Assembly: GCA_964016885.1 (NCBI GenBank)
Contig: OZ024742.1
Location: 31,868,001-31,932,000, forward strand
Reading direction: 5' to 3'
Length of the DNA: 64,000 bases
DNA from: Eledone cirrhosa
Lineage: Eukaryota
The stretch's first letter is position 1; each line of letters opens with the position of its first letter. The position numbers and the translations under genes were made by a program. The notes under the pieces are model-generated. The model did not search any database. It was given only the letters and a program-made list of their open reading frames with translations, and had not been told where the DNA came from. Shown here one piece after another: positions 1-64,000 of this stretch.

Positions 1-153
1 CAAAAAAAAATTGCTGGCCTTGTGCCTAAATCAGAAACAGTTATTTTCTGATAATTCATTACAAGATGTCAAGAGTTAATTTCTGATAACAGTAAATAGC
101 AAACAAAGGAGAGAGATATTTCATGGTTTGTGTGTGTTTTTTTCTGTTGTAAG

Positions 154-231
154 GATGGTGTTACTGCTGAAATAATGGCACTAGCTCAGGGTTATACAGA
201 TGTTGCTGAACTGATGAATAAGGTCCATGGG
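154..231 (+). CDS. DAPK1: DAPK1-like coding exon (end of ankyrin repeats); gene begins upstream of the window
   Basis: AAG acceptor at 151-153 and GTAAGT donor at 232. Translates DGVTAEIMALAQGYTDVAELMNKVHG (ankyrin-like) and joins the next exon in phase 0. Confidence 0.85.
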
Positions 232-278
232 GTAAGTTGAATATATTCAATCTTTTTCTCCAACATATAATTATTAAA

Positions 279-512
279 CCCTTTTGATACCCAACTCACC
301 TGAAATCACCCCTAGTTATATGATACTAACCTGTTTATTTTAAAGTGTTTATAGATATCTAAAAATCATAATTTAATGTAAGAACCTTTAAGTTATGTTC
401 TAAACACTTATCTTAGTTATATTACTAAATCCTCCAAATTCTTGATTATTTTCAAAATTATTTGAAAGCCAAAGATGGTGTGTTTTTTATTAAAAATATA
501 GTAATGAAAGGG
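279..512. mobile_element. Short non-autonomous DNA element (MITE, piggyBac-like ends) in a DAPK1 intron; partial second copy at ~520-655
   Basis: Starts AACCCTTT and ends AAAGGG-TTAA. The internal sequence recurs at 520-655, 9510-9687 and ~14570-14772. Confidence 0.6.
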
Positions 513-723
513 TTAAAGTGTTTATATTTATCTAAAATCCTTCCATCATAATTTTATATAAGAATCATTATGTTCCAAACACCAACTAAATAATGAGAAA
601 GTTATTTATATTACTAAATCCCTTGACTAATTCTTGATTATTTTCAAAATTATTAGAAAGCTATTGTTGTTGCTGTTGTCATTTATTAATCATTGCTATC
701 CCTTCCCCCCATCCTTTCCACAG

Positions 724-913
724 GATCGAGTGACTGCTTTCATCCAACAACTCAATCTACAGAACCAAAACCTGTCTCGAATCAAGCTAAAAGTTCTTGG
801 TTCCACTGCTGTTGGTAAATCTACCCTCATAGAATCTCTCAAGTGTGGTACCCTCTATAGTTTCTTTAGAGGTCGTCTCTTTAGTACGGGATCTTTGTCT
901 GCCAGAGAGAAAA
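724..913 (+). CDS. DAPK1: DAPK1-like exon, ROC domain start with P-loop
   Basis: CAG acceptor at 721-723. Reads DRVTAFIQQL...RIKLKVLGSTAVGKSTLIESLKCG, with GxxxxGKS and similarity to DAPK1 RIKLKLFG...GKTTLVESLKCG. GT donor at 914 is phase 1 and compatible with the next exon. Confidence 0.88.
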
Positions 914-1039
914 GTGTGTATATTCTCAGCACTTTCTACTTTATTACAGTTCAATACAATACAAATCAATATTATTTTTCCAATATTATGTCCCTTCATG
1001 TAAATTTCCTCGTGTTTGTGTTGTTTAGATTAAAAACAA

Positions 1040-1190
1040 TGACACACCACTATACTACACTGCGCTACATCATACCATTACACTACACCACCACATCACA
1101 CAACACTACACACCACACTACACAACACTGACACACTACATCACACCACACTACACCACACCATGGACATACTACTCCACCACATACTAA
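1040..1190 (+). repeat. (CACTA/CACCA)n low-complexity pentamer repeat
   Basis: Directly visible intronic repeat. Confidence 0.85.
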
Positions 1191-1291
1191 TTGGAACCCC
1201 TTTGATAGACCATTGTACTGAAGTGACAAACAATTCTATATAATTAATACAGAGATTTATTAAATTAAAATTCCTGTTTATATTCTTCCAG

Positions 1292-1399
1292 ACCGATCCC
1301 GTATGTTGCGACAGTACAGCTTACCAACACCACTTTGTTACTCAATTGGTAATCCTACTTATACTAAAGGAATTGACATCCAACAAGTACACATAAAAG
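1292..1399 (+). CDS. DAPK1: DAPK1-like exon (ROC switch region)
   Basis: CAG acceptor at 1289-1291 and GT donor at 1400. Reads RSRMLRQYSLPTPLCYSIGNPTYTKGIDIQQVHIK with consistent phases. Confidence 0.85.
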
Positions 1400-1538
1400 G
1401 TACTTACCTCTCTCTCTCTCTCCCTTTCTATCCCCCTCTCTGTCTTCCTCTCCGTATCTCTCTCTCCCTCCCAGGCTCTATTTTTCTCTCTTTCACTCTC
1501 TCTCATACATACCACTATTCTTCTGTTTATTTCTCCAG

Positions 1539-1733
1539 GAATTGGCGACCTAAGTATCTGGGACTTCTCTGGGTACCAGCCCTACTATATGCTCTACGAC
1601 CATTTCTTAGGTGACCAAAACTGTGTCACTATCGTTGGATTTAGTCTGACTGATTCCTTTGATGAACAAATAGCCCAGGTGATGTTCTGGTTAAATTTTG
1701 TCAAATCCAGGGTTTGCCTACAACCTCCGCTTG
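1539..1733 (+). CDS. DAPK1: DAPK1-like exon (ROC G3 region)
   Basis: CAG acceptor and GTAAGT donor at 1734. Reads GIGDLSIWDFSGYQPYYMLYDHFLGD...QVMFWLNFVKS. Confidence 0.9.
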
Positions 1734-1774
1734 GTAAGTTTACACCATCATTTTCCTTTAACCCTTTCATTAAC

Positions 1775-1897
1775 TTCATCATTATCATCACCACTGTTAT
1801 CATCACCATCATCATCACTCATTGCCACCACCATCATCATCGTCATCACCACTGTTATCATCATCACCATCGCCACTGTCATCATCATCATCATCAT
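1775..1897 (+). repeat. (CAT/CAC)n trinucleotide repeat
   Basis: Directly visible intronic repeat; it explains the spurious poly-His, poly-Ile and poly-Met ORFs. Confidence 0.9.
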
Positions 1898-2101
1898 TTT
1901 ATGAACCCCTCCTCCATCTCTGCAAGTGTTTTGTGGGTTATCACTGATGAACTCACCAACACATACATGCTTACATACACATAGACACATACATAAATAC
2001 ATACACACACACACACCAATATAAACCACCCAACACCACTGCCACCACCACCACTACCACCACCACTAATACAATTTTACAATTTGTTGTTGTTGTTGTA
2101 G

Positions 2102-2364
2102 GTCAATGTGGTAAGCCTCTACAACCTCTTGGTGTGATCCTGGTTGCGACCCATGCTGACCAAGCTAACAACTGCAGTCGTAACAGCCGTAGTGAATATA
2201 TCTGTAAAGAAACTCAAATGATCCTTACCAAGGCCCAGAAGGAATTTGGTAATGATCTTGATATTGTTGATAGGATCTTTGTTATAGATACCCAGGTAGC
2301 AGGCTCAGCTGATATTAAGGCTCTCAAGAGACAAATTGCTGAGATGAAGGGACAAATTGTTAAG
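2102..2364 (+). CDS. DAPK1: DAPK1-like exon (ROC G4 region)
   Basis: TAG acceptor at 2099-2101 and GTAGGC donor at 2365. Contains VILVATHAD as in DAPK1. Confidence 0.9.
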
Positions 2365-2628
2365 GTAGGCACACTTTCATTAACTATTCTTTCTATCTAT
2401 CTATCTATTTGTCTGTCTATCTATTTATCTGAATATCTGTCTATCTAAATATCTGCATAGCTGTTTATATATATATATATATCTGCCTATCTATATATTT
2501 ATCTATCTGTCTCTCTCTCTGTCTATCTATCTATATCTATTTGTCTCCACCTGTCTATCCGTCTTTAGACTATGGCCATGCTGGAGCATTGATTATTGCT
2601 ATTTATACTGTTTCCTTTCTTTAAACAG

Positions 2629-2817
2629 ACATTACCTCAAACTTCTGGCTTTTTGGAACTGATGGTCTCTCAACTGCCATACTGGCGCCGGGCTTCGTCA
2701 TCATATCCAGTATTAGATTGGAAAAGTTTCTCAGAACATGTTCGCACAAAGATTAACCCTTTAGCTGGTGAGATTGACCTAAAGTCCCTTGTCCACCAAT
2801 TGCAGTTGCTTGGTGAG
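2629..2817 (+). CDS. DAPK1: DAPK1-like exon (COR domain start)
   Basis: CAG acceptor at 2626-2628 and GTGAGT donor at 2818. Reads TLPQTSGFLELMVSQLPYWRR...INPLAGE...QLQLLGE. Confidence 0.9.
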
Positions 2818-3140
2818 GTGAGTCTTGTTATTAGATGAGAGCAACATCTTCTCCCTCTTTCTGTCACACACCCACCCCCACACACTCTCTCTCTCTCTAA
2901 ACATAATAAATAAATAAATGAAGTAACTTTCTGTCTATATATTTCTTTCTATCATATATCTCTTCTTTTTCCATCTTTAAGGGTCTCCACCCTATTTTAT
3001 AAGCTATTTTATAGCATCTCCACACATGAGCACATCATTCTTTATATTAACTTTATCTCCTTAGGGCTTTGTAAAATATTATCCAAGAGACTGGCTATGT
3101 ATACATGATTATTTTCTAATATTTTTCATTTATTTTTCAG

Positions 3141-4367
3141 GTGATTTACCTTGAAAATGAAACCGGATCTGACCTTGTGGTGTTGCACCCAAACTGGTTG
3201 TGTACAGATGTGATCGGAAACCTCATATCTCATGACAAGATCCTTCAGACTCGGATTACAGGATGTTTCACTGTTGATGAATTCCAACTAATGTACCCTG
3301 AGACTGACGCTCTAGACTTGCTGAAGGTTCTCCAATGTCTTGAAGTCTGTACACAATGTGAAAATGATGGCGATATTGAGTTTGAATTTCCTTGCTTGAA
3401 TTTTGTCGAAACCCTTAACGGTCTCTGGCAGAAAGACTCCCAACACTATGCAGATGCTGTCTACGGTGGCATGAGGATAATTTCTGTATCAGATTCCGGT
3501 AACCAGTTTAAATACCTCTTTCCAAGAGTTCAGGTACAGCTCAGAAGGACTCTGGTGCTGGAGAATGATGACCCTTCTCTTGATTTGTACCAGTGGCACC
3601 ATGGCTCTAAATACTGCTGTGGGGAACTAGAAGGAATCCTCAACATGGACAAAAATGAACAATTCTTTGAAATCAAAGTCCGTGGTCCAAAAGAATCTCG
3701 GACGGCTGTTTTCTACTTCCTTGAAGACTTTGTTACGGCTGTTGAACAAATAATCCACGACATCTGTCCCTATTTCCAAATAGAGCGACATGTTCTTCAC
3801 AGAGGACAGCTAGAAGAACACATTAAAATAGTGTCAAGTTATTCTCCAAGACAAATAATTGAATGTCAACTGAACCACACCCTAAGTGTCAAACTGGACA
3901 AAATGGAACCAGAATGTATTGCAGAGGTTATCTTCCTCGGTTCCCCTGATGTCATGGATAATGTAACACTAGGAGTGGATTTACACATTTCTATGCTGAC
4001 TCTTCATGCTAGGCGTATTTTAAGTGCTATGCTCGACCCACCTGAATCGATGGGGCGAGACTGGTGCCTATTAGCTGTGACACTGGGACTTACCAAAGTT
4101 CTCCCTTCTCTTGATTCTGGTAACAACAAACATGAAAGCAAAACAAACCGGACACTAGAAGAGTGGTCATTGGACCCTAATGCGACGGTAGCGGTGTTAG
4201 TGAATAAACTGAAAGAGATGGGCCGAGGGGACATTGTTGAGGCCCTTTATTCACATTTCCTCCTTTATCAAGTTGGCTATGAAGACAATAGTGGGGAAGA
4301 CAATAGTGGTGGAAGTCGACAGGGTACCAATCTATCAACAAATACCCTGTCTAGTTTATCTCGGTAG
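3141..4367 (+). CDS. DAPK1: DAPK1-like terminal coding exon (COR, death domain, Ser-rich tail)
   Basis: TTTCAG acceptor at 3135-3140 and a 408-codon open frame. LDPPESMGRDWCLLAVTLGL is a DAPK-type death domain. Ends ...TLSSLSR-TAG like the vertebrate DAPK1 tail. Confidence 0.95.
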   Translation: MIYLENETGSDLVVLHPNWLCTDVIGNLISHDKILQTRITGCFTVDEFQLMYPETDALDLLKVLQCLEVCTQCENDGDIEFEFPCLNFVETLNGLWQKDSQHYADAVYGGMRIISVSDSGNQFKYLFPRVQVQLRRTLVLENDDPSLDLYQWHHGSKYCCGELEGILNMDKNEQFFEIKVRGPKESRTAVFYFLEDFVTAVEQIIHDICPYFQIERHVLHRGQLEEHIKIVSSYSPRQIIECQLNHTLSVKLDKMEPECIAEVIFLGSPDVMDNVTLGVDLHISMLTLHARRILSAMLDPPESMGRDWCLLAVTLGLTKVLPSLDSGNNKHESKTNRTLEEWSLDPNATVAVLVNKLKEMGRGDIVEALYSHFLLYQVGYEDNSGEDNSGGSRQGTNLSTNTLSSLSR

Positions 4368-4549
4368 GGTAGACAAATGGAAATACACTCACATTATGGT
4401 GCTCATTCTGGCAGCTCTCTCTGTCTATCTCTCCCTTTCTCTCTCCCTCCCTCTAACTCTGTCTTTTTTGTCTCTCTTTCCTTCTCTGTTTCTCTCTCCT
4501 TCTAACTCTCTTCCTCTCTATCTTTAATGTGTTGAATTCCAAGCTGCAC

Positions 4550-4799
4550 CACACATACATGCATACATATAAATATACTCATATGTAGACATACACACAG
4601 AGATATGTGTGTGTATGTCTATATATATATATATAGACACACACATAGATATGTGTGTGTGTGTCTATAAATCTATACACACACACAGATATGTGTGTAT
4701 GTATGTTTATATATACACACACACACACTGAGATATGTGTGTATGTGCCTATATGTATACACACACACAGATATATGTGTGTGTGTGTGTGTATGTATA

Positions 4800-4840
<41 letters not shown>

Positions 4841-4890
4841 GTACACACACTCATACATACATATATTTACAAACACTCACATACACAGAA
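4550..4890. repeat. Compound (TA)n/(TG)n/(CA)n microsatellite in the probable DAPK1 3' UTR
   Basis: Directly visible. Candidate AATAAA signals follow at 4952 and 5285. Confidence 0.9.
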
Positions 4891-5302
4891 ATCCAGTGTT
4901 GGAAGTTGGTCATCAAGGCATCAATGCCACAACATCACATAAGATGTCTGAAATAAACATTGTAAATTATTCTTTTGTTGATAACTCAGCTCCTCCACCT
5001 TCTTCTTCTTCCTCCTCCTTCTCCTCTTGTTTAGTATTTATAATCAGATCAGACAACAACAACAACAACACGTGGAGGAAGGGGTATGTTAACAGATTAT
5101 AGATACAACCACCACCACAGAAACTACTACTACTACTGATGTTACTACTATTACTACTTCAATTGCTACAACAAAATAACAATGATAATTGTTGAGGGGA
5201 GGGTGGGGAATTGTTTATATTTATTATTTTGTTTTTTCTGTTTTTGTTGTTTTTTTTACCTCCTTGTGAATTAATTAATTAATTAATAAATAACACATTT
5301 TT

Positions 5303-5435
5303 ACCCCCTGAAATATGGTTCTGTATAAAGTTATATCCCCTGAATTGTGGTTCTGCATGAAGTTATCTCCCCAGAAATATGGTTCTGTATGAAATTATCT
5401 TCCCTGAAGATTGTCTTGTATGAAGTTGCAATACC
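5303..5435 (+). repeat. Degenerate ~32-bp minisatellite, about 4 copies
   Basis: Repeated CCCTGAAATATGGTTCTGTATGAAGTTAT-like units. Confidence 0.75.
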
Positions 5436-5454
5436 TGGAATCTGATTCTTTTGA

Positions 5455-5650
5455 AATAATGATTTCTACTATAGGCACAAGGCCAACAAATTTTGGGGGA
5501 AAGATGTCAATTAAATCGACCCCGTAAGGATGAAAGGCAAAGTTAACTTCAGCGGGATTTGAACTCAGAACGTAAAGGGATGTAATTCTATGCCGCAAAG
5601 CATGGTGTCCGATGCTGCTAATCCAAGCTATGACATACAACACTCTGCCC
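5455..5650 (-). mobile_element. tRNA-derived SINE copy with internal deletion
   Basis: Reverse complement has B-box-like GAGTTCAAATCC and matches the + strand copy at 15785-15983 and the tail at 1-45. Confidence 0.7.
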
Positions 5651-6084
5651 CACCGGAAAAAAACAAACAACAAATTGTATTTATATTATAACATGGAAAA
5701 GCCGTTTTAGCCAATTAAGAGCCAACAAAAAAATTGTTAAATTCATATTCATCATTTGTCGTAAAATCAGTGATCTGATTACCCCCAGAACAATGAAAAT
5801 TTTAACATCAAGAAATATATGAAAAATATTAAGTAAAGTTAACAGTTTTTGTGGTTTTAAATTTGCGAAAATGATTCTTCCACATTATAATTGCTTTAGT
5901 TTCAACACAGTCTCAGATCAAGTCACTTGTCAGACAAGTACAACACCAAAATATATTCTTATATCCTTTCTATTTATCATCCAACCCCATATGTGTGTGC
6001 ACAGACATACACGCACACACATATATATATATATATATGTATGTATGTATATCTAAAAAAAAAAAGTCTAAAGTCTGTCTTAAG

Positions 6085-6300
6085 CCAGAAGGCTCATTTG
6101 GCCAGTGCTTATCCCGGTTTCATGGCGTGAAGCGACTGAGAGTACAAGACTCTCCCCTGGACAGTACACCAGTCCATCGCAGGGTTAAACCTCCAGCTAT
6201 TGCTGGTACTCAGCTGAGTATACTGGAGCAACGTGAAATGAAGTGTTTTGCTCAAGAACACAACACGCAGCCCAGGAATCGAACCCACAACATTATGATC
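6085..6300 (-). mobile_element. tRNA-headed SINE with conserved central domain
   Basis: Reverse complement reads GGGTTCGATTCC (B box) ... AACCCTGCGATGGACTGG...GAAACCGGGATAAGC; a related copy lies at 23525-23700. Confidence 0.7.
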
Positions 6301-6845
6301 GTAAGTATGTATATATGGTCCTGTAACTCCCTAGTACACCTGCTGAGGTGATTGATATTAGGAAAGGTATTTGGCTGTAGAAACCATACCAAATATGGAA
6401 CATAACAAGCATGGCAACTATGACAACCCGTTTAACTCGTGCCAGCTTAGAAAGTGGACATAAAATAATAATGCTGATGATATAAAGAGAGAGAGAGGAA
6501 GGGAGAGTCTCACAATCTGAATATGTTCAGTGAGAAGGAAATTTCAATTAACTAAGATTATCCTTGGAATTTCATGACCAAACCTCCCCGTAGTGGGTGT
6601 TAAGATAAGAAGCAAAGAACATTCTTATAGCAATAGTTGATCCAAATCTTTTGGAACAATTTAAGACAATTGGTTGAAGTTTTACCCCACTCATCATATA
6701 CAGAGAATGAGACTGTGTGTGTATATACACTTCCCTCAGATATTTTCACCCACACGCACATTATAATAATAAATTTTAAGACTAAAATCCAAAGAGGGCT
6801 CGATAAGGATAAATATATATCAAATATATAAGAACCGTAGAGCAA

Positions 6846-7749
6846 ATATTTATTAAAATAACAGATTAAAGTTTAAGCAAAGAATCGCTGCTTTCACCCT
6901 TAACGGGATCTTCTGAAACTAACAAAGTCAATCTGTAAACGCAGAAGTGGATATTTTAAAAAACGTTGCAACCGGAGGAAGACAGGAAGACGATACTTTG
7001 GTTCGTGGAAACGTTCCCTGGCAAAGAACGGGAAAAAACGAATATAATACGTCATTATTTGGAGCGGTGAAAAACAATTACACACAAAGACAGAACCATG
7101 TTTAGGTATACAAACCACGCACATATAAATGTGTGTGTGTGTGTGTGTGCGTCTATACAAATAAATAAGTAATTAAATAAATGTATATAACAAGCGCGCA
7201 CACACATACCTACATGTAAATACACAAATGTTTGGAGACGTACGTCAACCAAAACATGAAGTACACATATACACACACCCAACATACGTACGAACCAGCA
7301 TACTCACAGACGCAAAACTCCCGTATACACATAACCAAAAGCATATGTAGCAGAATATATAAAAATATACGCCATAACATATACAATCAAATATAGGTAC
7401 GAGAAAGTATACGTACCTTCACAAAACATACAGGTAATATATACTTACCTATGCAAATAAGTAATGGTATAAACATAACATATACTTAGCTCCCACATCA
7501 AGACGTAAAATATCCACGTGTAGATCGTACTGTCAGGGTATAATGTGGGGCTGTAATACAGGAAAGTTTTGTGCAATTTATGTTTACAAGCCAAAATTGC
7601 CTCAGATTTTTTGTTTAAGATGTGGTCTGTGGCGTAGAGTATTTCCACTTTTGCATTTACAGATTGACTTTGTTAGTTTCAGAAGATCCCGTTAAGGGTG
7701 AAAGCAGCGATTCTTTGCTTAAACTTTAATCTGTTATTTTAATAAATAT
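6846..7749. mobile_element. Penelope-like element relic with ~109-bp inverted repeats (6846-6954 / 7641-7749)
   Basis: Near-perfect inverted repeat seen directly. The minus strand encodes KVEILYATDHILNKKSEAILACKHK, resembling the PLE GIY-YIG C-terminal LNxRxExxxxCxH motif. Confidence 0.6.
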
Positions 7750-7781
7750 ATATATATAAATATTTATTTATATACGTTTAT

Positions 7782-8340
7782 CTAGTATCCAGAATAAGGA
7801 CGGGTTGGAAGAAGTTTAGGGAGCTGCTTCCTCTGTTGACGAAGAAGGGTTTCTCCCTGCGTACGAAAAGCCGGTTGTATGATGCCTGTGTGAGGAGTGC
7901 GATGCTGCATGGTAGTGAGACATGGGCAGTAACTGCAGAGGACATGCGACGGCTAGAGAGAAATGAGGCAAGCATGCTCCATTGGATGTGCAGTGTAAAT
8001 GTGCGTGAACGACCCAGCTTAAATGTGTTGAGAGAGAAACTGTCTGAGAGGGATAGAATGTAGTGTACGGGAGAGGAGACTGAGGTGGTATGGACATGTG
8101 ATGCGCATGGAGGATGACCAATGGGTGAAGAAGTGCCAGGAATTGCCAGTTGAAGGAAGATGTGGTAGAGGTAGACCACGAAAAACATGGGCGGAGGTGG
8201 TGAGAACAGACCTCAGATCATTGAAGCTCACGGTGGAGATGACGAGGGACCGTGACGAGTGGAGAGATGCTGTGCTGAATAGGACCCGTCCCACCCTTGC
8301 AAGCAGGGAAAAGCGGACGTAAAATGATGATGATGATGAT
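7782..8340 (+). mobile_element. 5'-truncated RTE-clade LINE 3' end
   Basis: Reads RIRTGWKKFRELLPLL...LHGSETWA...RRLRWYGHVMRM...GRGRPRKTW, followed by a (GAT)n tail at 8326-8340. Frameshift near 8050-8070. Confidence 0.9.
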
Positions 8341-8429
8341 ATATATATATATGAGAAGTTAGATGTTATAAACAAAATATAAGACTCTGCTGGTATGGAA
8401 ATATTATGCATATGAATGATGTTTATTGA

Positions 8430-8795
8430 GTGAAGAAGTGCCACAATATCCCAGTGGAAGGAAGCTGCAATTGAAGACCACGGAAAACCTAGGCAGAGGT
8501 GTTCTCAATATGCTGAACATCACAGAGATGACAAAGAAACACTAAGTGCATGCTGACTGTATTGGAGAGGACAGGTCCAACCTATATAAGTATTTTCTTT
8601 GCTAAAGTAGGTGTTGTTACTCTTGAGGGACCATGAGTGCTAGCTGGTTGTACTGGAGAGGACAGGTCCAACCCATACTGGTATTTTATCTGCTAAAGTA
8701 AGGTTTGTAAGCCTTGCAAGGCCCATGTGTGTAAGCTGGTTGTACAGGAGAGGCATCGTCCAACCCATGCAATCATTTTCCCTGCTAAAATAGCA
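8430..8795 (+). mobile_element. Degraded RTE-like 3' end with three ~91-bp tandem copies
   Basis: Similar to 8130-8300. GAGAGGACAGGTCCAACC...TTTT..TGCTAAA repeats at ~8565, 8656 and 8748. Confidence 0.6.
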
Positions 8796-8958
8796 GGGCC
8801 CATGGTAGGTTTCATATTAATCATTGGTTCTTTCTTGAAGCAATGTTTTACAGCTGGATGCCCTTCCTGGTGCCCAGTCTTTTAGTCATCTCTCACAACA
8901 TACAGGGATATATTGTACATATTATAAAACAGATTCACACAACATTTATTTGGTTTAA

Positions 8959-9164
8959 CCCTTTAGCATTTGCATTACTTTATATTTGCTATTGAATTTT
9001 CGTGGTAAAGGCTTTACCTCTCATAATATCGAATCTATGAGATTTTGATATTATTTATTTTGAGAACAATATCTTAACGTCAGTATGAGCAGCCAGCTAT
9101 GGCCGGTTTGAACAGAAAGAGGTGACAATTCTGGACTGATATAGGCAGTTTAAATGCTAACGGG
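8959..9164. mobile_element. piggyBac-like MITE
   Basis: 13-bp TIRs CCCTTTAGCATTT / AAATGCTAACGGG (1 mismatch), with TTAA on both sides (8955-8958, 9165-9168). Confidence 0.8.
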
Positions 9165-9509
9165 TTAAACACCGAAACTTTATTTTATTTGTATAGAGAA
9201 AAGGTGTAATTTAATATAATAAACTCCAGTGTATTACTGGTACATATATTAACCCCAGAGTTATTTAACTCCCCCCCCCCCCCCAACTGGTTTCAACAGT
9301 TTTAGAAGACCTTCAAAGGTTATGGGATGTCAAGACCTAACAAGTAAAAATACTAAAGTACAAAATGTTAAAATAAATATAGTCTACCTCATTCCAGTCT
9401 TGCATATCCCCATACACCTATGATGACAGAATCTCATCTCATATTTCTCTTAGAAAATTGTTTGAAATTACTCCTCACTCTATGATAACAAAGCTATTTG
9501 GTAAAATCT

Positions 9510-9687
9510 TTATATTTATCTAGAAACCTTCCATCATAATGTTATGTAAGAACCTTTATACTTGAAACACCAACTTGATAATGAGAAAGTTATATTACTA
9601 AATCCTTGAAAATTCTTGATTATTTTCAAAAAGGTTTGAACACCATAGGCAGTGTCTTTCATTGAAATATGGAAAGGAAAGGGTTAA
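9510..9687. mobile_element. Right half of the MITE family seen at 279-512
   Basis: Collinear similarity to 350-516 and 525-655; ends AAAGGGTTAA. Confidence 0.7.
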
Positions 9688-11960
9688 TGATATAGACATT
9701 GTCTTTTATTAGAGATATGGTAATAAAAGGGTTAATGATACAGGTAGCATCTTTCATTAGAAATATGGTAATGAAGGGTTTAATGACATAGGTATTGTTT
9801 CATTAGAAATGAGGTAATGAAAGGGTTACTGACATAGGTAGTGTGTTTCATTAGAAATCTAGTATTGAAAAGGTTAATGAAATAGATAGTGTTTTTCATT
9901 AGAAATATAGTAATGAAAGGGTCACTGACACTTAATTCAGCCTCCTGCCTTCCATCACTCATGAACATGGCACTGAGATACTTGAACTTCTCTACCTGCT
10001 TCAGTGAAACGCCATTTACATGTAGAGTGAACTGTGCAGGCTTCCTTCAGTGGACGAGTGTCTGTTTTCACAGCACTGATTTTCATTCTAATCATGCAGC
10101 ACTCGGCATCAAACTTATCAAGGGCAAGTGAGAGATCACCTTTTGTTGAGTTAAGTAACACCATATCATCTGCAAACTCCAGTCGACTGATTTTACACCT
10201 GCCAGTCATGACACCACTTCTAATCTGGCTGCACATGTCACTTCTGTTCATAAAAACAATGAACAGGAGAGGTGACAATATGCACCCTTGGTAGAATCCA
10301 CCTCCCACATTGAATGGTTTGGGCTGTCTTTCATTAGAAATATAGTAATGAAAGGCTTAATTATATAGGTAGTTTCTTTCATTAGAAATATAGTAATGAA
10401 AGGCTTAATTATATAGGTAGTTTCTTTCATTGGAAATATGGTAATGAAAGGCTTAATTATATAGGTAGTTTCTTTCATTAGAAATATGGTAATGAAAGGC
10501 TTAATTATATAGGTAGTTTCTTTCATTAGAAATATAGTAATGAAAGGCTTAATTATATAGGTAGTTTCTTTCATTGGAAATATGGTAATGAAAGGCTTAA
10601 TTATATAGGTAGTTTCTTTCATTAGAAATATGGTAATGAAAGGCTTAATTATATAGGTAGTTTCTTTCATTAGAAATATAGTAGTGAAAGGCTTAATTAT
10701 ATAGGTAGTTTCTTTCATTAGAAATATGGTAATGAAAGGGTTAATGACATAGGCAGTGTCTTTCATTAGAAATATGGTAATGAAAGGCTTAATTATATAG
10801 GTAGTTTCTTTCATTAGAAATATGGTAATGAAAGGGTTAATGACATAGGCAGTGTCTTTCATTAGAAATATGGTAATGAAAGGCTTAATTATATAGGTAG
10901 TTTCTTTCATTAGAAATATGGTAATGAAAGGCTTAATTATATAGGTAGTTTCTTTCATTAGAAATATAGTAATGAAAGGCTTAATTATATAGGTAGTTTC
11001 TTTCATTGGAAATATGGTAATGAAAGGCTTAATTATATAGGTAGTTTCTTTCATTAGAAATATGGTAATGAAAGGCTTAATTATATAGGTAGTTTCTTTC
11101 ATTAGAAATATAGTAGTGAAAGGCTTAATTATATAGGTAGTTTCTTTCATTAGAAATATGGTAATGAAAGGGTTAATGACATAGGCAGTGTCTTTCATTA
11201 GAAATATGGTAATGAAAGGCTTAATTATATAGGTAGTTTCTTTCATTAGAAATATGGTAGTGAAAGGCTTAATTATATAGGTAGTTTCTTTCATTAGAAA
11301 TATGGTAATGAAAGGCTTAATTATATAGGTAGTTTCTTTCATTAGAAATATAGTAATGAAAGGCTTAATTATATAGGTAGTTTCTTTCATTAGAAATATA
11401 GTAGTGAAAGGCTTAATTATATAGGTAGTTTCTTTCATTAGAAATATGGTAATGAAAGGCTTAATTATATAGGTAGTTTCATTCATTAGAAATATAGTAA
11501 TGAAAGGCTTAATTATATAGGTAGTTTCTTTCATTAGAAATATAGTAGTGAAAGGCTTAATTATATAGGTAGTTTCTTTCATTAGAAATATAGTAGTGAA
11601 AGGCTTAATTATATAGGTAGTTTCTTTCATTAGAAATATAGTAATGAAAGGGTTAATTATATAGGTAGTTTCTTTCATTAGAAATATAGTAATGAAAGGC
11701 TTAATTATATAGGTAGTTTCTTTCATTAGAAATATAGTAATGAAAGGCTTAATTATATAGGTAGTTTCTTTCATTGGAAATATGGTAATGAAAGGCTTAA
11801 TTATATAGGTAGTTTCTTTCATTAGAAATATGGTAGTGAAAGGCTTAATTATATAGGTAGTTTCTTTCATTAGAAATATGATAGTGTCTTTCATTAGAAA
11901 CTGAAAATATGATTTTAATGACATAAATAGTGTCTTTCATTAGAAACTGAAAATATGATT
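9640..11960 (+). repeat. 48-bp minisatellite: divergent units 9640-9922, homogeneous units 10324-11880
   Basis: Unit TTAATTATATAGGTAGTTTCTTTCATTAGAAATATGGTAATGAAAGGC, about 32 homogeneous copies. Confidence 0.97.
9924..10315 (-). mobile_element. Rex3/Expander-like (RTE clade) reverse transcriptase core fragment
   Basis: Reads QGCILSPLLFIVFM...LEFADDMVLL...MKISAVKT...QVEKFKYLSAMFMSDGRQEAELS with frameshifts. Confidence 0.88.
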
Positions 11961-12121
11961 TTTATGTTTATCTGAAATCAGCATGGAACCAACATATTGA
12001 AAATGATGTTTATTCCCTCTTGCTGTTTTAACATGTGGAGTGTGAGATCCAAAACATTTTTCCGTGCTTGCAAGTCTAAACATAGTTAATTTCTTCCAGA
12101 AAATAAACAAAAGCAGATAAA

Positions 12122-12157
<36 letters not shown>

Positions 12158-12159
<2 letters not shown>

Positions 12160-12675
12160 AGCTGGTACAGTAATGCACTAGCTTCAGCATTCAGTAATCA
12201 GAAGGGAGGTAAGTATAAAAACCAAACTGGCTATCTTCAATTTGGTATTCGTGCCAACCCTTACCTATGGTCATGAATCTTGGGTAATGACCGAAAGAAT
12301 ACAAGCAGCCGAAATTGAGTTCCTCTGAATGGTGTTTGGAGTAACATTACTCAATAGAACGTGTAGCTTAGAGATCAGAGAATTACTCCAGGTAGATCCG
12401 CTATTTCTCTGAATTGAGAGATCACAGCTCCAATACTGTGGGCATGTAGTTAGAATGTCTCAGGAAAGAATCTCTGGACAGATTTTATGGGTCAAACCAA
12501 CTTACAGGAGACCCTGAGTAAGATGGTTGGACAACATCCATGAGCTTGGCTGGTCTCGTTTGGAGATCCAGTTGGATCAGTTAGAAATGATTGCTTCTGA
12601 CGGGACCAGCTGGAAGTGTTTGAGGGCTCCGCCTCCACGACCCTCTCAGGAATAAGTGGGCAAAGAAGAAGAAAA
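12158..12675 (+). mobile_element. Rex3/Expander-like LINE C-terminal fragment and 3' end
   Basis: Reads GAGTVMH*...KTKLAIFNLVFVPTLTYGHESWVMTERIQAAEIEFL..., with a (GAA)n tail near 12665. Confidence 0.85.
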
Positions 12676-13049
12676 AGCACAGATTAAGTTTAAGCAAACA
12701 ATTTCCATGGGCCCCTGCAGTGGGTGGGGGGTGGGGGGTCGCACACCAGTGACGACCGTAGCAACTTATTTGTGCCCTCAGCTGAGCTTTTTAGTTTTAG
12801 GATGGTTAGAATTTTTGAATTTAATACCTATATGTATAACTTTTCAATTCCAATTATTTGCGCCAAGCTAACTTTGATATGTAAACTTGGGGGTGTTCTA
12901 ATTTTTTGTGTATGAGGAGCCCACCTCCAACCTGAAGTGCCCTGGGTCCCCTAAGGTCCAAATCAAACCCTGGTTGAGAGGACAGTGCAAAAACATACCA
13001 GGCGGTGCTGGTTATGTCAGCTCATAAACCTGTCCAAGGCCATATCACA

Positions 13050-13625
13050 CTGGATGGCGGAGTGACTGGACGTCTACAGAGTGGGGGTGGGGGACGTTAG
13101 CAGAGAGGAGGCTGAGTTGGTTCCATGTCGAGTAGGCCACCTTATATTTTCTGTCCGGGGTAGTTGTGTTGTGTTTTGTGAGAACTTTGTTGAAGAGGAC
13201 ACAACAGGTTACCGATGAAAGAAATGCCGGCAAAATCAGTGAGACTGGAGACCGGTAACCAGACTACCGTATGTGACAGGTAAGGTAGTCTGTTGTCATC
13301 AAACTGGACTTTACATATCTCCTCAACCGAGCGTCGGGAGTCAAGATAGGAGCGTCCACGCCGCGGCCCTATGAGTATTGATAAGATACTGTTAATCCTA
13401 TGACCACCACAAGCTACAGTTATAAGTGTGGACACGATAAGAAGAACCGAGCGTCGTACACAGGTACTGTAATCCGTGGATTTAGCAAGAGACACGGCAT
13501 GGCAAAACAGTTCCTCAACAAGAAGGCCGGGTGTGCATCGATCAGGTTCAGTCTGCTCAGTGGAGTAGTGTCAAGATTTATAATTCGTAGTGATTTTATG
13601 ATCGAAATAAATGAACTGATTTTTC
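13050..13625 (-). mobile_element. Degraded early-branching non-LTR retrotransposon (CRE-like), post-RT region
   Basis: Minus-strand frames give LSRLNLIDAHPAFLLRNCFAMP and ICKVQFDD..QTTLPVTYGSL..SLTDFA, resembling CRE-type 'AxxLLRxCxxxP' and 'QAxLPVxxGGLG' motifs. Confidence 0.6.
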
Positions 13626-13943
13626 CCCTGCCAACTCTTTTCTAATCTTAAACCCTGAGCTTAAAAGACAGTTTGAATTATATATGTACACATTTTGTAT
13701 ATACCCTTCTCTAGCGACAGAGATCGGTACGTCAAAAACTAAGAACATTGCAGCTGAAACGAAACGAGAGAGAAGTTCATTTAGCCAAGCCTTTCAAACA
13801 AGAGTCATATTTTCTTTATTACCATTTATATTCTATTTAACACATATTTGCTAAAACATCATTATTAAAGTTCTGTTAATTATGAGAAATGAAGAAAACT
13901 AGAGAAAAATTTAATATCAAATAAATATAAGCGCAGAGAGTAA

Positions 13944-13982
13944 TGACGTCACTTTCTTTTGTTCTCTTCGCAGCTATGACGT
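13944..13982. promoter_or_regulatory. Palindromic CRE/ATF site TGACGTCA plus a second TGACGT half-site in the likely MRG15 promoter
   Basis: TGACGTCA at 13944-13951 and TGACGT at 13977-13982, 110-150 bp upstream of the ATG, in a locally CpG-retaining stretch. Confidence 0.55.
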
Positions 13983-14091
13983 TTCACACACAGTGTTTTT
14001 TTCACGTCGGTTTCGATATAATTATGTGATTAACTATCAACTCTATATTTTTACTTTCATCTCATCATATGTTTATTTCCAAACTAGAAAT

Positions 14092-14119
14092 ATGGCTCCT
14101 AAAATGAAGTTTGTTGAAG
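14092..14119 (+). CDS. MORF4L1: MRG15/MORF4L1-like exon 1
   Basis: Reads MAPKMKFVE(G) with a phase-1 GTAAAT donor; matches MRG15 MAPK...KFQEG. Confidence 0.85.
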
Positions 14120-14959
14120 GTAAATACAGTTCTATTTTGTACAGCTACAATGCGTTAAAGGGCAGAAACAGATCCCCGTACACACACACAGCATGGTTTC
14201 ACTCACACATCTTTAAATGTTAATTTTTGTTGTTTTTCTCTGTATCCAACCAACACATGCTGTATATTTAGTCTACACTGTGTTGCCAGTCACTATCTAT
14301 CCTACCCCCTCCCTACAACATACTAGTTACTCAATACTGACAACTCACTGTTTATATAAACAAACAAACGTAACAAACTATTTTTCTTTGTCCAGTACAA
14401 CTGTCTATGGTATATCCATTGTTATCTGTCTATCTTCATTCTCGATAACACCAGCAACACACCTTTCACATACTATATCAACACCGACTTTATTTATCCA
14501 ACATACTATAATCAAATGCGTTCCAACCATGACAACCATGTCCTTTTTTTCCAAATTCTTGAATACTAAACCGTACAAAACCACTCTGGTTCTACAACAA
14601 TACAGAACTTTATTTTAAAGTGTTTATATTTATCTATAAACCTTTCATCACGATTTCTTGTAAGGTTCTTTGGTTGTGTTCCAAATACCATCTTAATAAA
14701 GAGAAAGTTAGTTATATTACGAAATCTCGATTACTTTCAGCATTTTTAAATTATAGACATAGTAATGAAAAGTATGATAAAAAGAGATTTGGCTGTTGTT
14801 TTTCTAACTGGTCGAGTGACTTCTTTGTTTGGTGAAGATCGGTTGTTGTTCAACCATGTGTCATGGCTGAGGCACATATGACTATTATAGCTCATTATAT
14901 AGTTACAATTGATCGTGTGTTCAGCATTCGAACCACAGGGCCACTTACGTTCACTCTTA

Positions 14960-15045
14960 TTGAAGCATTCATTGAAAGGAGCCCTAATGCTCCGAACAAC
15001 GTTGTCTACCCCGAGAGCGAAGAGGAGAGGACCCACTAAAGCAAT
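14960..15045 (-). mobile_element. Short CRE-like RT fragment
   Basis: Reads GPLLFALGVDNVVRSIRAPFN, resembling (QQGDPL)GPLLFAL...SxxNxWYLDD. Confidence 0.5.
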
Positions 15046-15319
15046 GGGGTGGCATAAATGTATCGCAATATTTATTTATATATAAAGTACCAGTAACGCA
15101 CTAGGGTCGATTTAACCGACTTTCCCCTCCCCCAAATTGGTGGTCTTGTGTCTAAATTAGGAATTAATATTTATTTCATATTCCTTACGTTCTAGGTTCG
15201 AATCCGGCCTGACTCATGGACTTTTTTTTTACTATTACACCCGCCCTCTCTTTCCTATATATCTATGGTATTGTATCAATGTTAGAAAATACTACTACTA
15301 ACAATAATAATAACTATTG

Positions 15320-15545
15320 TTATTTAGTTGTTGTTGTTTAGCCTCAGGTCAACTCTGTTTGAGCAAACTTATGATCAAAAACGTTCCAGTCGTGACCATC
15401 CCGTCTCTTTCCTGTGTACAGGGAATCCAGTGCCAAATTATCCAATGCATCCTTTGTGAGACAGTAGTGTGTGATTTGAGGGAAATTTGGCTGTTACTTT
15501 TAGCAGGTCGAGTAACCATATGAGGACAATACTCGTTGGCTCGAG
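15320..15545. repeat. Interspersed repeat (SINE-like); related fragment at ~14783-14820
   Basis: Shared GATTTGGCTG...TCTAGCAGGTCGAG-like motif at two sites, flanked by simple repeats. Confidence 0.45.
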
Positions 15546-15784
15546 GGTAGTAGTAGTGTCAGTAGCAGTAATAGTAGTAGTCAGAAGTGATAGGTAAAAT
15601 GGTAGATACCACATAGTATTCAGTTATGTCCCTTTACATTGAGTTTAATTTCTAACCCGAGAGAGAACGGTTGGTCAATGAAATATATACCAGCTATATA
15701 CTTGAGTCAGCTATCTCCTGCCATCACATTTCTGACTTTGTATCTATATTAAAATCAACGACTATTAGTATTAGTAGTATCAGT

Positions 15785-15983
15785 AGAGCACCGGACAACA
15801 TGCTTTGTAGCATATAGTACGGCCATTTACGTTCTGAGTTAAAATCCAGTTGATGTTTGCTTTATCTTTCATCGTTACGGGGTCAATAAAATAAAGTACC
15901 AGTTACGTACTGAGGTCGATTTAATCGACTTTCCCTTTCCCTTCAAATTGCTGGCTTTGTGCCTAAATGTAGAAACAATTATT
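15785..15983 (+). mobile_element. tRNA-derived SINE copy; further fragments at ~15080-15215, ~15600-15770 and ~16030-16095
   Basis: TTACGTTCTGAGTT..ATCC...GGGGTCAATAAAATAAAGTACCAGT...GGCTTTGTGCCTAAAT, the same family as 5455-5650. Confidence 0.7.
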
Positions 15984-16229
15984 AGCAGAAAGCATGTAGG
16001 ATTTCAGAATTGATAAAATACCTTGAAGCATTCAGTTATCTCCCTTGTCATCTTAGCTTTCTATTCTTTTGATGTCGATAAAATAATTACCAGTGAGGTG
16101 AAATATAAAACCTTTCTCCACCATTTCTGTATATAGAGCTCTTATGGGTGCATGCCATGTTAGTTTTTTAGAATTAATTCGAGTGTTATTGTCCGTCTTT
16201 TTTAATAAATATATGTATTTGTCTTGATC

Positions 16230-16372
16230 ATGAATACAATGAGGTCCTCTGGAGTAACGTTACTTGATAGAATGTTTAGCAAGGAGATCAGAGAGTCCCT
16301 CCAGCTAGAGCCGCTATTTCTCTGAATTCAGAGATCACAGCTCCGATATTTTGGAGTAACGTTGCACGATAG
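16230..16372 (+). mobile_element. Short Rex3/RTE-like fragment
   Basis: Collinear with 12315-12440 (GGAGTAAC...CCGCTATTTCTCTGAATT..GAGATCACAGCTCC). Confidence 0.7.
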
Positions 16373-17285
16373 ACTGATCCTCCACTTCCAAAAACCCAGA
16401 GTGGAATGACTTAGAGAAAAACTTACCCCATTTAACCTCAAGTTGACCAGTCTCTCCAGACCACTGATGCCAACCCGAGATAAAGAGAAACAGCTCTGCC
16501 GTGTCATTTGGAGGTCAAGTTTTTGCTGACCGCTTAATAGGTGGAATGAAACCCTGTTGCAGAGAGTATCAAATTACAGCTACATATACCCAGCTTTTCT
16601 CTTACATCCATGTTTTGTCATTCATGCTTATTAACATTACATCCATTGAAACATGCTTGCTTTATCTCTTTCCATTCTTCTTATATCTTTTGCATTCTTT
16701 GCCCATGTCTTACTACCATACGACATTGCACACAGACATCATACAGTTGGCCTTTCCTTTATAGAGGGAAACCTTTTGTGACAATGGAGGTAGTAGCTGT
16801 CTGAACATTTTCTATCCTATTTTTATTCTAACTGCTATTTCTTAGAGCAACCTCTTCAATTGCTAATTAGATCACCTAGGTAGCAGAAGCTATCAACTTC
16901 TATGATTCCTTCATGAGATTAAAATAAGTTTATTCAACTGATATTTTTACTACCAATTATTTCTGTACATTTGCTTCATACAAAGTCTACCTTTCCTGTT
17001 TGTCTGTCTGCTTTACCTCTTGTATACCTAAGATTTACATTGTGTACATCATATAGAGTTTCTACTTACTCCTGTTCTACATATCGAGCAAGGCCACTTC
17101 CCTGAATGGATCAGAGTCCTGTCTTCTTTCCTACTTACTAAAACTTTATTTATTATCATCATTTAACGTTAGGTTTCCCTGCTAGTCTTGAAATTGCTGG
17201 TAATACAGAATTGTTAAACTCTTTATCTAAATACCCTCAACTTCGACTGTTTCCTTACTTTTGTTTCTGCCATTTCACTTTTCAG

Positions 17286-17332
17286 GAGAGCGTGTGTTGT
17301 GTTTCCATGGACCATTATTGTATGAAGCCAAA
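17286..17332 (+). CDS. MORF4L1: MRG15/MORF4L1-like exon 2 (chromodomain)
   Basis: CAG/GTAAGT boundaries. (G)ERVLCFHGPLLYEAK matches the MRG15 chromodomain. Confidence 0.95.
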
Positions 17333-18554
17333 GTAAGTTTCACATGTAATTTTATTTCTAAGTAATGTTTAATTTATTCTTCTCTATTATGAAACTTCCT
17401 TCTAACATCATCATCATTGCAATCATATTTGAACAGTCCTGACAAAGTCTCTCCGCAATTCACGATTTTCCATTGCTCCTGGCAATTATTTCCAACTGGG
17501 GTTTGTATCATCTGAGAGTTGATTGATGAATGTTTAAGCAGGTCTTCCTCTACTGTGTCTCCCGTGAGTTGGTTCCCATAATAGATAATTAGATCATCAT
17601 TGTGACCATAGTGTAATATTCCTGACAAAGTTTCCCTACAATTCACGGTTTTCCATTGCAACTGTGTCATCTGAGAGTTGAATGTCAATGGCCATCTATC
17701 CACCCCAAATATGGGTTAAGTAGTTTCACCAACCTGCAATTGGTCAAGCTTGGTGAGTACGGATACACCCCTGACATGATCAAGACCAAACAGAAAGTAG
17801 TGGTCAACCAGAGAGAGGATAGGACAGGGTATGATCGGATCGGGTTATCTAGTCTATTGATACTAGTGAGTGTGTGGGAACTACCATCTTGCCGATCTGG
17901 AGTATGCAGAAAACACCACCGTTAAGCAACTTGATTGATCAGCTCATGGACGCACTGACCATATACTGATGTAACTGCATTGTTTCTTTCCTGCGACTAT
18001 GTTGAAAAATAAACCTCATTTGGTCATTCCATGAGAGTATCTTGGTCAGCCTATGAACTTTTCAGCCAACCCTCATATATTCGTTACCCATGTTTTACCC
18101 TCTCTATCTTTATCACCTCCCCCCCACCTTCCATTAATATAACATGAAGTTTCATTTAATTTACTAAAGTTAAATTTATCTCTCTGTTTATCTATCTCTC
18201 TTTCTGCCTGACGCGTGGAACATCGCCGGTAAGATTTTTTGTAAATTTATATACGAAAAACAAGAAATTGTTTGAAAAAACATATTATTTTGTAGATTAA
18301 CCCCCAAGCTGAATTGTCAGCTGGGTGGTAAATCCCACTTTTCACCCCTTTAGGGTGAAAATTTAATTTTAAAATTGTTTTAAAATATCCAATTTTGCCG
18401 ACTATAAAACATAAATAACACGGAAAGAACACTGGAGAACGTAAACAGAGAAAATAGAGAGAAAGAGTCAGATTTTAACGTTATATCTGCTTCTGCTACT
18501 ATGGACGTCGTCATAGATACGACTGTCAACAACAAAACTTCGTTTCGTAAAACA

Positions 18555-20224
18555 ATGGATATTTACACAACAGAAGATGAAAATAACAGCCCCAAAAATA
18601 CAGAAAATGCAGAAACAATTGACACAACTACAAACGAAAAAAACCAACAACAACAACAAAATTGAAAAAACAACAATCACACAGACTGTGATAAATAAAA
18701 CAGAGTACAAACACATCAACATAAGCAACTCCAAACAAATGTTGACCGATGCAAAACAATTCATAACCTTTGAAGAAAAGGGTGGGTTTCATATAAACTC
18801 ACCCTTGCAAATTAAATGAGAAACATTTCGAAGGACAGTAACCTTCCGAACTGTTTCAAATCAAACGAAAAAACCGGTGTTCCTCAGTCAAGGAGAAATC
18901 GAAACAACCCTGAAAGAGGTTCTGCCGGACATTGAGTTTATGCAGAGGGCCAGACTATATGGAAGTGTTTCAGTACTTCTTACAAGCGAGGCCCTCGCAC
19001 AAAAGCATTCTGTTACACTAGTAATCACAAAAGCACACACCTTTTCCCCTACTTACATGGGAAAAAGAACTCAAAAAATTAATATAAATAATATACCACC
19101 AAACATCAACATTTGGTGGATCTTGGCTGGTTTTATAGAGCCAGAAAGTGATACAATTCTTTCGGTCAGGAAATCGACCAGACAAAGATGGGCAGGGACA
19201 AATTTGGAAATTCTGATACAAAGGACACCAGAAAGAATTTCCAAAATCCCCGAACGAGTGCTGGTCGACAACCAGAACTACATCAACATCATAACTGGGG
19301 GCAGAAAGCCACACTGTTTTTGATGTGCAAGCACATCACACCTAAAAGCCTCATGCCCTTTACAAACAAATCTTTAAAAAAAAGTATTTTTACCAACACC
19401 AACACCAAAACAATTACCACCACCACCACAACAACAACAACAACAGACGAAACAAGCAAACACACCAAAACAAACAGCCAGTCAACCAACAACAACAGGA
19501 AAAACAGAGACAACACCTCTGAAGAACACAGCCCTACCCATCCCACTCCATCAAACACTACCACAAACACACACACCGAAACACCACCACCACACAACAT
19601 ACCCCTACCCCACACTCCTGATGATGATTATTCATCGACAGATGAAGCTGCTTCTCCTTTAAGTGAAGAAGAGGGAGAGCCGCGGAAATCTAAAAAACAA
19701 AAAAAGAGACACCACAAAACCCCCAAAACCCCAATCACCAACACCAACACACAACCACAGACACAAACAACACCACAGTCAAACATCCCCTATCAGCAAA
19801 ACCAACACCAACATCACCCCAAACACAAGCACCCACGATAAAAAGAAAACTCCCGGACGAACAACAAACTAAAACAACACAACAAACACACAAACAACAA
19901 TACGCATACATCAACACAAACAACAAGAGTTTGATGGAGGTCATCTCCCAAAACCTCAAGGTGGAGACGGAGGGCAAAACTTTCGTCAAGGCAGAATCGT
20001 CTCCACCCCTTAAACTTATAAGGGTTTCTATGGAAACCTATAATGACCTGAAAAATAAATTTTCACAGGACGTGAGCAACCCCTGCCAGAAACCCATCAA
20101 CCGCGTCCTGTTAAAATGTTTCCCAACCCCACCCAACACCCAAATGGAGATTGAACAACCCGATCTCCAGGAAATGAAAAGGCACCTTTCGTCCTTTTTC
20201 TCCAACTCTTCTTCGCCAACATAA
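18555..20224 (+). pseudogene. LINE ORF1 (gag-like, zinc knuckle, long Thr/Pro/Gln-rich tail), disrupted
   Basis: YMGKRT..I.INNIPP and GRKPHCF*CASTSHLKASC (CX2CX4HX4C), with stops and frameshifts. Confidence 0.7.
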
Positions 20225-22803
20225 GTAGACTAGTCAAGCAACAGTTAACGGGAGCCATCATCAACAATAGATGGTGGTACTCTCTCAAGAAAGCAATTAG
20301 AATAGAATAGAATCGATAGGGTATAGCCTTAGAGAAAAACAAAATAGAAAGAGAACTAGCAGCCAAGGTAGAGGAGGCACTTAGAAGTGGCAACACGGCT
20401 AAAGTGTTAGTGTCGAGAACGGCACTGGACCAGTTCTTCGATGCAAAACACGAAGGCTGCGTGGTCAGAAGCAAAACACGTGCTCTAGGAAATGAAGGAG
20501 CGAAAGCTGTCAGCGGAGGCAAAAAGTAGCAACAAGTCCACGATTCGGTCTTTGAAAGACCAAAACGGACGCGTGCTACTTGACCCCAAGCAAATGTGCG
20601 CGACTGTTTGAGCAGAACGACGGTGAGCCAAACGGGGCAATGGACTTTAGTTCATACCTCGATGGCCTGCCGCGTCTCTCGAACATGGACGCCGAGTTCT
20701 GCGAAAGGCCGATCACGGACACTGTGATACGGGACGCTCTGAGCCGCTGCGGGAAACGCAAGTCACCTGGTCTAGATGGTCTACCCTATGAGTTTTACAT
20801 AGGCATGCCGGACTTGTTCTCTGGCGTCCTCGAAGCCATCTACTGCAATTGGCAGCAGAACGGGAGAATCCCAGTTCTGCAAGCAAGGGCGTCGTAACGC
20901 TGATCAGGAAAGACGAGAACAAGGGGGACGAAATTAACAACTTCAGGCCCATAACTCTGCTCAACACAGAGTTAAAGATTTTGGCCAAGGTGCTAGCGAC
21001 GAGGTTGGCGCTTGTCGTCGAGAACCTGGTAAGGAAAGCGCAAACGTGTGCAATCCCGACCAGGTCCATACACGACAACCTCCACCTCATGTGATACATC
21101 ATAGAGAGGGTGGGTAGTAAACCCAGCTTTGGTGAGACTCTGATGATCAATTTGGATCAGTCTAAGGCATTCGATAGAGTCGACCATCGATACTTGGAAG
21201 CGGTTCTCAAGGCGGCCAGTTTCGGTCCCGTTTTCAGAGGCTGGATCGAAGCGATGCACACCAGCATCTGCTCGAAGGTCAAGGTGAACGGCTACCTATC
21301 GGAGCTGTTCGCAATCACGCGTTCCATTCGACAGGAGTTCCCTCTCTCCTCCATTCTGTATGTATTGACTCTAGAGCCACTACTGCGGAAATTGGAGCTA
21401 TTGCAGGGCATCCCTCTGGAACCGGGACTGCGCAAAGCGGCGTCGGCTTATGCCGACGACGTGACAGATATGGTGTCAAGCACCTCGGAAATCGGGGTGA
21501 TTGGCAACTTACTCAAAGAATACGAAACACTGACGGGAGCAAAACTAAACCCGGACAAGTCTGTCGGTTTGCAACTCGGTACGTGGAGAGGCAAACAGAT
21601 GATGTCTGACAGCGTCGTTGGACGCTGGACGGACGAACCGGTGAAATTGCTCGGGGTCTGGTTCGGTCCAGACCTCTAGGTGGAGAAAAACTGGAACGAG
21701 GTCACGGCCAAGGTGTTTGCACTCACCCAGAAGTGGGCAGAGTGCAAACTGTCCTTGAAAGGTGAAGCGGAGGTGACGAATACTTTCATAGCGTCCATCA
21801 TCTACTACCGCTTGACTGTCGTGCCTAGTCCCCGTGAACACCTCGCCAAGATGGAACGCATGCTCTTCCAGTTTCTGTGGAAGAAGCAGGCTCCGCTGGT
21901 GAGGAGAACCGTCTGCTGTCAGCACCCTTCCAACGGAGGGCTGGGAATGCCGTGGCTGATGATGTGCAAACATGCGCTGAGGCTGCGGCATCTCCAGGTA
22001 TTTCTCACCGACCCCCAACCGGTGTGGGCACCATTTGTGAGACAGGCTTTCCCGCAGCTCGTCTCACTGACGGAGCTGCAGTTCTGGGTCAAGAAAAGAC
22101 CAAAAACGATGGGCACCTGGCACATTGAATGCGCCCAGGCGCTCATAGTCCTCTGGCAAGCGGGCGCAGCAATCAGTGGAGACTCCACTTCAACATTCTA
22201 TAGAGGGAGTGTACGTTACAAGGGCAACGACGTGCTTGGAGAGACTCTGGGCGCCGAAGATGATGAGCTCACCAGTCTGTTTGGTAGGACTTTCCGCCCG
22301 GGACCTATGGACAACTTCCAGAGGTCCTTGGCCTGGCAGTGCTACCGAGGAGCTCTACCGGTTCGTGACAAGATCTACAGGCACGGACGTCCCGGCAGGG
22401 ATCCTTCCAAGAGGACGTGTCCAAGATGCGTGCAGGACGGTTTCAATTGTACACTGCCCGGGCGTAACCAACCTGTGGAACTATGCAGAACAACTGCTGT
22501 CGCGTATGGGACAAATCTAGTTGGCTGCCGAGTCCATAGTAAGGATCAAACCGCCAGCCTCTTTCAATAACGAAAGAGAGGCGGTTTTCCTCTGTACAGT
22601 GGCTATGGTGGACGAGATTGAGAGGACTGAGGACAGATGCCTTTCTCTCCGGACAACAATTGATTCCCTTCTTTAAGTATCACTTTAGAAGGAGAATCAG
22701 AGTGGAGAGAGAGTCATTGCTCCCCAGTAAATTTACTGAAAGTTGGGTGAATGAAGCGAAAATGGCCCGAGTGATTGGGCCTTCTCTGTTTATAAGCCTG
22801 TAG
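20225..22803 (+). pseudogene. LINE ORF2 reverse transcriptase, disrupted, endonuclease region absent
   Basis: RT motifs in several frames, with in-frame stops at 21092 and 21677. Confidence 0.9.
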
Positions 22804-23110
22804 GTTAAAGAAGAGAGCAAACGGAAGAAAGGAGCACTTGCATAAACAGGCTCCTGAAGTTGAGGGTTGTTCTATCGACGGGGTATTAAACAACCCATTT
22901 GTGATGCTTCCCCCTATTGGGGATTTCGATTGTTGTAATTGTTTGTTTTATATTTTTTACACGACTGTATGTAAAATCCCCGGCATGTCTTTGTATTGTC
23001 CCCTTTTCTTGTGCACCCTTGTAGCAAATAAAGAAATATATCTATCTATCTCTCCTCTCTCTCTTTAACTTACTACAGTTTATTTAATCTCTCTCCTCTC
23101 TCTCTTTCAG

Positions 23111-23178
23111 TGTGTCAAATATGATGTTAAAGAGAAACTCATCCGATATTTCATTCATTACAATGGATGGAATAAGAA
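23111..23178 (+). CDS. MORF4L1: MRG15/MORF4L1-like exon 3
   Basis: TTTCAG/GTGAGT boundaries. Reads CVKYDVKEKLIRYFIHYNGWNK. Confidence 0.95.
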
Positions 23179-23295
23179 GTGAGTTCTTTCTTTCTCTCCC
23201 TCTTTTCTTTCATCTCTTTCTTTTTTTTTCCTTCCCTTTCTTTCTTTCTTTCTTTCTTTTTCTTTCATTTTTTTCTTTCTTTTCCTTTCTTCTAG

Positions 23296-23382
23296 TTGGG
23301 ATGAATGGGTCCCAGAGTGTCGAGTCCTGAAGTTTAATGATGCTGGTTTACAGAAGCAGAGAGAACTGCAAAAAGCACATGC
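23296..23382 (+). CDS. MORF4L1: MRG15/MORF4L1-like exon 4
   Basis: TAG/GTGAGT boundaries. Reads WDEWVPECRVLKFNDAGLQKQRELQKAH. Confidence 0.95.
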
Positions 23383-23524
23383 GTGAGTCTTATTTTATTT
23401 TAACATTGTTAGTTCTTTAGAAATATATATCATCATCATAATCATCATTTTACATTCATCTTTCATGTTGGCATGGGTTGGATAGGTTGTGACTGTCTGT
23501 GACTAACAGCTGGGAGAGATATAA

Positions 23525-23700
23525 TGTTGTGGGTTCGATTCCTGGACTTCATTCCACATTGCTCCAAAAAATGAGTACAAGCAATAACTGGGGGTTTAAC
23601 CCTGTGATGGACTGGTGTCCTGTCCAGGCAGGAGTCTTGTACTCTCAGTTGCTTAATGCTATGGAAACTGGGATAAGCACCAGTCTAATAAACCTCTAGA
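23525..23700 (+). mobile_element. SINE copy related to 6085-6300
   Basis: GGGTTCGATTCC B box and AACCCTGTGATGGACTGG...GGAAACTGGGATAAGC. Confidence 0.7.
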
Positions 23701-24807
23701 CATGAGACAGACTTATATATCATCATCATCATCATCATTGTTTTGACATCTGCTAGCAAGGGTTGGGATGTGTCATTACAGACCAAGTCAGTACTGAAGC
23801 GGAACTACTGGTTTCCCAGGCAGCCCAGAGACTTGTGCACTTATGTATAGTCTCATGTTCCATTGAGTGCTCAGGAGAGGTTGTTATGCCTTTGACACAA
23901 CTGAGGGTTTGTCCAACCCTTGCTAGCAGGAAAAGTGGACGTTAAAATGATGATGATTTTTAATGGTATCTTCAAAATTTTTCAAGCATTTGACGACTAG
24001 GTCACAAATTTGATTGCTTTTACAATCTGAGTAAATGGTCAAAATTGGGCCTTGAAACCTTAGGTAGCACTTTTGTTCTGTGTATGAACAAAATAAATTA
24101 TATATATATATATATGAAAAAATTTAGGATCCTGATGGCTGAGCTCCGGCTGTTTCAACAGCTAGATCCGAACTAAAGCGCCGGTATTTGAGCGGCAGGA
24201 ATCTAGTTGATCTCCTCAGCGGGTATAGTCCATATATGGGCAGACAATGTATGCAAAAAAAATTAATCTATAAAGTTCTCTTGTTTTTTTTCCAGGAGTG
24301 GTCAGTGATCGGGTTAGGGTTTTTTACATTTGTTCAGACATACTTTTTCATAAAGATAGCTGTTTTAGTCCTGCTTTATCCTGATAAATGTCTTAAATTA
24401 TCTAGTTTTATTACACTCATGGTGGCAAGACATAGCCGAAAAGGGCCTAGACAGAATGAAATCTACGAGAAAGTGGATGACTAGACCTATCAACCTGAAG
24501 ATGTTAAGTTTGCTAGTAGAGCACACACGCATTTAAGAGAGAATTCTACCTTATCAAACATTTCTAATCTGTAAAAATGACATTGTACTTAGCTACATGA
24601 GGTTCAAAAAGAAGAAAAAACGAGGAGTCCTGAATTTTGTCATATTACCCACTCTACTACTCCAAATATCAAGTACTCTGGTGAGTAATGGTCTAACTGG
24701 TTTTTACCACCTCCAATCTAATGTATATATATATAATTATATATAATATGTGTGTGCTTGTATCATCACTGTTTTACATCTGCTTTTCGACCGTGTTCCA
24801 TTTGCAG

Positions 24808-24893
24808 GGGTTCTCGTAAAACTAAAGCTGTCAAGAAAGTAGAGAAGGACAAATCCACACTGCCAGCAGAGAAGTCATCAAAGCCAAAAGCAA
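24808..24893 (+). CDS. MORF4L1: MRG15/MORF4L1-like exon 5 (Lys-rich linker); remainder of the gene lies beyond the window
   Basis: TTTGCAG acceptor and GTAGGT donor, phase-2 compatible with exon 4. Reads GSRKTKAVKKVEKDKSTLPAEKSSKPKA. Confidence 0.75.
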
Positions 24894-24964
24894 GTAGGTT
24901 ACATAATGTTGTTGTAGTTGTTGTCATAGTTGTAGTTGGTTTGGTGGTGCAGTATGGATCTGTG

Positions 24965-25070
24965 CTGTTGCAGTGTAGGACAGGCTGTGTGGTGGAGTGG
25001 TGTAGGACAGGATGAGTGGTGTGGAACAGGCTGTGTGGTGGATGGTGTGGGACAGGCTATGTGGTGGTGT
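24965..25070 (+). repeat. Degenerate ~25-bp GT-rich tandem repeat
   Basis: Repeated GGACAGGCTGTGTGGTGG-like units. Confidence 0.7.
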
Positions 25071-25138
25071 ATTTATCAAAGCATGTTGTGTTGAGGTACA
25101 GTGTTACAATTTCCACTGTGACGTTATCCTAGATTCAT

Positions 25139-28100
25139 TTCACGGTTACTTAACTGTTCCAACCTAATGTCTGTGGTCTGTGGACTGTAGTCTCTGGTAA
25201 CTCAATGTCTTCACTGTTACTTAACTGTTCCAACCTAATGTCTGTGGTCTGTGGACTGTAGTCTCTGGTAACTCAATGTCTTCACTGTTACTTAACTGTT
25301 CCAACCTAATATCTGTGGTCTGTGGACTGTAGTCTCTGGTAACTCAATGTCTTCACTGTTACTTAACTGTTCCAACCTAATATCTGTGGTCTGTGGACTG
25401 TAGTCTCTGGTAACTCAATGTCTTCACTGTTACTTAACTGTTCCAACCTAATGTCTGTGGTATGTGGACTGTAGTCTCTGGTAACTCAATGTCTTCACTG
25501 TTACTTAACTGTTCCAACCTAATATCTGTGGTATGTGGACTGTAGTCTCTGGTAACTCAATGTCTTCACTGTTACTTAACTGTTCCAACCTAATATCTGT
25601 GGTATGTGGACTGTAGTCTCTGGTAACTCAATGTCTTCACTGTTACTTAACTGTTCCAACCTAATATCTGTGGTATGTGGACTGTGGTCTCTGGTAACTC
25701 AATGTCTTCACTATTACTTAACTGTTCCAACCTAATATCTGTGGTATGTGGACTGTGGTCTCTGGTAACTCAATGTCTTCACTGTTACTTAACTGTTCCA
25801 ACCTAATGTGTGTGGTCTGTGGACTGTGGTCTCTGGTAACTCAATGTCTTCACTGTTACTTAACTGTTCCAACCTAATGTCTGTGGTCTGTGGACTGTAG
25901 TCTCTGGTAAATCAATGTCTTCACTGTTACTTAACTGTTCCAACCTAATGTGTGTGGTCTGTGGACTGTGGTCTCTGGTAACTCAATGTCTTCACTGTTA
26001 CTTAACTGTTCCAACCTAATGTGTGTGGTCTGTGGACTGTGGTCTCTGGTAACTCAATGTCTTCACTGTTACTTAACTGTTCCAACCTAATATCTGTGGT
26101 ATGTGGACTGTGGTCTCTGGTAACTCAATGTCTTCACTGTTACTTAACTGTTCCAACCTAATATCTGTGGTATGTGGACTGTAGTCTCTGGTAACTCAAT
26201 GTCTTCACTGTTACTTAACTGTTCCAACCTAATGTCTGTGGTCTGTGGACTGTAGTCTCTGGTAACTCAATGTCTTCACTGTTACTTAACTGTTCCAACC
26301 TAATATCTGTGGTCTGTGGACTGTAGTCTCTGGTAACTCAATGTCTTCACTATTACTTAACTGTTCCAACCTAATATCTGTGGTCTGTGGACTGTAGTCT
26401 CTGGTAACTCAATGTCTTCACTGTTACTTAACTGTTCCAACCTAATATCTGTGGTCTGTGGACTGTAGTCTCTGGTAACTCAATGTCTTCACTATTACTT
26501 AACTGTTCCAACCTAATATCTGTGGTCTGTGGACTGTAGTCTCTGGTAACTCAATGTCTTCACTGTTACTTAACTGTTCCAACCTAATATCTGTGGTATG
26601 TGGACTGTAGTCTCTGGTAACTCAATGTCTTCACTGTTACTTAACTGTTCCAACCTAATGTCTGTGGTCTGTGGACTGTAGTCTCTGGTAACTCAATGTC
26701 TTCACTGTTACTTAACTGTTCCAACCTAATATCTGTGGTCTGTGGACTGTAGTCTCTGGTAACTCAATGTCTTCACTATTACTTAACTGTTCCAACCTAA
26801 TATCTGTGGTCTGTGGACTGTAGTCTCTGGTAACTCAATGTCTTCACTGTTACTTAACTGTTCCAACCTAATATCTGTGGTCTGTGGACTGTAGTCTCTG
26901 GTAACTCAATGTCTTCACTATTACTTAACTGTTCCAACCTAATATCTGTGGTCTGTGGACTGTAGTCTCTGGTAACTCAATGTCTTCACTGTTACTTAAC
27001 TGTTCCAACCTAATATCTGTGGTCTGTGGACTGTAGTCTCTGGTAACTCAATGTCTTCACTATTACTTAACTGTTCCAACCTAATATCTGTGGTCTGTGG
27101 ACTGTAGTCTCTGGTAACTCAATGTCTTCACTGTTACTTAACTGTTCCAACCTAATATCTGTGGTATGTGGACTGTAGTCTCTGGTAACTCAATGTCTTC
27201 ACTGTTACTTAACTGTTCCAACCTAATATCTGTGGTATGTGGACTGTAGTCTCTGGTAACTCAATGTCTTCACTGTTACTTAACTGTTCCAACCTAATAT
27301 CTGTGGTCTGTGGACTGTAGTCTCTGGTAACTCAATGTCTTCACTGTTACTTAACTGTTCCAACCTAATGTCTGTGGTCTGTGGACTGTAGTCTCTGGTA
27401 ACTCAATGTCTTCACTGTTACTTAACTGTTCCAACCTAATATCTGTGGTCTGTGGACTGTAGTCTCTGGTAACTCAATGTCTTCACTGTTACTTAACTGT
27501 TCCAACCTAATGTCTGTGGTCTGTGGACTGTAGTCTCTGGTAACTCAATGTCTTCACTGTTACTTAACTGTTCCAACCTAATATCTGTGGTCTGTGGACT
27601 GTAGTCTCTGGTAACTCAATGTCTTCACTGTTACTTAACTGTTCCTACCTAATATCTGTGGTATGTGGACTGTGGTCTCTGGTAACTCAATGTCTTCACT
27701 GTTACTTAACTGTTCCAACCTAATATCTGTGGTATGTGGACTGTAGTCTTTGGTAACTCAATGTCTTCACTGTTACTTAACTGTTCCAACCTAATATCTG
27801 TGGTCTGTGGACTGTAGTCTTTGGTAACTCAATGTCTTCACTGTTACTTAACTGTTCCAACCTAATATCTGTGGTCTGTGGACTGTAGTCTTTGGTAACT
27901 CAATGTCTTCACTGTTACTTAACTGTTCCTACCTAATATCTGTGGTATGTGGACTGTGGTCTCTGGTAACTCAATGTCTTCACTGTTACTTAACTGTTCC
28001 AACCTAATATCTGTGGTCTGTGGACTGTAGTCTCTGGTAACTCAATGTCTTCACTGTTACTTAACTGTTCCTACCTAATATCTGTGGTATGTGGACTGTG

Positions 28101-31100
28101 GTCTCTGGTAACTCAATGTCTTCACTGTTACTTAACTGTTCCAACCTAATAGCTGTGGTATGTGGACTGTAGTCTTTGGTAACTCAATGTCTTCACTGTT
28201 ACTTAACTGTTCCAACCTAATATCTGTGGTCTGTGGACTGTAGTCTTTGGTAACTCAATGTCTTCACTGTTACTTAACTGTTCCAACCTAATATCTGTGG
28301 TCTGTGGACTGTAGTCTTTGGTAACTCAATGTCTTCACTGTTACTTAACTGTTCCTACCTAATATCTGTGGTATGTGGACTGTGGTCTCTGGTAACTCAA
28401 TGTCTTCACTGTTACTTAACTGTTCCAACCTAATATCTGTGGTCTGTGGACTGTAGTCTCTGGTAACTCAATGTCTTCACTGTTACTTAACTGTTCCAAC
28501 CTAATGTCTGTGGTCTGTGGACTGTAGTCTCTGGTAACTCAATGTCTTCACTGTTACTTAACTGTTCCAACCTAATATCTGTGGTCTGTGGACTGTAGTC
28601 TCTGGTAACTCAATGTCTTCACTGTTACTTAACTGTTCCTACCTAATATCTGTAATCTGTGGACTGTAGTCTCTGGTAACTCAATGTCTTCACTGTTACT
28701 TAACTGTTCCAACCTAATGTCTGTGGTATGTGGACTGTAGTCTTTGGTAACTCAATGTCTTCACTGTTCCAACCTAATATCTGTGGTCTGTGGACTGTAG
28801 TCTCTGGTAACTCAATGTCTTCACTGTTACTTAACTGTTCCAACCTAATATCTGTGGTCTGTGGACTGTAGTCTCTGGTAACTCAATGTCTTCACTGTTA
28901 CTTAACTGTTCCAACCTAATATCTGTGGTATGTGGACTGTGGTCTCTGGTAACTCAATGTCTTCACTGTTACTTAACTATTCCAACCTAATATCTGTTGT
29001 CTGTGGACTGTAGTCTCTGGTAACTCAATGTCTTCACTGTTACTTAACTGTTCCTACCTAATATCTGTAATCTGTGGACTGTAGTCTCTGGTAACTCAAT
29101 GTCTTCACTGTTACTTAACTGTTCCAACCTAATGTCTGTGGTATGTGGACTGTAGTCTCTGGTAACTCAATGTCTTCACTGTTCCAACCTAATATCTGTG
29201 GTCTGTGGACTGTAGTCTCTGGTAACTCAATGTCTTCACTGTTACTTAACTGTTCCAACCTAATATCTGTGGTCTGTGGACTGTAGTCTCTGGTAACTCA
29301 ATGTCTTCACTGTTACTTAACTGTTCCAACCTAATGTCTGTGGTCTGTGGACTGTAGTCTCTGGTTACTCAATGTCTTCACTGTTACTTAACTGTTCCAA
29401 CCTAATATCTGTGGTATGTAGACTGTGGTCTCTGGTAACTCAATGTCTTCACTGTTACTTAACTGTTCCAACCTAATATCTGTGGTCTGTGGACTGTAGT
29501 CTTTGGTAACACAATGTCTTCACTGTTACTTAACTGTTCCTACCTAATATCTGTAATCTGTGGACTGTAGTCTCTGGTAACTCAATGTCTTCACTGTTAC
29601 TTAACTGTTCCAACCTAATGTCTGTGGTATGTGGACTGTAGTCTCTGGTAACTCAATGTCTTCACTGTTCCAACCTAATATCTGTGGTCTGTGGACTGTA
29701 GTCTCTGGTAACTCAATGTCTTCACTGTTACTTAACTGTTCCAACCTAATATCTGTGGTATGTGGACTGTGGTCTCTGGTAACTCAATGTCTTCACTGTT
29801 ACTTAACTGTTCCAACCTAATGTGTGTGGTCTGTGGACTGTGGTCTCTGGTAACTCAATGTCTTCACTGTTACTTAACTGTTCCAACCTAATGTGTGTGG
29901 TCTGTGGACTGTGGTCTCTGGTAACTCAATGTCTTCACTGTTACTTAACTGTTCCAACCTAATATCTGTGGTATGTGGACTGTAGTCTCTGGTAACTCAA
30001 TGTCTTCACTGTTACTTAACTGTTCCAACCTAATGTCTGTGGTCTGTGGACTGTAGTCTCTGGTAACTCAATGTCTTCACTGTTACTTAACTGTTCCAAC
30101 CTAATGTCTGTGGTCTGTGGACTGTAGTCTCTGGTAACTCAATGTCTTCACTGTTACTTAACTGTTCCAACCTAATGTCTGTGGTCTGTGGACTGTAGTC
30201 TCTGGTAACTCAATGTCTTCACTGTTACTTAACTGTTCCTACCTAATATCTGTGGTATGTGGACTGTAGTCTCTGGTAACTCAATGTCTTCACTGTTACT
30301 TAACTGTTCCAACCTAATGTCTGTGGTCTGTGGACTGTAGTCTCTGGTAACTCAATGTCTTCACTGTTACTTAACTGTTCCAACCTAATGTCTGTGGTCT
30401 GTGGACTGTAGTCTCTGGTAACTCAATGTCTTCACTGTTACTTAACTGTTCCAACCTAATGTCTGTGGTCTGTGGACTGTAGTCTCTGGTAACTCAATGT
30501 CTTCACTGTTACTTAACTGTTCCAACCTAATATCTGTGGTATGTGGACTGTGGTCTCTGGTAACTCAATGTCTTCACTGTTACTTAACTGTTCCAACCTA
30601 ATATCTGTGGTCTGTGGACTGTAGTCTCTGGTAACTCAATGTCTTCACTGTTACTTAACTGTTCCAACCTAATGTCTGTGGTCTGTGGACTGTAGTCTCT
30701 GGTAACTCAATGTCTTCACTGTTACTTAACTGTTCCAACCTAATGTCTGTGGTCTGTGGACTGTAGTCTCTGGTAACTCAATGTCTTCACTGTTACTTAA
30801 CTGTTCCAACCTAATATCTGTGGTATGTGGACTGTGGTCTCTGGTAACTCAATGTCTTCACTGTTACTTAACTGTTCCAACCTAATATCTGTGGTCTGTG
30901 GACTGTAGTCTCTGGTAACTCAATGTCTTCACTGTTACTTAACTGTTCCAACCTAATGTCTGTGGTCTGTGGACTGTAGTCTCTGGTAACTCAATGTCTT
31001 CACTGTTACTTAACTGTTCCAACCTAATGTCTGTGGTCTATGGACTGTAGTCTCTGGTAACTCAATGTCTTCACTGTTACTTAACTGTTCCAACCTAATA

Positions 31101-34100
31101 TCTGTGGTATGTGGACTATAGTCTCTGGTAACTCAATGTCTTCACTGTTACTTAACTGTTCCAACCTAATATCTGTGGTATGTGGACTGTAGTCTCTGGT
31201 AACTCAATGTCTTCACTGTTACTTAACTGTTCCAACCTAATATCTGTGGTCTGTGGACTGTAGTCTCTGGTAACTCAATGTCTTCACTGTTACTTAACTG
31301 TTCCAACCTAATATCTGTGGTATGTGGACTGTAGTCTCTGGTAACTCAATGTCTTCACTGTTACTTAACTGTTCCAACCTAATATCTGTGGTATGTGGAC
31401 TGTGGTCTCTGGTAACTCAATGTCTTCACTGTTACTTAACTGTTCCAACCTAATGTGTGTGGTCTGTGGACTGTGGTCTCTGGTAACTCAATGTCTTCAC
31501 TGTTACTTAACTGTTCCAACCTAATATCTGTGGTCTGTGGACTGTAGTCTCTGGTAACTAAATGTCTTCACTGTTACTTAACTGTTCCAACCTAATGTCT
31601 GTGGTCTGTGGACTGTAGTCTCTGGTAACTCAATGTCTTCACTGTTACTTAACTGTTCCAACCTAATATCTGTGGTCTGTGGACTGTAGTCTCTGGTAAC
31701 TCAATGTCTTCACTGTTACTTAACTGTTCCTACCTAATATCTGTGGTATGTGGACTGTGGTCTCTGGTAACTCAATGTCTTCACTGTTACTTAACTGTTC
31801 CAACCTAATATCTGTGGTATGTGGACTGTAGTCTTTGGTAACTCAATGTCTTCACTGTTACTTAACTGTTCCAACCTAATATCTGTGGTCTGTGGACTGT
31901 AGTCTCTGGTAACTCAATGTCTTCACTGTTACTTAACTGTTCCTACCTAATATCTGTGGTATGCGGACTGTGGTCTCTGGTAACTCAATGTCTTCACTGT
32001 TACTTAACTGTTCCAACCTAATATCTGTGGTCTGTGGACTGTAGTCTCTGGTAACTCAATGTCTTCACTGTTAGTTAACTGTTCCAACCTAATGTCTGTG
32101 GTCTGTGGACTGTAGTCTCTGGTAACTCAATGTCTTCACTGTTACTTAACTGTTCCAACCTAATATCTGTGGTCTGTGGACTGTAGTCTCTGGTAACTCA
32201 ATGTCTTCACTGTTACTTAACTGTTCCAACCTAATGTCTGTGGTCTGTGGACTGTAGTCTCTGGTAACTCAATGTCTTCACTGTTACTTAACTGTTCCAA
32301 CCTAATATCTGTGGTCTGTGGACTGTAGTCTCTGGTAACTCAATGTCTTCACTGTTACTTAACTGTTCCAACCTAATATCTGTGGTATGTGGACTGTGGT
32401 CTCTGGTAACTCAATGTCTTCACTGTTACTTAACTATTCCAACCTAATATCTGTTGTCTGTGGACTGTAGTCTCTGGTAACTCAATGTCTTCACTGTTAC
32501 TTAACTGTTCCAACCTAATATCTGTGGTCTGTGGACTGTAGTCTCTGGTAACTCAATGTCTTCACTGTTACTTAACTGTTCCAACCTAATATCTGTGGTC
32601 TGTGGACTGTAGTCTCTGGTAACTCAATGTCTTCACTGTTACTTAACTGTTCCAACCTAATATCTGTGGTCTGTGGACTGTAGTCTTTGGTAACACAATG
32701 TCTTCACTGTTACTTAACTGTTCCTACCTAATATCTGTAATCTGTGGACTGTAGTCTCTGGTAACTCAATGTCTTCACTGTTACTTAACTGTTCCAACCT
32801 AATGTCTGTGGTATGTGGACTGTAGTCTCTGGTAACTCAATGTCTTCACTGTTCCAACCTAATATCTGTGGTCTGTGGACTGTAGTCTCTGGTAACTCAA
32901 TGTCTTCACTGTTACTTAACTGTTCCAACCTAATATCTGTGGTCTGTGGACTGTAGTCTCTGGTAACTCAATGTCTTCACTGTTACTTAACTGTTCCAAC
33001 CTAATATCTGTGGTCTGTGGACTGTAGTCTCTGGTAACTCAATGTCTTCACTGTTACTTAACTGTTCCAACCTAATGTCTGTGGTATGTGGACTGTAGTC
33101 TCTGGTAACTCAATGTCTTCACTGTTCCAACCTAATATCTGTGGTCTGTGGACTGTAGTCTCTGGTAACTCAATGTCTTCACTGTTACTTAACTGTTCCA
33201 ACCTAATATCTGTGGTCTGTGGACTGTAGTCTCTGGTAACTCAATGTCTTCACTGTTACTTAACTGTTCCAACCTAATGTCTGTGGTCTGTGGACTGTAG
33301 TCTCTGGTTACTCAATGTCTTCACTGTTACTTAACTGTTCCAACCTAATATCTGTGGTATGTAGACTGTGGTCTCTGGTAACTCAATGTCTTCACTGTTA
33401 CTTAACTGTTCCAACCTAATATCTGTGGTCTGTGGACTGTAGTCTTTGGTAACACAATGTCTTCACTGTTACTTAACTGTTCCTACCTAATATCTGTAAT
33501 CTGTGGACTGTAGTCTCTGGTAACTCAATGTCTTCACTGTTACTTAACTGTTCCAACCTAATGTCTGTGGTATGTGGACTGTAGTCTCTGGTAACTCAAT
33601 GTCTTCACTGTTCCAACCTAATATCTGTGGTCTGTGGACTGTAGTCTCTGGTAACTCAATGTCTTCACTGTTACTTAACTGTTCCAACCTAATGTCTGTG
33701 GTCTGTGGACTGTGGTCTCTGGTAACTCAATGTCTTCACTGTTACTTAACTGTTCCAACCTAATATCTGTGGTCTGTGGACTGTAGTCTCTGGTAACTCA
33801 ATGTCTTCACTGTTACTTAACTGTTCCTACCTAATATCTGTGGTATGTGGACTGTGGTCTCTGGTAAGTCAATGTCTTCACTGTTACTTAACTGTTCCAA
33901 CCTAATATCTGCGGTCTGTGGACTGTAGTGTCTGGTAACTCAATGTCTTCACTGTTACTTAACTGTTCCAACCTAATGTCTGTGGTCTGTGGACTGTAGT
34001 CTCTGGTAACTCAATGTCTTCACTGTTACTTAACTGTTCCTACCTAATATCTGTGGTATGTGGACTGTGGTCTCTGGTAAGTCAATGTCTTCACTGTTAC

Positions 34101-37100
34101 TTAACTGTTCCAACCTAATATCTGCGGTCTGTGGACTGTAGTGTCTGGTAACTCAATGTCTTCACTGTTACTTAACTGTTCCAACCTAATGTCTGTGGTC
34201 TGTGGACTGTAGTCTCTGGTAACTCAATGTCTTCACTCTTACTTAACTGTTCCAACCTAATATCTGTGGTCTGTTGACTGTAGTCTCTGGTAACTCAATG
34301 TCTTCACTGTTACTTAACTGTTCCTACCTAATATCTGTAATCTGTGGACTGTAGTCTCTGGTAACTCAATGTCTTCACTGTTACTTAACTGTTCCAACCT
34401 AATGTCTGTGGTATGTGGACTGTAGTCTCTGGTAACTCAATGTCTTCACTGTTCCAACCTAATATCTGTGGTCTGTGGACTGTAGTCTCTGGTAACTCAA
34501 TGTCTTCACTGTTACTTAACTGTTCCAACCTAATATCTGTGGTCTGTGGACTGTAGTCTCTGGTAACTCAATGTCTTCACTGTTACTTAACTGTTCCAAC
34601 CTAATATCTGTGGTATGTGGACTGTGGTCTCTGGTAACTCAATGTCTTCACTGTTACTTAACTGTTCCAACCTAATATCTGTGGTCTGTGGACTGTAGTC
34701 TCTGGTAACTCAATGTCTTCACTGTTACTTAACTGTTCCTACCTAATATCTGTAATCTGTGGACTGTAGTCTCTGGTAACTCAATGTCTTCACTGTTACT
34801 TAACTGTTCCAACCTAATGTCTGTGGTATGTGGACTGTAGTCTCTGGTAACTCAATGTATTCACTGTTCCAACCTAATATCTGTGGTCTGTGGACTGTAG
34901 TCTCTGGTAACTCAATGTCTTCACTGTTACTTAACTGTTCCAACCTAATATCTGTGGTCTGTGGACTGTAGTCTCTGGTAACTCAATGTCTTCACTGTTA
35001 CTTAACTGTTCCAACCTAATATCTGTGGTATGTGGACTGTGGTCTCTGGTAACTCAATGTCTTCACTGTTACTTAACTGTTCCAACCTAATATCTGCGGT
35101 CTGTGGACTGTAGTGTCTGGTAACTCAATGTCTTCACTGTTACTTAACTGTTCCAACCTAATGTCTGTGGTCTGTGGACTGTAGTCTCTGGTAACTCAAT
35201 GTCTTCACTGTTACTTAACTGTTCCAACCTAATATCTGTGGTATGTGGACTATAGTCTCTGGTAACTCAATGTCTTCACTGTTACTTAACTGTTCCAACC
35301 TAATATCTGTGGTATGTGGACTGTAGTCTCTGGTAACTCAATGTCTTCACTGTTACTTAACTGTTCCAACCTAATATCTGTGGTCTGTGGACTGTAGTCT
35401 CTGGTAACTCAATGTCTTCACTGTTACTTAACTGTTCCAACCTAATATCTGTGGTATGTGGACTGTAGTCTCTGGTAACTCAATGTCTTCACTGTTACTT
35501 AACTGTTCCAACCTAATATCTGTGGTATGTGGACTGTGGTCTCTGGTAACTCAATGTCTTCACTGTTACTTAACTGTTCCAACCTAATGTGTGTGGTCTG
35601 TGGACTGTGGTCTCTGGTAACTCAATGTCTTCACTGTTACTTAACTGTTCCAACCTAATATCTGTGGTCTGTGGACTGTAGTCTCTGGTAACTAAATGTC
35701 TTCACTGTTACTTAACTGTTCCAACCTAATGTCTGTGGTCTGTGGACTGTAGTCTCTGGTAACTCAATGTCTTCACTGTTACTTAACTGTTCCAACCTAA
35801 TATCTGTGGTCTGTGGACTGTAGTCTCTGGTAACTCAATGTCTTCACTGTTACTTAACTGTTCCTACCTAATATCTGTGGTATGTGGACTGTGGTCTCTG
35901 GTAACTCAATGTCTTCACTGTTACTTAACTGTTCCAACCTAATATCTGTGGTATGTGGACTGTAGTCTTTGGTAACTCAATGTCTTCACTGTTACTTAAC
36001 TGTTCCAACCTAATATCTGTGGTCTGTGGACTGTAGTCTCTGGTAACTCAATGTCTTCACTGTTACTTAACTGTTCCTACCTAATATCTGTGGTATGTGG
36101 ACTGTGGTCTCTGGTAACTCAATGTCTTCACTGTTACTTAACTGTTCCAACCTAATATCTGTGGTCTGTGGACTGTAGTCTCTGGTAACTCAATGTCTTC
36201 ACTGTTAGTTAACTGTTCCAACCTAATGTCTGTGGTCTGTGGACTGTAGTCTCTGGTAACTCAATGTCTTCACTGTTACTTAACTGTTCCAACCTAATAT
36301 CTGTGGTCTGTGGACTGTAGTCTCTGGTAACTCAATGTCTTCACTGTTACTTAACTGTTCCAACCTAATGTCTGTGGTCTGTGGACTGTAGTCTCTGGTA
36401 ACTCAATGTCTTCACTGTTACTTAACTGTTCCAACCTAATATCTGTGGTCTGTGGACTGTAGTCTCTGGTAACTCAATGTCTTCACTGTTACTTAACTGT
36501 TCCAACCTAATATCTGTGGTATGTGGACTGTGGTCTCTGGTAACTCAATGTCTTCACTGTTACTTAACTATTCCAACCTAATATCTGTTGTCTGTGGACT
36601 GTAGTCTCTGGTAACTCAATGTCTTCACTGTTACTTAACTGTTCCAACCTAATATCTGTGGTCTGTGGACTGTAGTCTCTGGTAACTCAATGTCTTCACT
36701 GTTACTTAACTGTTCCAACCTAATATCTGTGGTCTGTGGACTGTAGTCTCTGGTAACTCAATGTCTTCACTGTTACTTAACTGTTCCAACCTAATATCTG
36801 TGGTCTGTGGACTGTAGTCTCTGGTAACTCAATGTCTTCACTGTTACTTAACTGTTCCAACCTAATATCTGTGGTATGTGGACTGTGGTCTCTGGTAACT
36901 CAATGTCTTCACTGTTACTTAACTATTCCAACCTAATATCTGTTGTCTGTGGACTGTAGTCTCTGGTAACTCAATGTCTTCACTGTTACTTAACTGTTCC
37001 TACCTAATATCTGTAATCTGTGGACTGTAGTCTCTGGTAACTCAATGTCTTCACTGTTACTTAACTGTTCCAACCTAATGTCTGTGGTATGTGGACTGTA

Positions 37101-40100
37101 GTCTCTGGTAACTCAATGTCTTCACTGTTCCAACCTAATATCTGTGGTCTGTGGACTGTAGTCTCTGGTAACTCAATGTCTTCACTGTTACTTAACTGTT
37201 CCAACCTAATATCTGTGGTCTGTGGACTGTAGTCTCTGGTAACTCAATGTCTTCACTGTTACTTAACTGTTCCAACCTAATATCTGTGGTCTGTGGACTG
37301 TAGTCTCTGGTAACTCAATGTCTTCACTGTTACTTAACTGTTCCAACCTAATGTCTGTGGTATGTGGACTGTAGTCTCTGGTAACTCAATGTCTTCACTG
37401 TTCCAACCTAATATCTGTGGTCTGTGGACTGTAGTCTCTGGTAACTCAATGTCTTCACTGTTACTTAACTGTTCCAACCTAATATCTGTGGTATGTAGAC
37501 TGTGGTCTCTGGTAACTCAATGTCTTCACTGTTACTTAACTGTTCCAACCTAATATCTGTGGTCTGTGGACTGTAGTCTTTGGTAACACAATGTCTTCAC
37601 TGTTACTTAACTGTTCCTACCTAATATCTGTAATCTGTGGACTGTAGTCTCTGGTAACTCAATGTCTTCACTGTTACTTAACTGTTCCAACCTAATGTCT
37701 GTGGTATGTGGACTGTAGTCTCTGGTAACTCAATGTCTTCACTGTTCCAACCTAATATCTGTGGTCTGTGGACTGTAGTCTCTGGTAACTCAATGTCTTC
37801 ACTGTTACTTAACTGTTCCAACCTAATGTCTGTGGTCTGTGGACTGTGGTCTCTGGTAACTCAATGTCTTCACTGTTACTTAACTGTTCCAACCTAATAT
37901 CTGTGGTCTGTGGACTGTAGTCTCTGGTAACTCAATGTCTTCACTGTTACTTAACTGTTCCTACCTAATATCTGTGGTATGTGGACTGTGGTCTCTGGTA
38001 AGTCAATGTCTTCACTGTTACTTAACTGTTCCAACCTAATATCTGCGGTCTGTGGACTGTAGTGTCTGGTAACTCAATGTCTTCACTGTTACTTAACTGT
38101 TCCAACCTAATGTCTGTGGTCTGTGGACTGTAGTCTCTGGTAACTCAATGTCTTCACTGTTACTTAACTGTTCCTACCTAATATCTGTGGTATGTGGACT
38201 GTGGTCTCTGGTAAGTCAATGTCTTCACTGTTACTTAACTGTTCCAACCTAATATCTGCGGTCTGTGGACTGTAGTGTCTGGTAACTCAATGTCTTCACT
38301 GTTACTTAACTGTTCCAACCTAATGTCTGTGGTCTGTGGACTGTAGTCTCTGGTAACTCAATGTCTTCACTCTTACTTAACTGTTCCAACCTAATATCTG
38401 TGGTCTGTTGACTGTAGTCTCTGGTAACTCAATGTCTTCACTGTTACTTAACTGTTCCTACCTAATATCTGTAATCTGTGGACTGTAGTCTCTGGTAACT
38501 CAATGTCTTCACTGTTACTTAACTGTTCCAACCTAATGTCTGTGGTATGTGGACTGTAGTCTCTGGTAACTCAATGTCTTCACTGTTCCAACCTAATATC
38601 TGTGGTCTGTGGACTGTAGTCTCTGGTAACTCAATGTCTTCACTGTTACTTAACTGTTCCAACCTAATATCTGTGGTCTGTGGACTGTAGTCTCTGGTAA
38701 CTCAATGTCTTCACTGTTACTTAACTGTTCCAACCTAATATCTGTGGTATGTGGACTGTGGTCTCTGGTAACTCAATGTCTTCACTGTTACTTAACTGTT
38801 CCAACCTAATATCTGTGGTCTGTGGACTGTAGTCTCTGGTAACTCAATGTCTTCACTGTTACTTAACTGTTCCTACCTAATATCTGTAATCTGTGGACTG
38901 TAGTCTCTGGTAACTCAATGTCTTCACTGTTACTTAACTGTTCCAACCTAATGTCTGTGGTATGTGGACTGTAGTCTCTGGTAACTCAATGTATTCACTG
39001 TTCCAACCTAATATCTGTGGTCTGTGGACTGTAGTCTCTGGTAACTCAATGTCTTCACTGTTACTTAACTGTTCCAACCTAATATCTGTGGTATGTGGAC
39101 TGTAGTCTCTGGTAACTCAATGTCTTCACTGTTACTTAACTGTTCCTACCTAATATCTGTGGTATGTGGACTGTGGTCTCTGGTAACTCAATGTCTTCAC
39201 TGTTACTTAACTGTTCCAACCTAATATCTGTGGTCTGTGGACTGTAGTCTCTGGTAACTCAATGTCTTCACTGTTACTTAACTGTTCCAACCTAATGTCT
39301 GTGGTCTGTGGACTGTAGTCTCTGGTAACTCAATGTCTTCACTGTTACTTAACTGTTCCAACCTAATATCTGTGATCTGTGGACTGTAGTCTCTGGTAAC
39401 TCAATGTCTTCACTGTTACTTAACTGTTCCTACCTAATATCTGTAATCTGTGGACTGTAGTCTCTGGTAACTCAATGTCTTCACTGTTACTTAACTGTTC
39501 CAACCTAATGTCTGTGGTATGTGGACTGAAGTCTCTGGTAACTCAATGTCTTCACTGTTCCAACCTAATATCTGTGGTCTGTGGACTGTAGTCTCTGGTA
39601 ACTCAATGTCTTCACTGTTACTTAACTGTTCCAACCTAATATCTGTGGTCTGTGGACTGTAGTCTCTGGTAACTCAATGTCTTCACTGTTACTTAACTGT
39701 TCCAACCTAATATCTGTGGTCTGTGGACTGTAGTCTCTGGTAACTCAATGTCTTCACTGTTACTTAACTGTTCCAACCTAATATCTGTGGTCTGTGGACT
39801 GTAGTCTCTGGTAACTCAATGTCTTCACTGTTACTTAACTGTTCCAACCTAATATCTGTGGTATGTGGACTGTAGTCTCTGGTAACTCAATGTCTTCACT
39901 GTTACTTAACTGTTCCAAACTAATGTCTGTGGTATGTGGACTGTAGTCTCTGGTAACTCAATGTCTTCACTGTTACTTAACTGTTCCTACCTAATATCTG
40001 TGGTATGTGGACTGTGGTCTCTGGTAACTCAATGTCTTCACTGTTACTTAACTGTTCCAACCTAATATCTGCGGTCTGTGGACTGTAGTCTCTGGTAACT

Positions 40101-43100
40101 CAATGTCTTCACTGTTACTTAACTGTTCCTACCTAATATCTGTGGTCTGTGGACTGTAGTCTCTGGTAACTCAATGTCTTCACTGTTACTTAACTGTTCC
40201 AACCTAATATCTGTGGTCTGTGGACTGTAGTCTCTGGTAACTCAATGTCTTCACTGTTACTTAACCGTTCCTACCTAATATCTGTGGTATGTGGACTGTG
40301 GTCTCTGGTAACTCAATGTCTTCACTGTTACTTAACTGTTCCAACCTAATATCTGCGGTCTGTGGACTGTAGTGTCTGGTAACTCAATGTCTTCACTGTT
40401 ACTTAACTGTTCCAACCTAATGTCTGTGGTCTGTGGACTGTAGTCTCTGGTAACTCAATGTCTTCACTGTTACTTAACTGTTCCAACCTAATGTCTGTGG
40501 TATGTGGACTGTAGTCTCTGGTAACTCAATGTCTTCACTGTTCCAACCTAATATCTGTGGTCTGTGGACTGTAGTCTCTGGTAACTCAATGTCTTCACTG
40601 TTACTTAACTGTTCCTACCTAATATCTGTAATCTGTGGACTGTAGTCTCTGGTAACTCAATGTCTTCACTGTTACTTAACTGTTCCAACCTAATGTCTGT
40701 GGTATGTGGACTGTAGACTCTGGTAACTCAATGTCTTCACTGTTCCAACCTAATATCTGTGGTCTGTGGACTGTAGTCTCTGGTAACTCAATGTCTTCAC
40801 TGTTACTTAACTGTTCCTACCTAATATCTGTGGTATGTGGACTGTGGTCTCTGGTAACTCAATGTCTTCACTGTTACTTAACTGTTCCAACCTAATATCT
40901 GTGGTCTGTGGACTGTAGTCTCTGGTAACTCAATGTCTTCACTGTTACTTAACTGTTCCAACCTAATGTCTGTGGTCTGTGGACTGTAGTCTCTGGTAAC
41001 TCAATGTCTTCACTGTTACTTAACTGTTCCTACCTAATATCTGTGGTCTGTGGACTGTAGTCTCTGGTAACTCAATGTCTTCACTGTTACTTAACTGTTC
41101 CAACCTAATATCTGTGGTGTGTGGACTGTAGTCTCTGGTAACTCAATGTCTTCACTGTTACTTAACTGTTCCAACCTAATATCTGTGGTATGTGGACTGT
41201 GGTCTCTGGTAACTCAATGTCTTCACTGTTACTTAACTGTTCCAACCTAATATCTGTGGTCTGTGGACTGTAGTCTCTGGTAACTCAATGTCTTCACTGT
41301 TACTTAACTGTTCCTACCTAATATCTGTAATCTGTGGACTGTAGTCTCTGGTAACTCAATGTCTTCACTGTTACTTAACTGTTCCAACCTAATGTCTGTG
41401 GTCTGTGGACTGTAGTCTCTGGTAACTCAATGTCTTCACTGTTACTTAACTGTTCCAACCTAATGTCTGTGGTCTGTGGACTGTAGTCTCTGGTAACTCA
41501 ATGTCTTCACTGTTACTTAACTGTTCCAACCTAATGTCTGTGGTCTGTGGACTGTAGTCTCTGGTAACTCAATGTCTTCACTGTTACTTAACTGTTCCTA
41601 CCTAATATCTGTGGTATGTGGACTGTAGTCTCTGGTAACTCAATGTCTTCACTGTTACTTAACTGTTCCAACCTAATGTCTGTGGTCTGTGGACTGTAGT
41701 CTCTGGTAACTCAATGTCTTCACTGTTACTTAACTGTTCCAACCTAATGTCTGTGGTCTGTGGACTGTAGTCTCTGGTAACTCAATGTCTTCACTGTTAC
41801 TTAACTGTTCCAACCTAATGTCTGTGGTCTGTGGACTGTAGTCTCTGGTAACTCAATGTCTTCACTGTTACTTAACTGTTCCAACCTAATATCTGTGGTA
41901 TGTGGACTGTGGTCTCTGGTAACTCAATGTCTTCACTGTTACTTAACTGTTCCAACCTAATATCTGTGGTCTGTGGACTGTAGTCTCTGGTAACTCAATG
42001 TCTTCACTGTTACTTAACTGTTCCAACCTAATGTCTGTGGTCTGTGGACTGTAGTCTCTGGTAACTCAATGTCTTCACTGTTACTTAACTGTTCCAACCT
42101 AATGTCTGTGGTCTGTGGACTGTAGTCTCTGGTAACTCAATGTCTTCACTGTTACTTAACTGTTCCAACCTAATATCTGTGGTATGTGGACTGTGGTCTC
42201 TGGTAACTCAATGTCTTCACTGTTACTTAACTGTTCCAACCTAATATCTGTGGTCTGTGGACTGTAGTCTCTGGTAACTCAATGTCTTCACTGTTACTTA
42301 ACTGTTCCAACCTAATGTCTGTGGTCTGTGGACTGTAGTCTCTGGTAACTCAATGTCTTCACTGTTACTTAACTGTTCCAACCTAATGTCTGTGGTCTAT
42401 GGACTGTAGTCTCTGGTAACTCAATGTCTTCACTGTTACTTAACTGTTCCAACCTAATATCTGTGGTATGTGGACTATAGTCTCTGGTAACTCAATGTCT
42501 TCACTGTTACTTAACTGTTCCAACCTAATATCTGTGGTATGTGGACTGTAGTCTCTGGTAACTCAATGTCTTCACTGTTACTTAACTGTTCCAACCTAAT
42601 ATCTGTGGTCTGTGGACTGTAGTCTCTGGTAACTCAATGTCTTCACTGTTACTTAACTGTTCCAACCTAATATCTGTGGTATGTGGACTGTAGTCTCTGG
42701 TAACTCAATGTCTTCACTGTTACTTAACTGTTCCAACCTAATATCTGTGGTATGTGGACTGTGGTCTCTGGTAACTCAATGTCTTCACTGTTACTTAACT
42801 GTTCCAACCTAATGTGTGTGGTCTGTGGACTGTGGTCTCTGGTAACTCAATGTCTTCACTGTTACTTAACTGTTCCAACCTAATATCTGTGGTCTGTGGA
42901 CTGTAGTCTCTGGTAACTAAATGTCTTCACTGTTACTTAACTGTTCCAACCTAATGTCTGTGGTCTGTGGACTGTAGTCTCTGGTAACTCAATGTCTTCA
43001 CTGTTACTTAACTGTTCCAACCTAATATCTGTGGTCTGTGGACTGTAGTCTCTGGTAACTCAATGTCTTCACTGTTACTTAACTGTTCCTACCTAATATC

Positions 43101-46100
43101 TGTGGTATGTGGACTGTGGTCTCTGGTAACTCAATGTCTTCACTGTTACTTAACTGTTCCAACCTAATATCTGTGGTATGTGGACTGTAGTCTTTGGTAA
43201 CTCAATGTCTTCACTGTTACTTAACTGTTCCAACCTAATATCTGTGGTCTGTGGACTGTAGTCTCTGGTAACTCAATGTCTTCACTGTTACTTAACTGTT
43301 CCTACCTAATATCTGTGGTATGTGGACTGTGGTCTCTGGTAACTCAATGTCTTCACTGTTACTTAACTGTTCCAACCTAATATCTGTGGTCTGTGGACTG
43401 TAGTCTCTGGTAACTCAATGTCTTCACTGTTAGTTAACTGTTCCAACCTAATGTCTGTGGTCTGTGGACTGTAGTCTCTGGTAACTCAATGTCTTCACTG
43501 TTACTTAACTGTTCCAACCTAATATCTGTGGTCTGTGGACTGTAGTCTCTGGTAACTCAATGTCTTCACTGTTACTTAACTGTTCCAACCTAATGTCTGT
43601 GGTCTGTGGACTGTAGTCTCTGGTAACTCAATGTCTTCACTGTTACTTAACTGTTCCAACCTAATATCTGTGGTCTGTGGACTGTAGTCTCTGGTAACTC
43701 AATGTCTTCACTGTTACTTAACTGTTCCAACCTAATATCTGTGGTATGTGGACTGTGGTCTCTGGTAACTCAATGTCTTCACTGTTACCTAACTATTCCA
43801 ACCTAATATCTGTTGTCTGTGGACTGTAGTCTCTGGTAACTCAATGTCTTCACTGTTACTTAACTGTTCCAACCTAATATCTGTGGTCTGTGGACTGTAG
43901 TCTCTGGTAACTCAATGTCTTCACTGTTACTTAACTGTTCCTACCTAATATCTGTAATCTGTGGACTGTAGTCTCTGGTAACTCAATGTCTTCACTGTTA
44001 CTTAACTGTTCCAACCTAATGTCTGTGGTATGTGGACTGTAGTCTCTGGTAACTCAATGTCTTCACTGTTCCAACCTAATATCTGTGGTCTGTGGACTGT
44101 AGTCTCTGGTAACTCAATGTCTTCACTGTTACTTAACTGTTCCAACCTAATATCTGTGGTCTGTGGACTGTAGTCTATGGTAACTCAATGTCTTCACTGT
44201 TACTTAACTGTTCCAACCTAATATCTGTGGTCTGTGGACTGTAGTCTCTGGTAACTCAATGTCTTCACTGTTACTTAACTGTTCCAACCTAATATCTGTG
44301 ATATGTGGACTGTGGTCTCTGGTAACTCAATGTCTTCACTGTTACTTAACTATTCCAACCTAATATCTGTTGTCTGTGGACTGTAGTCTCTGGTAACTCA
44401 ATGTCTTCACTGTTACTTAACTGTTCCTACCTAATATCTGTAATCTGTGGACTGTAGTCTCTGGTAACTCAATGTCTTCACTGTTACTTAACTGTTCCAA
44501 CCTAATGTCTGTGGTATGTGGACTGTAGTCTCTGGTAACTCAATGTCTTCACTGTTCCAACCTAATATCTGTGGTCTGTGGACTGTAGTCTCTGGTAACT
44601 CAATGTCTTCACTGTTACTTAACTGTTCCAACCTAATATCTGTGGTCTGTGGACTGTAGTCTCTGGTAACTCAATGTCTTCACTGTTACTTAACTGTTCC
44701 AACCTAATATCTGTGGTCTGTGGACTGTAGTCTCTGGTAACTCAATGTCTTCACTGTTACTTAACTGTTCCAACCTAATGTCTGTGGTATGTGGACTGTA
44801 GTCTCTGGTAACTCGATGTCTTCACTGTTCCAACCTAATATCTGTGGTCTGTGGACTGTAGTCTCTGGTAACTCAATGTCTTCACTGTTACTTAACTGTT
44901 CCAACCTAATATCTGTGGTCTGTGGACTGTAGTCTCTGGTAACTCAATGTCTTCACTGTTACTTAACTGTTCCAACCTAATGTCTGTGGTCTGTGGACTG
45001 TAGTCTCTGGTTACTCAATGTCTTCACTGTTACTTAACTGTTCCAACCTAATATCTGTGGTATGTAGACTGTGGTCTCTGGTAACTCAATGTCTTCACTG
45101 TTACTTAACTGTTCCAACCTAATATCTGTGGTCTGTGGACTGTAGTCTTTGGTAACACAATGTCTTCACTGTTACTTAACTGTTCCTACCTAATATCTGT
45201 AATCTGTGGACTGTAGTCTCTGGTAACTCAATGTCTTCACTGTTACTTAACTGTTCCAACCTAATGTCTGTGGTATGTGGACTGTAGTCTCTGGTAACTC
45301 AATGTCTTCACTGTTCCAACCTAATATCTGTGGTCTGTGGACTGTAGTCTCTGGTAACTCAATGTCTTCACTGTTCCAACCTAATGTCTGTGGTCTGTGG
45401 ACTGTGGTCTCTGGTAACTCAATGTCTTCACTGTTACTTAACTGTTCCAACCTAATATCTGTGGTCTGTGGACTGTAGTCTCTGGTAACTCAATGTCTTC
45501 ACTGTTACTTAACTGTTCCTACCTAATATCTGTGGTATGTGGACTGTGGTCTCTGGTAAGTCAATGTCTTCACTGTTACTTAACTGTTCCAACCTAATAT
45601 CTGCGGTCTGTGGACTGTAGTGTCTGGTAACTCAATGTCTTCACTGTTACTTAACTGTTCCAACCTAATGTCTGTGGTCTGTGGACTGTAGTCTCTGGTA
45701 ACTCAATGTCTTCACTGTTACTTAACTGTTCCTACCTAATATCTGTGGTATGTGGACTGTGGTCTCTGGTAAGTCAATGTCTTCACTGTTACTTAACTGT
45801 TCCAACCTAATATCTGCGGTCTGTGGACTGTAGTGTCTGGTAACTCAATGTCTTCACTGTTACTTAACTGTTCCAACCTAATGTCTGTGGTCTGTGGACT
45901 GTAGTCTCTGGTAACTCAATGTCTTCACTCTTACTTAACTGTTCCAACCTAATATCTGTGGTCTGTTGACTGTAGTCTCTGGTAACTCAATGTCTTCACT
46001 GTTACTTAACTGTTCCTACCTAATATCTGTAATCTGTGGACTGTAGTCTCTGGTAACTCAATGTCTTCACTGTTACTTAACTGTTCCAACCTAATGTCTG

Positions 46101-49100
46101 TGGTATGTGGACTGTAGTCTCTGGTAACTCAATGTCTTCACTGTTCCAACCTAATATCTGTGGTCTGTGGACTGTAGTCTCTGGTAACTCAATGTCTTCA
46201 CTGTTACTTAACTGTTCCAACCTAATATCTGTGGTCTGTGGACTGTAGTCTCTGGTAACTCAATGTCTTCACTGTTACTTAACTGTTCCAACCTAATATC
46301 TGTGGTATGTGGACTGTGGTCTCTGGTAACTCAATGTCTTCACTGTTACTTAACTGTTCCAACCTAATATCTGTGGTCTGTGGACTGTAGTCTCTGGTAA
46401 CTCAATGTCTTCACTGTTACTTAACTGTTCCTACCTAATATCTGTAATCTGTGGACTGTAGTCTCTGGTAACTCAATGTATTCACTGTTCCAACCTAATA
46501 TCTGTGGTCTGTGGACTGTAGTCTCTGGTAACTCAATGTCTTCACTGTTACTTAACTGTTCCAACCTAATATCTGTGGTATGTGGACTGTAGTCTCTGGT
46601 AACTCAATGTCTTCACTGTTACTTAACTGTTCCTACCTAATATCTGTGGTATGTGGACTGTGGTCTCTGGTAACTCAATGTCTTCACTGTTACTTAACTG
46701 TTCCAACCTAATATCTGTGGTCTGTGGACTGTAGTCTCTGGTAACTCAATGTCTTCACTGTTACTTAACTGTTCCAACCTAATGTCTGTGGTCTGTGGAC
46801 TGTAGTCTCTGGTAACTCAATGTCTTCACTGTTACTTAACTGTTCCAACCTAATATCTGTGATCTGTGGACTGTAGTCTCTGGTAACTCAATGTCTTCAC
46901 TGTTACTTAACTGTTCCTACCTAATATCTGTAATCTGTGGACTGTAGTCTCTGGTAACTCAATGTCTTCACTGTTACTTAACTGTTCCAACCTAATGTCT
47001 GTGGTATGTGGACTGAAGTCTCTGGTAACTCAATGTCTTCACTGTTCCAACCTAATATCTGTGGTCTGTGGTCTGTAGTCTCTGGTAACTCAATGTCTTC
47101 ACTGTTACTTAACTGTTCCAACCTAATATCTGTGGTCTGTGGACTGTAGTCTCTGGTAACTCAATGTCTTCACTGTTACTTAACTGTTCCAACCTAATAT
47201 CTGTGGTCTGTGGACTGTAGTCTCTGGTAACTCAATGTCTTCACTGTTACTTAACTGTTCCAACCTAATATCTGTGGTCTGTGGACTGTAGTCTCTGGTA
47301 ACTCAATGTCTTCACTGTTACTTAACTGTTCCAACCTAATATCTGTGGTATGTGGACTGTAGTCTCTGGTAACTCAATGTCTTCACTGTTACTTAACTGT
47401 TCCAAACTAATGTCTGTGGTATGTGGACTGTAGTCTCTGGTAACTCAATGTCTTCACTGTTACTTAACTGTTCCTACCTAATATCTGTGGTATGTGGACT
47501 GTGGTCTCTGGTAACTCAATGTCTTCACTGTTACTTAACTGTTCCAACCTAATATCTGCGGTCTGTGGACTGTAGTCTCTGGTAACTCAATGTCTTCACT
47601 GTTACTTAACTGTTCCTACCTAATATCTGTGGTCTGTGGACTGTAGTCTCTGGTAACTCAATGTCTTCACTGTTACTTAACTGTTCCAACCTAATATCTG
47701 TGGTCTGTGGACTGTAGTCTCTGGTAACTCAATGTCTTCACTGTTACTTAACTGTTCCTACCTAATATCTGTGGTATGTGGACTGTGGTCTCTGGTAACT
47801 CAATGTCTTCACTGTTCCAACCTAATATCTGCGGTCTGTGGACTGTAGTGTCTGGTAACTCAATGTCTTCACTGTTACTTAACTGTTCCAACCTAATGTC
47901 TGTGGTCTGTGGACTGTAGTCTCTGGTAACTCAATGTCTTCACTGTTACTTAACTGTTCCAACCTAATGTCTGTGGTATGTGGACTGTAGTCTCTGGTAA
48001 CTCAATGTCTTCACTGTTCCAACCTAATATCTGTGGTCTGTGGACTGTAGTCTCTGGTAACTCAATGTCTTCACTGTTACTTAACTGTTCCTACCTAATA
48101 TCTGTAATCTGTGGACTGTAGTCTCTGGTAACTCAATGTCTTCACTGTTACTTAACTGTTCCAACCTAATGTCTGTGGTATGTGGACTGTAGACTCTGGT
48201 AACTCAATGTCTTCACTGTTCCAACCTAATATCTGTGGTCTGTGGACTGTAGTCTCTGGTAACTCAATGTCTTCACTGTTACTTAACTGTTCCAACCTAA
48301 TATCTGTGGTATGTGGACTGTAGTCTCTGGTAACTCAATGTCTTCACTGTTACTTAACTGTTCCTACCTAATATCTGTGGTATGTGGACTGTGGTCTCTG
48401 GTAACTCAATGTCTTCACTGTTACTTAACTGTTCCAACCTAATATCTGTGGTCTGTGGACTGTAGTCTCTGGTAACTCAATGTCTTCACTGTTACTTAAC
48501 TGTTCCAACCTAATGTCTGTGGTCTGTGGACTGTAGTCTCTGGTAACTCAATGTCTTCACTGTTACTTAACTGTTCCTACCTAATATCTGTGGTCTGTGG
48601 ACTGTAGTCTCTGGTAACTCAATGTCTTCACTGTTACTTAACTGTTCCAACCTAATATCTGTGGTCTGTGGACTGTAGTCTCTGGTAACTCAATGTCTTC
48701 ACTGTTACTTAACTGTTCCAACCTAATATCTGTGGTATGTGGACTGTGGTCTCTGGTAACTCAATGTCTTCACTGTTACTTAACTGTTCCAACCTAATAT
48801 CTGTGGTCTGTGGACTGTAGTCTCTGGTAACTCAATGTCTTCACTGTTACTTAACTGTTCCTACCTAATATCTGTAATCTGTGGACTGTAGTCTCTGGTA
48901 ACTCAATGTCTTCACTGTTACTTAACTGTTCCAACCTAATGTCTGTGGTCTGTGGACTGTAGTCTCTGGTAACTCAATGTCTTCACTGTTACTTAACTGT
49001 TCCAACCTAATATCTGTGGTATGTGGACTGTAGTCTCTGGTAACTCAATGTCTTCACTGTTACTTAACTGTTCCTACCTAATATCTGTGGTATGTGGACT

Positions 49101-52100
49101 GTGGTCTCTGGTAACTCAATGTCTTCACTGTTACTTAACTGTTCCAACCTAATATCTGTGGTCTGTGGACTGTAGTCTCTGGTAACTCAATGTCTTCACT
49201 GTTACTTAACTGTTCCAACCTAATGTCTGTGGTCTGTGGACTGTAGTCTCTGGTAACTCAATGTCTTCACTGTTACTTAACTGTTCCAACCTAATATCTG
49301 TGGTCTGTGGACTGTAGTCTCTGGTAACTCAATGTCTTCACTGTTACTTAACTGTTCCTACCTAATATCTGTGGTATGTGGACTGTGGTCTCTGGTAACT
49401 CAATGTCTTCACTGTTACTTAACTGTTCCAACCTAATATCTGTGGTCTGTGGACTGTAGTCTCTGGTAACTCAATGTCTTCACTGTTACTTAACTGTTCC
49501 AACCTAATGTCTGTGGTCTGTGGACTGTAGTCTCTGGTAACTCAATGTCTTCACTGTTACTTAACTGTTCCAACCTAATGTCTGTGGTATGTGGACTGTA
49601 GTCTCTGGTAACTCAATGTCTTCACTGTTCCAACCTAATATCTGTGGTCTGTGGACTGTAGTCTCTGGTAACTCAATGTCTTCACTGTTACTTAACTGTT
49701 CCAACCTAATATCTGTGGTCTGTGGACTGTAGTCTCTGGTAACTCAATGTCTTCACTGTTACTTAACTGTTCCAACCTAATGTCTGTGGTATGTGGACTG
49801 TAGTCTCTGGTAACTCAATGTCTTCACTGTTACTTAACTGTTCCAACCTAATGTCTGTGGTATGTGGACTGTAGTCTCTGGTAACTCAATGTCTTCACTG
49901 TTCCAACCTAATATCTGTGGTCTGTGGACTGTAGTCTCTGGTAACTCAATGTCTTCACTGTTACTTAACTGTTCCAACCTAATATCTGTGGTCTGTGGAC
50001 TGTAGTCTCTGGTAACTCAATGTCTTCACTGTTACTTAACTGTTCCAACCTAATATCTGTGGTATGTGGACTGTGGTCTCTGGTAACTCAATGTCTTCAC
50101 TGTTACTTAACTGTTCCAACCTAATATCTGTTGTCTGTGGACTGTAGTCTCTGGTAACTCAATGTCTTCACTGTTCCTACCTAATATCTGTAATCTGTGG
50201 ACTGTAGTCTCTGGTAACTCAATGTCTTCACTGTTACTTAACTGTTCCAACCTAATATCTGTGGTCTGTGGACTGTAGTCTCTGGTAACTCAATGTCTTC
50301 ACTGTTACTTAACTGTTCCTACCTAATATCTGTAATCTGTGGACTGTAGTCTCTGGTAACTCAATGTCTTCACTGTTACTTAACTGTTCCAACCTAATGT
50401 CTGTGGTATGTGGACTGTAGTCTCTGGTAACTCAATGTCTTCACTGTTCCAACCTAATATCTGTGGTCTGTGGACTGTAGTCTCTGGTAACTCAATGTCT
50501 TCACTGTTACTTAACTGTTCCAACCTAATATCTGTGGTCTGTGGACTGTAGTCTCTGGTAACTCAATGTCTTCACTGTTACTTAACTGTTCCAACCTAAT
50601 GTCTGTGGTCTGTGGACTGTAGTCTCTGGTAACTCAATGTCTTCACTGTTACTTAACTGTTCCAACCTAATATCTGTGGTCTGTGGACTGTAGTCTCTGG
50701 TAACTCAATGTCTTCACTGTTACTTAACTGTTCCTACCTAATATCTGTAATCTGTGGACTGTAGTCTCTGGTAACTCAATGTCTTCACTGTTACTTAACT
50801 GTTCCAACCTAATGTCTGTGGTATGTGGACTGTAGTCTCTGGTAACTCAATGTCTTCACTGTTCCAACCTAATATCTGTGGTCTGTGGACTGTAGTCTCT
50901 GGTAACTCAATGTCTTCACTGTTACTTAACTGTTCCAACCTAATATCTGTGGTCTGTGGACTGTAGTCTCTGGTAACTCAATGTCTTCACTGTTACTTAA
51001 CTGTTCCAACCTAATATCTGTGGTATGTGGACTGTGGTCTCTGGTAACTCAATGTCTTCACTGTTACTTAACTGTTCCAACCTAATATCTGTTGTCTGTG
51101 GACTGTAGTCTCTGGTAACTCAATGTCTTCACTGTTACTTAACTGTTCCTACCTAATATCTGTAATCTGTGGACTGTAGTCTCTGGTAACTCAATGTCTT
51201 CACTGTTACTTAACTGTTCCAACCTAATGTCTGTGGTATGTGGACTGTAGTCTCTGGTAACTCAATGTCTTCACTGTTCCAACCTAATATCTGTGGTCTG
51301 TGGACTGTAGTCTCTGGTAACTCAATGTCTTCACTGTTACTTAACTGTTCCAACCTAATATCTGTGGTCTGTGGACTGTAGTCTCTGGTAACTCAATGTC
51401 TTCACTGTTACTTAACTGTTCCAACCTAATGTCTGTGGTCTGTGGACTGTAGTCTCTGGTAACTCAATGTCTTCACTGTTACTTAACTGTTCCAACCTAA
51501 TATCTGTGGTATGTAGACTGTGGTCTCTGGTAACTCAATGTCTTCACTGTTACTTAACTGTTCCAACCTAATATCTGTGGTCTGTGGACTGTAGTCTTTG
51601 GTAACACAATGTCTTCACTGTTACTTAACTGTTCCTACCTAATATCTGTAATCTGTGGACTGTAGTCTCTGGTAACTCAATGTCTTCACTGTTACTTAAC
51701 TGTTCCAACCTAATGTCTGTGGTATGTGGACTGTAGTCTCTGGTAACTCAATGTCTTCACTGTTCCAACCTAATATCTGTGGTCTGTGGACTGTAGTCTC
51801 TGGTAACTCAATGTCTTCACTGTTACTTAACTGTTCCAACCTAATATCTGTGGTCTGTGGACTGTAGTCTCTGGTAACTCAATGTCTTCACTGTTGCTTA
51901 ACTGTTCCAACCTAATGTCTGTGGTCTGTGGACTGTGGTCTCTGGTAACTCAATGTCTTCACTATTACTTAACTGTTCCAACCTAATATCTGTGGTCTGT
52001 GGACTGTAGTCTCTGGTAACTCAATGTCTTCACTGTTACTTAACTGTTCCAACCTAATGTCTGTGGTATGTGGACTGTGGTCTCTGGTAACTCAATGTCT

Positions 52101-55100
52101 TCACTGTTACTTAACTGTTCCAACCTAATATCTGTGGTCTGTGGACTGTAGTCTCTGGTAACTCAATGTCTTCACTGTTACTTAACTGTTCCAACCTAAT
52201 ATCTGTGGTATGTGGACTGTAGTCTCTGGTAACTCAATGTCTTCACTGTTACTTAACTGTTCCAACCTAATGTCTGTGGTCTGTGGACTGTAGTCTCTGG
52301 TAACTCAATGTCTTCACTGTTACTTAACTGTTCCAACCTAATATCTGTGGTCTGTGGACTGTAGTCTCTGGTAACTCAATGTCTTCACTCTTACTTAACT
52401 GTTCCAACCTAATATCTGTGGTCTGTGGACTGTAGTCTCTGGTAACTCAATGTCTTCACTGTTGCTTAACTGTTCCTACCTAATATCTGTAATCTGTGGA
52501 CTGTAGTCTCTTGTAACTCAATGTCTTCACTGTTACTTAACTGTTCCTACCTAATATCTGTAATCTGTGGACTGTAGTCTCTTGTAACTCAATGTCTTCA
52601 CTGTTACTTAACTGTTCCTACCTAATATCTGTAATCTGTGGACTGTAGTCTCTTGTAACTCAATGTCTTCACTGTTACTTAACTGTTCCAACCTAATGTC
52701 TGTGGTATGTGGACTGTAGTCTCTGGTAACTCAATGTCTTCACTGTTACTTAACTGTTCCAACCTAATATCTGTGGTATGTGGACTGTAGTCTCTTGTAA
52801 CTCAATGTCTTCACTGTTACTTAACTGTTCCAACCTAATATCTGTGGTCTGTGGACTGTAGTCTCTGGTAACTCAATGTCTTCACTGTTGCTTAACTGTT
52901 CCTACCTAATATCTGTAATCTGTGGACTGTAGTCTCTGGTAACTCAATGTCTTCACTGTTACTTAACTGTTCCTACCTAATATCTGTAATCTGTGGACTG
53001 TAGTCTCTTGTAACTCAATGTCTTCACTGTTACTTAACTGTTCCAACCTAATGTCTGTGGTATGTGGACTGTAGTCTCTGGTAACTCAATGTCTTCACTG
53101 TTACTTAACTGTTCCAACCTAATATCTGTGGTATGTGGACTGTAGTCTCTTGTAACTCAATGTCTTCACTGTTACTTAACTGTTCCAACCTAATATCTGT
53201 GGTCTGTGGACTGTAGTCTCTGGTAACTCAATGTCTTCACTGTTGCTTAACTGTTCCTACCTAATATCTGTAATCTGTGGACTGTAGTCTCTGGTAACTC
53301 AATGTCTTCACTGTTACTTAACTGTTCCTACCTAATATCTGTAATCTGTGGACTGTAGTCTCTTGTAACTCAATGTCTTCACTGTTACTTAACTGTTCCA
53401 ACCTAATGTCTGTGGTATGTGGACTGTAGTCTCTGGTAACTCAATGTCTTCACTGTTACTTAACTGTTCCAACCTAATATCTGTGGTCTGTGGACTGTAG
53501 TCTCTGGTAACTCAATGTCTTCACTGTTACTTAACTGTTCCAACCTAATATCTGTGGTCTGTTGACTGTAGTCTCTGGTAACTCAATGTCTTCACTGTTA
53601 CTTAACTGTTCCTACCTAATATCTGTAATCTGTGGACTGTAGTCTCTTGTAACTCAATGTCTTCACTGTTACTTAACTGTTCCAACCTAATGTCTGTGGT
53701 ATGTGGACTGTAGTCTCTGGTAACTCAATGTCTTCACTGTTCCAACCTAATATCTGTGGTCTGTGGACTGTAGTCTCTGGTAACTCAATGTCTTCACTGT
53801 TACTTAACTGTTCCAACCTAATATCTGTGGTCTGTGGACTGTAGTCTCTGGTAACTCAATGTCTTCACTGTTACTTAACTGTTCCAACCTAATATCTGTG
53901 GTATGTGGACTGTGGTCTCTGGTAACTCAATGTCTTCACTGTTACTTAACTGTTCCAACCTAATATCTGTGGTCTGTGGACTGTAGTCTCTGGTAACTCA
54001 ATGTCTTCACTGTTACTTAACTGTTCCTACCTAATATCTGTAATCTGTGGACTGTAGTCTCTGGTAACTCAATGTCTTCACTGTTACTTAACTGTTCCAA
54101 CCTAATGTCTGTGGTATGTGGACTGTAGTCTCTGGTAACTCAATGTCTTCACTGTTCCAACCTAATATCTGTGGTCTGTGGACTGTAGTCTCTGGTAACT
54201 CAATGTCTTCACTGTTACTTAACTGTTCCAACCTAATATCTGTGGTATGTGGACTGTAGTCTCTGGTAACTCAATGTCTTCACTGTTACTTAACTGTTCC
54301 TACCTAATATCTGTGGTATGTGGACTGTGGTCTCTGGTAACTCAATGTCTTCACTGTTACTTAACTGTTCCAACCTAATATCTGTGGTCTGTGGACTGTA
54401 GTCTCTGGTAACTCAATGTCTTCACTGTTACTTAACTGTTCCAACCTAATGTCTGTGGTCTGTGGACTGTAGTCTCTGGTAACTCAATGTCTTCACTGTT
54501 ACTTAACTGTTCCAACCTAATATCTGTGGTCTGTGGACTGTAGTCTCTGGTAACTCAATGTCTTCACTGTTACTTAACTGTTCCTACCTAATATCTGTAA
54601 TCTGTGGACTGTAGTCTCTGGTAACTCAATGTCTTCACTGTTACTTAACTGTTCCAACCTAATGTCTGTGGTATGTGGACTGTAGTCTCTGGTAACTCAA
54701 TGTCTTCACTGTTCCAACCTAATATCTGTGGTCTGTGGACTGTAGTCTCTGGTAACTCAATGTCTTCACTGTTACTTAACTGTTCCAACCTAATATCTGT
54801 GGTCTGTGGACTGTAGTCTCTGGTAACTCAATGTCTTCACTGTTACTTAACTGTTCCAACCTAATATCTGTGGTATGTGGACTGTGGTCTCTGGTAACTC
54901 AATGTCTTCACTGTTACTTAACTGTTCCAACCTAATATCTGTTGTCTGTGGACTGTAGTCTCTGGTAACTCAATGTCTTCACTGTTACTTAACTGTTCCT
55001 ACCTAATATCTGTAATCTGTGGACTGTAGTCTCTTGTAACTCAATGTCTTCACTGTTACTTAACTGTTCCAACCTAATGTCTGTGGTATGTGGACTGTAG

Positions 55101-58100
55101 TCTCTGGTAACTCAATGTCTTCACTGTTCCAACCTAATATCTGTGGTCTGTGGACTGTAGTCTCTGGTAACTCAATGTCTTCACTGTTACTTAACTGTTC
55201 CAACCTAATATCTGTGGTCTGTGGACTGTAGTCTCTGGTAACTCAATGTCTTCACTGTTACTTAACTGTTCCAACCTAATATCTGTGGTATGTGGACTGT
55301 GGTCTCTGGTAACTCAATGTCTTCACTGTTACTTAACTGTTCCAACCTAATATCTGTGGTCTGTGGACTGTAGTCTCTGGTAACTCAATGTCTTCACTGT
55401 TACTTAACTGTTCCTACCTAATATCTGTAATCTGTGGACTGTAGTCTCTGGTAACTCAATGTCTTCACTGTTACTTAACTGTTCCAACCTAATGTCTGTG
55501 GTATGTGGACTGTAGTCTCTGGTAACTCAATGTCTTCACTGTTCCAACCTAATATCTGTGGTCTGTGGACTGTAGTCTCTGGTAACTCAATGTCTTCACT
55601 GTTACTTAACTGTTCCAACCTAATATCTGTGGTATGTGGACTGTAGTCTCTGGTAACTCAATGTCTTCACTGTTACTTAACTGTTCCTACCTAATATCTG
55701 TGGTATGTGGACTGTGGTCTCTGGTAACTCAATGTCTTCACTGTTACTTAACTGTTCCAACCTAATATCTGTGGTCTGTGGACTGTAGTCTCTGGTAACT
55801 CAATGTCTTCACTGTTACTTAACTGTTCCAACCTAATGTCTGTGGTCTGTGGACTGTAGTCTCTGGTAACTCAATGTCTTCACTGTTACTTAACTGTTCC
55901 AACCTAATATCTGTGGTCTGTGGACTGTAGTCTCTGGTAACTCAATGTCTTCACTGTTACTTAACTGTTCCTACCTAATATCTGTAATCTGTGGACTGTA
56001 GTCTCTGGTAACTCAATGTCTTCACTGTTACTTAACTGTTCCAACCTAATGTCTGTGGTATGTGGACTGTAGTCTCTGGTAACTCAATGTCTTCACTGTT
56101 CCAACCTAATATCTGTGGTCTGTGGACTGTAGTCTCTGGTAACTCAATGTCTTCACTGTTACTTAACTGTTCCAACCTAATATCTGTGGTCTGTGGACTG
56201 TAGTCTCTGGTAACTCAATGTCTTCACTGTTACTTAACTGTTCCAACCTAATATCTGTGGTATGTGGACTGTGGTCTCTGGTAACTCAATGTCTTCACTG
56301 TTACTTAACTGTTCCAACCTAATATCTGTTGTCTGTGGACTGTAGTCTCTGGTAACTCAATGTCTTCACTGTTACTTAACTGTTCCTACCTAATATCTGT
56401 AATCTGTGGACTGTAGTCTCTGGTAACTCAATGTCTTCACTGTTACTTAACTGTTCCAACCTAATGTCTGTGGTATGTGGACTGTAGTCTCTGGTAACTC
56501 AATGTCTTCACTGTTCCAACCTAATATCTGTGGTCTGTGGACTGTAGTCTCTGGTAACTCAATGTCTTCACTGTTACTTAACTGTTCCAACCTAATATCT
56601 GTGGTCTGTGGACTGTAGTCTCTGGTAACTCAATGTCTTCACTGTTACTTAACTGTTCCAACCTAATGTCTGTGGTCTGTGGACTGTAGTCTCTGGTAAC
56701 TCAATGTCTTCACTGTTACTTAACTGTTCCAACCTAATATCTGTGGTATGTAGACTGTGGTCTCTGGTAACTCAATGTCTTCACTGTTACTTAACTGTTC
56801 CAACCTAATATCTGTGGTCTGTGGACTGTAGTCTCTGGTAACTCAATGTCTTCACTGTTATTTAACTGTTCCTACCTAATATCTGTAATCTGTGGACTGT
56901 AGTCTCTGGTAACTCAATGTCTTCACTGTTACTTAACTGTTCCAACCTAATGTCTGTGGTATGTGGACTGTAGTCTCTGGTAACTCAATGTCTTCACTGT
57001 TCCAACCTAATATCTGTGGTCTGTGGACTGTAGTCTCTGGTAACTCAATGTCTTCACTGTTACTTAACTGTTCCAACCTAATATCTGTGGTCTGTGGACT
57101 GTAGTCTCTGGTAACTCAATGTCTTCACTGTTACTTAACTGTTCCAACCTAATATCTGTGGTATGTGGACTGTGGTCTCTGGTAACTCAATGTCTTCACT
57201 GTTACTTAACTGTTCCAACCTAATATCTGTGGTCTGTGGACTGTAGTCTCTGGTAACTCAATGTCTTCACTGTTACTTAACTGTTCCTACCTAATATCTG
57301 TAATCTGTGGACTGTAGTCTCTGGTAACTCAATGTCTTCACTGTTACTTAACTGTTCCAACCTAATGTCTGTGGTATGTGGACTGTAGTCTCTGGTAACT
57401 CAATGTCTTCACTGTTCCAACCTAATATCTGTGGTCTGTGGACTGTAGTCTCTGGTAACTCAATGTCTTCACTGTTACTTAACTGTTCCAACCTAATATC
57501 TGTGGTCTGTGGACTGTAGTCTCTGGTAACTCAATGTCTTCACTGTTACTTAACTGTTCCAACCTAATATCTGTGGTATGTGGACTGTACTCTCTGGTAA
57601 CTCAATGTCTTCACTGTTACTTAACTGTTCCAACCTAATGTCTGTGGTATGTGGACTGTAGTCTCTGGTAACTCAATGTCTTCACTGTTACTTAACTGTT
57701 CCAACCTAATATCTGTGGTCTGTGGACTGTAGTCTCTGGTAACTCAATGTCTTCACTGTTACTTAACTGTTCCTACCTAATATCTGTGGTATGTGGACTG
57801 TGGTCTCTGGTAACTCAATGTCTTCACTGTTACTTAACTGTTCCAACCTAATATCTGCGGTCTGTGGACTGTAGTCTCTGGTAACTCAATGTCTTCACTG
57901 TTACTTAACTGTTCCTACCTAATATCTGTGGTATGTGGACTGTGGTCTCTGGTAACTCAATGTCTTCACTGTTACTTAACTGTTCCAACCTAATATCTGC
58001 GGTCTGTGGACTGTAGTGTCTGGTAACTCAATGTCTTCACTGTTACTTAACTGTTCCAACCTAATGTCTGTGGTCTGTGGACTGTAGTCTCTGGTAACTC

Positions 58101-61100
58101 AATGTCTTCACTCTTACTTAACTGTTCCAACCTAATATCTGTGGTCTGTTGACTGTAGTCTCTGGTAACTCAATGTCTTCACTGTTACTTAACTGTTCCT
58201 ACCTAATATCTGTAATCTGTGGACTGTAGTCTCTGGTAACTCAATGTCTTCACTGTTACTTAACTGTTCCAACCTAATGTCTGTGGTATGTGGACTGTAG
58301 TCTCTGGTAACTCAATGTCTTCACTGTTACTTAACTGTTCCAACCTAATATCTGTGGTATGTGGACTGTGGTCTCTGGTAACTCAATGTCTTCACTGTTA
58401 CTTAACTGTTCCAACCTAATATCTGTGGTCTGTGGACTGTAGTCTCTGGTAACTCAATGTCTTCACTGTTACTTAACTGTTACTACCTAATATCTGTAAT
58501 CTGTGGACTGTAGTCTCTGGTAACTCAATGTCTTCACTGTTACTTAACTGTTCCAACCTAATGTCTGTGGTATGTGGACTGTAGTCTCTGGTAACTCAAT
58601 GTCTTCACTGTTCCAACCTAATATCTGTGGTCTGTGGACTGTAGTCTCTGGTAACTCAATGTCTTCACTGTTACTTAACTGTTCCAACCTAATATCTGTG
58701 GTATGTGGACTGTAGTCTCTGGTAACTCAATGTCTTCACTGTTACTTAACTGTTCCTACCTAATATCTGTGGTATGTGGACTGTGGTCTCTGGTAACTCA
58801 ATGTCTTCACTGTTACTTAACTGTTCCAACCTAATATCTGTGGTCTGTGGACTGTAGTCTCTGGTAACTCAATGTCTTCACTGTTACTTAACTGTTCCAA
58901 CCTAATGTCTGTGGTCTGTGGACTGTAGTCTCTGGTAACTCAATGTCTTCACTGTTACTTAACTGTTCCTACCTAATATCTGTAATCTGTGGACTGTAGT
59001 CTCTGGTAACTCAATGTCTTCACTGTTACTTAACTGTTCCAACCTAATGTCTGTGGTATGTGGACTGTAGTCTCTGGTAACTCAATGTCTTCACTGTTCC
59101 AACCTAATATCTGTGGTCTGTGGACTGTAGTCTCTGGTAACTCAATGTCTTCACTGTTACTTAACTGTTCCAACCTAATATCTGTGGTCTGTGGACTGTA
59201 GTCTCTGGTAACTCAATGTCTTCACTGTTACTTAACTGTTCCAACCTAATATCTGTGGTATGTGGACTGTGGTCTCTGGTAACTCATTGTCTTCACTGTT
59301 ACTTAACTGTTCCAACCTAATATCTGTTGTCTGTGGACTGTAGTCTCTGGTAACTCAATGTCTTCACTGTTACTTAACTGTTCCTACCTAATATCTGTAA
59401 TCTGAGGACTGTAGTCTCTGGTAACTCAATGTCTTCACTGTTACTTAACTGTTCCAACCTAATGTCTGTGGTATGTGGACTGTAGTCTCTGGTAACTCAA
59501 TGTCTTCACTGTTCCAACCTAATATCTGTGGTCTGTGGACTGTAGTCTCTGGTAACTCAATGTCTTCACTGTTACTTAACTGTTCCAACCTAATATCTGT
59601 GGTCTGTGGACTGTAGTCTCTGGTAACTCAATGTCTTCACTGTTACTTAACTGTTCCAACCTAATGTCTGTGGTCTGTGGACTGTAGTCTCTGGTAACTC
59701 AATGTCTTCACTGTTACTTAACTGTTCCAACCTAATATCTGTGGTATGTAGACTGTGGTCTCTGGTAACTCAATGTCTTCACTGTTACTTAACTGTTCCA
59801 ACCTAATATCTGTGGTCTGTGGACTGTAGTCTCTGGTAACTCAATGTCTTCACTGTTATTTAACTGTTCCTACCTAATATCTGTAATCTGTGGACTGTAG
59901 TCTCTGGTAACTCAATGTCTTCACTGTTACTTAACTGTTCCAACCTAATGTCTGTGGTATGTGGACTGTAGTCTCTGGTAACTCAATGTCTTCACTGTTC
60001 CAACCTAATATCTGTGGTCTGTGGACTGTAGTCTCTGGTAACTCAATGTCTTCACTGTTACTTAACTGTTCCAACCTAATATCTGTGGTCTGTGGACTGT
60101 AGTCTCTGGTAACTCAATGTCTTCACTGTTACTTAACTGTTCCAACCTAATGTCTGTGGTATGTGGACTGTGGTCTCTGGTAACTCAATGTCTTCACTGT
60201 TACTTAACTGTTCCAACCTAATATCTGTGGTCTGTGGACTGTAGTCTCTGGTAACTCAATGTCTTCACTGTTACTTAACTGTTCCAACCTAATATCTGTG
60301 GTCTGTGGACTGTAGTCTCTGGTAACTCAATGTCTTCACTGTTACTTAACTGTTCCAACCTAATATCTGTGGTATGTGGACTGTACTCTCCGGTAACTCA
60401 ATGTCTTCACTGTTACTTAACTGTTCCAACCTAATGTCTGTGGTATGTGGACTGTAGTCTCTGGTAACTCAATGTCTTCACTGTTACTTAACTGTTCCAA
60501 CCTAATATCTGTGGTCTGTGGACTGTAGTCTCTGGTAACTCAATGTCTTCACTGTTACTTAACTGTTCCTACCTAATATCTGTGGTATGTGGACTGTGGT
60601 CTCTGGTAACTCAATGTCTTCACTGTTACTTAACTGTTCCAACCTAATATCTGCGGTCTGTGGACTGTAGTCTCTGGTAACTCAATGTCTTCACTGTTAC
60701 TTAACTGTTCCAACCTAATGTCTGTGGTCTGTGGACTGTAGTCTCTGGTAACTCAATGTCTTCACTGTTACTTAACTGTTCCAACCTAATATCTGTGGTC
60801 TGTGGACTGTAGTCTCTGGTAACTCAATGTCTTCACTGTTACTTAACTGTTCCTACCTAATATCTGTAATCTGTGGACTGTAGTCTCTGGTAACTCAATG
60901 TCTTCACTGTTACTTAACTGTTCCAACCTAATGTCTGTGGTATGTGGACTGTAGTCTCTGGTAACTCAATGTCTTCACTGTTCCAACCTAATATCTGTGG
61001 TCTGTGGACTGTAGTCTCTGGTAACTCAATGTCTTCACTGTTACTTAACTGTTCCAACCTAATATCTGTGGTCTGTGTACTGTAGTCTCTGGTAACTCAA

Positions 61101-64000
61101 TGTCTTCACTGTTACTTAACTGTTCCTACCTAATATCTGTAATCTGTGGACTGTAGTCTCTGGTAACTCAATGTCTTCACTGTTACTTAACTGTTCCAAC
61201 CTAATGTCTGTGGTATGTGGACTGTAGTCTCTGGTAACTCAATGTCTTCACTGTTCCAACCTAATATCTGTGGTCTGTGGACTGTAGTCTCTGGTAACTC
61301 AATGTCTTCACTGTTACTTAACTGTTCCAACCTAATATCTGTGGTCTGTGGACTGTAGTCTCTGGTAACTCAATGTCTTCACTGTTGCTTAACTGTTCCA
61401 ACCTAATGTCTGTGGTATGTGGACTGTAGTCTCTGGTAACTCAATGTCTTCACTGTTACTTAACTGTTCCAACCTAATATCTGTGGTCTGTGGACTGTAG
61501 TCTCTGGTAACTCAATGTCTTCACTGTTACTTAACTGTTCCAACCTAATATCTGTGGTATGTGGACTGTGGTGTCTGGTAACTCAATGTCTTCACTGTTA
61601 CTTAACTGTTCCAACCTAATATCTGTGGTCTCTGGACTGTAGTCTCTGGTAACTCAATGTCTTCACTGTTACTTAACTGTTCCTACCTAATATCTGTAAT
61701 CTGTGGACTGTAGTCTCTGGTAACTCAATGTCTTCACTGTTACTTAACTGTTCCAACCTAATGTCTGTGGTATGTGGACTGTAGTCTCTGGTAACTCAAT
61801 GTCTTCACTGTTCCAACCTAATATCTGTGGTCTGTGGACTGTAGTCTCTGGTAACTCAATGTCTTCACTGTTACTTAACTGTTCCAACCTAATATCTGTG
61901 GTCTGTGAACTGTAGTCTCTGGTAACTCAATGTCTTCACTGTTACTTAACTGTTCCAACCTAATATCTGTGGTATGAGGACTGTGGTCTCTGGTAACTCA
62001 ATGTCTTCACTGTTACTTAACTGTTCCAACCTAATATCTGTGGTCTGTGGACTGTAGTCTCTGGTAACTCAATGTCTTCACTGTTACTTAACTGTTCCAA
62101 CCTAATATCTGTGGTATGTGGACTGTGGTGTCTGGTAACTCAATGTCTTCACTGTTACTTAACTGTTCCAACCTAATATCTGTGGTCTCTGGACTGTAGT
62201 CTCTGGTAACTCAATGTCTTCACTGTTACTTAACTGTTCCTACCTAATATCTGTAATCTGTGGACTGTAGTCTCTGGTAACTCAATGTCTTCACTGTTAC
62301 TTAACTGTTCCAACCTAATGTCTGTGGTATGTGGACTGTAGTCTCTGGTAACTCAATGTCTTCACTGTTACTTAACTGTTCCAACCTAATGTCTGTGGTA
62401 TGTGGACTGTAGTCTCTGGTAACTCAATGTCTTCACTGTTCCAACCTAATATCTGTGGTCTGTGGACTGTAGTCTCTGGTAACTCAATGTCTTCACTGTT
62501 ACTTAACTGTTCCAACCTAATATCTGTGGTCTGTGGACTGTAGTCTCTGGTAACTCAATGTCTTCACTGTTATTTAACTGTTGCTACCTAATATCTGTAA
62601 TCTGTGGACTGTAGTCTCTGGTAACTCAATGTCTTCACTGTTACTTAACTGTTCCAACCTAATGTCTGTGGTATGTGGACTGTAGTCTCTGGTAACTCAA
62701 TGTCTTCACTGTTCCAACCTAATATCTGTGGTCTGTGGACTGTAGTCTCTGGTAACTCAATGTCTTCACTGTTACTTAACTGTTCAAACCTAATGTCTGT
62801 GGTATGTGGACTGTAGTCTCTGGTAACTCAATGTCTTCACTGTTCCAACCTAATATCTGTGGTCTGTGGACTGTAGTCTCTGGTAACTCAATGTCTTCAC
62901 TGTTACTTAACTGTTCCAACCTAATATCTGTGGTCTGTGGACTGTAGTCTGGTAACTCAATGTCTTCACTGTTACTTAACTGTTCCAACCTAATGTCTGT
63001 GGTCTGTGGACTGTAGTCTCTGGTAACTCAATGTCTTCACTGTTACTTAACTGTTCCAACCTAATATCTGTGGTATGTGGACTGTGGTCTCTGGTAACTC
63101 AATGTCTTCACTGTTACTTAACTGTTCCAACCTAATATCTGTGGTCTGTGGACTGTAGTCTCTGGTAACTCAATGTCTTCACTGTTACTTAACTGTTCCT
63201 ACCTAATATCTGTAATCTGTGGACTGTAGTCTCTGGTAACTCAATGTCTTCACTGTTACTTAACTGTTCCAACCTAATGTCTGTGGTATGTGGACTGTAG
63301 GCTCTGGTAACTCAATGTCTTCACTGTTCCAACCTAATATCTGTGGTCTGTGGACTGTAGTCTCTGGTAACTCAATGTCTTCACTGTTACTTAACTGTTC
63401 CAACCTAATATCTGTGGTCTGTGGACTGTAGTCTCTGGTAACTCAATGTCTTCACTGTTACTTAACTGTTCCAACCTAATATCTGTGGTATGTGGACTGT
63501 GGTCTCTGGTAACTCAATGTCTTCACTGTTACTTAACTGTTCCAACCTAATGTCTGTGGTATGTGGACTGTAGTCTCTGGTAACTCAATGTCTTCACTGT
63601 TCCAACCTAATATCTGTGGTCTGTGGACTGTAGTCTCTGGTAACTCAATGTCTTCACTGTTACTTAACTGTTCCAACCTAATATCTGTGATCTGTGGACT
63701 GTAGTCTCTGGTAACTCAATGTCTTCACTGTTACTTAACTGTTCCAACCTAATATCTGTGGTCTGTGGACTGTAGTCTCTGGTAACTCAATGTCTTCACT
63801 GTTACTTAACCGTTCCAACCTAATATCTGTGGTATGTGGACTGTGGTCTCTGGTAACTCAATGTCTTCACTGTTACTTAACTGTTCCAACCTAATATCTG
63901 TGGTCTGTGGACTGTAGTCTCTGGTAACTCAATGTCTTCACTGTTACTTAACTGTTCCAACCTAATATCTGTGGTCTGTGGACTGTAGTCTCTGGTAACT
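25139..64000 (+). repeat. 71-bp tandem satellite array (~550 monomers, with a 60-bp deletion variant), open-ended
   Basis: Monomer CTGTTACTTAACTGTTCCAACCTAATATCTGTGGTCTGTGGACTGTAGTCTCTGGTAACTCAATGTCTTCA repeated head-to-tail without interruption. Confidence 0.99.

What the first reader, a model, noticed from the sequence alone, without database searches (positions are those of the whole stretch)
24894..64000. A >38 kb pure satellite array inside an intron of the chromatin reader MRG15
Seen: the array starts ~245 bp after the exon 5 donor and continues uninterrupted to the window end. No stop codon or MRG-domain exons have appeared, so an intact gene must transcribe through the array. MRG15 is normally a broadly expressed H3K36me reader in NuA4/Sin3 complexes. 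A satellite-filled giant intron recalls Drosophila Y-loop genes but is unexpected in a housekeeping gene, and it separates the chromodomain from the MRG domain. High homogeneity and the absence of TE insertions, in contrast to the TE-dense flank, imply recent expansion.
Basis: partly seen in the sequence, partly recalled or inferred. Interest (0 to 1): 0.75.

Follow-up and report, generated by a model that had tools for sequence, protein, structure and literature searches.

The report
Repeat-swollen intron in octopod MRG15
An intact octopod gene for the chromatin protein MRG15 has one 124,000-base intron that is 99.7% copies of a 71-base unit found nowhere else in the assembly, but arrays this long are common in this genome and there is a second, compact MRG15 gene, so it is likely tolerated local repeat overgrowth rather than a special device.

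Summary
Confirmed and larger than seen. The 71-bp array runs 123.7 kb (about 1,776 units, no gaps, no insertions, one orientation) and fills 99.7% of intron 5 of an intact 13-exon MRG15 gene (405 aa, 92% identical to Octopus vulgaris). All 1,530 genome-wide matches of a unit 25-mer lie in this array. A spliced contig from run X4 holds exon 5 exactly and goes on 950 nt outside the intron; that length fits the downstream exons, but its letters were not shown. Internal 3-7 kb blocks differ by at most 0.06%, which points to recent block duplication. The surprise shrinks in context. Five of 79 sampled 10-kb stretches lie wholly inside other giant arrays, each with its own unit; two reach about 438 and at least 449 kb. 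The LHPP gene has a 122-kb intron built the same way. A second complete-looking MRG15 gene spans about 53 kb without such an array. The scan has noted the same architecture at seven other genes of this genome. Best reading: near-neutral, locus-private intron overgrowth, like chicken 'sequence stuttering' but far larger. A Y-loop-type or centromeric role has no support here.

The parts
13983..14119 (+). MRG15 5' leader (start inferred) and exon 1 (ATG at 14,092)
   Evidence: Leader start is inferred from the X4 contig: 339 nt before exon 5 = 230 coding + 109; depth bins agree
17286..17332 (+). exon 2 (chromodomain)
23111..23178 (+). exon 3 (chromodomain)
23296..23382 (+). exon 4 (end of chromodomain)
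24808..24893 (+). exon 5 (linker); covered exactly, with 0 differences, by a spliced X4 contig
24894..25138 (+). 245-bp 5' flank of intron 5, partly degenerate TGTGG-rich 19/26-bp repeats
   Evidence: bridged into the first unit by DNA contigs of X1 and X3
25139..64000 (+). 71-bp tandem array, part inside the window. It continues to extended coordinate 148,875 (G000:C3:32,016,875), 123,737 bp in all, about 1,776 units. Exons 6, 6b and 7-12 (rest of linker, MRG domain, stop) follow outside the window at extended 148,948-158,390
18200..22900 (+). high-copy repeat block in intron 2; LINE-like by eye, bounds approximate, not scanned against a family library

Best explanation
A 71-bp unit private to this locus has grown to about 1,776 tandem copies inside intron 5 of an intact octopod MRG15 gene, likely by repeated duplication of multi-kilobase blocks, and is likely transcribed through and spliced out as tolerated filler with no job of its own. 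Shown: array size and purity, single locus in the assembly, intact GT-AG gene model, a spliced contig ending exactly at both exon 5 boundaries, nested near-identical blocks, and many similar arrays elsewhere in the genome. Inferred: the seed arose locally by slippage (the unit holds short internal repeats). Growth came by unequal exchange or replication-based block copying. Pol II reads through, helped by a sense strand with no AATAAA or ATTAAA. The cost (roughly 1-2 h more transcription at recalled rates of 1-2 kb/min) is small and may be buffered by the second MRG15 gene.
For: Locus-private: 1,530 forward and 0 reverse genome-wide matches equal the 1,530 in this array. Block growth: 12 best blocks of 2.9-7.0 kb recur 2.9-44 kb away at 0-0.064% divergence; longest exact run 65 units versus 5-6 in 20 shuffles. 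Intact gene: 405 aa, one stop at the end, 12 of 12 introns GT-AG, 92.1% identical to O. vulgaris P0003 and 84.6% to Argonauta P0002. Spliced contig: X4 record 23, 1,375 nt, exon 5 at 340-425, 950 nt beyond; exons 6-12 sum to 902 nt. Background: 3 of 60 random and 2 of 19 fixed 10-kb stretches lie wholly in arrays with 8-, 16-, 26-, 39- and 42-bp units; two were traced by probes to about 438 kb and at least 449 kb, one orientation each. LHPP: last intron about 122 kb with a 115-kb 28-bp array, final exon found beyond it. The same MRG15 gene has 0.9-kb minisatellites in two more introns and the 3' UTR, and a 63-kb 14-bp array lies 51 kb past this array. Array-free paralogue of about 53 kb.
Against: 0 of 21 other housekeeping gene spans (79 gaps, 228 kb) has a gap over 18 kb. 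This is weak, since only about 0.03-0.15 arrays are expected in that much DNA. The exon 5 to exon 6 junction letters were not displayed, so the join rests on length alone. The unit carries a donor-like site (7 of 9 match) plus a branch-point-like word and AG, together in 1.2% of 2,000 shuffles (criteria set after looking). Neutrality itself is untested: no population, expression or chromatin data.
Confidence: 0.75

Rival explanations
1. The array is a regulatory element: its length delays or lowers output of the long-linker MRG15 paralogue, or its per-unit donor-like and branch-point-like sites act as U1 decoys or stepwise splice sites.
For: GGTAA occurs 1,754 times on the sense strand and once on the antisense; no AATAAA or ATTAAA in 124 kb versus 24 in 18 kb of the gene's other, mostly intronic, sequence. 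The donor-like plus acceptor-like pair occurs in 1.2% of shuffles. Only the long-linker paralogue carries a giant array.
Against: Every count follows from one 71-bp unit, so n = 1, and the test was post hoc. There is no AG|GT ratchet on the sense strand (0 AGGT). Arrays of unrelated sequence occur genome-wide at similar or larger size.
Confidence: 0.1
2. The array length, or its placement between exons 5 and 6, is an assembly artefact.
For: Near-identical multi-kb blocks can mislead assemblers. No raw long reads were available. X1 and X3 may be the source sample. The 3' junction was not checked with reads.
Against: No N in the 264 kb read. The longest exact internal repeat is 4.5 kb, shorter than typical accurate long reads (recalled). 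DNA contigs of X1 and X3 bridge exon 5 to the first unit, one with and one without a 3-bp insertion in the flank. Unit depth is 15,000-31,000 versus 5-11 for unique contigs; this is order of magnitude only, as the tool warns it is no copy number. The exons fall in the right order on both sides.
Confidence: 0.08
3. Y-loop-like programme or centromeric/heterochromatic block: the array is a structural satellite whose transcription needs dedicated factors.
For: It shares the anatomy of a satellite-filled intron with kl-3 and kl-5 (PMC6508621 abstract); intron purity is 99.7%.
Against: The intron is 0.12 Mb, not megabases. The unit is complex and single-locus. The gene sits 32 Mb into a 379-Mb contig, and larger arrays with other units occur elsewhere.
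Confidence: 0.05

Closest known systems
'Sequence stuttering' in introns of chicken dot-chromosome genes (Hron et al. 2026, PMC12954441; abstract and part 1 of two Results sections read)
   Same: Locally born tandem expansions of units tens to hundreds of bases long, confined to one intron, coding exons left intact, several introns of one gene affected, described as recent.
   Different: Their example intron is 1.6-2.9 kb with imperfect tandems; this array is 124 kb and orderly (2.3% from consensus). Here arrays also occur on 379-Mb contigs, not only tiny chromosomes. The unit shows no exon origin (best match 12 bp). Length polymorphism was not tested.
Drosophila Y-loop genes kl-3, kl-5 (PMC6508621 abstract; PMC11207136 passages, which also name autosomal Pzl, Myo81F and Mitf with repeat-containing giant introns)
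   Same: An intron made almost wholly of tandem repeat inside an intact gene, which must be transcribed through.
   Different: About tenfold shorter, a complex private unit instead of simple satellite, a broadly conserved chromatin gene, and no evidence for a spermatocyte programme or dedicated RNA-binding proteins.
MRG15 / MORF4L1 (Pfam PF11717, PF22732, PF05712)
   Same: Chromodomain, linker and MRG domain; best hits are named mortality factor 4-like protein 1; 92% identical to O. vulgaris.
   Different: This copy has an 86-aa linker exon shared with the Octopus and Argonauta proteins and P0005, and largely lacking in the chiton and sea-star proteins aligned; a second paralogue exists on the same contig.
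Human intronic VNTRs and macrosatellites (recalled, no call)
   Same: Single-locus intronic tandem arrays.
   Different: Typically far shorter, and a far smaller share of the genome (recalled).

Membership tests
MRG15/MORF4L1 | N-terminal chromodomain and C-terminal MRG domain in one reading frame | tested here: met
   405-aa model, PF05712 hit at exon 9, 92% identity to P0003 which carries PF11717, PF22732 and PF05712
Chicken-type sequence stuttering | Repeat private to, and confined within, one intron; exons intact | tested here: met
   1,530 of 1,530 genome-wide matches lie in this intron; ORF intact
Chicken-type sequence stuttering | Several introns or genes of the region affected, each with its own unit | tested here: met
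   83-, 45- and 44-bp arrays in the same gene, 14-bp array nearby; LHPP with 37- and 28-bp arrays. Locus privacy was tested for the 71-bp unit only
Chicken-type sequence stuttering | Unit sometimes copied from the adjacent exon (optional) | tested here: not met
   best match of the unit to the rest of the locus is 12 bp, E 0.49
Chicken-type sequence stuttering | Intron length varies between individuals | not testable with these tools
   no long reads of other individuals among the 8 runs listed
Y-loop intron gigantism | Megabase introns | tested here: not met
   124,054 bp
Y-loop intron gigantism | Simple satellite makes up over 99% of the locus | tested here: not met
   71-bp complex unit; 86% of the 144-kb ATG-to-stop span, 99.7% of the intron
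Y-loop intron gigantism | Spermatocyte-specific, multi-day transcription with dedicated RNA-binding proteins | not testable with these tools
   no run on record as RNA with tissue labels
Centromeric satellite | CENP-A binding at the array | not testable with these tools
   no chromatin data
Centromeric satellite | Unit shared among chromosomes (common, not universal; recalled) | tested here: not met
   single locus in the assembly

The most novel reading that the evidence does not exclude
This octopod genome runs a genome-wide 'giant stuttering' process: hundreds to about two thousand locus-private units of 8-71 bp have each ballooned to 60-450 kb, many inside ordinary conserved genes (MRG15, LHPP) that stay intact and spliced. 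That would be intron gigantism with no Y-loop programme, at about a hundred times the scale of the chicken example, and the MRG15 paralogue pair would be a built-in test of its cost.
Probability: 0.55. Interest if true: 0.55.

Novelty: new member of a known kind. Interest (0 to 1): 0.3.

Why it matters
As a single locus it is one more case of a pattern common in this genome. Its value is as a test case. Two MRG15 genes on one chromosome, one with and one without a 124-kb repeat intron, allow a direct look at what pure-repeat intron gigantism costs in transcription time, splicing and chromatin state. Searches (listings only) and word searches in two cephalopod genome papers showed no description of such arrays in octopod introns. 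The library lacks most subscription papers, and no supplements were read.

Tried and rejected
No RNA holder was listed for window 23,050-25,138; X4 has no library on record and is treated as RNA only because its contig is spliced. The first read-laying over 11.5 kb was swamped by interspersed repeats. Run X5 (organism B) shows no cover of the unit or of exon 5 at 85% likeness; as a part without cover this is not used as evidence of species-specificity. X4 holds a 101-nt contig of the unit at depth 18.1, but contigs cannot separate nascent RNA from DNA carry-over. A candidate extra exon at about 24,593-24,680 was rejected: no frame fits and it is a high-copy repeat. No fixed higher-order period: best autocorrelation 0.16 versus 0.083 baseline. 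Exon origin of the unit: none. A gene around the neighbouring 14-bp array: 148 of 338 candidate ORFs scanned against Pfam, 4 hits, all below cut-off; the villin-headpiece hit looks spurious and no gelsolin exon lies nearby. The SRA1 lead could not be checked: one weak exon hit, E 0.19. Of 80 random positions drawn over 21 contigs (2.60 of 3.00 Gb), the first 60 were fetched. One of 20 fixed positions lay beyond its contig.
Full report
Coordinates. The window is G000:C3:31,868,001-31,932,000 of a 3.0-Gb assembly. 'Extended' coordinates continue window numbering into the 200 kb fetched. The nearest named proteins by identity are from Octopus vulgaris and Argonauta, so I call the animal an octopod.

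Observation. TRF gives a 71-bp array from 25,139 to the window end and on to 148,875 (1,776.6 copies, 92% matches, no N). Of 1,776 parsed units, 1,546 are 71 bp, 210 are a 60-bp deletion variant and 20 are 57-69 bp; none is longer, so nothing has inserted. Mean distance to consensus is 2.3% and pairwise 3.7%. The array is 123,737 bp of a 124,054-bp intron. It starts 245 bp after the exon 5 donor and ends 72 bp before the exon 6 acceptor.

The gene. Thirteen coding exons from 14,092 to 158,390 join through 12 GT-AG introns into 405 aa with a single terminal stop; exons 6-12 lie at extended 148,948-158,390. The protein is 92.1% identical to O. vulgaris P0003 (404 aa) and 84.6% to Argonauta P0002 (406 aa), including the 86-aa linker exon 6b. 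The other introns are 117-5,778 bp. In run X4 (library not on record) a 1,375-nt contig matches exon 5 exactly, acceptor to donor, at its positions 340-425. The 339 nt before fit exons 1-4 (230 nt) plus a 109-nt leader, and the depth bins (0.08 and 5.55) match that start. The 950 nt after fit exons 6-12 (902 nt) plus 48 nt up to the 3' UTR repeat. This is inference from lengths, because the letters were not shown. DNA contigs of X1 and X3 (one sample, possibly the source) run from exon 5 into the first unit, one with and one without a 3-bp flank insertion, which suggests the junction is on both haplotypes. Summed depth on the unit is 15,000-31,000 against 5-11 for unique contigs; the tool warns this is no copy number, so I take it only as thousands-fold.

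How it grew. A 25-mer of the unit has 1,530 forward and 0 reverse matches in the genome, and all 1,530 are in this array. There is no fixed higher-order period. Instead the 12 best blocks of 2.9-7.0 kb recur 2.9-44 kb away at 0-0.064% divergence, and exact runs reach 65 units against 5-6 in 20 shuffles. Rare variants are most common at the 3' end (24-32 per 111 units, versus 2-9 in the core). This pattern is what recent, nested block duplication would leave (inference). The longest exact repeat is 4.5 kb, so accurate long reads could in principle resolve it (read lengths recalled). The unit has no counterpart in the exons or flanks.

Is it unusual here? No. Three of 60 length-weighted random 10-kb stretches (5%, 95% CI 1-14%) and 2 of 19 fixed-position stretches lie wholly inside pure arrays, with five different units of 8-42 bp. 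Two were traced by pattern start and probes: about 438 kb on C4 and at least 449 kb on C8, each in one orientation; their interiors were only sampled and single-locus status is not proven. A 63-kb 14-bp array lies 51 kb beyond this one. Following an earlier scan note, I checked LHPP on C2. Four exons were found by TIGR01458, a 37-bp array of at least 25 kb lies between two of them, a 115-kb 28-bp array follows (both ends read, 4 of 4 interior probes), and the final exon lies beyond it. A rough estimate (5-6% of 3 Gb, mean length 100-450 kb) gives 300-1,900 arrays and a 0.2-1.4% chance for a gene with 20 kb of other sequence. Against this, 0 of 21 chaperonin, tRNA-synthetase and MCM gene spans has a gap over 18 kb, but only 0.03-0.15 arrays are expected in those 228 kb, so that test cannot show exclusion.

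A second MRG15. G000:C3:169.43-169.49 Mb (minus strand) holds another gene with chromodomain and MRG exons in the same layout, about 53 kb long. Eleven exons were located, with no stop in them; the exon 5 equivalent was not found, and no array over 3 kb occurs in 100 kb. A third PF05712 hit on C22 looks like MSL3 by recall. Redundancy may relax the cost, but expression of the paralogue is untested.

Mechanism. Most likely (0.75) a local seed expanded by block duplication, and the gene is transcribed through it and spliced normally. The sense strand lacks AATAAA and ATTAAA and has no AG|GT ratchet. Each unit has a 7-of-9 donor-like site and a branch-point-like word with AG; the pair occurs in 1.2% of shuffles, but the test was post hoc on one unit, so the regulatory rival gets 0.10. 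Misassembly gets 0.08 and a Y-loop or centromere role 0.05.

Known systems. It works most like chicken sequence stuttering (PMC12954441; abstract and part 1 of two Results sections): private intronic tandems with intact exons. It differs in being far longer than their 1.6-2.9 kb example and more orderly, and polymorphism is untested. It fails the Y-loop criteria of megabase size and simple satellite (PMC6508621, abstract). PMC11207136 (passages) already names autosomal fly genes with repeat-filled giant introns. Searches (listings only) and word searches in two cephalopod papers showed no report for octopods; no supplements were read.

Verdict. Real, intact and ordinary for this genome; the scan has logged the same build at seven other genes (unchecked except LHPP). 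Interest 0.3. The genome-wide process is the more interesting object.

Noticed in passing
G000:C3:169,434,700-169,487,442 (L155-L160), minus strand: Second complete-looking MRG15 gene with the same exon layout, about 53 kb, no giant array; exon 5 equivalent not located.
   Followed up: partly
extended 200,221-263,007 (L017-L023): 63-kb array of a 14-bp unit (about 4,485 copies, 88% matches), 42 kb past the MRG15 stop; no host gene found.
   Followed up: partly
extended 158,421-159,327 (L013): 44-bp tandem array (20.6 copies, 96%) starting 30 bp after the MRG15 stop codon, so likely in the 3' UTR.
   Followed up: no
extended 152,025-152,923 and 157,292-158,185: 83-bp (10.9 copies) and 45-bp (19.7 copies) minisatellites in two other MRG15 introns: small versions of the same process.
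   Followed up: no
extended 149,493-149,750 (L012:5493-5750): 86-aa linker exon shared with the Octopus and Argonauta proteins and P0005, largely lacking in the chiton and sea-star proteins aligned.
   Followed up: partly
G000:C4:174,518,201-174,956,086 and G000:C8:37,171,381 to at least 37,620,600: Arrays of about 438 kb (39-bp unit) and at least 449 kb (42-bp unit) hit by random sampling; host genes not sought.
   Followed up: partly
G000:C2 at or below 410,596,001 to 410,611,180 (L142, L143): A 48-bp array of at least 15 kb begins about 1 kb past the last LHPP exon.
   Followed up: no
window 10,327-11,880; also L119, L120, L142: A 48-bp repeat (32 copies here) with similar units at several other places: a dispersed tandem family, unlike the private 71-bp unit.
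   Followed up: no
G000:C22:20,222,615-20,222,725 (L003): Divergent MRG-domain exon, MSL3-like by recall.
   Followed up: no
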